The translations under genes and the position numbers were made by a program. Below the pieces are notes generated by a model that was given only the letters and a program-made list of their open reading frames with translations, was not told the DNA's origin and made no database searches. A stretch of DNA of 64,000 bases from assembly GCA_965226215.1 (NCBI GenBank), contig CBDDCH010000001.1:34761-98760 (forward strand), in the 5' to 3' direction. The stretch is from Bryobacterales bacterium. Its GTDB lineage: Bacteria > Acidobacteriota > Terriglobia > Bryobacterales > UBA6623. Shown piece by piece: positions 1-64,000 of this stretch; the stretch's first letter is position 1, and each line of letters begins with the position of its first letter.

Positions 1-1
1 C

Positions 2-1459
2 GGCACGCTATGGCGAAAAAGGGGCCGGATCACGGAAGCCGTGGCAGCACTCCGGGAGGCGGTAAGACTTAACCCAGAATCGATGGAGGCCCATCACAAT
101 CTCAGCCTGGCGCTGATGCGGCAGGGCGACCGGGAAGGCGCCGTGAAAGCGATGGAGCGCGCCAATGCCCTGCGGTTAGCGGATCACAAAGTGGTGAATG
201 CCAACATCAAATTCAGCCACGGAAAGGATCTGCTTGAGCACGGTGATTTACAAGCTGCCATCGCACAGTTTCGAGAGCTGGTAAGCATGGAGCCGGAAGC
301 GGCGGAGCCCCACTGGTACCTCGGCCATGCTCTGCTTGCGAAGGGCCAAGCGGGGGAAGCTATCCCCCTGCTCCGCCGAGCTTTGGAGTTGGACCCAAAC
401 TATTACGAAGCGGCTTACTCCCTCGCTGTGGCTTGGCGAAAGCAGGGCAAGTTGTGGGAGAGCCTTGCGTCGGCCAAGAGGGCCGTTGAGATGCGCCCAA
501 GTTCAGTGGATGCCCAGGTCCAGCTAGGTGAGAATCTCATCCTGGCCGGGAAGCCCGACGAGGCGATACCGGTCCTCAAAGAGGCTGTTCGATTGGAACC
601 GAATCAGGCGGAAGCTCACCGCCAACTGGGATTGGCTCTCGGCGGCACAGGGGACCTGCAAGCGGCCGTTCGGGAATTCGAGAACACACTAGAATTGAAG
701 CCTGATTACGCCGAGTCACACAACAATTTAGGGGTTGCCCACGCCAAGCGAGGGGATCTCGAGGCCGCCGTCGCTGCACTGCGGAGCGCCGTGCAACTCG
801 AACCTGAGTCGGCGAAGATGCGCGTGGATTTAGGCGAAACGCTCATCCAGAGTGGTCAAGTCCAAACGGGTGTGCATGAACTCGAAGAGGCGCTCCGCCT
901 CGCCCCGCAACGCCCCCGCGCCCGGCAATCTCTCGCCGCGGCGCTCCTGGAAAAGGGAAAATCCAAAATAGCAGCCGGAGATATGCAGGGGGCGATCGGA
1001 GAGCTGCGGAGAGCGACTTCGCTTCGCTCCGACCTTGGCACAGCGCATCAGTTGCTGGGAGCCGCTCTGCTGCAACAAGGCGATGTCAGTGGTTCGCTGG
1101 AAGAATCCGGAAAAGCGCTGAAGCTCGACCCTGAATACTTCACGGCCCAATACAACATGGGTTTGGCGCTTGCGACTCGAGGTGATCTTCGCGAGGCAGC
1201 TGCCGCCCTCCGCCGGGCGCTGCGGTTAAACCCAAACCACGCGGCGTGCCACACAAGCCTGGGTATCGTTTACGTTAAGCAGAACCTCTGGCCAAAGGCG
1301 ATCGACGAGCTTCAGGTTGCTATTGGACTCAATTCCCGTCTGGCGCAAGCCCACTATCAGCTCGGGATCGCACTGTCTCGGTCGGGGCAGTCGGAAGCTG
1401 CCCAATCGGCATTTCAGCAAGCCGAGCAGATCGATCCCCGATATACTAATCCTTTCTGA
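2..1459 (+). CDS. Tetratricopeptide repeat protein (5' end outside window)
   Basis: Many TPR units (AHxxLGxAL...A++L+P). The frame is open from the window edge, so the GTG at 41 is probably not the true start. Confidence 0.9.
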   Translation, partial: GTLWRKRGRITEAVAALREAVRLNPESMEAHHNLSLALMRQGDREGAVKAMERANALRLADHKVVNANIKFSHGKDLLEHGDLQAAIAQFRELVSMEPEAAEPHWYLGHALLAKGQAGEAIPLLRRALELDPNYYEAAYSLAVAWRKQGKLWESLASAKRAVEMRPSSVDAQVQLGENLILAGKPDEAIPVLKEAVRLEPNQAEAHRQLGLALGGTGDLQAAVREFENTLELKPDYAESHNNLGVAHAKRGDLEAAVAALRSAVQLEPESAKMRVDLGETLIQSGQVQTGVHELEEALRLAPQRPRARQSLAAALLEKGKSKIAAGDMQGAIGELRRATSLRSDLGTAHQLLGAALLQQGDVSGSLEESGKALKLDPEYFTAQYNMGLALATRGDLREAAAALRRALRLNPNHAACHTSLGIVYVKQNLWPKAIDELQVAIGLNSRLAQAHYQLGIALSRSGQSEAAQSAFQQAEQIDPRYTNPF

Positions 1460-1471
1460 ACAGGTAATAAC

Positions 1472-3250
1472 TTGCCGAAGGAGATCCCGCTTCGTCCCAA
1501 ATGCCTTGTCCCTACGTTGGCGTTCGCCGGTGCCGTCACACTGCTGGCGCAGGGCGTCGCGGTGCCGAAACGTCAGCCCAGGGCCCTTCCCAAAATAGAA
1601 GTGGATATTCCCCTGCCTGCCGTCTCTTTCGAAGACGTGGCTACCGAAGCGGGCCTCACAGGCCTCCATGTCTCGGGTGGGGCAACCGACCAAAACTATA
1701 TCCTCGAAACAACGGGCAGCGGAGTGGCTCTTTTCGACTATGATTCCGACGGATTCCTTGACGTTTTTCTTGTCAACGGCAGCCGTTTTGACGGCTTTCC
1801 CGAAGGAAAGGAACCCCTCAGCTACCTTTATCACAACCAAGGGGACGGAACGTTCAAAGACGTCACTCGAAGAGCCGGATTGCTCCGATCGGGCTGGGGA
1901 CAAGGAGTCTGCGTCAGCGACTACGATAACGACGGCGATGACGACCTGTTCGTGACCTATTACGGCCAAAACGCCTTGTATCGAAACAAGGGCAATGGGA
2001 CCTTCAGCGACGTAACGAAGGAGGCGGGCTTGCTGCAGTCGCAAATCCGTTGGAATACCGGCTGCTCCTTCCTCGACTACGACCGGGACGGGGATCTTGA
2101 CCTCTTCGTGGCTAATTACGTCGATTTCGATCGTGACAAGGTGCCTGGAAAAGGAGCGAATCGATTCTGCCGGTGGAAGGGACTCCCAGTTATGTGTGGC
2201 CCCCGCGGCCTTCCGGGGGGAAAGAATATTCTTTACCGCAATGTGGGAGGCGGCGTTTTCGAAGACGTTTCCGAACCTAGCGGTATCACCAAATCCAGCG
2301 GATACCCCATTTACTGCTTCGCGCCCTTAGTTTCCGACTATGACAATGACGGCTGGCCCGACATATACGTAGCTTGCGACTCCGTCCCGAGTCTTTTTTA
2401 TCACAACGAGGGCGATGGTACTTTCACTGAGATCGGCATGATCGCCGGCTGTGCGTTTAACGAGCACGGCCAGGAGCAGGCAGGTATGGGCACTGCCGCG
2501 GGAGACTACGACGGCGACGGCTTCATGGACATTGTCAAGACGAACTTCTCCGACGATACATCGACGCTTTATCACAACAACCGAGACGGCACTTTTACCG
2601 ACGATACATACTCTTCGGGACTCGGAGTGAATATCAAATACTTGGGCTGGGGTACGGGCTTCTTTGACATTGACCACGATGGTTGGAAGGACATTTTCAT
2701 GGTCAACGGGCACGTTTACCCTGACGTGGAGCGTGCCAAGGCGGCCAGTCCCTACAAACAAAAGAGCCTGGTCTATTGGAACCTGCGCAACGGAACGTTT
2801 CTGGATATTTCCAGCTGGGCGGGCCCAGCAATCAATGAATCTCGCTGTTCCCGGGGAGCGGCCCTGGGAGACCTAGACAATGACGGCAGCTTGGAAATTG
2901 TCATCAGCAATATGAATGACACACCCAACCTACTGAAGAATTCCGGAAGCCAAAAGAACTGGATCCTCGTCCGCACGCTCGGGACGAAGTCCAATCGCAA
3001 CGGGATCGGCGCTCGCGTCCAGGTGTACGCGGACGGGCACACGCAAACCGATGAAGTCCGCAGCGGCGGCAGCTACCTCTCGCAAAACGATCTACGTTTG
3101 CACTTCGGACTCGGCGATGCCAAGAAGGTCGAGCGGATCGAAGTGAGGTGGCCAACCGGCAAAACTGAAGTGTTCGAAAACCTCGAAGTGAATCGCCTCG
3201 TCACGCTCGAAGAGGGCGAAGGCGCTCCGAAGCCCGAGAAGCAGAAATAA
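1472..3250 (+). CDS. CRTAC1-family protein (FG-GAP/VCBS repeats + ASPIC/UnbV C-terminus)
   Basis: Signal-like N-terminus, repeated DYDNDGxxDL motifs, C-terminal GGSYLSQNDLRLHFGLG...IEVRWP. Confidence 0.9.
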   Translation: MPKEIPLRPKCLVPTLAFAGAVTLLAQGVAVPKRQPRALPKIEVDIPLPAVSFEDVATEAGLTGLHVSGGATDQNYILETTGSGVALFDYDSDGFLDVFLVNGSRFDGFPEGKEPLSYLYHNQGDGTFKDVTRRAGLLRSGWGQGVCVSDYDNDGDDDLFVTYYGQNALYRNKGNGTFSDVTKEAGLLQSQIRWNTGCSFLDYDRDGDLDLFVANYVDFDRDKVPGKGANRFCRWKGLPVMCGPRGLPGGKNILYRNVGGGVFEDVSEPSGITKSSGYPIYCFAPLVSDYDNDGWPDIYVACDSVPSLFYHNEGDGTFTEIGMIAGCAFNEHGQEQAGMGTAAGDYDGDGFMDIVKTNFSDDTSTLYHNNRDGTFTDDTYSSGLGVNIKYLGWGTGFFDIDHDGWKDIFMVNGHVYPDVERAKAASPYKQKSLVYWNLRNGTFLDISSWAGPAINESRCSRGAALGDLDNDGSLEIVISNMNDTPNLLKNSGSQKNWILVRTLGTKSNRNGIGARVQVYADGHTQTDEVRSGGSYLSQNDLRLHFGLGDAKKVERIEVRWPTGKTEVFENLEVNRLVTLEEGEGAPKPEKQK

Positions 3251-3305
3251 TCGTGCCCGGATCGCCGGTTCTTTTTGCCGGTTGCGTTTCCTCCGGCGAA
3301 AAATG

Positions 3306-3399
3306 GAAAAATGGGGACTGCCACCAATTCGCTCTCGGTTATGCCCCTAGGGAAAAAGCACTTAGCCTGAAGCGAATTGGCTGGCTGTACCCATTTTTC
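3306..3399. repeat. Intergenic inverted repeat (REP/MITE-like hairpin) between convergent genes
   Basis: GAAAAATGGGGACTGCCACCAATTCGCT (3306-3333) pairs imperfectly with AGCGAATTGGCTGGCTGTACCCATTTTTC (3371-3399). Confidence 0.7.
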
Positions 3400-3448
3400 G
3401 CTCCTGCACGACTTTTGCCACACGCGTGCTAGCGGAACTTGCCTGCTG

Positions 3449-4264
3449 TCAAGGGCCGCGGGAGCTTCCGAGCTTTCGCTCGAGAATCCCCTTCAGATTC
3501 TGTGATTCGGCATCGTCCGGGTTCAGTTGAAGCGCCTGTCGAACGTGCTGTAGCGCCTCGGCCGTCCGGCCCTGGTAAGCACAGGCCATAGCCAAGGCGT
3601 AATAGCTCTTAGCGCTATTGGGGCTACGCTTGACCGACTCGGTGAGTAACTCGATTGCCTTCTCGAATTCTCGCCGCTCGAGGTGGTCCCAGCCCTGTTC
3701 ATACTTGATCCACCCGCGAAGTTCCTCTTCAAGAGTCCCAAACTGGTAGGGCTGAAGGGCGGCCGCCTTCTGCGCGGCGTCGGCCGTTTTCTTCGGATCC
3801 CTCAAGCCCGCATGGACGCGTGCCAAGTTTGCCCACCCAACCGGATTCTGTGGGGCCATCGCCAGCGCTTTTTCATATTGCTTGAGCGCTTCCTGATAAT
3901 TGCGCTGATTGTACGCTGCGTTGCCTGCCTCCTCCAATTTCCGGTATGCCTCCGCTCCCGCGAGCTTCAGCGTGACTTCAACGTCTTTTTCAAACAGCTG
4001 TAGCGGTTCGGATTTAGCAGGTATGTGTTCCTTGGCCACGGCCTCTAACAGGTAAGGACCAGGAGCTAGTCCGGCGAATGTAAGTTTGCCTTGTTTGTCT
4101 GACTTCAATACCACTTCTTCACTCGATTGGGTGTTCGTCAACCTTGCTTCGGCGTCTTCGACAGGCTTGTTCCTGTGATCGACCAGATGAAGATGTATGT
4201 CAGCCCCCACAAGGGCCAGACGACTCATAATAAAAAGTGTCGCGAAAAAGGAATAGGTACACAT
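3449..4264 (-). CDS. Carboxypeptidase-regulatory-like domain + TPR protein
   Basis: N-terminal beta-sandwich motif (SDKQGKLTFAGLAPGPYLLEA) followed by TPR repeats. Confidence 0.8.
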   Translation of the reverse strand: MCTYSFFATLFIMSRLALVGADIHLHLVDHRNKPVEDAEARLTNTQSSEEVVLKSDKQGKLTFAGLAPGPYLLEAVAKEHIPAKSEPLQLFEKDVEVTLKLAGAEAYRKLEEAGNAAYNQRNYQEALKQYEKALAMAPQNPVGWANLARVHAGLRDPKKTADAAQKAAALQPYQFGTLEEELRGWIKYEQGWDHLERREFEKAIELLTESVKRSPNSAKSYYALAMACAYQGRTAEALQHVRQALQLNPDDAESQNLKGILERKLGSSRGP

Positions 4265-4361
4265 GCCCGCCTGGATTCCCCTCCTCTACTATCATTGTAC
4301 CGGCAGGGTATCCGAGGGATTCCGGCGCTGCTAATCTACAGGTAAGAACGGAAACGTCGAA

Positions 4362-6626
<2,265 letters not shown>

Positions 6627-6678
6627 TCGCCAGGCAGACCCCACAAGGAGGCGAAGGACAGTGCCCGCGGCGACCCGC

Positions 6679-6801
6679 CAAGGGGAAGAATTACGAAACA
6701 AACCCGATTTCCCTACTGGGTCGATTTGGTAGGGACCGGCACTCTTGCCGGTCCTTTAGGCTTTTTCTGATTTCGTGGGCGAATAGCACAGGGGCGGTTC
6801 C
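6679..6801. repeat. 123-bp direct repeat, copy 1
   Basis: Identical by eye to 6981-7103; contains the GTAGGGACCGGCACTCTTGCCGGTCC hairpin. Confidence 0.9.
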
Positions 6802-6980
6802 CCGGCCCGAGTCCAAGCTTGTAGCGTGGATCTAGGCGGGCGGGATCACTCTTCCCTTTCGCGCTACCGGTTCGTCGCCCGCCAGATCCACGGCTTTTCG
6901 TTCGTCGCCCGACGGAGACACTTGACACGCCCGCTATTCTGAAGGGGAGAGACTGCGGGGACCGGCATCACGCTCGACCA

Positions 6981-7103
6981 CAAGGGGAAGAATTACGAAA
7001 CAAACCCGATTTCCCTACTGGGTCGATTTGGTAGGGACCGGCACTCTTGCCGGTCCTTTAGGCTTTTTCTGATTTCGTGGGCGAATAGCACAGGGGCGGT
7101 TCC
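6981..7103. repeat. 123-bp direct repeat, copy 2
   Basis: Identical by eye to 6679-6801. Confidence 0.9.
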
Positions 7104-7122
7104 GCCACAACGGCAGTGAGCG

Positions 7123-8442
7123 TTACGCCCGCGTGCTCCGCAGCTTGCCGAGGCGTTCTCCGACGGGAACGAATTCACGTTTCGACGGTCCCAGATAAAC
7201 CTGCCGGGGACGGGCGATTCGTCGTTCCGGGTCTTCCATCAGCTCTTCCCAGTGCGCCAGCCAACCGGAGGTGCGAGGAATGGCGAACAACGCCGTAAAC
7301 ATTTCCGGCTGGAAGCCCATGGCCTGATAGATAATTCCGGAGTAGAAGTCCACGTTGGGATAGAGCTTTCGCTTCACGAAGTAGTCGTCCTGCAGCGCGA
7401 TGCGTTCGAGCTCGATCGCCAGATCAATCTTGGGGTTTCGGCCGGTGACTTCGAAGACTTCATCCGCGATCTTCTTGATGATCCGCGCCCGAGGATCATA
7501 GTTCTTGTAGACGCGGTGGCCGAATCCCATCAATCGGCGCTCGCCGGCTTTGACTTCCTTGATGAATTCGGGAATGTGGTCCATGGAGCCGATTTCATCC
7601 AGCATCTGGAGCACGGCTTCGTTTGCACCGCCGTGTAGCGGACCGTAAAGAGCCCCAGCGGCGGCAGCCGTGGCGACGTAAGGGTCTGCGTTCGAGCTGC
7701 TGACCGTCCGCATGGTGTTGGTGCTGCAGTTCTGCTCGTGGTCGGCATGGAGAATAAACAGAACGTCGAGCGCTTTGGCGAGCACCGGGCTGGATTTATA
7801 CTTCAGCTCGGTCTTTTTCCAAAGCATGTTCATGAAGTTTTCGGTATAGCTCAAGTCGTTGTCGGGATAGGCGTAAGGCAGCCCCAAGCTATGGCGATAG
7901 GCGTAGGCCGCCAAAGTCGGCATCTTACCGATGAGTCGTAACTGCTGCATGCGCCGGTTCTTGCGGCTGCCGATATTCTTGGCGTCCGGGTAGAAAGTCG
8001 AAAGCGCGGCGACTGTGCTGACGAGCATTCCCATCGGGTGAGCGTCGTAGAGAAACCCGTCGATGAACTTCTTGATGTTCTCGTGCACCATGGTGTGGCG
8101 GATGATCTCGTCGTCCCAGCCAGCCAGCTCCGAGGCGGTAGGCAGTTCTCCGTGCAGAAGGAGATAAGCTACTTCCGTGTAGGAACAGCTCTCGGCGAGG
8201 TCTTCGATCGGGTAGCCGCGATAGCGCAAGATTCCCCGCTCGCCGTCAATGAATGTGATGCGGCTGGTACACGACGCCGTGTTCGTGAATCCGGGGTCGT
8301 AGCTCATCATCCCGAATTCGTCCGCGTTGACTTTGATCGAACGCAGGTCCATCGCCCGAATCGTGCTGTTTTTGATTGAGAGCTTGTAAGCTTTTGACGT
8401 CCGGCTATCGTTGACATCTAGGCCTGCTGAGTCCAAGGGCAC
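7123..8442 (-). CDS. gltA: Citrate synthase
   Basis: Motifs GILRYRGYPIEDL, LHADHEQNCST, GPLHGGANEAV, LMGFGHRVYKNYDPR, YPNVDFYSG. The true start may be the TTG at 8436, after AGGAGG. Confidence 0.97.
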   Translation of the reverse strand: MPLDSAGLDVNDSRTSKAYKLSIKNSTIRAMDLRSIKVNADEFGMMSYDPGFTNTASCTSRITFIDGERGILRYRGYPIEDLAESCSYTEVAYLLLHGELPTASELAGWDDEIIRHTMVHENIKKFIDGFLYDAHPMGMLVSTVAALSTFYPDAKNIGSRKNRRMQQLRLIGKMPTLAAYAYRHSLGLPYAYPDNDLSYTENFMNMLWKKTELKYKSSPVLAKALDVLFILHADHEQNCSTNTMRTVSSSNADPYVATAAAAGALYGPLHGGANEAVLQMLDEIGSMDHIPEFIKEVKAGERRLMGFGHRVYKNYDPRARIIKKIADEVFEVTGRNPKIDLAIELERIALQDDYFVKRKLYPNVDFYSGIIYQAMGFQPEMFTALFAIPRTSGWLAHWEELMEDPERRIARPRQVYLGPSKREFVPVGERLGKLRSTRA

Positions 8443-8736
8443 CTCCTACTATGCGCTGAGCGCGAGCCTGCGCTGATGCGGGGGTCGATCGTCTCGCTAA
8501 AGCGTTCGGGGACCGAGGCCTTGGCCCCTTTCGGGAACCGTGGCGCTCCCACAAGGCGTCTCCCCGCGATTTCCCGGGGCGAAGACCGACCCGAACCGCC
8601 TTTAAAATAAGAAGGATAGCAGATACGACCGACTCAGGGTGCTCCGAGTCTTGTCTCATGCAAGATGAGTCTGAACGAGGAGTTTGTTTCTCACACAAGA
8701 TGAGCCTGAAGGATCGGGGAGTGGGCATGCTGGGAA

Positions 8737-9981
8737 TTGACTATCCAAGTGCAAAACACCAGCAAGCTGAACCTGCAACAGATCCAGCAGTTTCTCCACT
8801 CCAGCGAGGAGATTCGATTCAAAGGCAAAGGGCGGGCCGAGATCTACACGTGGGTGGCGCGCACGCTTCGCCAGCACGGCTACAGCCGCCAGAACCGCGC
8901 CGACAAAGGGCTGCTGCGGCAGTATCTGGTCAAGATGACCGGACTGAGCCGGGCGCAAATCACGCGGCTGATCCAGCAGTACCGGCAGGGCGGAGAACTC
9001 CAACCCGCCCGCTACCGGCGGCATCGCTTTGCCCGCAAGTACACGCCCGCCGACGTCGAACTGCTGGCGGCGGTGGACGAGGCCCACGAAACCCTCAGCG
9101 GCCCGGCCACGCGCAAGATCCTCGAGCGGGAATACCAGCAGTACCAGCGGCGCGAATACGAGCGGCTGGCGGGGATCTCGGTGGCCCAGATCTATCGCCT
9201 GCGGCGGCGCAGAGCCTACCGCCAGCGGCGGCTGCATTTCACCAAGACCCGGCCCACGGCGGTGTCGATCGGCGAGCGGCGCCGGCCCGACCCGCAAGGC
9301 CAACCCGGCTTTCTGCGAGTGGATACGGTGCATCAAGGGGATCGCGATGGCGTCAAGGGCGTCTACCACATCAATGCCGTGGATGAAGTCACCCAGTGGC
9401 AAGTGGTCGGCGCCACGCCCGCGATCAGTGAAGCCTGGCTGGAGCCGTTGCTGAAAGCCATGATCGAGCAGTTTCCCTTTCGTATCCGCGGCTTCCATTC
9501 CGACAACGGCAGCGAGTTCCTCAATCGCACGGTGGAGAAGCTATTGAACAAGCTGCTGATCGAACAGACCAAGTCGCGTCCGCGGCACTCCAACGACAAC
9601 GGCTTGGTGGAATCGAAAAACGGCGCGGTGATCCGCAAACACATGGGATATACGTACATCGCGGCGCCGCACGCGGGGCGCATCCAGCGCTTCTACCAAC
9701 AGCACTTCAATCCCTATTTGAACTTCCACCGGCCCTGCGGACAGCCCGAGATCAAGACCGACGCCAAAGGCAAGCAGAAGCGGGTGTACCGCCACTACCA
9801 GACGCCTTGGGAATCTTTCGAGAAGTTGCCCGAGGCCGCCAGCTATCTCAAGCCAGGGCAGAGGCTGGAGGCTCTGGGCCGCATTGCCCAGGCCGAAAGC
9901 GACACGGCGGCGGCCCGCCGGATGCAGCGAGCCAAGCAGAAGCTGTTTGCCAGTTTCCGTTCCGCGAACACGCCGTGCTGA
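8737..9981 (+). CDS. DDE integrase-core (rve) transposase
   Basis: N-terminal HTH; catalytic motifs RVDTVH, FHSDNGSEF, NDNGLVESKN; YLNFHRP. Confidence 0.9.
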   Translation: MTIQVQNTSKLNLQQIQQFLHSSEEIRFKGKGRAEIYTWVARTLRQHGYSRQNRADKGLLRQYLVKMTGLSRAQITRLIQQYRQGGELQPARYRRHRFARKYTPADVELLAAVDEAHETLSGPATRKILEREYQQYQRREYERLAGISVAQIYRLRRRRAYRQRRLHFTKTRPTAVSIGERRRPDPQGQPGFLRVDTVHQGDRDGVKGVYHINAVDEVTQWQVVGATPAISEAWLEPLLKAMIEQFPFRIRGFHSDNGSEFLNRTVEKLLNKLLIEQTKSRPRHSNDNGLVESKNGAVIRKHMGYTYIAAPHAGRIQRFYQQHFNPYLNFHRPCGQPEIKTDAKGKQKRVYRHYQTPWESFEKLPEAASYLKPGQRLEALGRIAQAESDTAAARRMQRAKQKLFASFRSANTPC

Positions 9982-9993
9982 ACAACAGGAAGA

Positions 9994-10104
9994 GGGCTGT
10001 GGAAATGACGGGCGATGGAAAACGAGGAAAACCAAAACCAGGTTTCCCTTCGTTTCCCACCGCCCTTGGAAATCGCTCCGCGATTCCCACAATCCCACAA
10101 CCCC
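9994..10104 (+). other. Structured non-coding segment (three-way junction) inside the IS 3' end
   Basis: Outer stem GGGCTGTGGAAATG/CAATCCCACAACCC, long inner stem GGGCGATGGAAAACGAGGAAAACC/GGTTTCCCTTCGTTTCCCACCGCCC, short stem GGAAATCGC/GCGATTCCC. Confidence 0.7.
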
Positions 10105-10319
10105 GACGACGATTCTCCCCTTCCCAAAACTCAAAATCAAAAAGCCCGAAAGGAGCCCCAGCGACTCAAAAAGCCCCAACCCCCGTCTTCAGGCTCATCC
10201 TTCGATGAGAAAATGCTCTCCGGCAACGAACCCCACGCAGGGCTTGCGCCGCGGCTTTCCGAGGAAAATCCGTCTTCCCCACAGGATGCACTCTCGTCCA
10301 AACACGTGCCGCGCGGATC

Positions 10320-10349
10320 TTGACAGCCCTCTTCCGCACTTGTTAGCCT
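10320..10349 (+). promoter_or_regulatory. Putative sigma70 promoter of groES
   Basis: TTGACA (10320-10325), 18-bp spacer, extended -10 TGtTAGCCT; AGGAGG RBS before the GTG at 10439. Confidence 0.5.
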
Positions 10350-10438
10350 GCGTAATTGGCTTTCGACCGGCCCCGGTTCGGCGGGGCGTTCTTATCTTAA
10401 GAATGCTTTCTCAACGGAGTTAGGAGGAGGAGACGAAA

Positions 10439-10729
10439 GTGACGGTTAAACCCTTATACGACCGTTTGTTGGCACGCCGGGTGGAAGAAGGAGAGCAAAT
10501 CAAGGGAGGAATCATCATCCCCGACTCGGCCAAGGAAAAGCCTCAAGAGGCGGAAATCATCGCGGTGGGGAACGGCAAGCGGCTGGACGACGGCAAGATC
10601 GTCCCACTCGATGTGAAGGCCGGCGACAAGGTGCTGATCGGAAAATACTCGGGAACGGATATCACCGTGGAGGGTGAAGAGCTGATTATCCTCCGCGAAG
10701 ACGAGGTCCTCGGCGTTCTGGAAAGCTAA
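10439..10729 (+). CDS. groES: Co-chaperonin GroES
   Basis: KPLYDRLL...[14 protein letters not shown]...[15 protein letters not shown]...REDEVLG. Confidence 0.97.
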
Positions 10730-10748
10730 GCGCCCGTCACCACTCCCT

Positions 10749-12845
10749 TCAAAACTTCAGCGTTTCCATCAGGGTATTCAGTTCCTTTTGAAGCTCGTCC
10801 TTCCGGAGGCGGAGTTCGTTCTGCTGATCCCTAAGCGAAACCAACCTTCCTTCCTGAGCGGAAAGCTTGTCGGCGTACTCCATCACCCGCTGCTGCTGCC
10901 CGGCAACGGAGCGGAGCGTCGAAATGTTGCTCCTCAGCCGGCTCTGGTCTTGCGAGAGGTTGTTGATCTGTTCGTTGACCCTCCCGAGTTCACGATCGGT
11001 GTCGGCGATTTGGCGCTTTAGATCAGCGATCTCCTCCAGCTTCTTGCGGCCGGCTTCGTCGAGTTTCTCGTTCCGCACGTAAGTAAAGATCTGGTCCGGC
11101 GTCATGTTCGTGACGGCGATCTGCTGAGAATAGACCCGTTCCTCGACCACCGGGAATTTCTTTGTAGCTCCGGGATCGACCTTCACCTCGAAGCGATAGG
11201 AGTTGGCGGTTTTTTCTTCCGGCTTCATATCGATGAGCTTGTACTCGGGTCGGGCGGCGTGCTCGATGATCACGGTCTTGGACTTGGAATCAACGTTGCG
11301 AATGGTAAACGTCTTGGTCTCACGGCGAGCGGTTTTCGTAGTCAGCAAGCCACGTCGGTAGTGGAACTCGCTGAGCAGCTTACTCTCGCTATCGAAGGCT
11401 GCGGTGATACGAGTTCCGAGATCGACGGCATAGCTAATCAGCCGTTTGTCGCCCGACTTGACGGTCTCCATCAGAGCCTCGCCGGCATAGGCTCCGGCGT
11501 CGTAGACCGTAATGGCGCCACCGTCCATCGTGGTGTCGCCGGAGTTGGTCAGCTCGACGGCGTTGAGAGGGTGCTGGGAAGCATTAGAGTGGTCGTAGAT
11601 GAGTAAGCGCCGGGCCTCGACGCGCTCTCGGAAGAAGGGCAGCATGGCGGACTCGCCCTTGCGAATGTTAACCGGACGATCGATCTTGTATTCGAACAGT
11701 TCCCCGAGCTCGGCGCCGACAGCGGTGGCCGCCACGGTGGAGGCGATGGCTCGGCGTTGAAAAAGAGCGTCTTGGGCGCCGACCAGGCCCCCCACCACGC
11801 CGCTGGCGACTTGCTGGCGAAAGGCGCGATTCCCCTCTAGGTTGTCGCGCCGACCCTTCTTTTGCCCGTAATAGGCGGCTGCTTCCTTGGCTGGTGGAGG
11901 CGCAGGCGGACGCATCGCGGCCACCGTGTCACTTAGGCCTGCTTCCTCGACGGCCCCCCCGTGGACCACCGGGCGCCAGGCGCGGTCTTGAGCCAACTGA
12001 ACGACCGGGCGGCTCACGTAGCGTGGTTCGTAAAGCCGGCTGATAAAGGACACCGGTAACCCAGAGACGAGCGAAAGCCTGACATTCGTCCAGTCCTCGC
12101 CCGAGGTGTTGTCGACGATCGCCCAGCCCTCGAGCAGCGGCTTTTCCTTCTCGTCGAATACCAGCCGGTAACTGCTTTTCCAAATCGCGGTAGGGACTAC
12201 ATAGCTGGCCGCGACTTCGCTGGCTCCTCCTGACGATTCGATGGTCACAGTTCGCTTCTCGAGATTGCGAGACCGCGCCACAACGCCAAGGTAGTCCGCA
12301 AACTGAGACTGCAACTTGGGATCGACGAATCGCAGCCCGGCTGCCGCCGCCGGATCGACCGTTCGAAGCTCACCCTTGGTGAGCAGCATCAGTTCCTGGC
12401 GCTGGGGCTGGCGTTCGCTGGCCGGGATCGTCCGCGCGCTGACGATCGAACCGCGTGTCTTGCCGCTGCTGAGCCGCAGTTCCACCTCGGCGCCCTTGAA
12501 CTGGTCGAGAATCTGGCTGAGAGTGATGGCTTGGCCGATACGGAAGGGGAAAACTTCCAAGCGTTTCGAAAGCGGGTCGCTGGAGTCGTAGCGGATGGCC
12601 GAGACGCCTTCCCCTCCGCGCTGTTCGACGGTCAAGGACTTGAGTACGTCGTCCATCTCGGTTGCTTTGAACTGGAGTTGAGCTACATCTCCGGACGGCA
12701 CGTTTCCCGATCGCTCAAAAAACCCGATTCCGTGCTTGTAGAGCACGACTTTGCTGACGGTAAGATCGGCGGCCCGCGCGGCGAGGCCCGAAAACATCAG
12801 AATGACGAAAGGGGCAAACACACGAATTCGCATAATATCCTCCAC
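10749..12845 (-). CDS. DUF4139-like secreted protein with C-terminal coiled coil
   Basis: Signal peptide; motifs VVLYKHGIGFFER, WKSSYRL, GWAIVDNTSGEDWTNVRLSLVSG. Confidence 0.75.
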   Translation of the reverse strand: MEDIMRIRVFAPFVILMFSGLAARAADLTVSKVVLYKHGIGFFERSGNVPSGDVAQLQFKATEMDDVLKSLTVEQRGGEGVSAIRYDSSDPLSKRLEVFPFRIGQAITLSQILDQFKGAEVELRLSSGKTRGSIVSARTIPASERQPQRQELMLLTKGELRTVDPAAAAGLRFVDPKLQSQFADYLGVVARSRNLEKRTVTIESSGGASEVAASYVVPTAIWKSSYRLVFDEKEKPLLEGWAIVDNTSGEDWTNVRLSLVSGLPVSFISRLYEPRYVSRPVVQLAQDRAWRPVVHGGAVEEAGLSDTVAAMRPPAPPPAKEAAAYYGQKKGRRDNLEGNRAFRQQVASGVVGGLVGAQDALFQRRAIASTVAATAVGAELGELFEYKIDRPVNIRKGESAMLPFFRERVEARRLLIYDHSNASQHPLNAVELTNSGDTTMDGGAITVYDAGAYAGEALMETVKSGDKRLISYAVDLGTRITAAFDSESKLLSEFHYRRGLLTTKTARRETKTFTIRNVDSKSKTVIIEHAARPEYKLIDMKPEEKTANSYRFEVKVDPGATKKFPVVEERVYSQQIAVTNMTPDQIFTYVRNEKLDEAGRKKLEEIADLKRQIADTDRELGRVNEQINNLSQDQSRLRSNISTLRSVAGQQQRVMEYADKLSAQEGRLVSLRDQQNELRLRKDELQKELNTLMETLKF

Positions 12846-13071
12846 TAGCTAATACGCTGGAGGCCCCCAAAGCGTGCAGGTCGGTTTTGTGCGAACCAGC
12901 GCTAACTCGACAGCTCCCAAGCGGTTACGACCTTGACCGCTCCACGCCAGGCTTCATTCTCCTCCGCGGCAGGCCCGGTCTCGCGCCATTTTCATCCCCT
13001 TGGGTGGGCCGTAGGCCCATGGGCACTCACTTCCATGAGGAGGCCGGTCCCAGCTTGCTGACATAACCGCA

Positions 13072-13137
13072 CAGAGCCGCGGGCGTAAGCCCGCAGGCCC
13101 GCGCCCTTTCGGGCGCTCACTGGTGTTCGCCGCTCTG
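13072..13137. repeat. Inverted pair of CAGAGCCGCG-type REP-like units
   Basis: CAGAGCCGCGGGCGTAAGCCCGC and the inverted CGCTCACTGGTGTTCGCCGCTCTG. Related copies at 17127, 21625, 21671 and 60532. Confidence 0.55.
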
Positions 13138-13350
13138 ATTCGGGCATCGCAAGGCTGCGCGAGAGCAAGGAACTGAGCCTGGAACGTAAGTGACAGGGCA
13201 AGCCCGTAACAGCCCTGGCCCTATGAGCTCACGGTCGAACAGACCCGCAGCCGGGGTTGCGAATAGGCCGGAGACCGCGATACGGAGCGGCTCACCCGTT
13301 GCCCGAATATGTCCTGCGGCTACGTGCAGAGTGGGTGCTGAGCCCAGGCC

Positions 13351-13752
13351 CTACTTCCCTAAAATGTCGAAGGTGGTCGTCCCACGCTGACGCACTTTGA
13401 AGTAGGCTTTTTCCCACTCCCGGTGCGCGACGTGATCAGCATAGGTTTCAAGTGCGGCCTCGTCATCCATCTCCATGCAAACGCCGTTTTTGCGTTCCTT
13501 GGCCTCACCGGTCTTGCCGTAGATCGTCTGCGTGCGGCGTAGTTTTCCGAGCCACACCTTGTTGAGGCCGTCAATCTTGCTCGGCAGCTCGTCGGTCGCT
13601 TCTTGGAAAGCTTCCCAGTCCGCGTCCGTGGCGTCGTCTACCGGCGTGAACGTAAAGCAGTGCATGAGTTTCTTCTCCCCGGCCAAACCCACGCTGCAAA
13701 ACAAGGATACTCCCACAACTAGTGTCGTCAAACGAGTCCATCGGCTAAACAT
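13351..13752 (-). CDS. Secreted Dabb / stress-responsive A/B barrel protein
   Basis: Signal peptide; KLMHCFTF...LPSKIDGL...MEMDDEAALETYADHVAH; AAGGAGG RBS. Confidence 0.75.
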   Translation of the reverse strand: MFSRWTRLTTLVVGVSLFCSVGLAGEKKLMHCFTFTPVDDATDADWEAFQEATDELPSKIDGLNKVWLGKLRRTQTIYGKTGEAKERKNGVCMEMDDEAALETYADHVAHREWEKAYFKVRQRGTTTFDILGK

Positions 13753-14138
13753 GGTGAGTCAGTCCTCCTTAATTCACTTAGATCGGATGCCCGCACCAGG
13801 GCACGGTTTCTGATTGTAACAGCTTCAGTGTGGCGGGCATTCTTGCTTCCGGCCACACTAGTGCGCAGGAGTTCAACCGGCGGCGAGCCTTCGCACCGCG
13901 ATCGGAAAGACGGTGACTGATAGGTTGCTTGTGGTCCCGCCGGAGTACCCCCCACCGCGCTAGGGAACAGCCGAGTCGGCTTTCCTTTTTCTCTTCTCGG
14001 GGTTGACAATAGAAACTTGAGGTCCGATCGATCTCTCGATTTGAACGCTGGACGGGTCGGACGGTTTCGCACCCGAGCTTCCTTGATCCGCCTTGCTCAA
14101 ACCACATTCAGGAGGTTTCTTAACCCTTCTTGCGACCC

Positions 14139-17057
14139 ATGAAAACCGATCCCTCGGATGTAGCCCAACAATTCCGCCGGGAAATCGAGGGAGAGGTGCG
14201 CTTCGACGCTTATTCGAAAGTCCTCTACAGCACGGACGCCAGCATCTGGCAGGTGGAGCCGATCGGCGTCGTCATTCCTAAACACGCTGAGGACGTTACC
14301 GCCGCCGTGGGTCTCGCGGCGCGCACCGGAACGCCGATCTTGCCGCGGGGCGGAGCAACGAGTCTCTCCGGGCAAACCGTCGGACATGCCGTTCACATCG
14401 ACTTTTCGAAATACATGCACGAAGTCTTGGAGTGCAATACCGAAGAACGCTGGGTGCGAGTACAGCCCGGGGTGGTCCAAGATCAGCTGAACAACTTCCT
14501 ACGGCCCCTCGGATTCCAGTTCGGCCCCGACACCTCGACGAGCAGCCGTGCAACCATCGGCGGCATGATCGGCAGCAACTCGGCCGGCGCGCACTCGATT
14601 CTTCATGGCAAGACCGTCGACCACGTCTTGGAGCTCAAAGTCGTGCTTGCCGACGGATCAGAGGCGTGTTTGGGACCGGTGGAAACCGCGGAACTCGACC
14701 GTCGCACGGGCGGCGAAAACCTTGAGAACCGGCTCTACGAAGAAACACGCAAGCTCGGACAAGTGTACCGGGAGGAAATCCTCAGGCGATTCCCTCAGCT
14801 TTTGAGGCGCGTAAGCGGTTACAACCTCGACGAGTTGGTCGCCAAGGGCACGGAATTCGGCGCCGGCTACTCCAGCAAACCCGGCCCTTACAACCTCGCG
14901 AAGCTGGTCGTCGGGAGCGAGGGTACGCTGGCGGTGGTAAGCGAGGCCAAACTTAGGATCGTTCCCCTCCCCCAAAGGAGGGGTCTGCTGGTCATTCACT
15001 TCCGCTCCTTGTTCGAAGCCGTCGACGCTGCGCCGGAGATCGTCCGGCGGGATCCGGCAGCGGTCGAGATCATCGACGACTTCATCTTGGGACGGGCGCG
15101 AGCCAGTCCCAGCTTTCGCGACCGCATGAGCATTTTCGACCCCGAAGCTCAGGCCCTGCTGCTCGTAGAGTTTTACGCCGACAGTGAGTCCGAGATTCGA
15201 GCTCGGCTCGACGAGCTACAGACGCACTTGAGCCGCAACCGGATCGGTTTCAACTACTTGCCTTTAACCGATCCGGACCAGCAGAGGAACATCTGGCAAG
15301 TTCGCAAAGAGTCCCTAGGTCTGCTGATGGGCGTCAAGGGAGACAAGAAGCCGGTTGCTTTTGTCGAGGATCCGGCCGTTCCCGTGGAGAAGATGCCCTC
15401 GTTCTTGCGCCGTTTCGACGAGATCCTGAAGAGCCACGACGCCCGGGGCGGCTACTACGGACACGCCTCGGTCGGATGCGTGCACGTCCGCCCGGCGATC
15501 GATCTCAAGCAGGCTTCCGAAATCGACAAGATGGGCAAGATTGGAGAAGAGGTCTGCCGGCTGGTCATGGAATATGGCGGTGCGATGAGCGGCGAGCACG
15601 GCGACGGGCTGGCTCGGGGTAAATTCAACAAGGTCCTGTTCGGGCCCGAGATCTACGAAGCGTTCCGCGAGACGAAGGCCCTTTTCGATCCCCATAACAT
15701 CCTCAATCCCGGCAAAGTCGTCGAAACGCCCGAACCCACCGTAAGCCTGCGTTTTGGTTCGGACTATCGAGCTGTTTCGATTGACACGCACCTCGATTTC
15801 TCATCCGAAGGTGGCTTCGCTCGCGCGGTGGAGATGTGCAACGGAATGGGCGCGTGCCGCAAACGCGACGTCGGAACGATGTGCCCCTCCTACCACGCCA
15901 CGCTCGAAGAAGAACACTCTACGCGCGGTCGAGCCAACGCTCTACGGGCGGCGCTCTCGGGCGCTCTGCCACCCGAGGAGTTTACCTCACGGCGGATGTA
16001 CGAAGTGCTCGACTTGTGTCTGGCTTGCAAAGGCTGCAAAAGAGAATGCCCCTCGAACGTCGATCTGGCAAAGATCAAGTACGAGTTTCTGGCCCACTAT
16101 TACGAAAAGCATGGAGTGCCGCTCCGTGCACGGCTGTTTGCGAATACTCAAGCCCTCAACAAATGGGGCAGCCGCTTTGCGCCGCTGAGCAACGCGATCG
16201 CGCGAGCCGCTCCCGTGAAGTGGTTGTTCGAGCGCTGGCTCGGCATCGACGCCCGCCGCCGGTTACCTCCCTTCGCCCGGCCCGATTTTGAAACTTGGTT
16301 TTTCCGCACCCACCACAAGCCCGCCGGCAATTCCCGACCGAAAGTTGTTCTCTTTCACGACTGCTTCATGACTTACAACTACCCGCGGGTGGGACGGGCG
16401 GCGACCGAGCTGCTGGAGCAAGCTGGCTATGACGTCGTCCTGGCCGACAAGAAATGCTGCGGGCGGCCGATGATCTCGCACGGCTTGATTGAGCAGGCTC
16501 GGCAGGTAGCGCAACACAACGTCCGTGTGCTCGAGCCGTACGTCGAGCAAGGGATTCCTGTGCTCGGTTGCGAACCAAGCTGTCTGCTCACTCTCCGAGA
16601 TGAATATCTGGATCTCATGAAGGGTTCCGCGGTGGAGAAGGTTGCCGCGGGATCTTTTCTCGTGGATGAATTCCTGGTCCGCCTGAGCAAAGAAGACAAG
16701 TTGAAGCTGCGTTTTCGACCTGCCGCCAAGCAAGTCTTATTCCACGGCCATTGCCACCAAAAGGCCCAGGTAGGAACGGGGGGCAGCTTGGAAGCCCTGC
16801 GTCTCATCCCGCAGTGTAAGGTGTCGGAGGTCGACTCCGGTTGCTGCGGTATGGCCGGTTCCTTCGGGTTCGAGAGCGAGCACTACGAGCTTTCCGAAAG
16901 GATCGGCCGGCAACGACTGATCCCTGCTGTCGAGGCCGCGTCCAACGAGACCGAGATCGCCATTGCCGGAGCCTCTTGCCGCCAGCAGATCAGCCACTTC
17001 ACGGACCGCGAACCTAGGCATGTCGTCGAAATCCTGCGTGACGCGCTGGCGGAATAG
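14139..17057 (+). CDS. FAD-linked oxidase fused to Fe-S/CCG (GlpC-like) domains (YdiJ-like)
   Basis: PRGGATSLSGQ, GSEGTL, SGEHGDG, CNGMGAC, CLACKGCKRECP, CCGRP, HGHCHQ, GCCGMAGSFG. Confidence 0.92.
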   Translation: MKTDPSDVAQQFRREIEGEVRFDAYSKVLYSTDASIWQVEPIGVVIPKHAEDVTAAVGLAARTGTPILPRGGATSLSGQTVGHAVHIDFSKYMHEVLECNTEERWVRVQPGVVQDQLNNFLRPLGFQFGPDTSTSSRATIGGMIGSNSAGAHSILHGKTVDHVLELKVVLADGSEACLGPVETAELDRRTGGENLENRLYEETRKLGQVYREEILRRFPQLLRRVSGYNLDELVAKGTEFGAGYSSKPGPYNLAKLVVGSEGTLAVVSEAKLRIVPLPQRRGLLVIHFRSLFEAVDAAPEIVRRDPAAVEIIDDFILGRARASPSFRDRMSIFDPEAQALLLVEFYADSESEIRARLDELQTHLSRNRIGFNYLPLTDPDQQRNIWQVRKESLGLLMGVKGDKKPVAFVEDPAVPVEKMPSFLRRFDEILKSHDARGGYYGHASVGCVHVRPAIDLKQASEIDKMGKIGEEVCRLVMEYGGAMSGEHGDGLARGKFNKVLFGPEIYEAFRETKALFDPHNILNPGKVVETPEPTVSLRFGSDYRAVSIDTHLDFSSEGGFARAVEMCNGMGACRKRDVGTMCPSYHATLEEEHSTRGRANALRAALSGALPPEEFTSRRMYEVLDLCLACKGCKRECPSNVDLAKIKYEFLAHYYEKHGVPLRARLFANTQALNKWGSRFAPLSNAIARAAPVKWLFERWLGIDARRRLPPFARPDFETWFFRTHHKPAGNSRPKVVLFHDCFMTYNYPRVGRAATELLEQAGYDVVLADKKCCGRPMISHGLIEQARQVAQHNVRVLEPYVEQGIPVLGCEPSCLLTLRDEYLDLMKGSAVEKVAAGSFLVDEFLVRLSKEDKLKLRFRPAAKQVLFHGHCHQKAQVGTGGSLEALRLIPQCKVSEVDSGCCGMAGSFGFESEHYELSERIGRQRLIPAVEAASNETEIAIAGASCRQQISHFTDREPRHVVEILRDALAE

Positions 17058-17804
17058 CGGTGTTCAGGCGCGTTTCGGCTAGTCCTCTTTTACTACACAT
17101 GCTTTGCCGGCGTCGAAGAGCGCCCGCAGAGCCGCGAACGCCAGTGAGTGGTGATTGCAACATGGTCCCTACAGGGGTTTGGCCTGTCACTGGCGTTCCA
17201 GGCTCAGTTGCTTGCTACCGCACACCCTCACGACTTGCGAATCGGAGCCGCCTGCCACAAAACCACTCGTACCCGAGGCCCCAGGGTGAAAAGTTCCGTC
17301 GAAAATGAACCAAAAGCGAATGAACCCGGTTCCCTTGATCTTTTGCGGATTATGAGCGAGAATTCATGTGGGCGAGTCGACAAGCAGCGGCCAGAGGCGG
17401 ACCTGTCCCGGGTAAGCATCGAGGCCGCGACTGTACATCCCTTCTCCTTGTTGAGCTGCCCCGATAGGTGCAGCCGGTTACCGCCGGCTGCACCTGGTCT
17501 TGGCCCACCCCGGTGTGCTAACCTGCCTCTCACACGCCTTTTACGGGCACGCGCGGCGTCCCAGGCCCCGGGGCGAAGCGCGGTGCCGCCGATGTCCCCT
17601 CCACCCTAGCCGTATTTCTCGCCTGAGATCGAAGCGAAGGGCGGGAGAAGCCTGTAGATACCTGGCGCGCGGAGGGGTACTTGACCAGTCCGTTGGCCAC
17701 GGCGACCAAGCGGTACGCCGTAGATGTAGGCTTGCGCGCTGGGCAGGCCGATTGTTGTTGAGAAAAGCGGCCAGTTACCGCTCTTTGGGATGGACTCAGG
17801 GAGA

Positions 17805-18740
17805 ATGCGCATCGAGCGTTTGGGTTGGTCCAGCATCCTGTTGGCGCTGACGATTTCGGCCCTGTGGGGCGGCAATTTTGTGGCCCTAAAAGCGGCTCTC
17901 GCAACGATTCCACCGATCTGGATGGCCTTCTGGAGGATGTTGGTCGGCGCGGCTGTCGTAGCCGTCTGGGCGTGGAGCCGCGGGACCAGGCTGAGTCCGA
18001 CGGCGGGGGAGCGGGGGCCGCTCGCGACCTTAAGCTTTATGTTCACTGTGCAGATTGCGCTGCTCAACATCGGCGTCGATTTCACCTCGCCGGCTTATAG
18101 TGTGATTCTGCTGAACTCTCACCCGATCTTCGCCAATGCGATCAGTCACTTTTCCGTCCCCGGAGACCGGTTGAGCCGGCGGCGTGCAACCGGGCTGCTC
18201 ATTGCTTTTTCAGGGATCTGCTTAGTGTTCTTTGGGCAACCTACCGCCCGCTTGGCCGAACATCCTGTGGCTGGGAATCTGATCGTGATACTCGCGGCTG
18301 CTCTTCTTGCCGCTCGTATTGTTTACACCAAGCAGGTGGTGCAGCACGTCGAGCCAGTGCTGGCCGTCGTCTGGCAGATGCTGCTGTCGCTGCCGGCCTT
18401 TCTTCTGATCGCGGCATTCACGGAACCCCTCGTCAAGCAGCCGTTTAACTGGGAGGCCGCAGGCTCCCTCTTCTACCAAGGCGTCGTAATCTCAGGGTTC
18501 TGCTATGTCACCTGGACAAGACTCCTCAGGCGCCACAGCCCTGGGATCTTATCGACATTTGGGTTCACCACGCCCGTTTTCGGGGTGGGGCTTAGCGCTT
18601 TGGCCTTTGCCGAGCCCATCACGCCTCGCCTCCTAGTCGGCATGGCGGCTGTTGCCGCCGGGATTCTGATAGTAACTCGCGAGCCGGATCTCAAAACCCG
18701 AGAGTCGATAGGCTCGGAGGCCCCCGGGGCACTCCCGTGA
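17805..18740 (+). CDS. EamA/DMT-family transporter, paralog 1
   Basis: About 10 hydrophobic segments; LWGGNFVALK, NSHPIF, F+TP+FGV motifs. Alternative start at 17790. Confidence 0.9.
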   Translation: MRIERLGWSSILLALTISALWGGNFVALKAALATIPPIWMAFWRMLVGAAVVAVWAWSRGTRLSPTAGERGPLATLSFMFTVQIALLNIGVDFTSPAYSVILLNSHPIFANAISHFSVPGDRLSRRRATGLLIAFSGICLVFFGQPTARLAEHPVAGNLIVILAAALLAARIVYTKQVVQHVEPVLAVVWQMLLSLPAFLLIAAFTEPLVKQPFNWEAAGSLFYQGVVISGFCYVTWTRLLRRHSPGILSTFGFTTPVFGVGLSALAFAEPITPRLLVGMAAVAAGILIVTREPDLKTRESIGSEAPGALP

Positions 18741-19687
18741 CCGAGGGCCGCTACACCCTTCGCCCGCTGGGGCTCGGCGGCGGCCTGGTGGCCCTATTGC
18801 TGTCGGCCCTGTGGGGCGGCAACATCGTTTCCGCCAAGATCGCTTTGGCGACCTTCGCGCCCTTTTGGACGGCTTTTTGGCGCATGTTCGTCGGACTGGC
18901 GCCCGTCCTGTTGTGGGCCTGGAAGAGAGGCACGCGTCTGCGGCCGCAACCGGGGGAACGGCGGTGGCTGACCTACCTGGGCATCTTAACGACGGTGCAG
19001 ATCTCACTCGTTTACCTGGGGGTGAGTCTTACGTCGGCAGGTTTCGCCTCGGTGTTGATGAATAGCCATGCAATCTTTACGAATTTCATCTCCCATTTCT
19101 TCGTGCCGGGTGATCACCTATCGTGGCCTAGACTCATTGGCCTGGTCACGGCGTTCAGCGGTATCTCAGTGACCTTCCTCGGAAAGCCGGAGGCGCGTCT
19201 GGCCTCGAACCCGTTGGCGGGCAACTTGCTTTGCACGGCGACATCGGCGTTGTTCGGGGCGCGGACGGTCTTCACATCGCGAATCGTTGCGCGCATCGAC
19301 TACGTGCGCACCGTTTTTTGGCAAACGGTGATCACCATCCCCTTTTACTTGGCAACGGCCCTCGCACTGGAGCCTGTAACGCTTCAGCCCGTGACCTGGA
19401 CAGCGGTGGCCGCGATAGCCTACCAGGGATTCATGTCCAACGGTGTTTGCACCATCCTTTGGATACGGCTACTACGACACCACCGCCCTGGTGAAGTTGC
19501 TATTTTCGGGTTCCCGGCTCCGCTCTTCGGCGTGACCTTCAGCGCTATGATTCTTTCGGAAAGGCTCTCGCCGGCCCTGCTCGTGGGCGTCGCGGCTGTG
19601 GCCGCCGGCATTCTAATTGTGAGCCGCGACCGAGCGCAGCGCGACATTCCTTCGCCACCCTCACAGATCCGGGGATCCCCTTCGTGA
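18737..19687 (+). CDS. EamA/DMT-family transporter, paralog 2
   Basis: Same motifs as paralog 1; GTGA overlap with the previous stop. Confidence 0.9.
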   Translation: MTEGRYTLRPLGLGGGLVALLLSALWGGNIVSAKIALATFAPFWTAFWRMFVGLAPVLLWAWKRGTRLRPQPGERRWLTYLGILTTVQISLVYLGVSLTSAGFASVLMNSHAIFTNFISHFFVPGDHLSWPRLIGLVTAFSGISVTFLGKPEARLASNPLAGNLLCTATSALFGARTVFTSRIVARIDYVRTVFWQTVITIPFYLATALALEPVTLQPVTWTAVAAIAYQGFMSNGVCTILWIRLLRHHRPGEVAIFGFPAPLFGVTFSAMILSERLSPALLVGVAAVAAGILIVSRDRAQRDIPSPPSQIRGSPS

Positions 19688-20634
19688 AGGCGGACGCCGC
19701 AACAGCTCGGCCGTTGGGGTTCAACGCCGCTCTGGCGGCCATCGCTCTTACCGTGCTCTGGGGTGGCAATGTGGTCGCCATGAAGACAGCGCTGGGAACC
19801 TTTCCACCTTTTTGGACCGCTTTTTGGCGCATGGTGGTCGGCCTGGCACCGCTCCTGATGTGGTCGAGGAAAAAAAGGACCCGGTTAAAGCCACAACCGG
19901 GGGAATGGCTCCCGCTGACGGCTTTGGGCCTGTTGATGACAGTGCAGATGGCGGTCGTCTATCTGGGGGTGAATCTGACTTCGGCCGCCTATGCCGCTGT
20001 GCTGTTGAACAGCCATCCGATCTTTACGAATTTGCTCTCCCATTTTTATGTCCCGGGCGATCAAGTCTCGTGGCCTCGGGTCGTCGGCCTGGCGGTCGCG
20101 TTCGGCGGCATATCGGTCACGTTTCTCGGACGGCCGGACACAGATTGGGCTCCGCGTCCGCTGGCCGGCAATTTGCTGACAACGCTGGCTGGGGCTCTTT
20201 CCGGAGTGCTCACGGTGGTCACCAAGCGAGTCATCGGACGCATCGACTACATCCGCACCATCTTTTGCGTGACCGCATTAACAGTCCCTTTCTACCTGGT
20301 GACGGCGGTTACCCTGGAGCCTATGACCCTCCAACCGGTGAGCTGGAAAGCGGTGCTGGCAATTCTGTACCAGGGAATCATAGCCAATGGCGTTTGCGTC
20401 ATCCTTTGGGTAGGGTTGCTACGAAGTCACCGCCCCGGCGTATTGTCCATGTTTGGGTTCCTGTCGCCGATCTTCGGGGTGGCATTCAGTGCCATCGCGT
20501 TTTCCGAAACACTCTCGCCGGCGCTGCTGGGAGGCTTGGCGGCGGTTGCCGCGGGCCTGTTAATCGTGACCAGGCAGCAGCAGCCGGACGTGCCAGGCTC
20601 CCCACCGTCACCAGTTCGCGGAGCGCTTCAGTGA
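19684..20634 (+). CDS. EamA/DMT-family transporter, paralog 3
   Basis: Same motifs; GTGA overlap. Confidence 0.9.
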   Translation: MKADAATARPLGFNAALAAIALTVLWGGNVVAMKTALGTFPPFWTAFWRMVVGLAPLLMWSRKKRTRLKPQPGEWLPLTALGLLMTVQMAVVYLGVNLTSAAYAAVLLNSHPIFTNLLSHFYVPGDQVSWPRVVGLAVAFGGISVTFLGRPDTDWAPRPLAGNLLTTLAGALSGVLTVVTKRVIGRIDYIRTIFCVTALTVPFYLVTAVTLEPMTLQPVSWKAVLAILYQGIIANGVCVILWVGLLRSHRPGVLSMFGFLSPIFGVAFSAIAFSETLSPALLGGLAAVAAGLLIVTRQQQPDVPGSPPSPVRGALQ

Positions 20635-21560
20635 AGGTCAACGCCGCAACGGCTCGGCCGTTGGGGATCAAGGGGGCTCTGGGAGGCATCTTGCTTGCCT
20701 TGCTTTGGGGTGGCAATGTGGTTGCCATCAAGACTGCCCTGGGAACTTTCCCCCCTTTTTGGAGTGCCTTCTGGCGAATGTCGGTGGGAGTGCCCACGAT
20801 CGGCTTGTGGGCTTTGCTGCGCGGAATTCCGTTGCTGCCCCCGCGATCCGAACGGGCTTCGCTGACAGCGCTGGGAATCCTCATGACCGTACAGACTTCT
20901 CTTGTCTACTTGGGGGTGAATCTCACCTCGGCGGCATACGGCTCGGTGCTGCTCAACAGCTACCCGATCTCGACGAGTCTGATTTCCCACTTCTTTGTGC
21001 CAGGGGACTATCTGTCATGGACCCGAGTCAGCGGCCTGGTAGTTGCTTTCAGCGGGATCTCGGTACTGTTCCTCGGGCGTCCTGATCCCGAGCTGGCGTC
21101 ACGGCCCCTGCTGGGCAACGTAATCTGCACGACGGCGGCCTTCTTGTTCGGAGCGCGATTCGTGTTTACCAAGCGCATCGTCGAGCACGTCCATCCGATC
21201 CGCGCCGTCTTTTGGCAGAGTGCCTTCACGTTACCGTTTTATTTGGCGGCCGCGGCTCTGACGGCGGAGCCGACGCGGGGTCCCGTCACGACGGCATCCA
21301 TACTTGCGATCCTATATCAAGGCACTGTCAACAATGGTTTCTGCATGATCGTGTGGATACTGCTCGTGCGTAGATACCGGCCCGGCGTCTTGTCCGTGTT
21401 CGGGTTTCTGACACCGCTTTTCGGAGTAGTCTTCAGCGCCATCGTGTTTTCCGAAAAACTCTCGCCGGTGCTGCTGGCAGCGGTGGCCGCTGTCGCCGCG
21501 GGCATTCTTCTCGTAGCGAAGCAGTCGCCACAGCCCATCGCGGGAGCTTCCCAGCAGTGA
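20631..21560 (+). CDS. EamA/DMT-family transporter, paralog 4
   Basis: C-terminal 309 aa of ORF 19812..21560. The GTG at 20631 (VKVNAATARPLG) matches the start of paralog 3. Confidence 0.9.
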   Translation: MKVNAATARPLGIKGALGGILLALLWGGNVVAIKTALGTFPPFWSAFWRMSVGVPTIGLWALLRGIPLLPPRSERASLTALGILMTVQTSLVYLGVNLTSAAYGSVLLNSYPISTSLISHFFVPGDYLSWTRVSGLVVAFSGISVLFLGRPDPELASRPLLGNVICTTAAFLFGARFVFTKRIVEHVHPIRAVFWQSAFTLPFYLAAAALTAEPTRGPVTTASILAILYQGTVNNGFCMIVWILLVRRYRPGVLSVFGFLTPLFGVVFSAIVFSEKLSPVLLAAVAAVAAGILLVAKQSPQPIAGASQQ

Positions 21561-21940
21561 CAACGAGCGAGGGCCAGCCGATGTCGTTGTACGAAGATCC
21601 TGAATGGGCAAGAACATGTGTAACCAGAGCCGCGCTTGAAAGGGTGCGGCTGAGGCGGAACATGTGTAAACAGAGCCGCGCGCGTCAGCAAGCGGTCCGG
21701 TGATGTCGTGCGGCACCTGGGAACCCACGTCATGCGGAAACTTCGCAAGCTCGCAAAACGGAGCCGCGGCCATGAGGCCGCGAGCCCAGCCGGCTCGAGC
21801 CCGTGGCTCGGTTTGGTCCCGGTTAACCTGGTCATGGTCGGGCAAGGCAGCGGGCAGACAGATCCAGCGCAGACACGGCCCTTCGTTTGAGCTGAGGGAC
21901 CGCATCGTAAACTGATTCATTACCTCCCAGTGCAAGCAAC

Positions 21941-22861
21941 TTGAAAACCGAACCCATTGGCTGGGCGTCGGCGCTCGTCGTCCTGGCGCTGTCCTTTCTC
22001 AGGGGCGGCCACATGGTGGCCATGAAGTTCGCGCTGACCGCGTTCACTCCGCTTTGGACGGCCTTCGGACGTATGTCGCTTGGCGTGCTGGCCGTGGGAT
22101 TATGGGCTTATCGGCGGCCAGTCCCGCTTCGACCCAAGCCCCAAGAGTGGCGCTCTCTGGGGATTCTGACCGGGCTGTTTACCATCCAGATCGCGATGCT
22201 GAACTACGGCGTCGACTTGACTTCGCCCGCCTACTCAGTTGTTCTGATCAACAGCAATCCCATTTTTGCCAATCTGATCGCGCACTTCTTTGTTCCCGCC
22301 GATAGGCTTTCGCTTTCTCGCCTGCTGGGCTTGGCGATCGCCTTCGGCGGCATATGCATTGTTTTTCTCGGAACACCCGAGCCGCGCCTGGCACGCGATC
22401 CCCTGGCGGGCAACCTGATTATCGTTGCGACGGCTGTCCTCGTCGCGGCTCGGACCGTCTACGCCCAGCGTGTTCTCCAGTGGATCGAGCCGGGAAGATT
22501 CGCTTTCTGGCAGATGTCACTGTCTCTACCCTTCTTCGCAACCGGCGCACTGGTGGCCGGCTCCGAGCAGCGGCTACCGGTGACCTGGGTGCCCCTAGCC
22601 GCCCTTGCCTATCAGGGGGTCGTGGTCGCGGGCGTTTGCTTTACGATCTGGGCTTGTCTGCTTCGCAAGCACAGTCCGGGTTCGCTGACCGTTTTCTCGT
22701 TCACCGTGCCCATCTTTGGGGTGATCGTCAGTGCCTGGCTCTTCGCCGAGCCCTTAACGCTCGACCTTCTCATCGGGGTCGCCGCGGTGGCCGGCGGCAT
22801 CTGGCTTGTGGCCCGGACTCCGAAGCCACTCCGCCCAGCAACCATATTGCCCGAGAGCTAG
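21941..22861 (+). CDS. EamA/DMT-family transporter, paralog 5
   Basis: Same motifs (GVDLTSPAYSVVLINSNPIF); closest by eye to paralog 1. Confidence 0.9.
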   Translation: MKTEPIGWASALVVLALSFLRGGHMVAMKFALTAFTPLWTAFGRMSLGVLAVGLWAYRRPVPLRPKPQEWRSLGILTGLFTIQIAMLNYGVDLTSPAYSVVLINSNPIFANLIAHFFVPADRLSLSRLLGLAIAFGGICIVFLGTPEPRLARDPLAGNLIIVATAVLVAARTVYAQRVLQWIEPGRFAFWQMSLSLPFFATGALVAGSEQRLPVTWVPLAALAYQGVVVAGVCFTIWACLLRKHSPGSLTVFSFTVPIFGVIVSAWLFAEPLTLDLLIGVAAVAGGIWLVARTPKPLRPATILPES

Positions 22862-23054
22862 CCTGCTTTTATCACCACGTGGCGAGGCGAAGTGTGTGAG
22901 AAGGCCGTCAGGACGAGACGCGCGCCGCTCGGCGCCCAGTTTCTTGAACGATGCGGGGCGTACTTGAACCCTACGTTGAGCACCGCGAGCAGGCGCAACG
23001 CAGTCATGGTGGGCTTATCGCGTGCTTCGGCCGTCAGGTGGCGAGAAAAGCGGG

Positions 23055-23441
23055 CTAGGCAGGACCGATCGGCTCCACAATCAATGTCATTCCATCGGCG
23101 GCTTCGATTCGTACTTCGGTCCCCTTAGGCGCGGCCCGATGGTTGGGTTTGAGGCGAGCTTTCCATAACTCACCTCGAACCAGCAGAAAGCCTTCCGGAT
23201 CAAGATCTTGCTTGACGACGCCCTGAGACCCAATGAGCTGCGCGATTCCTGTCTTGACTCGTGTGTCGTAGGCGCTGCGAAGAAAGGGGTAAAGCAGAAA
23301 ATCTTTGATCACAACAAGCGCCAGTAGGCCAAAGACGACCGCTAGGGAGATATCGATCCATTGCCGCAGCAGCAGCAGGACCACGCCGGTCAGGGCCCAG
23401 CCGGGAATCTGAAACAGCCAGTAACGGCTCCACGTGGTCAT
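23055..23441 (-). CDS. NfeD-family membrane protein
   Basis: Two TM segments, then LIGSQGVV..DLDPEG..LVRGELWKA...GTEVRI...LIVEP. Confidence 0.8.
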   Translation of the reverse strand: MTTWSRYWLFQIPGWALTGVVLLLLRQWIDISLAVVFGLLALVVIKDFLLYPFLRSAYDTRVKTGIAQLIGSQGVVKQDLDPEGFLLVRGELWKARLKPNHRAAPKGTEVRIEAADGMTLIVEPIGPA

Positions 23442-23662
23442 GTGGTGCAGGGGATCACTTCGATGGTAGCGCGCGGCCGGGGGAAATGGCCGGTCCGCTG
23501 CCGCTTGGTGCATGACCCGCTGCAATGGAACTGGCCCAGCGCGCGATGGTTCGCCGAGCAGGCCGGCCTGATCGCGATAGACGAGGCCCGATTGCCCATG
23601 AATCCTAGCGATTGGATATGAAGAAAAGGCCGCAGGTCTCTTCGAGCCCTGCGCTGATTAGA

Positions 23663-23739
23663 TGGCCGGCCCGCGGGGACTCGAACCCCGAACAACCGGC
23701 TTAGAAGGCCGGTGCTCTATCCGGTTGAGCTACGGGCCG
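23663..23739 (-). tRNA. tRNA-Arg (anticodon TCT)
   Basis: CGGCCCG/CGGGCCG acceptor stem, TAGCTCAACCGGATAGAGCA D arm, CCGGC-CTTCTAA-GCCGG anticodon arm, GGTTCGAGTCC T loop, encoded CCA. Confidence 0.97.
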
Positions 23740-24972
23740 TAGTAATGTTTTCAATAACTTATCTCTTGGCACCCGCGGCAGAAACCTTCATTGTGCCCGC
23801 ATTTGTGCCCGTGGAAGAGGAGGCGAAGGACAACGGCTTTTCATTGTGCCCGCCGTGGAACTGATTCAGCTTGTTTGCGGCTTCCATCAAATCACCTGGA
23901 CTCACGATATTGTATCGTTCGAAGACCGAGCGTGTCTTGTGCCCGGTTAGTTCCATAGCGACCCGCTCGGGAACCGCTGCTCGGACCAAGTTGCGGACGG
24001 CGGTCCGACGGAAGTCATGCAACAGACTCGCGGCCTTGATGCTCTTAACCCGGACCTTGCCATCCGGCCCGGTTTCGGTCTCCACTTGGCAGGGCAACCC
24101 GGCCTCGTAGCAGGCCCGCGCCCAAGCCTTACGAAAGCCGCGAATCGGTTTGCCCTCGCGGTGAAACACGTGAGGGATGATGGCACCGAGTTTTCGCTGG
24201 ACCCGATCGGTGTAGGCGCGTTGCTCTTCGAGGACGGCGCGGAGTTCATCCGTCATGGGAAACGTGCGGGCTTCCTCGTTCTTCGTCTGGCCGGCATAGA
24301 GTGAAACCGTACCGGCCTTGAAATTCACTCGAGGCCATTCGAGAGCCAGGACCTCGCTTCGGCTGCGCCAGCCGGTGACATACATGAACGTGACGCCTCA
24401 TCGCAACGTCTGCGGAAGATGCCCCCGTACCTCGTCGAACTGCTCCCGCTCAAAGAACCCCCTACGGACGTTGTTCTCCCGCAGCATGGGGATGTGCGGG
24501 CGCTGCAGGATCTTCCCCGACTGAACACCGAGCGAAAAAGCCCGCTTAACGTGGCTCAGCTCTCGGTTGATTTCGCCGTTCGACGCGCCGGACTGCTGAC
24601 GCTGCAAGATGAACTCGTTGATATCGGCGGTCGTGATGAACGCGGCCCGACGCTGGCCGAAATACGGCAGAATGTGACGGCGCAAGCGCATCTCAAGATC
24701 TCCGATTGACCGCCTGCCGTTGACTTTGTAATCGGTCACAACGTCTTCGGCTAGCTCCCTGAAGCGCACGCGGGTTACTTTGGGCGTGATCGGCACGCCC
24801 CTAACTACATCCCCTTCCCGGAGCTTCAGAAGTTTCCTCGCATCGGATTCCTTCGTGCTTTCCGAGCTTTCCCGCATCGGCCGGCCATCGCGGTAGTACT
24901 TAATCCAGTAAACATTGGATTCCCGGACGTTGCCGTTTTTGTCCTTCCACTTTCGTTGATAGATTGATCCCA

Positions 24973-26003
24973 ATGGGGTATCCACTTGACTCAGGTGACC
25001 CCAAGATGTAGTATGCGCCTTCGTGGAGGATTATCCAGGCGACCTGCTCGAGTTCGAGGTACGCTTCGCCAGCAAAGAGGCCTGTCGCGACTATCTGTCC
25101 GCGTTGCGCTGGCCGGAGGGTTTCCGCTGTCCGGGATGCGGGCATGAGCGGGCTTGGCCGGTGCGCAAAGTGTGGTTCGAATGCGCTCGCTGCGGGCGGC
25201 AGACGTCGGTGACCTCGGGCACGATCTTCCAAGACACACGTAAGCCGCTGCGGCTGTGGTTCCGGGCGATCTGGCACGTCACTTCGCAAAAGAACGGGGT
25301 CAGCGCGCTGGGTCTGCAGCGCGTTCTCGGGTTGGGCAGCTATCAAACCGCGTGGACCTGGATGCACAAGCTGCGGCGAGCGATGGTGCGTCCGGGGCGG
25401 GAGCGATTGGCGGGCGTAGTCGAGGTCGATGAGACCTATTGGGGCGCTGAGGAAGAGGGTGTGAGCGGCCGGCAGACCGAGCGTAAAGCCTTGATTGCAG
25501 TAGCCGCGGAAGAGAGAGGCCGCGGGCTAGGACGGATCCGCATGCAGCGCGTGCGGAACGCATCGGCGGCCAGTTTGATGCCCTTCGTGGAGGAGTCGGT
25601 CGAGCCGGGAAGCGTGGTGCACACCGACGGCTGGCTGGGCTACGAGCCGCTGGAGAAGAAGGGCTACCAGCATCGCATCGTCTTTCTGTCGGGCCGCCGC
25701 AAGCAGGCCTCGGAATTATTGCCGAGGGTGCACCAAGCGATCTCGTTGCTCAAGCGCTGGCTGCTGGGCACGCACCAAGGCGCGGTTAGTCACGAGCATC
25801 TGGACTACTACCTCGACGAGTTTGTGTTCCGCTTCAACCGGCGCAACTCACGCAGCCGGGGAAAACTCTTCTACCGCCTTGTGCAGCAGGCAGTCGCCGT
25901 GGACCCAACGCCGTATCGATCGATCGTCGCCGACTGGGACGCTGAGGCCCCGTGAGCCCAACCACAAGATGTTGGGGTTACCTGAGTCAAGTGGATACCC
26001 CAT
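24973..26003 (+). mobile_element. IS1595-family insertion sequence
   Basis: TIR ATGGGGTATCCACTTGACTCAGGT at both ends; 8-bp duplication TGATCCCA at 24965-24972 and 26004-26011. Confidence 0.92.
25023..25955 (+). CDS. IS1595 (ISXO2-like) transposase
   Basis: Zn ribbon CPGC...CARC, VEVDETY, VHTDG, YLDEFVFRFNRR. Confidence 0.95.
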   Translation: MEDYPGDLLEFEVRFASKEACRDYLSALRWPEGFRCPGCGHERAWPVRKVWFECARCGRQTSVTSGTIFQDTRKPLRLWFRAIWHVTSQKNGVSALGLQRVLGLGSYQTAWTWMHKLRRAMVRPGRERLAGVVEVDETYWGAEEEGVSGRQTERKALIAVAAEERGRGLGRIRMQRVRNASAASLMPFVEESVEPGSVVHTDGWLGYEPLEKKGYQHRIVFLSGRRKQASELLPRVHQAISLLKRWLLGTHQGAVSHEHLDYYLDEFVFRFNRRNSRSRGKLFYRLVQQAVAVDPTPYRSIVADWDAEAP

Positions 26004-26012
26004 TGATCCCAT

Positions 26013-27020
26013 TTAGGTTTCTCCTTTCTTGACTGTCTTGCGTAGCTTCGGTTTCGCCTTGAACTTCCGTTCGTAGTACCTCTTGGAGTTCCGGCGATAC
26101 TGCTCTGACTTGCATTCCTCGGATTCGCACCATTTTTCCCGATTGCGGGCGCGCCTTCGCTTTTTGGGGGTGAACGGCCTGCCACACCAGGCGCAGCGAT
26201 AGAGTCCGTTTGGGGAGCGGAGGGCCGCAGCCAAATCGACCGCCAGCCTCCCGGCCAATCGCCAATAGGCCGTCTGAATCTCAAACCAGTGTTCTTTCGC
26301 ATTTCGCCGCGTAAGCCACTGCGGTGACAAACCGACTTGGCCATAGCGGAACCAGCGTTCAAGGGCCAGCGCGACTGTCTGTCGCTCGTGAATAACGTTC
26401 CCGGCAATCTCTCCCGGACCCCAGTAGTAGTGATCTTCTATGGAGATTCCCTCTGGTTCGCCTCGCTCGACATCGGCCCAGTCCGCTTTATCACCGGGCC
26501 TGTCCTGATGGAGGTTCGCGGCAACCAGCAGGATGGCCCGTAACTGCCGGGAGTACCTTCGCCATGCTTCAACCGGCTCAGTGCGCTGGCCTCTACCCGT
26601 GCTGAAGCTCTGGCAGGGCGGATCGGCTAGATCCCTGTGGTTTTGAGGCTTGCGATGTTCGCAGATTTCGAGCGGACCCCAGCGTCTTGCAAAATCCAAA
26701 ACCGCTTGCGTAAACCTGTCTTCCCGGACGTCCATTAACCGGATGAATGCATCAAGGCACTTCCCCTTGCGGGGGGAGACGTGCTTGAGATCAACCCACT
26801 TATAGGTAAGAACCGGGCCGCCATCGTTGACCCACGGCCATGCAAGCCGTTCCGGGCCGGGTTTAATGATCGCCGGACTTCTTAATTCGCTTGCCGAAAC
26901 GATGGCGATCTCGCTCGGAACCCCGTATGAAACCTCACGATCCGCGCGGATCGCGAGGTCCGCTCCCTCAATTTCCATTCCGGCGAGTTCTGCTTGCGCG
27001 CGCAGTGTGTCGAATCTCAT
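26013..27020 (-). CDS. Hypothetical protein with C-terminal CGNR-like Zn finger (possible element regulator)
   Basis: CAWCGRPF...WCESEEC with a basic tail; its stop abuts the integrase ATG. Alternative start at 27059. Confidence 0.6.
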   Translation of the reverse strand: MRFDTLRAQAELAGMEIEGADLAIRADREVSYGVPSEIAIVSASELRSPAIIKPGPERLAWPWVNDGGPVLTYKWVDLKHVSPRKGKCLDAFIRLMDVREDRFTQAVLDFARRWGPLEICEHRKPQNHRDLADPPCQSFSTGRGQRTEPVEAWRRYSRQLRAILLVAANLHQDRPGDKADWADVERGEPEGISIEDHYYWGPGEIAGNVIHERQTVALALERWFRYGQVGLSPQWLTRRNAKEHWFEIQTAYWRLAGRLAVDLAAALRSPNGLYRCAWCGRPFTPKKRRRARNREKWCESEECKSEQYRRNSKRYYERKFKAKPKLRKTVKKGET

Positions 27021-27076
27021 ATCATACCTAATTCTGAATATAAGATAGATCAGCTCCACTTGTCCATACTAAAAAT

Positions 27077-27415
27077 ATGCCTATCCCCCCAGACCTAACC
27101 CAAGCTCATACGAGCGCACGCGACCAAAGCGGGCACAGTGCGGGCACAGCGGACGCGGAAACCCCTGTCAATAGCGGGCCCGACAGAGGAGCAGCGGTCG
27201 CTGTTCCCGCACCGCGGCTGCTCGACTTGCGGGCGGCCGGCCGCTACCTAGGGCTGTCGTACTGGACGGTGCGTGATCTTGTCTTCGCGGGCGCGCTGCC
27301 GACCGTAAAGCTGCCGTGCCCACGTGCAGGGGACGGTCGGGCGATTCGTCGCGTACTCATCGACCGCCGCGACCTGGACGCCCTCATTGAGCGGCACCGG
27401 GAGGCGGCGCTATGA
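27077..27415 (+). CDS. Excisionase/AlpA-like HTH protein, copy 1
   Basis: RLLDLRAAGRYLGLSYWTVRDLV..G.LP.VK...RVLIDRRDLDALIE. Confidence 0.8.
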   Translation: MPIPPDLTQAHTSARDQSGHSAGTADAETPVNSGPDRGAAVAVPAPRLLDLRAAGRYLGLSYWTVRDLVFAGALPTVKLPCPRAGDGRAIRRVLIDRRDLDALIERHREAAL

Positions 27416-28032
27416 CTCTCCGCGAGCTGCTGGGCCGCGCGTCCATCAGTGACGTTTGGGTGGCTCTCGGTGGCGGCGAATTACGCCACGGGCGGGGCAA
27501 AGGGTTTTGGCGAGATGGTGACGGCGATAACATCGCTATCAACGAATCCAAGGGTGTTTTTTACGATCACGCCCACGGCGAAGGTGGCGGCGTACTCGAT
27601 CTTATCCAGACTGCCTTGGGCTACGACCGCAAGCGAGCGCTGGAATGGCTGGCGGCGTATCAGGGCGTCAACCTGGACAACAGGCGACCGCTAACGCGAC
27701 ATGAGCGGAGACAGTATTCCCAGCGGCGTAGCCGTGCGGAGCTTGCAGCGCGCGACCTCACCCGATGGCGGCGCGACGTACTCCGGCGGGCGCGGGCGGA
27801 GCGCAACCGGCTGTACCTGTCCGAAAACGCGGTATCAGCCGCCGCGAGAACTTTACTGGCCGCAACCGGCGGCGACGGCGATGACGAAGCCTGGGCCCAC
27901 ATTTTTGAACACGCCCAAGACGATCAGCGCGCTGACCAGATAGACCGCGTAATCCAGCGAATTGAGTCGGCGACGCCAGCCGAGTTGGTCACCATACGGC
28001 GGGCGTCGGAGTTGGGGAGGCAGGTGGTGTGA
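27412..28032 (+). CDS. Primase Zn-finger-like protein lacking the cysteines
   Basis: GKGFWRDGD..IAIN..KGVFYDH..GEGGGVLDLIQ..LG...ALEWLA resembles the CHC2 domain context. Confidence 0.5.
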   Translation: MTLRELLGRASISDVWVALGGGELRHGRGKGFWRDGDGDNIAINESKGVFYDHAHGEGGGVLDLIQTALGYDRKRALEWLAAYQGVNLDNRRPLTRHERRQYSQRRSRAELAARDLTRWRRDVLRRARAERNRLYLSENAVSAAARTLLAATGGDGDDEAWAHIFEHAQDDQRADQIDRVIQRIESATPAELVTIRRASELGRQVV

Positions 28033-29123
28033 AGCGGGCGATCGAGTCGATCGTTATCGGCAAGCGAACCCGCAAAGAGATGGGCGACATCGGTGCCCTC
28101 GCCCGCAGTATCCACAAGCTCGGCCTTCTCCATCCGATTGTCATCGACAACAAGAATCAACTGATTGCTGGCCAGCGCCGCTTGAAAGCGTGCGAGTCTC
28201 TCGGGTGGGGGACTGTACCCGTTCATGTTGTTCCAATAGACGACATTGTGCGCGGCGAGTTCGACGAGAATGTCGTGCGGCAGGACTTCCTGCCGAGCGA
28301 AAGATATGTCATCGCCAAGAAGCTTGAAAAACGAGAGCGAAAGGCAGCCAAGGAGCGCAAAGCGCGGCCAGGCTAGGCACGTAGTGGCAAGTTTCCACAA
28401 CAAGCAGAAAAGGGCAAGTCACGTGACAAGATGGGCAAGCGTGCTGGTATAAGCGGGCGCACCCTGGATAAAATTTCCGAAGTCTGCGAAGCAGCCGAAG
28501 CCGAGCCGGAGAAGTATCGGCCGCTCGTAGAAGAGATGGACAGGACGCGCCGCGTCAACGGCGTGCACCGCAAGCTGAAGGTTGCCCGACAGGTAGAGGC
28601 GATCCGGGCCGAGCCGCTGAAACCGCCGGACGGGAAGTACCGGGTGATCGTGATTGATCCACCTTGGAGCTACGGCCGCTCCGAGGACCCGACGCATCGG
28701 GGCGCGGTTCCCTATGCGGACTTATCGGTAGAAGAGATTTGCGCCTTACCCCTCGCCGACTGGGCGCACGAAGATTGCATTCTGTGGCTATGGACGACGA
28801 ACGCCTTCATGCGCGAGGCGTTCGAATGCCTGGCCGCATGGGGCTTCGAGCAGAAAACGATCCTCACTTGGGTAAAGGACAGGATGGGCACCGGAGATTG
28901 GTTGCGCGGGCAAACCGAGCACTGCTTGCTTGCGGTACGCGCAAAGCCCACGGTATCGCTGACGAACCAAACTACCGCCTTAATGGCTACTGCCGGCAAG
29001 CACTCGGAAAAGCCAAGCGAGTTCTATGACTTAGTGGAGGGGCTTTGCCCCGGATCAAGGCTCGATGTCTTCGCCAGACAGAGGAGAGATGGTTGGGAAT
29101 CTTTCGGGTTCGAAGTCGTATGA
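28029..29123 (+). pseudogene. ParB-N + MT-A70 adenine methyltransferase fusion with in-frame TAG
   Basis: GLLHPIVID..NQLIAGQRRLKA (ParB), then IVIDPPW and LWLWTTN...TILTWVK (MT-A70). The TAG at 28374-28376 is in frame with both parts. Confidence 0.85.
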
Positions 29124-29879
29124 AAGTGGCTTCCAATATCAACTCGTATTTGGAAAAGTATGACCGACACACCGTGGCGAGATCCAGAGGCGGAATTTGA
29201 GCGCAGGGCGACGGGGGCGTTCATGGCGGACCCGAACTTAGCAGGCGAGACTCCGACCTCGACGAATTCAGGAGCGAAACCAGACGCGACCGCCGAACTA
29301 CCCCGTGTGCTCGACCGTAGCGACCCGCTAGCATGCGGCCGGCGCTTTCTAGCGGATGAATTCACCCACGACAACCAAGCAATCCTCTATCACCACCGCG
29401 GCGACTTCTACAGGTGGGTGCGCTCTAGATGGCAGCATGTCGAAGAAGGCGACTTGCGAGCGCAACTCTACGAATACTTAGAGGGGACGAAAGCCATCGG
29501 CAAGAACAAGAACCTGGAGCCGTTTAAGCCGACCGCTCGGCGCGTTACTGACATTCTCGATGCACTCAGGGGTGCGGTGCACCTGTCCAGCGGACTCGCC
29601 CCGCCGACCTGGCTCAAACAAGTTCCGGACTTGCTGCCCAATGAACTTATCCCCTGCTGTAACGGGCTGCTCCACGTACCAGAGATGTGCCTGCTCGGGC
29701 ACGACGTGGATTTCTTCAACACATCGGCGCTCGACGTTGCTTATGATCCGAAGACGTCTGAGCCCACGCAATGGCTGGCGTTTCTCCGGTCGCTATGGGA
29801 GGACGATTCTGAAGCGATTGCGACGCTTGAGGAGATGTTCGGCTATCTGCTGACTACCGACACCCGGCAACAGAAAATC

Positions 29880-31178
29880 GGCTCTTCCGGGTTTTAAGTG
29901 GGCGAAGGAGCCAGATCGAGTTTCCCACAGTGGAAGTAGATGGCGTTGATGAAGTTCTGTTGATTGCGGAAACCGCGCGCCGTGGCCTTGACCCATTGAA
30001 TCCTTGAGTTCAACCCCTCGCTGACCGCGTTCGTAATGCGGTGTTTCAGATACGTGAGTATGTTTTCGAGGCGAGCCGTCAACATCCGCGCTACGGTGAC
30101 CATCGGCGTCAGCCGGCTGCGACTCGCCCAGCCGCGCCATTGCTCGAAGAAAGCTCGCGCCGCCGATTCGCGACGATAGTCGAACAGCCGCATCGCCGTT
30201 TCCTTCAACGCCCACGCCCGCGCCGTCTTCAAGTCGCTTTCGCGCAGCGCGCGGAACTCGCGCCAGGCGTCCTCGGAAAAGTTCGCCGGATGCCGCAGCC
30301 AAGCGTACTTCGTGCCTGTCAAACGCTCGTCGCCGAGGGCCAGTAAACGCTTGTTCTCCGCCCGCCGCACCTGGTCCACCGCCTTCGCCAGATGCGCCGC
30401 GATGTGATATTTGTCGTAAACGATCTTTTTCTCCGATTCGTCGAGATGCTCCCGGGTCGAGGCGACGTAAGGATCCCACATGTCCATCGCGACGGCCTCG
30501 ACTCGGGCGAGTTGCTCTGCGCTCAACGTCTTCCAAAAGCCGTCCAGGCTGGCCTGGCTGCGTCCCTCGGCGACGAACAACACGCGCGAGCGGTTGAGAT
30601 CGTTGACGACGGTGAGATAGCGATGGCGCTTGCGGAAGCTCTTCTCGTCGACGCCCAGGTAGGGAATCGGCTCTGCCGCGCGACGTTCGAGCCCACGTTG
30701 CACGGCGCGTTCCAGGATGCCGTGAATCTCGTCCCAGCTCAGCGCCAGCAACTCGGCGATGCCTTGCTGGCTGGCTTCCTTCAGCCACGAGATCGCGAGA
30801 GCTTCAAACAGCGCGGTGAAGCGGCTGGAAGCCTCGGCCCAGGGCAGTCGCACGACGCGCGGCCCGTGCTCGGAGCAGTCGCTGCGCGGCGGCCGGGCGT
30901 GCAGGATCGTGCGGTACTGACAGGTGTCGAGGTGACGCCAGCGGCGTTCGGGCTGATGATCGTGGAGTGCGCACACGGCGCTGCATTGGCGGCACGGCCA
31001 GCGGACTTGCTCGTCGTGTTCGAGGAAGACGTGGACTTCGCCGTCGGCTCGGCGCAGCTCCACTCGCACGACTTTCCAGGGACTTTCGATGCCCAGAATC
31101 TGGCGGTATAGCTCGCGGTCTTGCATCCCGCGAGACTACCACCGAGCCTCACTCGCCCACTAGAAACCCGGAAGAACC
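29880..31178 (-). mobile_element. ISL3-family insertion sequence
   Basis: TIRs GGCTCTTCCGGGTTTTAAGTGGGCGA and (reverse complement) GGTTCTTCCGGGTTTCTAGTGGGCGA. 8-bp TSD AGAAAATC at 29872-29879 and 31179-31186. Confidence 0.93.
29894..31126 (-). CDS. ISL3 transposase
   Basis: CRQC..RRWRHLD, LGVDEKSF, AMDMWDPY, YDKYH, TNAVSEGLNSRI...ARGFRN. Confidence 0.95.
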   Translation of the reverse strand: MQDRELYRQILGIESPWKVVRVELRRADGEVHVFLEHDEQVRWPCRQCSAVCALHDHQPERRWRHLDTCQYRTILHARPPRSDCSEHGPRVVRLPWAEASSRFTALFEALAISWLKEASQQGIAELLALSWDEIHGILERAVQRGLERRAAEPIPYLGVDEKSFRKRHRYLTVVNDLNRSRVLFVAEGRSQASLDGFWKTLSAEQLARVEAVAMDMWDPYVASTREHLDESEKKIVYDKYHIAAHLAKAVDQVRRAENKRLLALGDERLTGTKYAWLRHPANFSEDAWREFRALRESDLKTARAWALKETAMRLFDYRRESAARAFFEQWRGWASRSRLTPMVTVARMLTARLENILTYLKHRITNAVSEGLNSRIQWVKATARGFRNQQNFINAIYFHCGKLDLAPSPT

Positions 31179-31971
31179 AGAAAATCTTTATGCTCGTCGG
31201 CCCAAAACGCTCGGGCAAGGGAACGATAGCGAGGGTGTTGACAGCCCTACTAGGGCGCGAGAACGTGGCTGGTCCAACACTCGGTTCCCTTGCGACGAAC
31301 TTTGGCCTTTCGCCGCTTATCGGCAAGCCATTAGCCATCATCAGTGACGCTCGGCTGGGTAGTCGTAGCGACCAGGCCGTCATCGTCGAACGGCTGTTGA
31401 GCATCAGCGGCGAAGACATCATCACCATTGATCGCAAACATCGAGAACCCTGGACTGGGACGCTGCCGACCCGATTCCTTCTGCTGAGCAACGAGTTGCC
31501 CAGACTTGCGGATACATCGGGAGCGATGGCGAGCCGGTTTATCGTCCTGATGCTGAAGACTAGCTTTTTCGGGCGCGAGGACACCGAGTTAACCGACAAG
31601 CTGCGAACCGAACTCCCCAACATCCTCCGCTGGTCGCTGGACGGACTACAGCAGTTGCGAGAGCGCGGCAGGTTCCTTCAGCCGTCATCTTCGACAGAAG
31701 CAATTCAAGAGCTTGAGGACCTTGGCTCACCTGTCGGTGCGTTCGTCCGCGACCGCTGCGAGATTGAACCAGGGCTGGAAATTGCCTGCGACAACTTGTA
31801 TAGGGCATGGTGCTCGTGGTGTACCGAGCAGGGACGCGACCACGCCGGCACCAGGCAACGGTTCGGGCGTGACCTTCGCGCAGTCGTGCCGGGACTCACC
31901 GTTAAACAACGACGCGAGGCGCTACAGGTGGTGCGCGTCTATGGGGGGATTTCGACAGTATGAAGAGTCAG

Positions 31972-32071
31972 TGTCACGCATGTCACGCGTACGCCTTTAT
32001 TTTTCTTTTTACTTTACCTTTTTACCCCCTTACGCGTGCAAATAAGAACCTATGCGTGACAATGCGTGACA
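31972..32071. other. Putative replication origin of the element
   Basis: Two TGTCACGC copies and two inverted GCGTGACA copies flank a T-rich tract directly after the helicase gene. Confidence 0.55.
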
Positions 32072-32217
32072 GGGCTTGAATCATGGCTAGAACCTGCACC
32101 GTCTGCACCCACAACGAGCGAGACGCCACGCCATCGTCCGAGCGCCATCTACCTCCTCAGGTGCGTTCAGGACGCTCATCCGCACCCTTGCAGCGTCCTT
32201 GAGAATCGACCAGAGAC

Positions 32218-32520
32218 ATGAAAAGCGGGCACAATTCGGGCACAGCGGCAGCGGAAACCCCTGTCAATAGCGGCCCAGCTCGCGGGACAGCGGTTCAGAT
32301 ATCCGTTGCTCCCGTCCGGCTGCTGGACCTGAGGGCGGCTGCCGCCTACATAGGCCTAAGTTATTGGACGTTGAGAGATATGACACTTAGCGGGATACTG
32401 CCGACGGTCAAGATTCCCTGCCCACGCGCCCGCGATGGCCGCGTTATCCGACGGGTTCTGATCGACCGGCAGGACTTGGACCGATTCATCGAGGCCAACA
32501 AAGAGAGTGAGCCCTTATGA
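32218..32520 (+). CDS. Excisionase/AlpA-like HTH protein, copy 2
   Basis: Clear paralog of 27077..27415. Confidence 0.8.
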   Translation: MKSGHNSGTAAAETPVNSGPARGTAVQISVAPVRLLDLRAAAAYIGLSYWTLRDMTLSGILPTVKIPCPRARDGRVIRRVLIDRQDLDRFIEANKESEPL

Positions 32521-32951
32521 AGCAAAGGGTGCTGAGAAAGCCTAGGAAAACAGGCCGACAAGGTGGCCAACGGGGGAACGTTAACGCCGTGAAGCACGGG
32601 GCTTACATCGACATATCGACGATCGACGGACGGACGCGCCATGCGCGATGGAAGCGAGAGCGCACGGAGTCATACATAGCGCATCTTGGCGGCAATCCTT
32701 CAACGGCTGAGGGGGCGCTTATCGACCGAATCGTAGCGAAGGAATGGAAGTGCACTCAAATGGAAGAGGCGATGGCCAGGGGGGATAAAGTGGCTGCCGA
32801 GCATTACATTAGTTGGGCGAATTCGTTGAGGCTTGACCTAGCGCAGCTTGGCCTTGCGAGGCGCCAGCCGCCAGCGATGGACCTGCAGGCCTATTTGCGA
32901 CAGCGCGAGAAGGCAGAGAGCAAGCTGCCGACGGGAGGGACCCTCGTCTGA
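32517..32951 (+). CDS. Phage-type protein, possibly small-terminase-related
   Basis: GGQRGNVNAVKHG motif; lies upstream of the large terminase. Confidence 0.45.
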   Translation: MKQRVLRKPRKTGRQGGQRGNVNAVKHGAYIDISTIDGRTRHARWKRERTESYIAHLGGNPSTAEGALIDRIVAKEWKCTQMEEAMARGDKVAAEHYISWANSLRLDLAQLGLARRQPPAMDLQAYLRQREKAESKLPTGGTLV

Positions 32952-33288
32952 GCCGCCAGCAACGCCACTCGCAAAGCCGGAGGTTCAGCAGTGCAACCCC
33001 TGGGGCGACAGTAAACGTTGAGTCGCGCGGGGTCCCAGCATCACCAGATCTCGATGAGGCGCGGCTTGGAATCGAGGGCGCCACGGGGAGAGCTGGACGC
33101 GAAGCCGGGGCGTTGCGTCAAGCCAGGGTACGCGCTACCGAGGCCAATGCGAGATGCCAAAACGTGCGAAGGTTGGCCGAACTACGAGCCGAGCATGAGC
33201 CGAGCGGGCCGAGCTCGCCAAGCAGAGAGAAGAGAAGCAATAACGTATACCAAGTGGCGCTCGATCGATTCAACAAGGCTGTGGGCCG

Positions 33289-34705
33289 ATGACCATTATC
33301 GACTTCGCCACAGACCCCGGATTGCTCAACCTGTCGCTGAGCGATGCCCAGCGGACCGTACTGAAGGCGTTCTACGGCGAGCCGCTGGGAGATGCCGAAG
33401 CCGCGATGTTCGAGGAACTCGCTGGACGGCCTTACGAGCAAGAGCCGCACTCCGAGTTGACCTACATTGCGGGCGCGAGAAGCGGCAAGGATTCCCGTAT
33501 CGCTCTTGCGATTGCGCTGTACGAGGCGTTCGGTAGGGACCACCGCTACCTTGCGCCGGGAGAGAAGGGCTACGTCCTGATCGTCGCGCAAGACCAGAGG
33601 GGCGGACAGATTGCTCTCGGTTACATCCGGGCAGCCATCGAGGGATCGGACTTGCTGCGGTCACAGGTGCTCGAAACTCGCAAGCTCGAAATTGAGCTCA
33701 AAAACAACTTGGTGATTGCGGTCTACCCGTGCTCTTATCGTGCCCCTCGTGGGATCACGGTTCTCTGTGGCATCGCGGATGAGGTGGCGTTCTGGCGTGA
33801 CGAAAACTCAAGCAATTCCGACGTGGAAATCATCCGCACGATGCGGCGGGGCATGGCGAACGTGCCGGACGCGAAGCTGGTTAAAATCTCTACGCCCTAC
33901 GCCAAGGCCGGCGTGCTATGGGATGACTTCCGGCGCCGTCATGAGTTGCCGGAAGTGTTGGTGGTTTCAGGCTCCGACGTGGGTGATGAATCCGTCGATC
34001 TCCGAGCGATTCCTGGAGCGCGAGCGCGATAAAGACCCGGAAGCCTACCAGCGAGAGTATGGCGCTCAGTTTTCGGACAGCATTTCCTCGTTTCTTTCGA
34101 GAGAAGCAATAGACGCCTGTGTTGTCGAGGGCCGCCGCGAACTGCCGCCTGTCGGGGGAATTACCTACTCTGCCTTCGTTGATCCGTCGGGCGGGAGCAA
34201 GGACAGCATGACGCTCGCTGTCGCGCACCGAGACGGCGGGCGTGGTGTATTGGATTGCTTGCGGGAGCGCAAGCCGCCGTTTTCTCCCGAGTCTGTGGTC
34301 CAGGAGTTTGCCGACGTTCTCAAGAGCTATCGCAGCTCAACCGTCACAGGTGACCGCTACGCGGGTGAGTGGCCGCGAGAGCGTTTTCGGGTTCACGGCA
34401 TCAACTACCAGATTGCCGAGAAAAACCGCAGCGAGTTGTATCTGGAGCTACTGCCAGCCATCAATTCGGAGACCATCGAGTTACTCGACAACCAGCGGTT
34501 CGTCTCGCAGCTAGTGGGCTTGGAGCGGCGCACTTCGCGTGCGGGAAAGGATTCGGTGGACCACGGACCCGGCGCGCATGACGACCTGGCGAATGCGGCG
34601 GCGGGGGCGCTGACCCTGGTAGACCAGAGAGTCAGGTGGGGGCCAGTTTATGAGCGCGGGGAAGAGAAGCCATCGCCCGAAGAGTATTTCTACGAGATCT
34701 CATGA
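33289..34705 (+). pseudogene. Terminase large subunit, frameshifted near 33960
   Basis: Walker A-like AGARSGKD, IADEVAF, ISTP in the first frame; APTWVMNP, REYGAQF, VDPSGG, GDRYAG, HDDLANA in the next frame. Confidence 0.85.
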
Positions 34706-34861
34706 CGTTCTCAATTGACTCAATCGTTATCGGCAGGCGACGAAGCCGCAAACAACTGGGTGATGTTGAAGGCTTGGCGAGCAGTATTCGTGATCTAGGG
34801 CTGCTTCACCCGATTGTCTTGGACGACGAACATCACTTGATTGCTGGCTGCCGCTTCATAA
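34702..34861 (+). pseudogene. Truncated ParB-N fragment (paralog of 28029)
   Basis: IDSIVIG..R...GDVEGLASSIRDLGLLHPIVLD..LIAG; similarity ends just before the MITE. Confidence 0.75.
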
Positions 34862-34869
34862 TGAATTCA

Positions 34870-35146
34870 AGTTGGGTATCCACTTCATTCAGGTACACCC
34901 TATGGGTTGTGGCCTCGCGGCTCCGGAACAGGAATGTGAGATTGCGAGAATCGTGCGAGTGGCCGCCAAGCCGACCCACACGCGAATTCATTGCGGTGGC
35001 AGCCTTCGGGCGGCAACTCCGAGAATCGGACGCGCTACGCAGCCCCACGCCGCGCCAGAGCAGTAACCTCGGGATTCGCTTCTTGGTAGATGCTTTCGCG
35101 CGACCACAACATCTTGTGGCTGCCTGAGTCAAATGGATACCCCACT
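34870..35146. mobile_element. 277-bp non-autonomous IS1595-type MITE
   Basis: Ends AGTTGGGTATCCACTTCATTCAGG and CCTGAGTCAAATGGATACCCCACT resemble the IS1595 TIRs. 8-bp TSD TGAATTCA at 34862-34869 and 35147-35154. Confidence 0.85.
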
Positions 35147-35154
35147 TGAATTCA

Positions 35155-35653
35155 ATGAAAGCAAGTGTCCCAAATGTCCCACTTAAAAAAAGGGGCGGCA
35201 GGCGTGCTGAATTCACACAAGCTCAAGTGGAGCGTGCGCTCACCGCGGCCGGCGGGCTTGTTACGTCCGCAGCGAAGCGTTTAGGCTGCGACCCCAAGAC
35301 GGTTTATCGGTAACATCGAGCGGTTTCCAGCGCTTAGGGACGTGCTGGGGGCGGCCCGCGAAAGCTCGGTTGACTTGGCCGAGTCCGAACTTATGAAAGC
35401 CATCAGGGCAGGCAACATGACGGCGATTATTTTCTTCCTCAAGACGCAGGGCCGGTCTCGCGGCTACGTCGAGCGCAGCGACCACGATTTCACAGCTAGC
35501 GGCATGCCTTCCAGGATGCGGACTCCGATGAGAAACCCAATCCGCTTCGCGTCCGACTTCACTAAGTGGGTACGCCATGTGCTTCAAGATTTCGACCCGG
35601 ATTCTGAGAGTTCTTGCGTGGGCCTTCGAGAAAGCGCACGAGGGAGGCGCTAG
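35155..35653 (+). pseudogene. Phage HTH / small-terminase-like protein, frameshifted near 35312
   Basis: ALTAAGGLVTSAAKRLGCDPKTVYR, then after a one-base shift IERFP...VDLAESELMKAIRAGNMTAIIFFLKTQGRSRGYVER. Confidence 0.7.
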
Positions 35654-35694
35654 ATCAGCTTGCTGAAAAAATGGCCCAAGCGAGGAGCGGACTC

Positions 35695-36258
35695 TCAGAA
35701 CCCTGTGATTTCGTTGAGTTTGAATCTTTCGCCGCGACAGAAGCATACGGCTTTGAATTTCCACGTGCCGCCCGGCTCCAGTCCATTGACGTTCGCCATC
35801 GCTGAACCCACCTGGTCGCCCTGGCTGTCGTAGAGCCGAAAGGTCACTTGAACGTAGCTGTAGGTTCGCTTCGTGTTGTTCCTGATTCGCCCCACTACCT
35901 CAGTCAAGGACTCTTTCTTTATGCCTTTTGATTCAATAAGCTCCAGATCTTCTCTGTCAACTCCGGGCTGCTCGTAATGCCGTTCCGCTTGTCGCATCGC
36001 GGCCCTAAGCCTTTTCTCTGCCTCGGCCTCGGCGCGCTGCTCCGCAGTAGTTGGGCGCTCAGTCGGCTTCTCGTCTTCCGGTTCCGGATCAGGCGCCACC
36101 GCCACTAGAATCACTAGCCCTACGAAGATTCCGAGTGTCCACTTCCACCAGGCGCTCTTCTTGCGCTTAACTGGAACCGCAGATTGGATCTTCTTGCCAC
36201 ACACGTCGCAGAACTCGGCATCGCCTGGGACCTCTTTCCCGCAGTGCTCGCAATACAC
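35695..36258 (-). CDS. Zinc-ribbon + TM + FxLYD-domain protein
   Basis: MYCEHCG...FCDVCG, a TM helix, VGRIRNNT..YSYVQVTFRLYD...LEPGGTWKF. Confidence 0.85.
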   Translation of the reverse strand: MYCEHCGKEVPGDAEFCDVCGKKIQSAVPVKRKKSAWWKWTLGIFVGLVILVAVAPDPEPEDEKPTERPTTAEQRAEAEAEKRLRAAMRQAERHYEQPGVDREDLELIESKGIKKESLTEVVGRIRNNTKRTYSYVQVTFRLYDSQGDQVGSAMANVNGLEPGGTWKFKAVCFCRGERFKLNEITGF

Positions 36259-36411
36259 CGTTCACCTCCGTGGTGCCCAGAAATCCGATTTCCAACGCAC
36301 AAGGGCTCGACGTCCCGACACGTTGAGGTCGTGTTTTGGTTGAATGCTAGGTATAGTCCGTCTAGTTATATTCTGTAGATCTTTAGGCATCATACTCCCA
36401 GACTGGGGGGA

Positions 36412-36696
36412 GTGCAACATGCTGACAGGCGCCGTGAGCTTCTAGAGGGGCTGGGACGGAGAATTCGTGAGTTTCGCAGTAAGCGCGGGTGGTCCCAGGA
36501 GGACCTAGCCGACACCTGCGGGCTGCACCGGACCTACATTGGATCGGTGGAACGCGGTGAGAGTAACGTGACCATTGTCAGCCTCGATACACTAGTCCAG
36601 GCATTAGATGTGTCCCTCGCGGAAACCCTGGCAGGATTGGGTCCGACCGACCCGGGGCGGTCGACACCTTCAAGAAGAAGTCGCACCACGAGATGA
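36412..36696 (+). CDS. XRE-family HTH transcriptional regulator
   Basis: GRRIREFRSKRGWSQEDLADTCGLHRTYIGSVERGESN. Confidence 0.9.
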   Translation: MQHADRRRELLEGLGRRIREFRSKRGWSQEDLADTCGLHRTYIGSVERGESNVTIVSLDTLVQALDVSLAETLAGLGPTDPGRSTPSRRSRTTR

Positions 36697-36830
36697 CCAG
36701 CCCTCGACTTGCTGCTTCAGCCTCCGGATGCGAGAGGCGACAAGCAGCGCTGGATGACGGGAAGGGAACTTTCATTCCCCAGCCGGCGAAATCACGTTAA
36801 GTGGCTTTGTTGGAGTGTGTTACGGGCCAG

Positions 36831-37097
36831 CAGCCGATGATTGATGGTGGTAAGGCGATATCCCGACAGGTATCCGCGGACGAGCCCTACGTAGTTCTTT
36901 CGGGGGACTTAGTCCTGTCCGCGGTGTTCGAACTCGGTGAACCAGTTTTGCATGACGCGAACGGTCTTGGAGCTTTCTTTAACCCGCTCCGCTAGAACAA
37001 AGCCTTCGCCGTCATGCGTGACATCGTACGTGAAGGTCGTGTCGGCGCGGTCGTGGGTGAAAGCACCTCGGAATAAAACCGAGCCCTTCAGACTCAA
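36831..37097 (-). pseudogene. 3' stub A of a Ser/Thr kinase-beta-propeller gene plus conserved downstream sequence
   Basis: YDVTHDGEGFVL...VRVMQNWFTEFEHRGQD*; DNA at 36845-36962 aligns with 44730-44848 and 48098-48216. Confidence 0.75.
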
Positions 37098-37311
37098 AAA
37101 GCGTCTTCTGGAAACCCACCGTCAGTGACGGCATCGTCGAAATGATGCCGGCGCCTATCACTACCGCATCAGCAGTTTTCCGCATGAGCAACTATCCTTG
37201 CGCCTCTTTACGCGAACGTGCATGCCGGTATACGATGGTCTACCGTTTACGACGTGAAACGAGTGACACAACCCTACGTGGCCTAGAGAACTCCAAGGCT
37301 GGAAGCCTATA

Positions 37312-39066
37312 ATGCCTGACGCTGAAACTGACCCGGTTTTGTTCGAGGTGATTCGAAACGCGCTGGTCGAGGCGGCGGAGGAAATGTCGGTCTCTTTGCG
37401 GAGGACCGCCTACTCCACGAATATCAAGACGCGCCTCGACTATTCCTGTGCCTTCGTTGACGCCGCGGGCCGCATGGTGGCGCAAGCTTTTTGCCAGCCG
37501 GCGCATCTCGTGACGACCGGACGCATTGTTCCCCGTGCCGTACGCGAGTATGGTCCCGAGAACCTCGAGTCCGGAGACGGACTACTGGTGAACGATCCCC
37601 ACCGCCAAGCCAGCCATTTGAACGACATCTTTCTCATCTCACCTTTTTTCCATGAAGGCAAGTTGATCGGCTACGTGGCGAACACCTGCCATCACGTCGA
37701 CGTAGGCGGCGGCGCTCCAGCCAGCATTGGAGTGTTTCGCGAGATCTATCAAGAGGGATTCATCCTCCCGGTTGTGAAGCTCCTCTCTCGCGGAGAAGTT
37801 GTAGAAGACGTCTTGAAAATGTTTCTGGCAAACGTACGGGCTGGCAAGGAAGTGGCCGGCGATCTGCGGGCACAGATCGCAGCTAACAGAATCGGCATTC
37901 GCCGGCTCGCCCAGCTTTTCGATCGTTACGGTGCCGAGACGCTTCGTCATTACGTCGACCGGCTTATCGACTACAGCGAGCAACGGCTTCGAGCAGAGAT
38001 TCGCGAACTGCCGCAAGGCACGTTCGAGGCCGAAGGCTACCTCGACGACGACGGCATCACGAGAGAGCCAGTCCATCTGAGAGCGAAGGTCACAATCGCG
38101 GGGGATCAGGCAACTTTTGACTTCACTGGAACGGACCCGCAGAGACCTGCGCCGATGAATTGCAATCTGACGCAGACCTTCACCGCCTGCGTGTTTGTGT
38201 TGAAGTGTCTGACGGACCCGGATATTCCGCTCAATGAGGGCTTCTACCAACCGATTCACGTCATTGCGCCCCAAGGTCTGGCGGTCAACCCGAGACCGCC
38301 GACGGCGATTGTGGGAGGTTGGGAAGTCTGCGCACGATTGTGTGAGGTCCTCTTCAAGGCTTTCTCAGCAGTTCTTCCGGAAAAGGTTCCGGCGGGGACC
38401 AAGGGGATGATCTGCCAGATCGGATTCGGCGGCCGCGACCCTCGTAGCGGCGAGTATTACTGCTTCTACGAGACGATGGCGGGAGGTTACGGCGGCCGGC
38501 ACTCATCCGACGGACCCGACGCCGTGCAGACGCACGTCCAGAACACGCAAAACGCCCCCGTGGAAGAGACCGAGCAGAACTACCCTGTGCGCATTATTCG
38601 GTACAGTCTCATCCCTGACTCCGAGGGCCCCGGACGGTTTCGCGGAGGGCTTGGCCTATGCCGCGAATACCAGTTTGTAGATCACGAACCCGTATTCACG
38701 ATCCTCGCTGACCGGGCTAAGTTCCCCCCCTGGGGATTGTTCGGGGGGGGGGATGGAAAGTGCGCTAGATACTCTCTGATCTCGGACGGCGGCGAGAAAG
38801 AGATTGGCTCGAAAACCAGTTTGACCGTCAGGAACGGTGAAAGGATTCGTATGGAGACTTGCGGTGGTGGCGGCTACGGGTCTGCTTGGGAGCGGGATCC
38901 GGAGCGTGTACTGCGGGATGTTCGGGAGGGCAAGGTCAGTGCCCATCGGGCGAGGAGTCGCTATGGGGTTGCGATCGACTCACGTTCAGGGACGATCGAC
39001 TTTGACGAGACAGACCGATTGCGGAGCCGACTTCGATGCAGTTCGATCCCATCCTCTTCGAAGTAA
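37312..39066 (+). CDS. Hydantoinase B / oxoprolinase family, paralog 1
   Basis: EEM...RRTAYSTNIK..LDYSCA, NDPH..SHLND, HHVDVGG, GPGRFRGG, GGGGYG. Confidence 0.93.
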   Translation: MPDAETDPVLFEVIRNALVEAAEEMSVSLRRTAYSTNIKTRLDYSCAFVDAAGRMVAQAFCQPAHLVTTGRIVPRAVREYGPENLESGDGLLVNDPHRQASHLNDIFLISPFFHEGKLIGYVANTCHHVDVGGGAPASIGVFREIYQEGFILPVVKLLSRGEVVEDVLKMFLANVRAGKEVAGDLRAQIAANRIGIRRLAQLFDRYGAETLRHYVDRLIDYSEQRLRAEIRELPQGTFEAEGYLDDDGITREPVHLRAKVTIAGDQATFDFTGTDPQRPAPMNCNLTQTFTACVFVLKCLTDPDIPLNEGFYQPIHVIAPQGLAVNPRPPTAIVGGWEVCARLCEVLFKAFSAVLPEKVPAGTKGMICQIGFGGRDPRSGEYYCFYETMAGGYGGRHSSDGPDAVQTHVQNTQNAPVEETEQNYPVRIIRYSLIPDSEGPGRFRGGLGLCREYQFVDHEPVFTILADRAKFPPWGLFGGGDGKCARYSLISDGGEKEIGSKTSLTVRNGERIRMETCGGGGYGSAWERDPERVLRDVREGKVSAHRARSRYGVAIDSRSGTIDFDETDRLRSRLRCSSIPSSSK

Positions 39067-40772
39067 TTCGTAATTCCTTGGTGGAGGCTACCGAGGAGAT
39101 GTCCGTGTGTCTGCAACGTACCGCATACTCCACGAATATCAAGACGCGCCTCGACTATTCCTGTGCCTTCGTCGACGCGCAGGGCCGCATGGTCGCCCAA
39201 GCGTTCTGCCAGCCGGCTCATCTAGTGACCATTGGTCGCATCGTTCCCCGGGCCGTGGCGGAATACGGGCCCGAAAACCTTGGGCCCGGTGACGGCCTCG
39301 TCGTTAACGATCCCCACCGCCAAGCCAGCCATTTGAACGACATCTTTCTCATCTCACCTTTTTTCCATGAAGGCAAGTTGATCGGCTACGTAGCGAACAC
39401 CTGCCACCATGTGGATGTCGGCGGAGGCGCTCCGGCGAGCATTGGGGCCTTCCAGGAAATTTACCAGGAAGGGGTCGTCCTTCCTGTCGTCAAGCTCCTC
39501 TCAGAAGGCTCGCTGGTTACAGACATATTCAAGATGCTCGTGGCCAACGTGCGGGCGAAGAAAGAGGTGGCGGGTGACTTACGGGCGCAGATTGCGGCCA
39601 ACGGGATCGGCATTCGAAGGCTGACTCACCTACTCGAACGCCACGGGACCAAGACGATCCGTTTCTACATCGACAGGCTGATCGAATACAGCGAGCAGCG
39701 GACTAGGGACCAGGTTCGCAAACTACCGGCGGGGAGTTTCGAGGCAGAAGGCTTTCTAGACGACGACGGAATTACAGACCGGCCTGTTCGTCTGAAGGCT
39801 CGAGTGACGGTGGACGACGGGCAGGTGACCTTCGACTTCACCGGCACCGACGCCCAAAGACCGGCGCCGATGAATTGCAACCTGACGCAGACGTTCACAG
39901 CTTGCGTCTACGTACTGAAGTGTCTCGTGGATTCGGACATTCCGCTCAATGAGGGCTTCTACCAACCGATTCACGTCATTGCGCCCCAAGGTTTGGCGGT
40001 CAACCCGAGACCGCCGACGGCGATTGTGGGAGGCTGGGAAGTCTGCGCACGATTGTGTGATGTCCTCTTCAAGGCTTTCTCAGCAGTTCTTCCGGAAAAG
40101 GTTCCGGCGGGGACCAAGGCGATGATCTGCCACGCCGGTTTCGGGGGCATCGATCCGCGGACCCATCAATACTACTGCTTCCTTGAGACCTTGGCCGGAG
40201 GTTATGGCGGCCGGATTCGCTCCGACGGACCCGACGCCGTGCAGACGCACGTCCAGAACACGCAAAACGCCCCCGTGGAAGAGACCGAACAGAACTACCC
40301 GGTCCGCATCACCCGCTACAGCTTGATACCGGATTCGGACGGCCCCGGCCGTTTTCGAGGAGGGTTGGGCCTATGCCGCGAATATCTGTTTGTAGATCAC
40401 GAACCCGTATTCACGATCCTCGCTGACCGGGTTAAGTTCCCCCCCTGGGGATTGTTCGGGGGGGGGGATGGAAAGTGCGCTAAATACTCTCTGATCTCGG
40501 ACGGCGGCGAGAAAGAGATTGGCTCGAAAACCAGTTTGACCGTCAGGAACGGTGAAAGGATTCGTATGGAGACTTGCGGTGGTGGCGGCTACGGCCCTGC
40601 TTGGGAGCGGGATCCGGAGCGTGTACTCCGGGATGTTCGGGAGGGCAAGGTCAGCCGGTCCAGGGCGAGAGAGTGCTACGGGGTCGCAATCGATCCGAAG
40701 CATCCAGTCATCGACCAAGAAGAAACGGAACGGCTTCGGTCGGCACTCGAGCGAGAGGCAACCGGGCGATGA
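39036..40772 (+). CDS. Hydantoinase B / oxoprolinase family, paralog 2
   Basis: Close paralog of 37312..39066. Confidence 0.93.
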   Translation: MQFDPILFEVIRNSLVEATEEMSVCLQRTAYSTNIKTRLDYSCAFVDAQGRMVAQAFCQPAHLVTIGRIVPRAVAEYGPENLGPGDGLVVNDPHRQASHLNDIFLISPFFHEGKLIGYVANTCHHVDVGGGAPASIGAFQEIYQEGVVLPVVKLLSEGSLVTDIFKMLVANVRAKKEVAGDLRAQIAANGIGIRRLTHLLERHGTKTIRFYIDRLIEYSEQRTRDQVRKLPAGSFEAEGFLDDDGITDRPVRLKARVTVDDGQVTFDFTGTDAQRPAPMNCNLTQTFTACVYVLKCLVDSDIPLNEGFYQPIHVIAPQGLAVNPRPPTAIVGGWEVCARLCDVLFKAFSAVLPEKVPAGTKAMICHAGFGGIDPRTHQYYCFLETLAGGYGGRIRSDGPDAVQTHVQNTQNAPVEETEQNYPVRITRYSLIPDSDGPGRFRGGLGLCREYLFVDHEPVFTILADRVKFPPWGLFGGGDGKCAKYSLISDGGEKEIGSKTSLTVRNGERIRMETCGGGGYGPAWERDPERVLRDVREGKVSRSRARECYGVAIDPKHPVIDQEETERLRSALEREATGR

Positions 40773-42871
40773 ATAACTCCTATCGGTTGGGAATCGACAT
40801 TGGCGGAACCTTCACGGATGCCGTGCTGGTGTCCGAGGAGACCGGCGAGGTACAGATCGCCAAGGTGCCGTCGACGCCGAAAGATCCGTCCATCGGCTTC
40901 CTAAACGCGCTGACGAGAATCTTGGAGAAAGCTGAACTGGAACCGGAAAGTGTTTCTTTTCTGGTGCACGGCACCACTGTCGCCACGAATTTGCTCATCG
41001 AAGGAAAGACCCCCAAGACGGCGTTCATCACCACCGCCGGTTTCGGGGACATGCTCGAAATCGCCCGTCAAGTTCGACCGTCGCTTTACGACGTGCATTT
41101 CGAGAAACCCCGGCCCCTGGTTCCTCGAAACCTCGCCTATGAAGTGTCCGAACGGCTGGATGCCCAGGGCAGCGTCCTGCTTGCGCTGGACCCGTCGAGC
41201 GTGGAGCGGATCGCGGAGGAACTCCAGAACGAGGAGGTCGCGTCGGTTGCGGTGTGCCTGCTCCACTCCTACAGCAATGCGGCCCACGAGCAGCAAGTTC
41301 GCGACATCCTGCTGAAGCAAAACCCCCACCTTACTGTTTCGCTCTCGTCGGACGTTCTGCCGGAGTTTCGCGAGTACTTCCGTGCCAGCACAACCGTCGT
41401 CAACGCCTGTTTGCGTCCCGTCGTCGAGTCCTATTTGACGGACCTTGCGACTCGACTGAAGACCCAACGTGTTCAGGCTGAGCTGCTCGTCATGCAGTCG
41501 AATGGAGGTGTGCTGACCTTCAAGACCGCGGCCGAAAAACCGGTCTACATGGTGGAGTCCGGGCCCGCGGCAGGGGTGATCGCGGCCAACTATGTCGCCG
41601 CAGCGGCCGGGCAGCGGGACTTGATTTCCCTCGACATGGGAGGAACGACCACCAAGGTGGGATTGGTTCTCGACGGTCAACCGAAGATCACTACGGAGTA
41701 TGAGCTGGGAACTGAGGCTGTGGCAGGGTTCGGGGAGTCGCGCGGCAGCGGATACCCGATTCGGACGCCGGTGATCGATCTGGTGGAGATCGGTGCGGGG
41801 GGCGGCAGTATCGCTTGGGTCGATTCGGGGAATATCCTTCGCGTAGGCCCGCAAAGCGCCGGTGCGGAGCCGGGGCCCATTTGCTACGGCCGGGGCGGCA
41901 GGGAGCCGACCCTCACTGACTCCAACCTGGTGCTCGGTCGCATCAACCCTCATTACTTTCTCGGCGGCGAGATGGAGCTGGACAGTGAAGCTGCGGCTGA
42001 AGGGGTCCGTGAGAAGTGTGGGAAACGGATGGGCTGGGACGCGGTCGCCGCCGCCAACGGCATCGTTGAAATCGCGAACGCCGCCATGATCAACGCCTTA
42101 CGGCTAGTTTCGGTGAGGCGAGGCTACGACCCTCGCGAGTTGGCGATGGTCGCTTTCGGCGGCGCGGCCCCGCTTCACGCCAATCGACTTGTGGCCGAGA
42201 TGCAGATCCCTCTTCTCATCATTCCTCCGAGCCCTGGCACTACGTCGGCTCTGGGGTTGCTGGTGACTGACCTGCGGCACGCATTCTCACACACTCGGGT
42301 AACCAAACTGGATCGCGCGGAGCCACCAGGGATCACGCGCTTGTTCGACGCTATGGAGGACGAGGGTCGGCAGACGCTCGCTCGCGATGGCGTTCCTAAC
42401 GAACGGATACACTTGCAGCGAGAGATCGAGGCACGCTACGTCGGCCAGTCCCATGAAGTGTCGGTAGCCTGCCCCGGTGGGGAACTCACCGCGGAGTCCC
42501 TCCGCGAGGTGGCGGCACGCTTTCACCAGGGACATGAGCAAGCCTATGGACACTCCTACTCGCAGGAAGAGGTCGAGCTGGTCACGTTTCGTGTCACGAC
42601 GATCGGGTCGATCGAGAAGCCGAAGCCTCGCGCGCTGGCGGATCGTGGGTTCAATCTGGAGCAGGCGCAGCGCGAAGTCCGTCCGGTTTTCTTTGCCGAA
42701 GAGAAGCGCTTCCAGCCAACGGCGATCTACGATCGCTATCGGCTGTCTCCCGGCCAGAGCTTCGAAGGTCCTGCGATTGTGGAGGAGATCGACTCCACCT
42801 CGCTGATCCACCCCGGCTTCCGGGCGGAGGTCGACCGATGCGGGAACCTGCTGGTGACTCCCCGATCTTGA
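40769..42871 (+). CDS. Hydantoinase A / oxoprolinase family ATP-binding subunit
   Basis: GIDIGGTFTD, HGTTVATN, ESGPAAG, DMGGTT, GAGGGSIA; ATGA overlap with the previous gene. Confidence 0.93.
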   Translation: MNNSYRLGIDIGGTFTDAVLVSEETGEVQIAKVPSTPKDPSIGFLNALTRILEKAELEPESVSFLVHGTTVATNLLIEGKTPKTAFITTAGFGDMLEIARQVRPSLYDVHFEKPRPLVPRNLAYEVSERLDAQGSVLLALDPSSVERIAEELQNEEVASVAVCLLHSYSNAAHEQQVRDILLKQNPHLTVSLSSDVLPEFREYFRASTTVVNACLRPVVESYLTDLATRLKTQRVQAELLVMQSNGGVLTFKTAAEKPVYMVESGPAAGVIAANYVAAAAGQRDLISLDMGGTTTKVGLVLDGQPKITTEYELGTEAVAGFGESRGSGYPIRTPVIDLVEIGAGGGSIAWVDSGNILRVGPQSAGAEPGPICYGRGGREPTLTDSNLVLGRINPHYFLGGEMELDSEAAAEGVREKCGKRMGWDAVAAANGIVEIANAAMINALRLVSVRRGYDPRELAMVAFGGAAPLHANRLVAEMQIPLLIIPPSPGTTSALGLLVTDLRHAFSHTRVTKLDRAEPPGITRLFDAMEDEGRQTLARDGVPNERIHLQREIEARYVGQSHEVSVACPGGELTAESLREVAARFHQGHEQAYGHSYSQEEVELVTFRVTTIGSIEKPKPRALADRGFNLEQAQREVRPVFFAEEKRFQPTAIYDRYRLSPGQSFEGPAIVEEIDSTSLIHPGFRAEVDRCGNLLVTPRS

Positions 42872-43026
42872 CGGACGCGGAGAAGAACGCCTTGGCGAAA
42901 CGGAACGAAGCCGACACAATGGACCGCATCCCGTTGCCTGGCTTCAATCCTTGGCTAGCTCTCGCTCTTCTCGTGATTGCCGGATTCCTCTACAACTGGT
43001 TGTGGGGTTTCATTCTGGGAGGGTAG
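42868..43026 (+). CDS. Small single-TM protein (possible symporter accessory subunit)
   Basis: TTGA overlap with the previous stop; one hydrophobic helix; lies directly before the symporter. Confidence 0.5.
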   Translation: MTDAEKNALAKRNEADTMDRIPLPGFNPWLALALLVIAGFLYNWLWGFILGG

Positions 43027-43031
43027 TTCGC

Positions 43032-44468
43032 TTGCACCCCATTCAACCATCCTGGTGGCTCATCCTGGTCTACCTGGTCTTGATGCTGGGGGTAGGTCTC
43101 TGGGGCCGAGGGAGGATCGCGACCACGGATGACATGGCCGTCGCCGGACGCCGCTCCGGCGTCTGGTTGATTGCCTTCTCCGTGGCGGCCACCTGGATCA
43201 ATGGCACCACCCTGATCGGTATTTCCGCCCTGGGGAGGGATTTCGGGCTGTGCGCTTACTGGGCGGGCGGCTCCTTTCTGTTGACCACGATCTGGATCGG
43301 GTTCTACATCATTCCTAGACTCCGCGAGACAGGCATCGTCACCATCCCAGAGCTGTTCGAGCGTTTCTTCGGTCCCAAGTACCGGTTGCTTTCCCTGTGT
43401 CTGGTTATTCTCCGGGACCTGGGGGTTACCGCCGGCACGATCGGAGCCCTAACGGTCGTTACGACCGGCTTGCTGGATATATCCGCGCTCGAAGCGCAGG
43501 CTCTGTGGCTCGGCGTGACGATTGTCTATGTCTTTCTGGGTGGCATGTGGGCCGTCTTGGTTACGGATGCGATCCAGTTCGTCATCATCATGGTCGCGAC
43601 TGTAGGCCTTCTGGCCGCGGGTTTCGCGCAGTTCGGCGGGGCGCGGGGCGTCGCTGCGCAAGTCGACCCGGAGATGCTGGGACTTCTCGGCAAAGCGGGA
43701 ATGGCTCAGGTCGCGGGGTGGGTCGTGATCGGGATCGCCGTCACGTGCGGGTACCAAGGGATCATACAACGGGGCCTCGCGGCTTCCAGTCCGGAAGTGG
43801 CACGGCGGGGCTTCCTCTACGGGGGGATCATCGGCACATTCTGGTACATGATTCCTCCTCTTCTTGGTGTGCTCGGTCAGGCGATGTACGGTGATGAAGT
43901 GAAAGCGGAAGACACGTTCGTGGAGGTGGCCTTTGGTGTTGCGGACGGGCAGTTGGCGACGATCGTTGTGGTCTGTGTTCTGGCGGCAAGCATGTCGACT
44001 TTGTCTTCGACCATCAACACAATGGCGTCCAACCTCACGATTGACATTTACAAACGATTCATGAACCCGCTGGCAAGCGTACGACGTCAGATCTGGGTCT
44101 ATCGGGTCAGCATTGTACTGGTGGGACTGCTGGCGACGGTCCTCTACTATGTCGTGCCGCTGCTGATCGAGTTGTTCTGGCTGGGAGGACGCATCATGGG
44201 GGCCTCCGTCGCTCCCGCTCTGGTCGCACTTGTTCTGTTCCCGAGCGTCAGACAAGCGCCAACGACAGTCCTGGCGGCAATGATCCTAGGTGCCACGACC
44301 GTAGCCTTATTGCAAATCTTTGGAGCCATTCAACAAATCGGGGCGGTCGTCATTGTCTGGCAGCTCGACCCAATACTGGTTGGCTTGCCGGTCGCGATTC
44401 TGATCCTCGCTTTGGGAACTCGGTACGAAACCAGATCCGGGAATCTGAGCAGCTGCGGGCCCCACTGA
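43032..44468 (+). CDS. Sodium:solute symporter (SSS) family protein
   Basis: D..VAGR, TIPELFERFF, YVFLGGMWAVLVTDAIQ, LAASMSTLSS...TIDIY; GGGAGG RBS before the TTG. Confidence 0.92.
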   Translation: MHPIQPSWWLILVYLVLMLGVGLWGRGRIATTDDMAVAGRRSGVWLIAFSVAATWINGTTLIGISALGRDFGLCAYWAGGSFLLTTIWIGFYIIPRLRETGIVTIPELFERFFGPKYRLLSLCLVILRDLGVTAGTIGALTVVTTGLLDISALEAQALWLGVTIVYVFLGGMWAVLVTDAIQFVIIMVATVGLLAAGFAQFGGARGVAAQVDPEMLGLLGKAGMAQVAGWVVIGIAVTCGYQGIIQRGLAASSPEVARRGFLYGGIIGTFWYMIPPLLGVLGQAMYGDEVKAEDTFVEVAFGVADGQLATIVVVCVLAASMSTLSSTINTMASNLTIDIYKRFMNPLASVRRQIWVYRVSIVLVGLLATVLYYVVPLLIELFWLGGRIMGASVAPALVALVLFPSVRQAPTTVLAAMILGATTVALLQIFGAIQQIGAVVIVWQLDPILVGLPVAILILALGTRYETRSGNLSSCGPH

Positions 44469-44714
44469 AGTCGATCGGAAAGAATGGCAGTGACTGCTGA
44501 GGCCAACCAAATCACAAAGACAAACAGAACGACGGAAGCGATTCACCGGACAAGAGCGTACGGCCGATGAGCCAAGACGAGCATCTCGATTGGGCCGTCG
44601 TCTCACCTCGACTTTGCGTCCCGCCACCGTTCCCGCACAGCGGCTAGCGGTCTTCATCTCCCATGGCTCCTGCTCATCCGTGGATCCAGGCTCTATTCCG
44701 AATCAGGTGGAAGC

Positions 44715-44860
44715 CAGTCGACGGTTGCTTGGTGGTAAGGCGATTTCCTGACAGGTATCCGGGGACAAGCGCTATGTAGTTCGTTTCGGGGGGCTTAGTC
44801 CTGCTCGCAGTCGCGGAACTCTTCGTACCAGTTCTCGACCACGCGGATGACCTGTTGGCC
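44715..44860 (-). pseudogene. 3' stub B of kinase gene plus conserved downstream sequence
   Basis: IRVVENWYEEFRDCEQD* followed by the shared ~65-nt tail ending TTACCACCA (minus strand). Confidence 0.8.
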
Positions 44861-44865
44861 ACCCG

Positions 44866-46044
44866 TCAATCCAGGATCGGCGCAATATCGGCGGGCGCCG
44901 AGCCCACTCGCACAACATCCACCCTGACCTCCGTGCGGGTGTCGATGATCGTTACCGTGTCGGCCGATTGGTCTGCAGTATAGAGGGTGATCCCATAAAC
45001 ACTCAACTTAATGCTTCTCGGGTTGGCGCCGACCCTGATGCTGCTGACGACGGAATGGTCAGCGGTATTGACGATGTGAACCATGCCGGAGTTCTCTGTC
45101 GTAGTCACGTAGGCGCGCGTCCCTCGATGATTGAACTTCACCGCCGTAGCCGCAGGGATGTCCTCAATCGTCGTGACCGGCTCGCGGGTCAGGGTGTCCA
45201 GCACGGTAACGGTATTATCCTCTGAATTCGGAACGTAAGCCAGCAGGCCGTCCGGCGAGACCGCTACCTGAAAAGGGCCGGCGCCGACCGGAACTGTCGC
45301 GACCACTGCACGGGACGTTGCATCGATCACCGAGAGAGAATTCAATCCGGAATTGACCACGTAAACTTGTCCGCCGTCCGGGCTGACGGCGACGCCATAG
45401 GGTTGACTGCCCTCCGCGAGCGTGATCGTGTCGGCCACGGAAAGCGCATCCGTGTCGATCACCGAAACAGAATCCGAGCCCAGGTTGCTCACATAACAGA
45501 GACTGCCATCCGGTGCGAAAGCGATCCCGGTTGGGTCTGTCCCGACAGGTACGACTCCGAGTTCGGCGGCCGTCTCCGAGTTGAGGACAGTGACGGAGTT
45601 GGCGGGTGCTCCGACAAAATATATGGGCACGCCGGCCCTCTGGCGCTTTGGCGGGTCTTGGAAGCCGACCCGCCGCGCCTCCTCTTTCAGTCCCAACGCA
45701 ATGAAAAACAAAGTGTTGGCGGAAGAATCTCCTTCGCTCGCCCGAACGTTTTGACCCGGGAGCGCCCAACGAAATGCAGGAAACCCCTCGCTCCAAAACC
45801 ACGCGCCAACGGGGCCTTCCAGGTGGGCGATCGCTATTGATCGAAGGAACGGACGCTCCGCAAACTCATGCTGCGCCCGTGGAGTCAAGTCCCGAAATGA
45901 ACCACAAGCTCTAACTGAAAAACTCACTGCTGTGCAGCCCAGTGCGGCCAACAGCGCGATCCCCACCAGTCGGGACCGCTTGGCACAGGGAGACGTTGAA
46001 GCTTGATTCCTTCCTTCCATGTTTCGCCGACCTTCGCCCCTCAC
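44866..46044 (-). CDS. YVTN beta-propeller repeat protein
   Basis: Repeated VG..P.G+A.SPDG..YV.N..S.SVSVID units. Confidence 0.85.
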   Translation of the reverse strand: MRGEGRRNMEGRNQASTSPCAKRSRLVGIALLAALGCTAVSFSVRACGSFRDLTPRAQHEFAERPFLRSIAIAHLEGPVGAWFWSEGFPAFRWALPGQNVRASEGDSSANTLFFIALGLKEEARRVGFQDPPKRQRAGVPIYFVGAPANSVTVLNSETAAELGVVPVGTDPTGIAFAPDGSLCYVSNLGSDSVSVIDTDALSVADTITLAEGSQPYGVAVSPDGGQVYVVNSGLNSLSVIDATSRAVVATVPVGAGPFQVAVSPDGLLAYVPNSEDNTVTVLDTLTREPVTTIEDIPAATAVKFNHRGTRAYVTTTENSGMVHIVNTADHSVVSSIRVGANPRSIKLSVYGITLYTADQSADTVTIIDTRTEVRVDVVRVGSAPADIAPILD

Positions 46045-47729
46045 CGGTAAAGCACTCCTTTGGCTGTTGTTGTAGCGGACAGAACTGCCCCGAAGTTCAA
46101 GCCCTCCGCCTCGAAGGCCGCCGGCTGTTGGGTCGGGATGGAAACAAGAACGAGAAAACCGACGGACCGTGTTCGCGAGATCCGACTTGTCGGCATATTG
46201 GCCAGGATGTAATCGGGGACGTTAAAAAACGTAGTGTCCCGCCGCGTCACGCAAGCGAACACTCCGGAGAAATTGGTGGGGTAGTCAACGCTAATCCCCA
46301 AGATCAGCACCTGCGCGTTCGTGCTCGACCAGCTCAACCGCACTCCCTCGGAGCGGACCAAAGTATCGATCTGCTCGCGATTGGTCCACATGACGGGGCT
46401 GGCTACACCGATCGTCGATTCAAAAGCTCCAACATCGCCGCCGCCTGCCCCGGCTACCTGGACCTGCCCGGGCTCCAGAAACAGGGCGCGCGCTGGCGCC
46501 GAGGCTATGTTGACGTTGTGTCCGAGTACGGCCCCATAGAAGGACACGTTTGCAGAGAAATCCGTTGCCTGAATCGTCTGATCTGCGCTTGAGACGGAAA
46601 TCGCACCCGCGTCCAACGCGGGCGCCGGTGTAAAGGGAACGAAGGCGTCCTCCAGAATGTCCCCTTTGAAGTTGTAGGCGGTGCAGCTCCCCGGCGGCGG
46701 CCAGGAGATGTCGGGGTCGAATACAAAAGGTCCGCCGGGCTTATTGCTGAAGCCGGCGAGGAGTTGATCAACGATGATATCGACCGGCTTGGCCGGAACG
46801 GTCTGATCCGAAACTTCGTGCCGCACCAGAAGGAGCGAGCCCATCCTGGCGCCGCTCACAAAGGGTGCCGAAAAAGGGTTGTGCACGTCTGAGCAGGCCC
46901 CTCCGTCTCTGTCAACCGCCATCGTCACTGTGTTGCTGACCGCGACGCCGCCAACGCGAAGTTGCACGGGCGTGAAGCACCCGGCAGGAGCGTTCTCCGG
47001 CACGGGAACGTTGATCTGATCCACGCCGGAACAGCAGGGAGTGCGTCCGGCGTAAGTGATCCCTGTGGCTTGGACGCCGCCGATGAAAACCTCGACTTCA
47101 AACGGCAGTGTGCCCACGGGCGGCGCTTCATTGTCGGGAGCTTCAATTGGTCCTAAGCCAGTCAACCAAATTGTTACCAACTGCCCGGGTCTCGCCGTCA
47201 CCGTCGTGGAGTTAATAGGCTGTTCTATCGCCGAGACGAAGTTTTGCAGAACGCCCGGGCCGATCCCAAATTGGTTCACCGTGAAGATGCCCGGGGCGTG
47301 ATCGACGACGCGAACCGGCGACGGATTGCTTGTTTCCCCGTTGAAGGTAACCCGGATTGACACCCATCCCACCGGGGTGCTTGAGGGCATGATCGCATTG
47401 CTTTGTCCCGCCACGACGAACAAAGGAATCGCGTTCACGGTCACCTCGCCCTGCGTCACCGTGATCGAGACCCCGGCCAGTTCCTCGCCGAGGGGGAACG
47501 ACGACACCTGCACGCCGATCGCGGGGCCCAGGTCCCTTCCGAAGATCGTGAAAACCGAACCGCGCGCGATGGCGCCACCAGGAGCGCCAGGCGGTGTAAA
47601 GGCAGCCGAGTTCAGGATGCCCTGTGTAAAGATCAGCGGGGTCGCCGAGAGGATCGACCCGGTCAGGAGCACTAGACACAGCAGCCGCAAGGATCGCACC
47701 GAGTGAGTGTGCAAGACCCTGATTGACAT
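46041..47729 (-). CDS. Secreted protein with Solibacter-type TIGR03437/IPT-like domain
   Basis: Signal peptide; ILNSAAF..GAIARGSVFTIFG..LG, APGIFT, ARPGQLVTIWLTGLG, YAGRTPCCSGVDQIN. Confidence 0.8.
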   Translation of the reverse strand: MSIRVLHTHSVRSLRLLCLVLLTGSILSATPLIFTQGILNSAAFTPPGAPGGAIARGSVFTIFGRDLGPAIGVQVSSFPLGEELAGVSITVTQGEVTVNAIPLFVVAGQSNAIMPSSTPVGWVSIRVTFNGETSNPSPVRVVDHAPGIFTVNQFGIGPGVLQNFVSAIEQPINSTTVTARPGQLVTIWLTGLGPIEAPDNEAPPVGTLPFEVEVFIGGVQATGITYAGRTPCCSGVDQINVPVPENAPAGCFTPVQLRVGGVAVSNTVTMAVDRDGGACSDVHNPFSAPFVSGARMGSLLLVRHEVSDQTVPAKPVDIIVDQLLAGFSNKPGGPFVFDPDISWPPPGSCTAYNFKGDILEDAFVPFTPAPALDAGAISVSSADQTIQATDFSANVSFYGAVLGHNVNIASAPARALFLEPGQVQVAGAGGGDVGAFESTIGVASPVMWTNREQIDTLVRSEGVRLSWSSTNAQVLILGISVDYPTNFSGVFACVTRRDTTFFNVPDYILANMPTSRISRTRSVGFLVLVSIPTQQPAAFEAEGLNFGAVLSATTTAKGVLYR

Positions 47730-47747
47730 GGCGTATCAATCCGAGAG

Positions 47748-47951
47748 CTTGGGATGGTCGAGCGGGGCGGCGGCCTCGGCTTCGCGCGGGAACCGGGTCT
47801 AGTCCTCTTCATTCTCCAGCGCCTCTTTGGAGAGGAACTTGAGCGCGACGGTGCGTCGGAGTTTGAGATCCTCGGCCTTGTAGACCACACCCATCCCGCC
47901 TTCGCCGAGCTTTTCGGTGATCTTGTAGTGGCTGATGGTTTGGCCGATCAT
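47748..47951 (-). pseudogene. 5' stub of Ser/Thr protein kinase
   Basis: [40 protein letters not shown]...D*TRFPREAEAAAPLDHP, then an abrupt end about 20 bp before the next gene. Confidence 0.9.
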
Positions 47952-47961
47952 CGACGGCTCA

Positions 47962-47991
47962 ATTGTACCGCTGTGGGATAGATGGTGGTAA
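47962..47991 (-). promoter_or_regulatory. Putative promoter of kinase unit (TTACCA-N18-TACAAT), 10 nt before ATG
   Basis: Minus-strand TACAAT at 47962-47967. The same box and spacing are conserved at 54142-54147. Confidence 0.5.
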
Positions 47992-48097
47992 CAAGCCATC
48001 GCGCTAGCTATCCGATTCAAGGCCATGGTAACTCAATAGAACGAGGGGTTTTCAGCTCTTCCGACGACGTGGAAAAGGGCGTCTAACGGGCGTTTGT

Positions 48098-48225
48098 TGG
48101 TGGTAACGCGATTAATCAACAGTTATCGGCCCACAGGCGCTATCTAGTTCGTTTCAGGAGACTTAGTCCTACCCGCGGTCGCGGAACTCTTCGTACCAAT
48201 TTTAGACCACCCGGATCTTCGGTAT
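48098..48225 (-). pseudogene. 3' stub C of kinase gene plus conserved downstream sequence
   Basis: PKIRVV*NWYEEFRDRG*D* (two nonsense changes) followed by the shared tail. Confidence 0.8.
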
Positions 48226-48240
48226 TGGGTCTCGGCGACC

Positions 48241-49323
48241 TCACGGGCCGGCGATCGCTATGCTCGACGTATCCCCTTCCATCTCGCTGGGCATGCGGAT
48301 TGTAAGCGGAACCTGATCACCTGCCTGCGCCTCCAAAGGTACCCGGGCGTTAATCTGATACAACCCCGAAAAGCTGGGCGCCAACCCGGAGAAATCAACT
48401 CTCGCCTGGATTCCTCCGATCGTCACCTCGGGCGTCTCAACCGTGTTGTACCCGCCAGGGGCTAGCATTCCCGTCGGCAAGGGATCGCCCGCCGGGTCGC
48501 CACCCGGTGTGGCCTTGCCCAGACCGGTAACGAAGATCTGTAGTATCACGCCCGGAGACACCGGCTCCCCGCAATCGGCTAAAGGAGCCACCCCGCCCGC
48601 CTTGCAGTTCGTCGGGATGCCCAGCGTGGCCGCTGTCGAAGCGGGAATGGCCAGATGCCTGGTTGGCCCACGATTCGGGACGTCGGGGTCGAAGGCAACC
48701 AAAGCCGCCGCGTAAATGCGGCCCACCGGGTCGGCGCGATAAATACCCGTGCTCGCCGGCGCCATCGCCAGCATGAACACATCGCTGGTTCCCGCCGAAT
48801 TCGTGACCTCCACTTGAACCTGGTCCATCTCGGGCAGATCGGTCGGCGCCAGGACGTTGATCTGAGGGAAGGGAGTCGCTCCAAACACGCCAAACAGCGG
48901 CGCGGCCGTGCCGTCAAACAGGACCGATATTCCCTCCGCCTCGAATTGAGTGGAAGGGAACAGAAAGTCCTGATTGATCATGCCGAAGTCCTGGCCGAAA
49001 ACGGCCAGGATGGAACCAGGCGCCGCCGGTGCGTTGGCGAGAAAACTGGCGCTGCTAACGATGCCTCCGACGGTCGGTGAGACGGCCGGTGACACCGTAA
49101 CCTGTCGCCGCAACAGGTTGCCTGAGGCGTCGTAGGTGTAGTTGATCGCACTTCCTCCACCATAGTCGGCGGCGATCAACCGGCCGGCCTCGTCGTAGCG
49201 GTACTGGACGGTGGTCTGGGCCGACAGGCAACTTGCCGCGAGAAGGAACAGGCAGCATTTCCAAAGTTCGTTCATCGCTCTCTTCGTTACGTCTTCATCG
49301 CTTCGTGCCGGTTCGTCATTCAT
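48241..49323 (-). CDS. Secreted protein: short YD/RHS repeat fused to TIGR03437-type domain
   Basis: Signal peptide; YRYDEAGRL...YTYDASGNL; then VSSASF..APGSILAVFG, LQIFVTGLG, SGLAPSFSGLYQIN. Alternative start at 49275. Confidence 0.8.
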   Translation of the reverse strand: MNDEPARSDEDVTKRAMNELWKCCLFLLAASCLSAQTTVQYRYDEAGRLIAADYGGGSAINYTYDASGNLLRRQVTVSPAVSPTVGGIVSSASFLANAPAAPGSILAVFGQDFGMINQDFLFPSTQFEAEGISVLFDGTAAPLFGVFGATPFPQINVLAPTDLPEMDQVQVEVTNSAGTSDVFMLAMAPASTGIYRADPVGRIYAAALVAFDPDVPNRGPTRHLAIPASTAATLGIPTNCKAGGVAPLADCGEPVSPGVILQIFVTGLGKATPGGDPAGDPLPTGMLAPGGYNTVETPEVTIGGIQARVDFSGLAPSFSGLYQINARVPLEAQAGDQVPLTIRMPSEMEGDTSSIAIAGP

Positions 49324-52300
49324 CAAGGGCAGGTTGCGAAGGCTTGTGTGTCCGTGATGGCCGGAAAAGAGCTGCCGAGTGGATCGCCATAGGTCTTTGT
49401 CGCTCCAGTCGCCGTGTCGGTCACTCGCAAGGTGTATTCAACGTTCGTGGTCGCCGCGTCGAACACCCAGAAGTTTCCAAAGGCGTTTGTGCCGTTCACA
49501 CCGTCAAGGACTTTGATCAAGAACTCCATGTTGTCAGAGCTAAAGAAGAAAAAGTCGCCCGTGTCGGCCAGTCCCACATCGTCGCAGAGGTTGGAACCCC
49601 CGATGATGTCATTTCCGGGATCGCCAAACACTAAGCCCGTCGAGTTTACGTTGTCCACGGTTATGTACCCCCGGGCAATCGTGCCGGCCGGTACCCCCCC
49701 GGTATTGGGAACGGCTGCGACGCTTCCCGGCGAATCGTCCCGTCGAGTGGTGTCCGGGGGTTTGGGGTCCGTCGCATCCCGCCAGACACTCAGGCGCGTT
49801 CCTCCGTCGAACGCTCCTCCGTTCAGGTAGCGTGCTGCCCAGGTGGTTCCCAGGGGTTCGCGGTTATCCTGGCCGTTCGGTGAACCGCCCGGCTGGACGT
49901 AGCGTCCGTAAAAGGTATAGCCGGTAGGGTTACTGCTGTTGACGCCGCCGAGGTTTGGGTTTAGGTTGCCGAGACCCCAGGGAGCGTTAGCTTCGATCCT
50001 GACGAGATTATCGCCCTCTGCGAAGTTTGTGGCGGAATCCACTATAAACCAATCGCCCCACAACTGGTTTACGTTGGATGCTATGCCCGGCCCTGTACCC
50101 ACGCCGTCCGTGAAAAATGGGTTCAGGCCCGAGGGATCGGCGAACCGCAGAGGTTGGTTGAAGGCGAACTGATACGGATTTACTCCGAGCGGGTCCAAAA
50201 GTAGAACCGGATCGCGGCTCAAGAACCGTGCGGTGGCGGCGTCGTAGTACCTTCGGCGCATGTTGTAGAGCGTGGTTCCGGGTTCCCACATCACGCCGAA
50301 CGCACCATGATAGACAAAGGGCTGATCGGAGCCGCCCTGATGCCGCACCTCTTCGCCAAAGGGTGTCACCGCGTAGGCGTCCGTCATCGCACCGCTTGCG
50401 CCGGTAAGCATCATCGTCGAGCCAACTTGGTCGAAGTGATAGAACCTGGGGCTGTTGTCGGCAGACTCGATGCTGTAAAGCAGCATACCGTTTGGTTCAT
50501 AGACGTAGTAACGTTGGTCGGCGCCCGCGGACCGAACGATGGAGACGGTAGGCAGAGCGTGTGCGTGATTCAGCACATAGGTTTCGCTGCCGCTGGCGGT
50601 CGTCCGAGAAATACGGTTCCCAAGCCCGTCGTAGGTGAACTCGGCGGAGCCGTCTTGGCCGTTGTAGCCCGTCAGCGTCGAGTTGCCGTCCCAGCGATAC
50701 TGTCGCAGCCGGTCGGCCAGCAGCCGGCCAAGATCATCGTAGGTCGCATTCTCCACCTGATGCGCGGTGTCGTAGGAGAGGGGCAGCATGCCCGGCGCGG
50801 GCTGCGTTTGGAGCGGTGCGTCAACCGTAGCTGAAGTGATCTGCCCGTCGTCATCCCGCTCGAGGGTAATCTCCGCCGAGACGTTCATTCCTGTATGGCG
50901 GATGCCGGTTACCTGGTCGTTTTCGTTGTAGGTCAAATCGGTGCTAACGCCGTTGGGACGCTCGATGCGGGTCCTCCGGTCGGCCGCGTCGTAGATGAAC
51001 CGCGTTACACCTCCGGTCCAGTCCGAGAGCTGGGTGAGCCGCCCCCTCATGTCGTATTCGTAGGTCACCTGTTTGCCCGGCGAGTAGGTGATATTCGAGA
51101 TGCGCCCGGCGGAGTCGTACTCGATGAGGATGCCGTTCGAGTCAATGATGCGGCTCTCGGCGTCGCGGCGCAGGGTCAGCCCGGCCGTCGCCAGGAGCTT
51201 ATTGTTCTCGTCATGGGTGTAGTCGTAAGTCGTTCCGTCGAAGAACTGGTTGCGGGTTATTTGGCCGACGGCGTCGAAGGTGCGCCGCGTCAATCCCAGC
51301 GGCGTTTGGATCTCGTGCCGCCTCCCACGTTGGTCATAGTCGTAGCTAATGGTTCGCCCGAGAGGATCGGTCAAGGAAGTTTGCCGCCCGCCGCCGTCAT
51401 ATGCGCGCAGCCATTGGTTGCCATTCGGGTCTGTCAGGGTACTCAGTTCGCCGAGACCATTGAACTGGTATCCGGTGATGATTCCGGCGGCGTCAACCTG
51501 CGAGAGATTCCCGCGCGCGTCATAGCGAAACGCTCGCGACCGGCCGGTGGCGCTCCGTGTTGAAGTCATGCGGCCGACCGCGTCGTAGGTGTAGTTAATC
51601 GTTTGCCCGCCCGGGGCTGTGAGACCCGTCACCCTTCCCGCCGCGTCGTGGACCAAGGAGCCGGTCTTGCCAAGAGCATCTGTAACGGACGTGAGCCTTC
51701 CATTGGCGTCGTAGCCATAATCGACCGAAGTTCCCAAGTCGTCGGTGACGGAGGTCAGCAGATTGCGTCCGTCGTAGGTAAAGCGAACGGCCTCGCCGGC
51801 TCCGTTTCGCACTTCGGACACGTTGCCCACGGGGTCGTACTGAACTGCGCGGGTGTCGCCTGTGCGGTCGGTGAAGCTCGCCAGGCGGCTATTCCCGTCA
51901 TAGTTAAAGCGGCGAGAGTTGCCGAGCGGGTCCGTCATCGTGCGGATCCGGTTGTTATCGTCGTATTCGATTTGTACTGCGTGACCCAGTTCATTGGTCA
52001 CCCCCACGATGTTGTCCGACTCGTCGACTTCGAGGCCGCGCTCGGAGCCATCCCCATTCCGAATCGTGCTGATCCTCTTTAGGAGATCGTAGGAGAAGTT
52101 TCGCGCGACCCCGCCGGCGTCAATCGCTTCCGCCAACGAGCCGTCGGCATTGGGGGTGTACCGGCCTGTTCCGCCGAGCGGGTTGGTCAGGGTTAACAAC
52201 TGTCCTCGCTCGTCGTAGGTGAAGGTCCAGTCATCGCCCGCGCGGTCGGTGAACCTCGTCAAGTTGCCTAGGGCGTCGTACTCGTACTGCTCGGTGGCAG

Positions 52301-53495
52301 CGTCGGGAAAGGTGAGCCGAGCAGGAACGTAGGCGCGAAAGCCGTCCTGGTCCTGTTGCTGGTATTCCATGGTCCAGGTGGCTCCGGAAAAGTCGGTTAC
52401 GCTGGCCGGGAAACCGGAGGGATTGTGATACGTGAAAAGCGCCTGGCTTCCCATGCGGTCGGTGTAGGCGACGATGCGATTGTTCCCATCGTAGGCGGAG
52501 GCATCGGTATTGCCGGCGCTATCGGTTGAACCCGAGAAGTTCTCACCGCCGGAGTGGGTGTAGCCGCTGACTTGGCCTAAGGGGTCGAGCACCGTCGTGC
52601 CTTCGCCGTCAGGGGGCTGATCGTATTCGAATGTCGTGACATTGCCCTCGCCATCGGTCTGGGTACCGACACGCCCGTCACCGTCGAAGGTTTGGGTGTT
52701 GAGCCTGCTGCCGTCGGGTAGGGTCGACGTTGTCATCAGCCCCTCGAGGTCTCCCTGGGCCGTGTAAGAGTAGGTTGTCGTCGCTCCCTTTGCATCGGTG
52801 AAGGTGGTCAGGTTGTCCCCGGTGTATCCGAACTGCACTCCGCGGCCGGTTTGATCCTCGACACGAGTCAGCTTGCCGCCGGTGTAGGTGAACGCGAGCG
52901 AGCGGCCGAGTCCGTCGGTGACCGTGTCGGGACTGTTGGCGCCCTGGGTTACGGTCAGCGCGTTGCCGTTGCGATCCTCGATCCGTGTCAGGCGGCCCAT
53001 GGCGTCGAAGGTGTAGATGCGGGTTGTGGAAAGATCCAGAAAGCGGAGCCCACCCCCGTCGGCGTCCTGCAACTGATGATCAAGTTTTTCCGTGCTCGAC
53101 AGCGCCCAGTCACCGCCGTCCCGCTGGAAGGGGGTGGTTTTGCCGCCGAAGAGGTTGACGGTTGCCGTGTCCCCATCGACGGCCACGGAGAAATCGAAGT
53201 TGTGAGTCCAGTTGTTGCCGAGAGTCCCGGTGAAACCTCTGGCCGTCAAATAAGCCGCGTAATACCGGCCAAACGTCAGCGCGAGCGGGCCGCCCAAGAA
53301 CAGGTCCGGCCGGAGGATGTTCGGGTCATGCACCTCGCCCGTGGCGAGAGAGACGGGGTCTCCGAAGGGCTGCGGGTTGTCCGCTGCCGCGTTGGTCAGC
53401 TTCAGGAGCTGTCCTATTACGGTGAAATCGAAGCGCGCTACGTTACTGCCGGCACAGCTTGAGCTCGTGGCGGTTATAGCCCAATTGACAGTCAC
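49323..53495 (-). CDS. RHS repeat-associated core protein (DUF6531-like + YD repeats + core + 266-aa tip)
   Basis: GDPVSLATGE, LG.NWTHNF, many YD repeats, FYHFDQVGS, RRYYD...RFLSRDP...NQPLRFADPSGL. Probably continuous with 53492..53911 across a frameshift. Confidence 0.9.
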   Translation of the reverse strand: MTVNWAITATSSSCAGSNVARFDFTVIGQLLKLTNAAADNPQPFGDPVSLATGEVHDPNILRPDLFLGGPLALTFGRYYAAYLTARGFTGTLGNNWTHNFDFSVAVDGDTATVNLFGGKTTPFQRDGGDWALSSTEKLDHQLQDADGGGLRFLDLSTTRIYTFDAMGRLTRIEDRNGNALTVTQGANSPDTVTDGLGRSLAFTYTGGKLTRVEDQTGRGVQFGYTGDNLTTFTDAKGATTTYSYTAQGDLEGLMTTSTLPDGSRLNTQTFDGDGRVGTQTDGEGNVTTFEYDQPPDGEGTTVLDPLGQVSGYTHSGGENFSGSTDSAGNTDASAYDGNNRIVAYTDRMGSQALFTYHNPSGFPASVTDFSGATWTMEYQQQDQDGFRAYVPARLTFPDAATEQYEYDALGNLTRFTDRAGDDWTFTYDERGQLLTLTNPLGGTGRYTPNADGSLAEAIDAGGVARNFSYDLLKRISTIRNGDGSERGLEVDESDNIVGVTNELGHAVQIEYDDNNRIRTMTDPLGNSRRFNYDGNSRLASFTDRTGDTRAVQYDPVGNVSEVRNGAGEAVRFTYDGRNLLTSVTDDLGTSVDYGYDANGRLTSVTDALGKTGSLVHDAAGRVTGLTAPGGQTINYTYDAVGRMTSTRSATGRSRAFRYDARGNLSQVDAAGIITGYQFNGLGELSTLTDPNGNQWLRAYDGGGRQTSLTDPLGRTISYDYDQRGRRHEIQTPLGLTRRTFDAVGQITRNQFFDGTTYDYTHDENNKLLATAGLTLRRDAESRIIDSNGILIEYDSAGRISNITYSPGKQVTYEYDMRGRLTQLSDWTGGVTRFIYDAADRRTRIERPNGVSTDLTYNENDQVTGIRHTGMNVSAEITLERDDDGQITSATVDAPLQTQPAPGMLPLSYDTAHQVENATYDDLGRLLADRLRQYRWDGNSTLTGYNGQDGSAEFTYDGLGNRISRTTASGSETYVLNHAHALPTVSIVRSAGADQRYYVYEPNGMLLYSIESADNSPRFYHFDQVGSTMMLTGASGAMTDAYAVTPFGEEVRHQGGSDQPFVYHGAFGVMWEPGTTLYNMRRRYYDAATARFLSRDPVLLLDPLGVNPYQFAFNQPLRFADPSGLNPFFTDGVGTGPGIASNVNQLWGDWFIVDSATNFAEGDNLVRIEANAPWGLGNLNPNLGGVNSSNPTGYTFYGRYVQPGGSPNGQDNREPLGTTWAARYLNGGAFDGGTRLSVWRDATDPKPPDTTRRDDSPGSVAAVPNTGGVPAGTIARGYITVDNVNSTGLVFGDPGNDIIGGSNLCDDVGLADTGDFFFFSSDNMEFLIKVLDGVNGTNAFGNFWVFDAATTNVEYTLRVTDTATGATKTYGDPLGSSFPAITDTQAFATCP

Positions 53496-53911
53496 CCGGG
53501 CGGTCCCGGGCCTGACGGGTTTGACGATGACATCTGCGTGATCCGCCCCGGGGCGGTGTACGGGATCGTGCGTGCGCTTCCGAGGCCGCCGCCCTGCTGT
53601 TCGATGCCCACGGCGCTACCCTGCACCGTAGCGGTCACCGTGGTGGTGCAGTTCATCTCACTGCCATCGTTCATGACACGAATTGTTATCTGCGAGCCGG
53701 ACAGGTTCACCGGTACCGTGGCGCCCGCAGGCACTTCCGTCGAATTGTTCTGTTCGTCGATGACGAAGAACTGGTGGGCTTGGGCGCCGGTCGCTCCGAC
53801 CACGAGCAGCAGGACGACCACGCACATCCATCGGGCGAACCGGTTCGGACGCGCCCTAGATAGAGGATGCGCTTCCGACGCGAGTTCGTGTTTCGCTAGA
53901 CCAAACATCAC
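53492..53911 (-). CDS. Probable N-terminal part (signal peptide + Ig-like strands) of the RHS protein, separated by a frameshift near 53550
   Basis: Signal peptide ...VVGATGAQA. The RHS frame reads DHADVIVKPVRPGTARVTVNW upstream of 53495, beginning at a CCCCGGGG run. Confidence 0.6.
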   Translation of the reverse strand: MMFGLAKHELASEAHPLSRARPNRFARWMCVVVLLLVVGATGAQAHQFFVIDEQNNSTEVPAGATVPVNLSGSQITIRVMNDGSEMNCTTTVTATVQGSAVGIEQQGGGLGSARTIPYTAPGRITQMSSSNPSGPGPPG

Positions 53912-54115
53912 CTTCCACCAGAACTCCGGACTCTGATGCGGAGAATGTTCTCCAGCTCGACTGTCGCGCTCATTCTATTGTCTGCCACGACTGACCTCCG
54001 GATCAGCATATGTTGGGACCGTGAGTATAGCGAAAACTCTCGAGGTGTCGTCCTACTTAAACTAATGACAATCTCCTTGCGCGTCAAACCGAGGTCGCCC
54101 CGTCAACATCCAAGA

Positions 54116-54192
54116 ATGGTTTGCCGACCATCGACGAGAAAATTGTACCGCCGCAGGATTACTGTCGGGAACAAGCCAACCCACCAGTAATC
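54116..54192 (-). repeat. Second, degenerate kinase 5' stub with promoter
   Basis: ATGGTTTGCCGACCATCGACGAGAAAATTGTACCGC...AACAAGCCA aligns with ATGGTTTGGCCGATCATCGACGGCTCAATTGTACCGC...AACAAGCCA at 47935-48012. Confidence 0.75.
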
Positions 54193-54258
54193 TGCCGGCG
54201 ACATTCCTTCCTGGAAAGATTCTAGCTTGGGCAGGCGGCAAAAGGAGGCCGCTTGCCC

Positions 54259-55239
54259 ATGAATCAACCGACTCAGCGACGTACCCGTCGCAGGAGAAAA
54301 TCCCCAACCTTGCCCGAACTCGAACAGGCAAAGGCTGCCGTCCTCAATAGCCTCGGGTCTCTGCAGTCTCGCCGGTCATACGGCCGTGCGATGAAGGAAT
54401 TCATCACCTGGTATTGCTCGGAGCCTCGACTGGCGCTGAACCGCTCCGTCGTCCTACGCTACCGCATGCGACTTGAAAACATGCGTCTCGCAGCAGCTAC
54501 CATCAATGTTCGCCTAGCTGCCGTTCGGCGTCTCGCTACCGAAGCCGCCGACAGCGGGCTGCTAAGTCCGGACCTCATCGCCGGCATTCGACGAGTCCGC
54601 GGTGTCAAACAGCTGGGTCGCCGCATCGGAAACTGGCTCACCCCAGAAGAGGGGCAGCGTTTGCTCAGTGCTGTGCCAACCGACCGTCTTCGGGGCAAGA
54701 GGGACGCCGCGATGCTCGGGTTGTTGATCGGGTGCGGACTGCGGCGCTCGGAACTGGTCGAACTCAACGTCGATCAGATCCAACAGCGAGAGGGACACTG
54801 GGTGATCATCGATCTGATCGGCAAGGGTGGCCGCTTGCGCACCGTCCCCATGCCGGGTTGGGTCAAAGACGCTGTAGACGATTGGGTTTGCTCGGCGGAG
54901 ATCACGGGAGGCCGGCTGTTCCGCGCGGTCCGCAAAAATGGTGTGCTGTGGGGCCACGGGTTAACGCAGAATGTGGTCTGGTACGTCGTCAAGGAGTGCG
55001 CCAAGCGAGCTGGGATCCAAAATCTGGCGCCCCATGATCTGCGAAGGAGCTGCGCTCGCCTGTGCCATGAATCGGGAGGGGAGTTGGAGCAGATCCAATT
55101 CCTGCTCGGTCACGCCTCCGTACTAACGACGGAACGTTACATCGGCTGCAAGCAACGGCTCAGCTGTGCGGTGAATGACCGGATCACGTTGCGTGCTGAG
55201 AACTCTCCCGACTCCGAACCATCTGAGTTCACCGGCTAG
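54259..55239 (+). CDS. Tyrosine recombinase (XerC/D-like fold), intact
   Basis: GLRRSEL, GKGGR, PHDLRR, LLGH, TTERY catalytic set; AGGAGG RBS. Confidence 0.92.
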   Translation: MNQPTQRRTRRRRKSPTLPELEQAKAAVLNSLGSLQSRRSYGRAMKEFITWYCSEPRLALNRSVVLRYRMRLENMRLAAATINVRLAAVRRLATEAADSGLLSPDLIAGIRRVRGVKQLGRRIGNWLTPEEGQRLLSAVPTDRLRGKRDAAMLGLLIGCGLRRSELVELNVDQIQQREGHWVIIDLIGKGGRLRTVPMPGWVKDAVDDWVCSAEITGGRLFRAVRKNGVLWGHGLTQNVVWYVVKECAKRAGIQNLAPHDLRRSCARLCHESGGELEQIQFLLGHASVLTTERYIGCKQRLSCAVNDRITLRAENSPDSEPSEFTG

Positions 55240-55357
55240 GTTGAATGCCCTGATTGGGAAGCTTCGGGTCATACCCGCCTTTGGACGACTGTTGCGTGCA
55301 CACCGTCGATTGGACGAAACTACACGTCGGATGCCGAGTTGGTTCTTGGATCAACCA

Positions 55358-55548
55358 TGCAGCATGAGGCGCGCGACTTAGTGGAAACGCAATGCTGCAT
55401 TGTCGGGGCCGGACCTGCGGGGGCAGTCCTTGGGTTTTTGCTGGCTCGCGCCGGCGTTTCTGTTACCGTCGTCGAGTCCCATTCCGATTTTGACCGTGAC
55501 TTCCGCGGCGATACGATCCACCCCGCCGTGATGGAGATCATGGATCAG
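55358..55548 (+). pseudogene. N-terminal fragment of FAD-dependent monooxygenase
   Basis: CCIVGAGPAG...DFDRDFRGDTIHP, truncated where it meets the converging protease remnant. Confidence 0.75.
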
Positions 55549-56424
55549 GGACGACCGCAGAAATCCCGACGTTGCTACTCGAAACGAGAGTTTTGGCAGT
55601 CTCTAGAAGCTTCACGGGGTAACTGTCAAGGAAGCTGCCCTTCATGATCCCGGCAAGCTTGAGGACCATGCCGGGTAAAAGAGTACCGGGCCTGCGGTCG
55701 GAGCCTAGGTAGAAAAAGACCGGTGCTCCGCTGTTGCCACCGAAAGAGAAAGTTTCGATGAGGTAAAGCTCAAGGAGTTCCGGTTCCTTGTCGGGGTTGT
55801 CCTTCCAAGGGATGCGCTCATCAGTTAGCAGAGCTACGCGTCCGAATCGGACGATTGGATGGTTTCTTCGTTGCCCCATGTAGGGCGTGAAGAGACCCGT
55901 GAAAAATACGTCAGAACCTTCGCTGATGTTTAGCTCGCGGAAGGATTCCTTGGTGGTGAGAAAGTCGGCTGGTAGTACTTTAAAGTCGAAGTGCTTCTGA
56001 TCGGGGAGCGCAGGGACGACAACTATGTCAACGGTCTCATCTGTGGGATGAGTGTAGAGGGTCTTGCGGCCTTTTACCGTAAGGTCTAGGGGAGCGAATT
56101 CGGCACCCCCTGCGACTGTGTTGAGCCGCAGCCAGACTCTGGGATAGAGCTTGCCTGCCTTGTCATGCAGCACATGGCGGGCTGTTACGAAGTAGCTGCT
56201 CAGCGTGGCAGGATCGACCTCGTTTCTCACACTCGCAAAAAATCCGGTTCCCCAGGGGACGGGGTCACCGTGCTTGTCCATCCGGAGCTTGCCGGCTTTG
56301 TCCGCGAGAAATACAAAGGTGACGATCTTCTTTACTTCGTCTGGAATAATTAGTTGCTAGGCTGCGCTCCGCAAAGAACAAGGAGAGCTAAGAGGAGGGC
56401 AGCTCGGACGCTTGGAGATGTCAT
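55538..56424 (-). pseudogene. Trypsin-like serine protease, frameshifted after signal peptide and 3'-truncated
   Basis: GTGFF, FVTARHV, VDI, GGNSGAPVF. The signal peptide is in a different frame, shifting near 56352. Confidence 0.75.
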
Positions 56425-57046
56425 CTCTTCAGTATTGTAAAGGGATGACGTAGGTGCACCAAGACCTTGATTGGTACGGCAATTGTCTTCTGGCCCGCTG
56501 CGATCGTAACCGTTTTCAGGAAGTCTAAGCACCACTGGATCACGATCCAGAGCGGCTCGAAACTCGCCCCACTGCGGGCCTCCAAGAAGAATTACATGCG
56601 GCTCCGTGCTCAGGTCGCGGCAGCCCTAGGCGTGCTGCCCGTCACTGCTGACGATCAGTGAACGAGCTACACAGGACACACATTTTACCTTTTTAGCCGT
56701 TTCCCTCCGCTCTCTACCGTCCCCTCTGAATTCAACGCAAGGGTGAGGCAATCCCCCGCGCTTTTCAGGCGGCCCTGAGTACTCGGAGCGGCGGACACAG
56801 GGGTTCACGCTTGCCGAATGTTACCCCTGTGTGCTTACAGCTCGTCCCAGAAGAACGCCAATGCCGCTCCTTCCCGAGGAAGTTCGGCTGTATGGCGTCG
56901 AAGTTTACCCGAGCATTCAGTTGGAACACCCTCCGCAGGCAGGAAGGGCTGCCAAGGACGACGCTTTCATCGGGCGAGAGACAGCCAAAGGGTGATGTTT
57001 TCAAACTCAAGCATCCCCGGCGCACGGCGCTGCGCATCGGTCGCGC

Positions 57047-57181
57047 CAGTATATCCCCAACCCAGCGTACTTCTGGGCGAGCAACCTCCGGGAGCCCACG
57101 CTGCTTCGCAGCCACCCGCAAACGGAAGAGCGCATCAAGAGGCTGCTCGCCCTGGAAACCGGCTACGCTCTGGCGGCCTGA
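57047..57181 (+). pseudogene. C-terminal remnant of HtpX/M48 peptidase
   Basis: Manual translation gives EPTLLRSHPQTEERIKRLLAL; no upstream HExxH portion is visible. Confidence 0.6.
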
Positions 57182-57384
57182 GCCGTTCGCCGTCACGCCC
57201 GTCATTCAGAATCGAGTGAAACGGCAAGGAGAGAAACGCCGCTGACCGCGCGATCGCGGCCTAACCCACCGTCGAGGCGGGAAGAGCAAGTCACTCAACG
57301 GCCGACGCTACCCAAACCGTGCAGCAGCACGGGCACGCGCTTTAGCCGCTTCGATTTCCCGGCTGCTCGTCCCTACCCCCTCCT

Positions 57385-57408
57385 GGGCGCAATGAATTGC
57401 GCCCCTAC
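57385..57408 (-). repeat. GTAG-type REP element
   Basis: Minus-strand palindrome GTAGGGGCGCAATTCATTGCGCCC. Confidence 0.65.
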
Positions 57409-57544
57409 AAACAAGGTTCGTTCAACGCTGGCCATCCAAACCTCGTGAGAAAAGCGGGCTAGGCAGACTCCTTGTGACAAACAGCCCCCTATATGCGGAA
57501 CTCCGCCGGGATCGAGTACGCAGGAAGGGGTAACATCGAAGGAG

Positions 57545-58483
57545 ATGAACTCGGCAGGGCCGGTGATCGAGACGGAAGGGCTGGCGAAACATTTTCGCAG
57601 CACGTACCGCCGTCGAGTTGTGCGGGCGGTCGACGGGATTTCGCTCGCGGTGGAGCCCGGCGCCGCCTTCGGCCTTCTGGGGCCAAATGGATCGGGCAAG
57701 ACCACCTTCGTGAAGCTATTGCTGGGAGTCATACGTCCCACTGCGGGCCAGGCACGTTTGTTCGGCAGGAACTGTCAAGAGCCCGAAGCCCGCCGGCAAA
57801 TCGGCTACTTGCCCGAGAACCATCGCTTCCCCACCTATAACACCGGCCGGCAGATGCTCGAGTTTTATGCCGCTCTCTCCGGCGTGGCGTCGGAGGAAAG
57901 AAAACGCAGAGCCGGGGAACTGCTCGAGCGCGTCGGTTTGGATGGCTGGGGAGATGTTCGTATAGGCAAATACTCCAAGGGAATGCTGCAGCGATTGGGT
58001 CTGGCACAGGCCCTGATGCACCGCCCTTCTTTGCTGATCCTTGACGAACCGAGCGACGGGGTGGATCCGGTCGGCCGGCGGCTGATTCGCGAGATGCTTC
58101 AACAACTGCGACAAGAAGGCACGACCATCTTCTTGAACTCACATTTACTAGCTGAGGTTGAGTTGTTCTGCGAACAGGTGGCGATCATCCGCCGCGGTGA
58201 GGTGGCTTTGACGGGGCGGGTGCGGGAGCTGACTGCGGGAAGCGGCTACCGGCTGACGGCGGTTGACGTCACGGAGAGCGCCTTAAGCGAAATACGTGAA
58301 AAAGCGGCCGGCGTTTCCTCGCAAGATGGAATGCTTCACCTAGAATTCCCCGACCGCGAAGCTGCGAATCGCGCGATTGATGTGCTGCGCCGCGAGGGTG
58401 TAACGGTTGAAGAGCTTCGTGCTCACCGTTCCACCCTCGAGGACGTTTTCGTGCGGGCGGTCCAAGAGGCGCGGAAACAATGA
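57545..58483 (+). CDS. ABC transporter ATP-binding protein
   Basis: GPNGSGKTT, YSKGMLQR, LILDEP, NSH. Confidence 0.95.
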   Translation: MNSAGPVIETEGLAKHFRSTYRRRVVRAVDGISLAVEPGAAFGLLGPNGSGKTTFVKLLLGVIRPTAGQARLFGRNCQEPEARRQIGYLPENHRFPTYNTGRQMLEFYAALSGVASEERKRRAGELLERVGLDGWGDVRIGKYSKGMLQRLGLAQALMHRPSLLILDEPSDGVDPVGRRLIREMLQQLRQEGTTIFLNSHLLAEVELFCEQVAIIRRGEVALTGRVRELTAGSGYRLTAVDVTESALSEIREKAAGVSSQDGMLHLEFPDREAANRAIDVLRREGVTVEELRAHRSTLEDVFVRAVQEARKQ

Positions 58484-59319
58484 CTTTCAGCAGTCCTATC
58501 CTCGCCCTGGTCGGCGACACGTTCCGGGAGTCCTTATCACGGAAGATTTTCTGGGGATTCCTGGGCTGTTCGACGGTCTTGATCCTTCTCTTCTTGCTGG
58601 TGCTCAACATCGATCTTGTAGAAGGAGGGGTCGCTGCCGTCGAAGTTTTCGGCATGGAGGTCAATCAGGGCCGCACGGTTCCGGTAGACGAGCTGGTTGG
58701 GGTCGTCCTAGGAGCTGTGGCGTCGTTCTTGTTCACCGCCGGGTTGTTTCTGGCTATCTTCGCAGCCGCCGGGCTGATTCCTACGGTCTTCGAGCCGGGA
58801 CGAATCGAGCTACTCCTGTCGAAGCCGGTCTCCCGTCCGACGCTGCTGCTCGGCAAGTTCTTGGGAACGCTGGCGGTGATTGGGGTGAACCTGCTCTATC
58901 TCGTTCTCGGCGTCTGGATCATCCTCGGTTTCAAGACCGAGATTTGGAAGGCCGACTTTCTGCTGGCGGCCGTGCTTGCGATGTTCGCCTTTGCGGTGCT
59001 GCTACCGGTGATCGTCTTCGTGGCCGTCGTCTCGGACAGCGCGGTGCTGGCGACGATGGTGACGTATTTCGTGGCGCTGATGAGCCTGATCTTTTCGCAA
59101 CACGAGCGCATCGCTCCTTATTTCGACTCCCAGTGGCCGCGGGATTTGACGAGCGGGCTTTACCACGTTTTCCCCAAGCTCTTCGAGATCGGGAACACGG
59201 CGAGGCTGGTGCTTATGGAGCGGGAACTGGAGTCGTGGATGCCGATTTGGAGCTCGGGGATCTTCGCCTTGGTGGTGTTGGGGGCGGGTGTTTGGGTTTT
59301 CCAGAGGAAGGACTATTGA
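58480..59319 (+). CDS. ABC-2 type permease
   Basis: Six TM segments; G.IELLLSKPVSR..LLLGKFLG; C-terminal FQRKDY. Confidence 0.9.
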   Translation: MTFSSPILALVGDTFRESLSRKIFWGFLGCSTVLILLFLLVLNIDLVEGGVAAVEVFGMEVNQGRTVPVDELVGVVLGAVASFLFTAGLFLAIFAAAGLIPTVFEPGRIELLLSKPVSRPTLLLGKFLGTLAVIGVNLLYLVLGVWIILGFKTEIWKADFLLAAVLAMFAFAVLLPVIVFVAVVSDSAVLATMVTYFVALMSLIFSQHERIAPYFDSQWPRDLTSGLYHVFPKLFEIGNTARLVLMERELESWMPIWSSGIFALVVLGAGVWVFQRKDY

Positions 59320-59321
59320 TC

Positions 59322-60434
59322 ATGTTAGCGAAGGGTTTTTCACGAGATTGGTTGGGCAAGGAACGACTCACTAGTCGGTCTACGGCGTGTTTGCTCGCTG
59401 TGGTTTTTGTCCCGGTCCTCGCTTTCTACTCCTGTCAGACGGAGGACGAGAGCCAAGCTGCAGGGCTGGACCGCGAACTCGCTGCTTTGCTGCCGTCTAA
59501 TGCCACGTCGCTGATGGGCGCCGATATCCTGCGGCTGAAAACCACCCCTGTCTACCGCTTGTTGGAAGCAGAGAGTCGAAAGAACGAGCAACTTCATCAG
59601 GATTTCGACAGGATGGCGGCCCAGATCGGCTTCGACCCGTGGCAGGACCTTGAGCGGGTGCTAGCGGCCTCATGGGTCGATGCATCAGATGACAACTCTA
59701 GTGCTCCCGCGGCGCGGTTTCTGGTTGTAGCTCGTGGCCGGTTCGACCTCACGGAGATAGGCCCGCAGCTAGACGACGTCAAAGTCGAACAATACCGCGG
59801 CGTCACCGTGTACCATCAGCCTGTGCCCCAAACGAGTGGCTCAATACCCCAAGCGCCGGGCTCAGAGTTTCTTAAGCAACTGGAAGACGGCTTTTCCCTA
59901 GCGTTCTTCGACGAGAGGATCGCTGTCGCTGGGGTGAAACCCGCCGTGATGGAAACGATCGACCGCAAAATGGACGGTGGCGCGAGCCTCCTTGACAACA
60001 CGCAGTTGCTCGAAAGGGCAGAAGCGCTCAACTTGTCAAACCAGCTGTGGTCCGTTTCCTTGAATGCCGGAGAGCTTTGGGAGAGCCAGGCCGGCAGCTT
60101 TCCCAGCGGGATAAACATTCCCGCCTTCCGGATCTTCCGCTCGATGGAGAGCTCGAGTCTGGCGGCGGATCTGACGGACGGAATCGACGTTAAGGCCGAG
60201 GGCGTTTGCGCTACCCCCGAGGACGCCAAGACTTTGGCCGATGCCGGCCGGGGGATGGTGGCGCTGGGGCGGCTGACTTTGAGCGAGCAGTACCCCGACG
60301 TCATGAAACTGTTCGACGCCCTCGACGTAGTCGACGATGAGAAGGTCATCCGCGCGTCCGTGAAAATGACGGGATCGGACCTCGAAAGACTACTGGCGGC
60401 TATTAAGGGAGAGCGGGATTCGAAGTCGGACTAG
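59322..60434 (+). CDS. Exported/lipoprotein of unknown function
   Basis: C-terminal part of ORF 58407..60434 from the ATG at 59322; hydrophobic stretch ending FYSC. Confidence 0.7.
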   Translation: MLAKGFSRDWLGKERLTSRSTACLLAVVFVPVLAFYSCQTEDESQAAGLDRELAALLPSNATSLMGADILRLKTTPVYRLLEAESRKNEQLHQDFDRMAAQIGFDPWQDLERVLAASWVDASDDNSSAPAARFLVVARGRFDLTEIGPQLDDVKVEQYRGVTVYHQPVPQTSGSIPQAPGSEFLKQLEDGFSLAFFDERIAVAGVKPAVMETIDRKMDGGASLLDNTQLLERAEALNLSNQLWSVSLNAGELWESQAGSFPSGINIPAFRIFRSMESSSLAADLTDGIDVKAEGVCATPEDAKTLADAGRGMVALGRLTLSEQYPDVMKLFDALDVVDDEKVIRASVKMTGSDLERLLAAIKGERDSKSD

Positions 60435-60609
60435 TGCTTGGTTGCAAAAGTTCGCGTTATTTGAAAAGCCCTTTCCCGAAGGACCATACGATCGTCCGTC
60501 TGGCCCGGAAGTGGTTTGTTCGCAGAGTCTTCCGAGCCGCTACCGTGAGGGAGCGGTCCAGGGATTGTCCGCCTATAACCTATCCTGAATTTATGCAACC
60601 AAGCACTAG
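60431..60609. mobile_element. MITE-like element bounded by CTAG
   Basis: CTAGTGCTTGGTTGCAAAAGTTC and GAATTTATGCAACCAAGCACTAG form a 23-bp inverted repeat with 2 mismatches. Confidence 0.75.
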
Positions 60610-60642
60610 CGGCCCTTCGTAAAAGTAGGGTCGGGCAAAAAA

Positions 60643-60718
60643 CGGGGACACGGTGGTCCGCCCCTACGATATGTCTCCCTCGTATTGCAGCCGTAGGGGC
60701 TGGCCACTGTGCCAGCCC
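60643..60718. repeat. Pair of GTAG-type REP elements in opposite orientation
   Basis: ...GTCCGCCCCTAC and GTAGGGGCTGGCCACTGTGCCAGCCC. Confidence 0.6.
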
Positions 60719-60757
60719 ACCAGCAGGGTGTCGCGGTAAACCAGCGCAAGGGCAGGA

Positions 60758-61732
60758 TCAATATCGATAAAGCCAACGCGCCTTTTCGACGACCTTCTCC
60801 GCGTTCGGCAGGAAGGCTTTTTCCAAGGGCGGGCTATAGGGCACCGGTGTATCGGGAGGGGCGATGCGGACGAGAGGCCCGTCGAGATGTTCGAAAGCGT
60901 GCTCGCTGATAATGCCGGCCAGCTCGCCGCCCAATCCGCCGGTTAGAGTGTCCTCGTGCAACAGAATTACCTTGCCGGTTTTCTTCGCCGTCGCCAGCAC
61001 AGCTTCGCGATCGAGCGGCATCAGCGTTCTAAGGTCCACGACTTCGGTGTCGATGTCTTCTTGGGCGAGTACTTCGGCCGCCTCGAGCGCTACGTGAACC
61101 ATCGCGCCGTAGGTGATCACGCTCAGGTCTTGGCCCGATCGACGGACGGCCGCTTTGCTGAGCGGAACGGTATAGTCGTCGCCCGGGACATCTCCTTTGA
61201 TGCTGCGATACAAGTGCTTGTGCTCCAGAAAGATGACCGGGTCGTTGTCGCGGATCGCCGCCTTCAGCAATCCTTTGGCGTCGTAGGCTGTCGAGGGTTC
61301 GACCACTTTTAGCCCCGGCGTGTGTACGTAGGGCATCTCCGGGTTTTGCGAGTGAAAAGGGCCGCCGCTAAAGCCGCCTCCCGTGGGGGCGCGAACGACC
61401 AGAGGCACGGTCCCTCCCCAGCGGAAGCGGCACTTGGCGGCAAAGTTCGTGATTTGGTCGAACGCGCAGGCCATGAAATCCGAGAACTGCATTTCGACGA
61501 CCGGTCGCAGGCCGTTGATGGCTGCCCCTGTGCCGGCCCCCACGATGGCCGCCTCCGATAGCGGTGTGTCGATGACTCGCCGCTCGCCGAAGCGCTCCAG
61601 AAAACCCTTCGTTACCTTGAAGGCTCCGCCGTAGACAGCGATGTCCTCGCCCATCACGAAGACCGACTCGTCGCGCTCCATTTCTTCCCAAAGGCCCTGG
61701 CGAATCGCTTCGACGTAGGTCATCTCGGCCAT
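60758..61732 (-). CDS. 2-oxoacid dehydrogenase E1 beta subunit
   Basis: VMGEDI..YGGAFKVT, DTPLSE, VEMQFSDF, GPFHSQ, DLRTL.PLD. Substrate (pyruvate or branched-chain) not resolved. Confidence 0.95.
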   Translation of the reverse strand: MAEMTYVEAIRQGLWEEMERDESVFVMGEDIAVYGGAFKVTKGFLERFGERRVIDTPLSEAAIVGAGTGAAINGLRPVVEMQFSDFMACAFDQITNFAAKCRFRWGGTVPLVVRAPTGGGFSGGPFHSQNPEMPYVHTPGLKVVEPSTAYDAKGLLKAAIRDNDPVIFLEHKHLYRSIKGDVPGDDYTVPLSKAAVRRSGQDLSVITYGAMVHVALEAAEVLAQEDIDTEVVDLRTLMPLDREAVLATAKKTGKVILLHEDTLTGGLGGELAGIISEHAFEHLDGPLVRIAPPDTPVPYSPPLEKAFLPNAEKVVEKARWLYRY

Positions 61733-61779
61733 GGTTTTCCTTTGCGCTTTGCTAGCAGCTCAGACAGCAAGCCGCGTTG

Positions 61780-62778
61780 CTAGATTTTCTCGTAAACGTT
61801 CTGTTCCAGAGTGGCGGGATCGGGGTAGGGCTGCTTGAGCCCCCACTCGACAGCGTCGTCAATCTCGGCCAAAACTCGTGTTCTGACTTCTTTAAAATCC
61901 TGCTCGGTCGACCACCCTCTTTCCACCATATATTTTTGGAGTTTGAGGATGGGGTCCCGCCGGGACCATTCTTCACGCAGTTCTTGGGGGACGTAATCGG
62001 CGGAGTCGTGGGCCGAGTGCCCGCTGACTCGGAAAGTCTTGCACTCGATCATGTACGGACCGTGACCCTCTCTCGCGTACGCCGCTCCCCGCTTGGTGGC
62101 TTCGTAAACGGCGATCACATCGTTTCCGTCCACGATCTCGGCCGGAATGTTGTAACCAGCGGCGCGGTCGGCTACGTTTTCGATGGCCATCTGTAGCTCG
62201 AGCGGGGTCGAGTAAGCATAGAGGTTGTTGTTGCACAAGTAGACGATCGGGAGTTTTTGCACGGCTGCGAAGTTGACTCCCTCGTGCCAATCTCCTCGAC
62301 TCGTGGCACCTTCGCCCCAGTAGTTGAAGACGACATGCGGCTCACCACGGTACTTGATCGATAGGGCGATGCCGCCGGCAACCGGCACGTTAGACGCAAT
62401 ACTGCTGATGATGGTAAGGATCTTGCGCTTGTGAGAGCCGATGTGCATATTGCCGTCGCGTCCGTTGGTGGGGCTGCCCAGCCGGCCGAGATATTGGGCC
62501 AGCATTTCCCGCGGCGTGATGCCGCGGATCAGGTAAGCGGCCAGGTCGCGGTGAGACGGGCAGAAATAGTCGTCCGGCTCGGCAACCATGGCGCTTCCGG
62601 CCGGGATGGCTTCTTGTCCGCGACCGGTATAACAGCCGCCTGCAATCTTCCCTTGACGGTACAGCTTGAGCTCGACGCGGTCCTCGAGTTCCCGCATCAG
62701 CACCATGTAGTAGAGGAATCTGCTGCAGAGGTCAGGCGTGACGTCCGCAGGCACGGAGACAGTCGCTGTAGCGCTCAT
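61780..62778 (-). CDS. 2-oxoacid dehydrogenase E1 alpha subunit
   Basis: GQEA, SHRD, TPP motif GEGA...NN, VDGND, GHSAHD, RDPI. Confidence 0.95.
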   Translation of the reverse strand: MSATATVSVPADVTPDLCSRFLYYMVLMRELEDRVELKLYRQGKIAGGCYTGRGQEAIPAGSAMVAEPDDYFCPSHRDLAAYLIRGITPREMLAQYLGRLGSPTNGRDGNMHIGSHKRKILTIISSIASNVPVAGGIALSIKYRGEPHVVFNYWGEGATSRGDWHEGVNFAAVQKLPIVYLCNNNLYAYSTPLELQMAIENVADRAAGYNIPAEIVDGNDVIAVYEATKRGAAYAREGHGPYMIECKTFRVSGHSAHDSADYVPQELREEWSRRDPILKLQKYMVERGWSTEQDFKEVRTRVLAEIDDAVEWGLKQPYPDPATLEQNVYEKI

Positions 62779-62972
62779 ACCACCTATGGAAGATACCGGA
62801 ACTGAAACACATTTTCAACCACCACCGCGAGGTTGTGTAAGGGTCATACAACTTGGTACTAGTACCACAGCTCGCAGTCTGGCCGTGGCCTCTGCCTCTG
62901 AGTCACGACAGCAGCCAACGTAGAGTGAGTGCTAATCTGATTTCAGTCCTTGTAAATACGGGAATAATCGGG

Positions 62973-63140
62973 ATGCGCGAAGAAACCGTTGCCGGGGATC
63001 CACAGCCAAAGCCTGCCGCTAAGAAGCACGAGGATCCTAGCCTCTATTGCCCCTGCTGTTCGAGCCGCTTGCGCGAGCTCAAGTGTAAGTTGATTTGCGA
63101 TCGCTGCGGCTATTACATGAGCTGTTCCGACCACTACTGA
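62973..63140 (+). CDS. Small zinc-ribbon protein
   Basis: CPCC...CKLICDRCGYYMSCSDHY. Confidence 0.65.
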   Translation: MREETVAGDPQPKPAAKKHEDPSLYCPCCSSRLRELKCKLICDRCGYYMSCSDHY

Positions 63141-63187
63141 CGACGATCGCGCTAACGTGGACCACTCTGACGCGCCCCGAGGGACGT

Positions 63188-63787
63188 TCAGTTTGACCCG
63201 CCTCTAACCATCTGCTCTAAGGCTACCCGTGGACAGACCGTGGTTCTGATGTAGTCGGTGAGGCCGGTGGCAACTCCCCGCAACCTTTTCTCGATCGCGG
63301 GATCCAAGCAGTTGCCCTCCTGGTCGAAGACTTTGTGGACCGACGCCACCGAAACCGGTCCGGGCAGCACGATTGCGCCTACGTGGGAACAGACGCTGCG
63401 GAGGTGTTCGAGGGCCTTGATGGCTCCTATACCGCCCGCTGCAACGCCGAGCAGGGCCACGGGTTTGCCCTTCAGCACGGAGGGAAACCCGAGGTGTTCG
63501 ATGACGAGTTTGATCACGCTGCTGTAGCTGGCGTGGTATTCCGGCGTGCCGAAGATCACACCGGCGGCCGTCGAGACGGACTGCTGCAGCGAATCCGAAA
63601 CGGAGGAGTCTTTGGCCGCACCGGGCAGCGCCAGTTCAACTTGGGCGGGATCGATCAGCTCGACCGCGACGTCCGCCTGCTTGGCAAGCTCGTCGACAAC
63701 TAAGGCCATGGCTTTGCCAGTAGAGTTGCCCGGGCGGACACTGCCTGCGACCGCTACGATCCGGATATGGCGATTCTCTTCACTCAT
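63188..63787 (-). CDS. NADPH-dependent FMN reductase
   Basis: GSVRPG, GTPEYHASYSSVIK, LKGKPVAL. Confidence 0.92.
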   Translation of the reverse strand: MSEENRHIRIVAVAGSVRPGNSTGKAMALVVDELAKQADVAVELIDPAQVELALPGAAKDSSVSDSLQQSVSTAAGVIFGTPEYHASYSSVIKLVIEHLGFPSVLKGKPVALLGVAAGGIGAIKALEHLRSVCSHVGAIVLPGPVSVASVHKVFDQEGNCLDPAIEKRLRGVATGLTDYIRTTVCPRVALEQMVRGGSN

Positions 63788-64000
63788 TGGTTCTCCCTCT
63801 GGGATGCGAAACGACAGCAAACTTCTGATAGTAGCAGTTGGTCTGTTGGCGAGTATTCGAAATGTTGGACCCCTAGTTCTAGCAGACTGCTGGAGAACTC
63901 AGTGGGATAAGCAATCTTGCTTGTCTAGCAGCCCGTGGTACCGAACAATGCGCTCGTCCGTGAGCTGAGTACTACCATTCACAAATACGGTGACGTATTG

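Follow-up and report, generated by a model that had tools for sequence, protein, structure and literature searches.

Kinase-gene ends that frame unrelated genes in a Bryobacterales genome probably reflect gene-family decay with promoter capture

In a 64,000-nucleotide stretch of a Bryobacterales genome (the window, whose coordinates are used throughout; the 5.6-Mb source genome is labeled G000, and other genomes carry labels of the same form), three 3′ stubs and two 5′ stubs of broken genes lie beside an intact tyrosine recombinase gene. We call a 5′ stub, its cargo, and a 3′ stub together a frame. The initial annotation read this arrangement as a previously undescribed cassette system that resembles integrons and is driven by the recombinase, and it offered as its alternative a decayed tandem kinase array that had been an insertion hotspot. 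The evidence favors that alternative, and we conclude that gene-family decay plus promoter capture, not a new integron-like cassette system, is the probable explanation. The region would be what remains of a tandem array of paralogs that encoded membrane Ser/Thr kinases with PD40 β-propellers, a family that would be undergoing loss in this lineage through IS insertion and deletion within a strain-specific stretch. A 5′ stub would consist of the conserved control region (an upstream element of ~40 nt and a TTACCA-18-TACAAT promoter) with the first 6-76 codons, and a 3′ stub of the last 12-44 codons with the conserved intergenic spacer of the family. The interiors of the kinase genes would have been replaced by horizontally acquired DNA, and stubs bearing a promoter would persist where they are able to drive a co-oriented gene. 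The recombinase, which is Xer-like, would be a resident of kinase arrays in several genera, always abutting one copy of the spacer element, and nothing shows that it moves the units.

The stub positions and gene content given in the initial annotation were borne out by repeat search, alignments, and family annotation, with some corrections. The array is read here from the recombinase leftward, on the minus strand unless noted. The recombinase gene (54253-55239, plus strand; PF00589, 1.7e-25) is head-to-head with 5′ unit 1 (54065-54195; nhmmer E = 8.9e-28, junction alignment), which holds the upstream element, a -10, and ~6 kinase codons; its upstream element includes an imperfect palindrome (54149-54169 / 54180-54200). 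The cargo of frame 1 (48241-53911) comprises a 139-aa ORF, an RHS protein of 1390 aa (49323-53495; Pfam RHS_repeat, 1.7e-85, and DUF6531), and a 361-aa YD-repeat/Soli_cterm ORF (48241-49326). It is followed by 3′ stub C (48083-48225; nhmmer E = 6e-39, translation), with the last ~17 codons, interrupted by in-frame stops, and the conserved spacer. A "class II" linker (48016-48097), which is the normal tandem-array spacer from a 3′ unit to the promoter of the next gene, leads to 5′ unit 2 (47724-48015; nhmmer E = 2.6e-44), where the upstream element and a promoter (TTACCA-18-TACAAT, 47991-47962, by promoter scan) precede 76 kinase codons with two stops. The cargo of frame 2 (44866-47729) is co-oriented with this promoter and has no kinase or PD40 homology. 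It holds a YVTN β-propeller gene (44866-46044; NCBIfam TIGR02276, 1.2e-49) and a gene previously labeled "TIG", which is present but encodes a 562-aa Soli_cterm protein (46041-47729; NCBIfam TIGR03437, 1.7e-40). Next come 3′ stub B (44715-44860; nhmmer E = 1.4e-39, alignments), with the last ~17-21 codons and the conserved spacer, and cargo on the plus strand (37312-44468), namely two hydantoinase B genes, hydantoinase A, and an SSF symporter (Pfam PF02538, 6.9e-186 and 1e-178; PF01968/PF05378/PF19278; PF00474). The array ends with 3′ stub A (36831-37031; nhmmer E = 9.1e-36), the last ~44 kinase-PD40 codons with the conserved spacer, made up of the conserved unit at 36831-36960 and a PD40 remnant; the stub is where it had been placed, and its upper end is 37031 rather than 37097. 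A "class I" tail of ~120 nt, a recurrent continuation of the kinase-family spacer, follows it (36736-36859).

The three 3′ stubs had been said to be alike almost without gaps, ~65 nt past the stop included, and alignment confirms this: they share a coding end (...NW[YF]EEF..[DQ]*) and ~65 nt after it, nearly gapless. In the repeat search of the window, 44724-44848 matches 48092-48216 at 80% over 125 nt, a 62-nt repeat has copies at 36845, 44730, and 48098 (85% and 68% identical to the reference), and a 52-nt repeat has copies at 36898, 44784, and 48152 (75% each); the 5′ stubs match at 71% over 73 nt (47940-48012 against 54120-54192). Stub matches in the window have nhmmer E values of 1e-36 to 1e-40, and when the three-copy profile is run against the 5.6-Mb genome its own copies score 1.4e-39, 6e-39, and 9.1e-36.

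Judged by homology, the stub types are opposite ends of a single predicted gene family with a Ser/Thr kinase, a TM segment, and PD40 propellers. An intact 922-aa member in the relative G015 has both ends: it starts M.DRTISHYKI..., carries Pkinase and PD40 domains (PF00069 and PF07676), and ends ...NWYEEFRDREQN*, after which the same tail follows as in the stubs. By tblastn, 5′ stub 2 aligns to residues 1-76 of this protein and stub A to residues 879-922; 5′ stub 2 is the kinase N-terminus, with Pkinase positions 1-65 in 47730-47927 and one TGA and one TAG. The 3′ unit is present, at tens of copies per genome, in 19 of the 24 other genomes of taxonomic family f1, where the kinase family is high-copy and often in tandem, and in none of 16 genomes of families f2 and f3. 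Intact members are retained in G001, G002, G003, and G006; none was found in G000, G004, or G005. What G000 has are N-terminal, internal, and C-terminal fragments, and all 10 of its full 3′ units are truncated. Large divergent groups of Ser/Thr kinase paralogs are reported from a Solibacter genome (PMC3174227), and the literature listings and passages searched make no mention of gene ends conserved in this way or of cargo framed by kinase remnants.

The genomic setting is consistent with decay. Synteny with same-genus genomes stops near 23,500 and restarts near 57,430, and the array lies inside this ~34-kb stretch without a same-genus counterpart; between the two points, same-genus matches are IS or MITE copies and paralogs only. 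The left and right syntenic flanks are on different contigs or ~2 Mb apart in G002, G003, and G004, and no orthologous array was found in 6 same-genus genomes. An ISL3 element in the stretch has more than 40 identical copies in G000, and IS copies interrupt several kinase genes, as at C2:2997153-2997371 and C2:2995305-2995856 around an ISL3 copy. The cargo, recombinase, and RHS genes are patchily distributed: other genera have copies that are 83-88% identical, and 3 same-genus genomes have none. The RHS gene is 83-85% identical in G011 and G020, there without a kinase 5′ unit, and an RHS N-terminal query matched only two G000 loci, 42-46% identical to each other and both in kinase frames. A tRNA-Arg(TCT) gene (23663-23739) adjoins a broken integrase (~23906-24409), with its 3′ end facing the syntenic side. 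We rejected a tRNA-integrated island because no repeat of the tRNA region of at least 14 nt occurs to its right in the window. In sponge-metagenome runs, about one-third of the sampled words were present, which we do not take as evidence of habitat.

Capture of promoters is suggested by the orientation of the cargo. The 5′ breakpoints fall after about 6, 18, 12/20, 32, and 76 kinase codons (~6 in the first 5′ stub of the window and 76 in the second), and all eight truncated 5′ units that retain the -10 have a co-oriented ORF behind them, seven of these ORFs being family-supported. This is a bias in co-orientation, and from it we infer that the stub promoters may transcribe the genes behind them. 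Upstream of truncated 3′ stubs there is no orientation bias: of 52 stubs examined, 49 have an open frame no more than 300 nt away, which runs in the direction of the stub in 29 cases and against it in 20. We also considered and rejected a covarying hairpin at the -35 region in the 5′ units: the best perfect arm averages 4.95 nt against 4.35 nt in shuffles, and arms of at least 6 nt occur in 5 of 21 units.

The 3′ stubs span the last 12-44 codons plus the conserved intergenic spacer, and their inner ends are not fixed. In a census of relatives that covered the 66 loci with the best matches, a sample biased towards stub-like matches, 17 units are long (homology reaching the locus edge, ≥495 aa), 6 are 100-303 aa, 17 are 24-83 aa, and 26 are ≤23 codons, so that 49 of 66 are truncated. 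The lengths are a continuum, with no fixed breakpoint. Both downstream classes occur after long genes as well as after stubs. The class I tail follows 6 of 10 3′ units in G000, stands alone at ~8 other sites, and in relatives comes after long genes and stubs alike; the class II linker follows 3 of the 10 G000 units. In relatives, a 5′ unit begins ~150-170 nt past the stop, whether a long gene or a stub precedes it. The distal tail of the 3′ unit can be aligned to the element upstream of the promoter in 5′ units, and the 5′-unit profile matches 3′ tails at about +37. By these alignments, the distal half of the spacer is a second copy of the ~40-nt upstream element of the kinase promoter. The bases after the stop would thus be as conserved as the coding part because the distal spacer is the start of the next gene's control region.

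One alternative route for the cargo is homologous recombination, with the nucleotide-conserved ends, common to tens of paralogs across many genera, acting as homology arms and "end-cargo-end" DNA replacing the interior of any member of the family. Loci with unrelated contents, or with contents only 42% identical, have ends that match at 80-94% identity, and both the patchiness of cargo, recombinase, and RHS genes across genera and the ending of duplication blocks in conserved elements would suit such exchange. However, frame 1 offers a 5′ arm of only ~130 nt and arm identity is 70-90%, a poor substrate, no frame common to two genomes was found, and the g6 copies of the RHS operon lie outside any frame, so a first capture would still need illegitimate recombination. 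We regard this route as unlikely.

A second alternative keeps part of the original cassette idea: the ~40-nt element would be the target site of the array-resident recombinase, and element-to-element units would be cassettes open to excision, insertion, and reshuffling, with kinase genes and gutted frames (RHS, Soli_cterm, PQQ-like, and others) each bringing its own promoter. The adjacency of recombinase and stub is not accidental, as it recurs in close homologues from four genera, each of which meets the spacer element at an identical junction. In all five recombinase loci outside G022, the common upstream stretch ends at one point and a copy of the element begins there, and both G022 copies have the element within ~330 nt. 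Elements flank every gene in direct orientation, and the two recent duplications of the recombinase block (in G007 and G022) end inside or at the edge of the element. The "tail element plus linker" is missing in G000 and G007:C7, the expected product of element-element recombination, and is present in G008, G018, and G007:C12. The frames beside close homologues hold varied genes: a kinase (G008), an RHS operon (G000), a PQQ_2 protein (G007:C12), a Soli_cterm protein (G022), and an FAD_binding_2 protein (G007:C7). The constant junction, the duplication ends, the unrelated genes in these frames, and the framing of both G000 RHS loci all count against decay.

Still, the common junction could have been inherited from a single ancestral insertion, and the cargo boundaries in the frames are variable and not at the element, so interior replacement needs another process anyway. 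No frame was observed in two places, and adjacent units are parted by two elements and a conserved linker rather than by one hybrid site. Stubs and recombinase do not go together across genomes: of those searched for both, 9 carry the two, 7 carry stubs alone, 2 carry the recombinase alone, and 3 carry neither; within G000, only 1 of 4 stub clusters has the recombinase, and 7 of the 10 full 3′ stubs lie in clusters without a homologue of it. None of eight loci of distant homologues (49-53% identical) has a 5′ unit, and one has a partial 3′-unit match, at the locus edge. The element has no clear core of the 11-6-11 type, and its palindrome does not rise above shuffles (mean best arm 4.95 against 4.35). 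Cassette exchange by the recombinase therefore seems quite unlikely to us.

The specifically integron-like form of that idea is not supported. Integron integrases form the IntI clade, which has a specific additional domain, and attC sites are imperfect inverted repeats at cassette ends that fold as single-stranded hairpins; the cassettes themselves are mostly single promoterless ORFs read from Pc. The recombinase scores 59.9 bits against TIGR02249 integrase_gron (cutoff 265) and 36.1 against PRK15417 (cutoff 435). With integron-integrase models failing, the initial remark that it has no IntI insertion stands. It also falls below the XerC and XerD equivalog cutoffs (117.8 bits, cutoff 335.15, and 125.3 bits, cutoff 329.6). 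Its best solved relatives are XerC-like 4a8e and XerD 1a0p, with 2.7e-16 for the XerC-like protein vs 1.3e-7 for IntI4, and better PF00589 matches exist elsewhere in G000. By these scores it is a generic Xer-like enzyme, far below IntI thresholds. The stubs were likewise said to show no attC folds, and we find none: as ssDNA, the three stubs on both strands fold no better than shuffles (z +0.14 to +1.36; 114-183 of 200 shuffles fold as well or better). The breakpoints vary in 5′ and 3′ stubs alike. The units are also unlike promoterless cassettes in that frame 2 has its own promoter, the number of genes per unit is 2-4, and the genes of one unit lie on the other strand. In four runs from four studies, array interiors are present at ~99.7-100% identity, and contigs stop at the stubs, where depth climbs ~15-20-fold; rare circles are invisible in contigs. 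Contig joints such as 36868 to 44787 were rejected as excision, having other letters in between or sides of 20-45 nt, and we read them as other copies of the repeat.

What the promoter-upstream copy accounts for is the distal half of the tail only. Across six genera, nucleotide conservation is ~90%, synonymous sites included, over the final ~10 codons and the ~30 nt that follow the stop, and stubs are not measurably more diverged than long-gene ends (0.91 vs 0.94 in the coding block, p = 0.1; 0.88 vs 0.87 in the proximal tail), although this comparison is weak because the loci were picked as best stub matches and stubs dominate the consensus. Both observations count against decay and would be expected if the 3′ unit were a cis-acting element (a protein-binding site, an unusual terminator, or a 3′-end RNA signal) selected after gene loss, which would also explain why short stubs outnumber intact ends in the census. 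We think this very unlikely, since the census favors stub-like matches, intact genes able to spawn fresh stubs exist in the genus, the coding part of the stubs carries frameshifts and stops, no terminator-like site was found in a scan of the units, RNAalifold on 67 copies gave 5 pairs at -1.6 kcal/mol without covariation, and Rfam matched one tRNA only in the whole window at gathering thresholds and nothing in 36500-37200 or 47600-48300 at E ≤1.

The decay reading places the array nearest to insertion hotspots and decaying paralog arrays in IS-rich plasticity regions, with which it shares strain specificity, IS and MITE copies, fragments of many lengths, IS-split genes, and patchy cargo; its remnants differ in being strikingly regular, because the family has nucleotide-conserved ends, and the promoter-bearing ones in always preceding a co-oriented gene. 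Like integrons, it has a tyrosine recombinase gene head-to-head with a promoter that reads into co-oriented, repeat-bounded units, but the enzyme is not IntI, the repeats are gene ends without hairpins, and the units have their own promoters, several or opposite-strand genes, and variable inner breakpoints. Rhs and polymorphic-toxin loci also leave short conserved gene ends as "orphans", and RHS operons are among the cargo here; Rhs orphans, however, join a conserved junction to a variable tip, whereas these are ends of kinase genes, not of RHS genes, and are conserved throughout. Capsule and O-antigen loci likewise have conserved ends around variable, horizontally exchanged contents, but the flanks here are multi-copy, ~130 nt, and parts of one broken gene, and no cargo common to different genomes was found. 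The dif/pdif modules and Xer-like recombinases of small mobile elements are similar in that XerC/XerD are nearest and a short repeated element is abutted; they differ in that the scores here are far under the XerC/XerD cutoffs, no 11-6-11 dif-like core was recognized, and the conserved block around the recombinase is the gene alone.

As a case of decay, the array is instructive: the ends outlive the genes and mimic cassette boundaries, and old promoters now precede newly acquired genes. It advises caution in scans that seek repeat-bounded gene arrays. Two features deserve attention in their own right, namely the unexplained conservation, at nucleotide level, of the ~10 codons and ~30 nt at the 3′ end of the family and the junction between a Xer-like recombinase gene and a spacer element that recurs in four genera. 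If the recombinase does act on the element, this would be a new route to building and remodeling gene arrays and a chromosomal cassette platform unrelated to integrons.

Repeat searching of the window recovered, far beyond chance, three 3′ stubs (the last codons of a kinase-PD40 gene plus a conserved spacer) and two 5′ stubs (an upstream element, a promoter, and first codons). Alignments of the 3′ stubs give a common coding end followed by ~65 conserved bases past the stop, and a profile built from the three scores the stubs themselves at E values of 1e-36 to 1e-40 in a scan of the 5.6-Mb genome, so the repeats on which the initial annotation based an integron-like cassette system are present. 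The gene content it described also agrees with the annotation: a Phage_integrase-family recombinase (54253-55239, + strand) and, by family annotation within the window array, an RHS operon, a Soli_cterm protein with a YVTN propeller, and a hydantoinase/symporter operon on the strand opposite to the other cargo. Inside a 361-aa YD-repeat/Soli_cterm ORF, an ~850-bp stretch in 48209-49089 is 89-92% identical to G000:C2:1358013-1358857 and C2:735287-736157 (G000 being the genome of origin) and to copies in the same-genus genomes G005 and G006, an identity well above that of neighbouring genes between the same species.

Both stub ends are carried by one intact 922-aa gene in G015, a relative, whose protein starts with M.DRTISHYKI..., contains Pkinase and PD40 domains, and ends in ...IRVVMNWYEEFRDREQN, the stop being followed by the same tail as in the stubs. 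Among 24 further genomes of the taxonomic family, 19 contain the 3′ unit with its tail, with tens of copies apiece; it was found in none of 16 genomes from two sister families. The kinase family is often tandem, because in 23 of the 66 loci of relatives that match the 3′ stub best (our census) the promoter unit of another kinase gene begins ~150-170 nt past the stop. Since the ~40-nt element directly upstream of the TTACCA-18-TACAAT promoter of the 5′ units can be aligned to the distal half of the conserved tail, and the 5′ profile matches the 3′ tails at ~+37, most of the "conserved non-coding bases" are, judging from these alignments, control sequence lying between the genes of a tandem family. 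The kinase promoters (54149-54200 and other 5′ units) have an operator-like palindrome around −35, GATAGCT-N22-AGCTATC or GATTACTG...CAGTAATC variants, that is suggestive of a common regulator; as a hairpin, the palindrome of the 5′ units does not rise above shuffled controls.

Of the 3′ units in G000, 10 are full and one is partial; none closes an intact gene, and tblastn with the intact protein returns only fragments from this genome: N-terminal pieces of ~6, 26, 39, 54 (three copies), 58, 76, 79, and ~180 aa, several internal pieces, and C-terminal pieces of 12 to ~187 aa. IS copies visibly split some of the kinase genes. Within the genus, full-length members are kept in G001, G002, G003, and G006, and none was found in G000, G004, or G005. 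There are four stub clusters in G000 (the window, C2:247-267 kb, C2:3.442-3.446 Mb, and C2:3.613-3.618 Mb), each of which looks like a former tandem array, and their interiors now hold an RHS operon, an MFS gene, a response regulator, a glucose/sorbosone dehydrogenase, and others, including a 531-aa gene of no recognised kind with IS elements.

Breakpoints vary at both ends of the units, which argues against the integron-like reading. At the 5′ end ~6, 18, 12/20, 32, or 76 codons are kept, and by what is left at the 3′ end the 66 census loci fall into long genes (17) and remnants of 100-303 aa (6), 24-83 aa (17), and ≤23 codons (26), a continuum skewed short, as expected from repeated deletion. 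No hairpins were found in the stubs and no IntI features in the window recombinase, as the initial annotation had itself reported in seeing no attC folds and no IntI-specific insertion, and of the four G000 clusters only that of the window carries the recombinase. On these grounds the integron-like system is not supported, and the decayed tandem kinase array, offered originally as the alternative, is favoured by the recovery of fragments only, the IS-split genes, and the continuum of remnant lengths. Where a truncated 5′ unit keeps its −10, the next gene is co-oriented in 8/8 cases (five in G000, three adjacent to homologues of the recombinase), and seven of these eight genes are family-supported (RHS twice, Soli_cterm twice, PMT_2, PQQ_2, and FAD_binding_2); in contrast, the orientation of DNA upstream of 3′ stubs is 29:20. 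The 8/8 co-orientation sits poorly with plain decay, and we read it as the survival of promoters in use.

Exchange of contents by homologous recombination through the conserved ends is an unlikely explanation. About as unlikely are cassettes driven from element to element by the recombinase. Conservation between recombinase loci is confined to the gene itself, a block of ~1.0-1.17 kb. At 5/5 loci outside G022 the upstream stretch stops at the same base, where a copy of the spacer element starts (both G022 copies have the element ~250-330 nt away), two recent duplications of the block terminate inside or at the edge of the element, and the adjoining kinase-gene frame has five different contents in four genomes. 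These points, which also sit poorly with plain decay, keep the recombinase-target reading alive, but they would equally be expected if a single ancestral insertion had landed in a spacer of the array and homologous exchange had then taken place in the sole conserved sequence around it. The proposed association of stubs with the recombinase did not hold up, as the genomes searched for both divide into 9 with both, 7 with stubs only, 2 with the homologue only, and 3 with neither. On G007:C7 (L045 9747-11824), a 2.5-kb insertion of a tyrosine recombinase (291 aa) and an IS91-type Y2 transposase (401 aa) sits between the recombinase homologue and a kinase 5′ unit, and a second copy, 94% identical, lies in locus L043. 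Slightly less likely again is an independent cis-element role for the 3′ unit, whose last ~10 codons and first ~30 nt past the stop show ~90% nucleotide conservation (67 copies, six genera) that does not fit plain decay. These readings, decay included, partly overlap.

Same-genus synteny breaks off near window position 23,500 and returns near 57,430, and within the intervening ~34 kb are the array, a tRNA-Arg with a broken integrase next to it, an ISL3 element, other repeats, and more gene fragments; no counterpart of the array was found in six same-genus genomes. In four sequencing runs from four studies, whose contigs break at the stubs, the unit interiors are nearly unchanged. Recombinase copies 77-88% identical occur in G007, G008, G018, and G022, relatives in other genera, and the RHS operon is 83-85% identical in G011 and G020, with no kinase 5′ unit upstream of these copies; each is absent from three same-genus genomes, and both have the patchy distribution typical of horizontally moving DNA. 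The tRNA-Arg(TCT) directly adjoins a TGA-broken Phage_integrase gene (23663-24409) at the left end of the strain-specific stretch, and the window to the right of them showed no repeat of the tRNA end. Another gene fragment, 55339-55647, keeps just the initial ~70 residues of an FAD-dependent oxygenase (PF01494); 207 nt of it match stretches in G008 and G001 at 93% and 91% identity, respectively.

The ISL3-family element (29870-31190, transposase 29894-31126) has >40 copies in G000 at ~100% identity, and G002, G004, and G005 have copies 99% identical to it, a pattern pointing to a recent IS burst. A 73-nt direct repeat (84%) at 27126 and 32222 encloses ~5 kb including this copy (27126-32294). 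MITE-like repeats at 60431-60609 (~180 nt) and 22858-23059 (~200 nt) have dozens to hundreds of copies in G000 and the genus, and a ~275-nt element with 58-nt terminal inverted repeats (34862-35154) has copies 97-99% identical in G006 and G002 and 93-98% in G003 and G001. A ~1.03-kb repeat (24972-26004), 99% identical to three places on G000 C2 and two in G001, is probably another mobile element; the 348-aa ORF beside it (26013-27059) matched no Pfam family. Also present are an exact 123-nt direct repeat, 302 nt apart (6679-7103), and three ~212-nt repeats, 65-75% identical, at a spacing of 947 nt (18705-20810).

The structure is real and tidy, and its best explanation is probably an ordinary one, that of a tandem kinase array which has decayed within an accessory region, together with promoter capture.

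Follow-up and report, generated by a model that had tools for sequence, protein, structure and literature searches.

An RHS protein from a Bryobacterales bacterium with a C-terminal tip that very probably combines fragments of two secreted-protein families

RHS proteins are regarded as cages for enzymatic or pore-forming toxins that are paired with immunity proteins. The region after their PxxxxDPxGL motif is normally a toxin, followed by the immunity gene, and DUF6531 is an N-terminal domain frequent among them. In Zhang et al. 2012 (PMC3482391), some polymorphic toxin tips are proposed to be non-catalytic and to act by binding, namely OmpA-like peptidoglycan-binding tips, Ntox38, and W-TIP, and toxins without an adjacent immunity gene are described as probably aimed at other organisms. 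Here, we analyze an RHS locus in a 64,000-nucleotide stretch of DNA (the window) from a Bryobacterales bacterium, the producer.

The RHS gene and its neighbors

The RHS/YD-repeat shell protein is encoded on the minus strand at window positions 49323..53495. Its open reading frame and translation give 1,390 residues with a GTG start, and no signal peptide is visible in the translation. A plus-strand translation of the region initially annotated contained stops throughout and was rejected. The protein matches Pfam RHS_repeat (PF05593) in 13 stretches (E = 1.7e-85) and the NCBIfam model TIGR01643 in 10 stretches (E = 7.2e-64), repeats that are predicted to be sufficient for a shell. DUF6531 (Pfam PF20148) occupies residues 45 to 120 (53136..53363, minus strand; E = 5e-12, 46.4 bits against a cutoff of 24.1), and the RHS repeat-associated core (TIGR03696; 53 bits against a cutoff of 32.5) occupies residues 1044 to 1124 (50124..50366, minus strand). 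The core match spans profile positions 2 to 76 of 76 and terminates in PLRFADPSGL, a presumed autoproteolysis site whose last residue is 1124. The core also aligns with solved Rhs and teneurin-like shells at their C termini, and several of these shells stop at DPxGL. Judged by sequence, the core is intact, with a complete Rhs_assc_core domain. By homology to solved Rhs proteins, the tip would be cleaved after DPSGL and enclosed by the shell, and we consider its status as cargo to be probable.

The genes on either side of the RHS gene both encode secreted proteins. Upstream, an open reading frame of 139 residues with a signal peptide (53492..53911, minus strand) has a stop codon that overlaps the RHS start (GTGA), and its product is conserved in orthologous loci, with 54% identity to L003 and L002. 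Downstream, a protein with a signal peptide, two YD repeats, and Soli_cterm (48241..49275, minus strand; TIGR03437, E = 9.9e-35) begins about 48 nucleotides past the RHS stop, the position expected of an immunity gene. This protein is syntenic in L003 and L002, with 33 to 34% identity, compared with 74 to 77% for the tips of these loci. No cognate immunity gene was found directly downstream, the neighbors conserved in the three loci being secreted proteins; its absence fits more than one of the readings discussed below. A tyrosine recombinase of the phage integrase family borders the operon (54253..55239, plus strand; Pfam PF00589, E = 1.7e-25). The T6SS sheath model PF05943 (TssC/VipB) has no match in the producer genome, which is 94.4% complete, and no PAAR or VgrG domains were reported on the RHS protein or the scanned open reading frames.

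Composition and origin of the tip

The tip comprises residues 1125 to 1390 (266 residues; 49326 to 50123 plus the stop codon, minus strand), exactly the span after the PxxxxDPxGL motif that the initial annotation had given. It is rich in glycine (38), threonine (28), asparagine (24), aspartate (24), and proline (18), and its GC content of 0.56 to 0.65 is not distinct from the surroundings. The accompanying claim that the tip carries no recognizable toxin motif also holds in our searches, which returned no Pfam family at E ≤ 10, no NCBIfam family at E ≤ 1, and no PDB sequence at E ≤ 10. The first 157 residues gave no usable match in the ESM Atlas, and titles and abstracts retrieved in a literature search contained no description of the tip or of the module at its end. 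The predicted structure of the tip has a pLDDT of 53, a low value that is no proof of an unfolded piece. A VIA-align search with this model, which effectively covered residues 166 to 266, returned only generic beta-sandwiches, with an unspecific best Z of 5.8.

By blastp and profile searches, separate blocks of the tip matched separate homologs. We term these family A and the CTD module. With E values between 1e-27 and 1e-36 for the family A piece and between 1e-35 and 1e-46 for the CTD module, the matches lie far past chance, and in composition and origin the tip is very probably a mosaic of two different secreted-protein families, as had been proposed. Matches to both families occur in 13 of 332 collected proteins, every one of them an RHS tip. 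Among the best 150 of 8,350 hits, only four match the tip over its full length. Each of these is the C-terminal end of an RHS protein, and three bear an RHS-type Pfam annotation. A Holophagae sequence (L026) that aligns with tip residues 13 to 265 by tblastn was considered as a natural colinear template and rejected, as its parts lie in different frames with no clean open reading frame. Where records of the two families carry a name, they belong to metagenome-assembled genomes of Thermoanaerobaculia, Acidobacteriota, or Holophagae, consistent with the donors suggested earlier, Thermoanaerobaculia-type Acidobacteria. At the DNA level, the tip shares no more than 68 to 86% identity with native genes of family A and of the CTD, over short stretches, which, together with the unremarkable GC content, indicates that the fragments were captured long ago rather than recently.

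Family A consists of secreted proteins of about 470 residues with two beta-sandwich domains (profile length, 454) and matches no Pfam or NCBIfam model. Tip residues 3 to 121 (49761..50117, minus strand) are an internal fragment of this family, covering profile positions 202 to 309 of 454 (E = 3e-46); they align with residues 225 to 329 of one member (P0102, 479 residues) at 57% identity and likewise with 10 other members. A linker at tip residues 122 to 141 (49701..49760, minus strand; ATDPKPPDTTRRDDSPGSVA...) is common to most orthologs and has no homolog outside RHS tips. It is followed by a second family A fragment at residues 142 to 175 (49599..49700, minus strand; PAGTIARGYITVDNVNS...), which covers profile positions 175 to 226 (E = 0.007; 6e-4 to 7e-6 in four tips). 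Residues 142 to 182 align with P0102 residues 195 to 236 at 55% identity. These two profile stretches are all that the tip contains of the full-length, two-domain architecture with its signal peptide.

The structure model of family A is confident (pLDDT 92.3, pTM 0.92) and places its beta-sandwiches at residues 30 to 264 and 298 to 466. The captured piece (about residues 218 to 329) is less than a quarter of the parent and straddles the junction of the two domains; according to this model, it does not constitute a domain. Domain 1 resembles 1nc7_A in VIA-align (Z 8.0, rmsd 3.0, 111 residues aligned), and domain 2 reaches only Z ≤ 4.5 against known structures. Foldseek of the family A model against the PDB gave no match at E ≤ 0.001, and the ESM Atlas returned only "hypothetical protein" clusters from Acidobacteriota. 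Proteins with FG-GAP repeats adjoin family A in four of seven loci and offer no functional clue. Within the tip model, the first family A piece has a pLDDT of 28 to 60 despite the 46 aligned rows supplied, and the second is below 50.

These data bear on the view that the tip is a conventional toxin against bacteria or eukaryotes that adopts a new fold after release and damages, for example, a membrane or cell-wall polymer. The similarity to family A and the CTD module would then reflect the origin of the raw material only, and immunity would lie elsewhere, reside in the downstream protein, or be unnecessary. The slot after DPSGL in an intact RHS protein is the canonical toxin position, and many RHS tips belong to no known family. 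The family A polar residues retained in the tip (N, W, D, R, D-x-R-E, and W-R-D) could form an active or ligand site; the purifying selection described below and the export of the downstream gene product, as in periplasmic immunity proteins, are also in keeping with a toxin. However, all searches for a toxin family, motif, or fold came back empty, the tip model is poor, and the family A piece is a minor part of its parent taken from across two domains. Further, the downstream protein, made of YD repeats and the generic Soli_cterm of the lineage, is far less conserved between loci than the tips. We regard a conventional toxin as doubtful.

The remainder of the tip derives from the CTD module, a C-terminal beta-sandwich of about 110 residues (profile length, 112) that occurs in 8,350 protein clusters and matches no Pfam or NCBIfam model. 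Native CTDs sit in pairs at the end of secreted proteins of very different kinds, including unrelated enzymes and binders; they are paired in 207 of 222 proteins, end no more than 5 residues from the C terminus in 191 of the 222, and have four conserved cysteines in each copy. The tip instead holds a single, incomplete copy at residues 176 to 266 (49326..49598, minus strand; profile positions 34 to 112 of 112), rather than the complete unit in tandem. It ends in AFATCP-stop, and ATCP-stop is shared by 72 of 207 native terminal copies. This part of the tip is modeled as a beta-sandwich (pLDDT 67 to 84). Partial CTD pieces are also present in a few Bryobacterales proteins, and fragment shuffling may be common across the phylum, with no need for mimicry.

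The tip CTD is structurally closest to accessory sandwich domains found in polysaccharide lyases and glycosidases (Z 5.1 to 5.8, unspecific). This would suit an explanation in which the locus is not a weapon and the RHS shell forms an extracellular or surface complex with the small secreted protein and the YD/Soli_cterm protein. The tip would then serve the producer, for example, as a released or exposed binding module for a polysaccharide or host matrix, in the manner of the teneurins. The conserved three-gene arrangement with its two secreted partners, the failure to find the T6SS sheath gene in the producer genome, and the "sponge metagenome" label on five of the runs holding the stretch agree with such a role, and teneurins, as described in Zhang et al. 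2012 (PMC3482391), provide a precedent for a YD shell in adhesion or signaling. Yet the RHS core and cleavage motif are complete, features linked to encapsulation in solved Rhs proteins, the CTD of the window variant is single and truncated, and the producer has no other CTD protein to suggest a ligand of its own. A surface complex therefore seems improbable to us.

The mosaic is found in 16 distinct RHS tips. The ARGYIT block, which is the second family A fragment, is present in 7 of them; the other 9 have a complete CTD start in its place, giving a sister variant with one complete CTD copy. This distribution indicates that the block is a secondary replacement of the CTD start. The initial annotation had described the block as out of its usual order. 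Indeed, its counterpart in P0102 lies upstream of the counterpart of the first piece, so that the parental order is swapped in the tip; the displacement thus stands, whereas membership of the block in the original design does not. The 16 RHS-tip family A pieces form one clade among 118 sequences, with weak support (0.405), and there is evidence of recombination within the tips.

Between orthologs, dN/dS is 0.21 to 0.43 for the tip, compared with 0.12 to 0.16 for the core (core rows of L034, with dN/dS above 0.5, were left out, as the region 5' of the L034 tip lies in another frame). Within the tip, the ratio is 0.15 to 0.50 for the family A piece and 0.08 to 0.36 for the CTD piece, and dS among tips reaches about 2. 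These ratios indicate that the tip is under purifying selection. Over the 37 family A columns that are best conserved, the tips agree with the family consensus at 91% on average, a comparison biased by the fact that the family A rows were gathered with the tip as query. Retention of the parents' conserved residues is a feature that we also note beside the interference mechanism considered below. The tip is covered by contigs of three runs from three studies with no differences, no indels, and an intact frame, and an uninterrupted frame is likewise seen in the window, L003, and L032. An RNA library also yields contigs that match the RHS gene, in the tip (226 bases with no difference) as well as elsewhere along it; this result counts matching contigs and leaves bins without cover out of the reading.

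Damaged copies of the gene also exist. In databases, the gene occurs with a frameshift in the tip (P0008 and P0011), the L002 RHS gene is broken into three frames, L004 is a remnant only, and the second RHS gene of the producer genome is likewise split. Such copies could mean that the tip is inert filler, a by-product of recombination in an RHS gene that is decaying or kept for its shell. However, faulty assembly may account for many of these breaks, and the low dN/dS at such high dS, the retained residues of the parent, and the intact frames make inert filler very unlikely.

Possible action of the cargo

The tip sequence has no match elsewhere in the producer genome at 94.4% completeness, and the family A profile matches this genome only inside the tip. 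The abundant C-terminal module of the producer itself is Soli_cterm, with 33 matches. A producer that has neither the family A nor the CTD family would need no immunity protein against a cargo that acts on them.

We co-folded the tip with family A. The median score was 0.49 (runs of 0.49, 0.58, and 0.02), against 0.00 for the best of three controls; the runs share at least 27% of contacts, and the partner has a pLDDT of at least 38. In calibration, the mark was reached by 116 of 157 solved complexes and 2 of 215 mismatched pairs, and at scores of 0.60 or lower by only 18 solved complexes and both mismatches. According to the tool, a pass of this kind belongs to a weak class that is more often wrong than right. 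The score may also be inflated by the homology of the tip to part of its partner and by family A fragments in the tip alignment. We take the co-fold as weak support for binding of the tip to family A.

Tentatively, we favor a tip that acts by binding or interference. Very probably, the cargo slot of the RHS protein was filled by captured gene fragments, namely, the central 108 positions of family A, a linker, and a terminal CTD copy, and in the window variant the family A stretch located just ahead of the first fragment in the parent later took the place of the first ~30 CTD residues. In the proposed mechanism, the cargo would be non-catalytic and would be released near or into neighboring Acidobacteriota equipped with family A and CTD proteins, where the incomplete pieces may bind partners or ligands of the parent families and so interfere with them. 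Contact with the envelope of a competitor is assumed here, the RHS protein having no signal peptide and TssC/VipB not having been found.

The earlier suggestion of a caged mimic, decoy, or assembly poison is plausible. The lack of an immunity-like gene, a producer without the parents, the fragmentary nature of the pieces, purifying selection, and the weak co-fold together give the decoy or interference reading circumstantial support. A more specific version, in which the pieces are dominant-negative mimics, the inter-domain core of family A and half of a CTD pair docking on intact proteins, receptors, or ligands in co-resident Thermoanaerobaculia-type Acidobacteria, is unlikely on present evidence. 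If this version were true, it would represent a new logic of polymorphic effectors, with weapons made from stolen enemy parts.

Comparison with known systems

The locus resembles the Rhs polymorphic toxins whose C-terminal effector is encapsulated, such as RhsA of Pseudomonas protegens, Tse5, Tse15, and the Rhs core of Salmonella bongori, in its YD shell, its DUF6531 domain, and a core ending in DPxGL. With them it further shares a variable post-cleavage region, homology to solved chains, and recombination within the tip. Unlike these toxins, its tip fits no toxin family and is pieced together from fragments of non-toxin secreted proteins, no PAAR or VgrG domain was reported on the RHS protein or the scanned open reading frames and no TssC match in the genome, no immunity-like gene follows, and the neighbors are a secreted YD/Soli_cterm protein and a small protein with a signal peptide.

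The CTD is similar to Soli_cterm (TIGR03437) in being a lineage-wide module that closes many unrelated secreted proteins, and we take it to be comparable to the C-terminal sorting domain of the T9SS. It differs from both in its tandem pairing, its four conserved cysteines per copy, and the absence of a Pfam or NCBIfam model. The CTD pair, found in 8,350 protein clusters, could represent a new signal for anchoring or sorting.

The non-catalytic tips proposed in Zhang et al. 2012 (PMC3482391) are likewise found at the extreme C terminus, have no catalytic signature, and are proposed to act by binding, and some of them also have no neighboring immunity gene. Each of them is a complete domain from one family, whereas the tip analyzed here consists of incomplete pieces from two families, with their order swapped in one variant. 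Teneurins have a homologous YD shell (the best PDB sequence matches are 9pt5_A and 9ifo_A) and, as described in PMC3482391, a C-terminal slot that serves a purpose other than an active toxin. They are, however, eukaryotic transmembrane proteins with a C-terminal domain derived from a nuclease toxin, in contrast to a bacterial RHS protein with fragments of secreted beta-sandwiches.

Should the cargo act through mimicry or by competing for binding, it would broaden the range of interbacterial effectors and also provide an entry point to two very large, uncharacterized families of secreted proteins in Acidobacteriota. Even an ordinary new toxin would illustrate how RHS tips can arise when the 3' end and internal parts of unrelated genes are captured. 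Overall, the locus departs from the picture of cage, toxin, and immunity protein in that its cargo consists of conserved, non-toxin fragments typical of another bacterial class.

Mosaic make-up of the RHS tip

The RHS protein (1390 aa; 49323..53495, minus strand) contains 13 stretches of RHS repeats (Pfam, E 1.7e-85) and a DUF6531 domain at residues 45-120. The RHS repeat-associated core, matched over its full length by TIGR03696 (53 bits; cut-off 32.5), occupies residues 1044-1124 and ends in PLRFADPSGL; translation of 49326-50123 (minus strand) gives the 266 residues that follow, the tip. Homologs of the core end include solved Rhs and teneurin-like shells, and in several of them the deposited chain stops exactly at DPxGL, which suggests by homology that the tip is cleaved and encapsulated. 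The tip itself matches no family in Pfam (E<=10) or NCBIfam (E<=1) and no PDB sequence (E<=10), and its residues 1-157 gave no usable match in the ESM Atlas.

The tip was searched exhaustively with HMMER against 1.84 billion representatives, and 8350 proteins matched at E<=0.001. Among the best 150 of these 8350, four match the whole tip (P0004, P0007, P0123, and P0010), P0124 covers residues 110-266, and the others cover only ~170-266. Of 2027 candidates in a word-indexed search with residues 1-157, 1191 proteins reached E<=0.01; the non-RHS matches constitute a secreted family, family A, of 430 to 530 residues without any Pfam domain. By blastp, tip residues 3-121 correspond to residues ~225-329 of 11 family A members (51-65% identity), and tip residues 142-182, which hold the ARGY block, to residues ~186-236 in four of the 11 (55-73% identity). 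On a family A profile (A3; 99 sequences, 454 positions), the two pieces map to positions 202-309 and 175-226; the second precedes and slightly overlaps the first in the parent. The last ~90 tip residues correspond to positions 34-112 of a 112-position profile built from 20 native copies of a module of secreted proteins, the CTD. The initial annotation had described a mosaic of two secreted families with the ARGYIT block out of its usual order, and the blastp and profile mapping bear out both points. What fills the cargo slot is a patchwork under constraint, made of incomplete pieces of two secreted families.

Parent families and their owners

A modeled family A member bears a signal peptide and is predicted with high confidence (pLDDT 92.3, pTM 0.92) to form two beta-sandwich domains, residues 30-264 and 298-466. 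The first resembles Thermotoga TM1070 (1nc7_A; Z 8.0 over 111 aligned residues, rmsd 3.0) and, at Z 5.2, the Anabaena sensory rhodopsin transducer (2ii7_A), and the second finds only Ig-, adhesin-, and CBM-like matches (Z<=4.5); Foldseek returned nothing for the model at E<=0.001. In the model, the captured piece (~218-329) straddles the junction of the two sandwiches: it takes in the tail of domain 1, the helix that links the domains, and the beginning of domain 2, and thus is not itself a domain. Neither family A nor the CTD has a model in Pfam or NCBIfam. With 1191 matches (proteins P0094-P0332, loci L005-L023), family A is a large uncharacterized family of ~470 residues, its genes are often in tandem arrays, and FG-GAP repeat proteins adjoin in four of seven loci.

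The CTD is a unit of ~110 residues with four conserved cysteines (C..LCL...DGC...TCP). Among 332 proteins gathered by likeness to the tip, so that the counts describe these relatives and not the whole family, 222 carry it (two copies in 207, one in 14, and four in 1), and in 191 of the 222 no more than 5 residues separate the last copy from the C terminus. Precomputed Pfam annotations place it on subtilases, M64 and M23 peptidases, FN3, PKD, beta-propeller, and ricin-lectin proteins, and many other architectures. Possibly it serves Thermoanaerobaculia-type Acidobacteriota as a so far undescribed module for anchoring or sorting. The proteins that contain it make up 8350 clusters at 50% identity (examples P0012-P0231; loci L035-L054).

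Named records place whole-tip orthologs in Bryobacterales metagenome-assembled genomes (MAGs; L002, L003, and L004) and family A or the CTD in Thermoanaerobaculia, Acidobacteriota, Acidobacteria, and Holophagae MAGs, together with one Acidimicrobiia MAG and some unclassified records. Bryobacterales belong to the class Terriglobia, and Thermoanaerobaculia are a separate class. In the producer's own genome (94.4% complete), the tip matches nothing but itself and the family A profile matches only inside the tip; the producer is without family A and the CTD outside the tip. Across the order, the tip was matched in 11 of 151 genomes: five beyond the window's, all in its family, hold whole or near-whole tips, and the remaining matches are short CTD pieces; searching with the tip brought up no free-standing family A gene. 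Across the phylum, 46 of 401 genomes matched (a tally that includes one genome flagged unpublished, G174, on which none of the conclusions depends), some with 44-118 first-look candidates. Five of the sequencing runs holding the stretch are labeled "sponge metagenome."

Partial CTDs occur in other Bryobacterales proteins (L056, G072:C2; L057, G100:C6; L058, G028:C1), and so fragment shuffling of the module may be common. One of these proteins, of 713 aa, ends in the last 52 CTD residues, and two others have an internal piece of ~55-60 residues between unrelated flanks. In a Holophagae MAG (L026, 1739-2691), a stretch resembling family A (NVNQLWGDWFIV...) and an end resembling the CTD occur ~300 bp apart in different reading frames with no clean ORF, perhaps what is left of a related fusion after decay.

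Constraint, history, and genomic setting of the tip

We found 16 distinct tips. Seven contain the ARGY block (the window's, P0005, P0006 [= L003], P0233, P0234, P0235, and L002), and nine instead have a complete CTD start, C..LCLNNGRFxVxVxW (P0003, P0004, P0007 [= L032], P0009, P0010, P0123, P0124, P0232, and L034). The most divergent tips fall among these nine, and the original design was therefore likely a family A fragment, a linker, and one complete terminal CTD; the ARGY block likely took the place of the first ~30 CTD residues at a later time. The tip ends in ATCP-stop, as do 72 of 207 native terminal CTD copies, and internal copies read on (ATC[SDA]A); the capture therefore took in the 3' end of a gene, stop codon included. 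Among 118 sequences, the 16 family A pieces of the RHS tips group in a single clade, with weak support (0.405). The window's tip and that of L002 differ with a dS of 0.19 over the CTD and 1.49 over the family A piece, evidence that tips recombine internally. Tip DNA is only 68-86% identical to native genes, over short stretches, and has unremarkable GC, which marks the capture as old.

Across tips, dN/dS is 0.21-0.43 (family A piece, 0.15-0.50; CTD, 0.08-0.36), and over 400 core codons it is 0.12-0.16, with the L034 core rows dropped as out of frame. Tips keep the consensus at a mean of 91% in 37 columns conserved in >=90% of family A and at 32% in 43 poorly conserved columns, a comparison biased by the tip having been the query that found the family A rows. 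Contigs from runs X1, X3, and X13 (three studies) cover the tip with 0 differences and 0 indels. RNA-library contigs (X19) match 49740-49965 without a difference and also align elsewhere in the gene, although DNA carry-over is possible. That the tip is inert filler seems very improbable. Some database versions of the RHS protein (P0008, P0011, P0064, and P0114) have frameshifted or shortened tips, and the L002 core (4255-8768) is split over three frames; the cause is assembly error or else genuine decay in some populations. The P0008 and P0011 frameshifts were not seen in the contigs of X1, X3, X13, and X19.

The window, L003, and L002 share a three-gene arrangement: a signal-peptide ORF of 123-139 aa (54% identity across loci) that overlaps at its end with the start of the next gene, the RHS gene itself, and, 12-48 nt downstream, a secreted protein that combines two YD repeats with Soli_cterm (33-34% identity). 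A small cytoplasmic ORF resembling an immunity gene is absent, and TssC was not found in the 94.4% complete genome. The downstream protein (48241-49275, minus strand; L003:8813-9712; L002:8765-9679) is well conserved only in its YD-repeat N terminus, and the 33-34% figure compares with 74-77% for the tips. Soli_cterm (TIGR03437) has 33 matches in the genome, including the two genes downstream of the RHS gene. A phage-type integrase (54253-55239, plus strand) lies directly beside the operon and an ISL3 transposase (29894-31126, minus strand) ~18 kb away, and so the operon may sit on or beside a mobile region.

A second RHS locus of this genome (L055, G000:C2:3610000-3622000) is split over two overlapping frames (3265-6402 and 6362-7681) and has a ~215-aa tip unrelated to the window's and without a Pfam match, followed by a reverse-transcriptase fragment. 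Elsewhere in the window, three successive 316-aa ORFs with 4-nt overlaps (17790-20634, plus strand; 17790-18740, 18737-19687, and 19684-20634) look like a tandem triplication, and a hydantoinase/oxoprolinase B, B, A set followed by a sodium:solute symporter (37312-44468, plus strand) is unrelated to the tip.

A candidate binding cargo

We tentatively favor a cargo that would act through binding, without catalysis, with the partners or ligands of its parent families, family A and the CTD, in neighboring Acidobacteriota as its targets. An AlphaFold2 model of the tip (alignment A4, 46 rows) has a mean pLDDT of 53.2 and a pTM of 0.35 (family A piece, 28-60; ARGY block, <50; CTD, 67-84). Its CTD part is a generic beta-sandwich (best Z 5.8); its structural neighbors belong to polysaccharide lyases and glycosidases, where they serve as accessory domains. 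That the tip is a conventional toxin of a new kind is unlikely. Less probable still is that the locus is not a weapon and serves adhesion or signaling.

Co-folding of the tip with family A gave scores of 0.49, 0.58, and 0.02 (median 0.49; best of three controls, 0.00); the contacts agreed to at least 27%, and the partner's pLDDT was 38 or higher. Of 157 solved complexes in the calibration, 116 reached the mark, as did 2 of 215 mismatches; at scores <=0.60, it was reached by 18 solved complexes and both mismatches. The predictions lend weak support to contact between the tip and family A, and we give them little weight because the chains are partly homologous and the tip's alignment contains family A fragments. 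The initial annotation had read the tip as a mimic, decoy, or assembly poison aimed at another bacterium's surface layer or sorting pathway, an interpretation partly supported, with its displaced-block remark correct.

Zhang et al. 2012 (PMC3482391) propose non-catalytic, binding-type tips (OmpA-like, Ntox38) and argue that toxins without an adjacent immunity gene target other organisms. In the canonical model (PMC11461821, PMC8765631, and PMC8636562), an unfolded toxin lies within the Rhs cocoon. The window encodes a polymorphic RHS protein whose mosaic cargo is unusual and apparently non-enzymatic.
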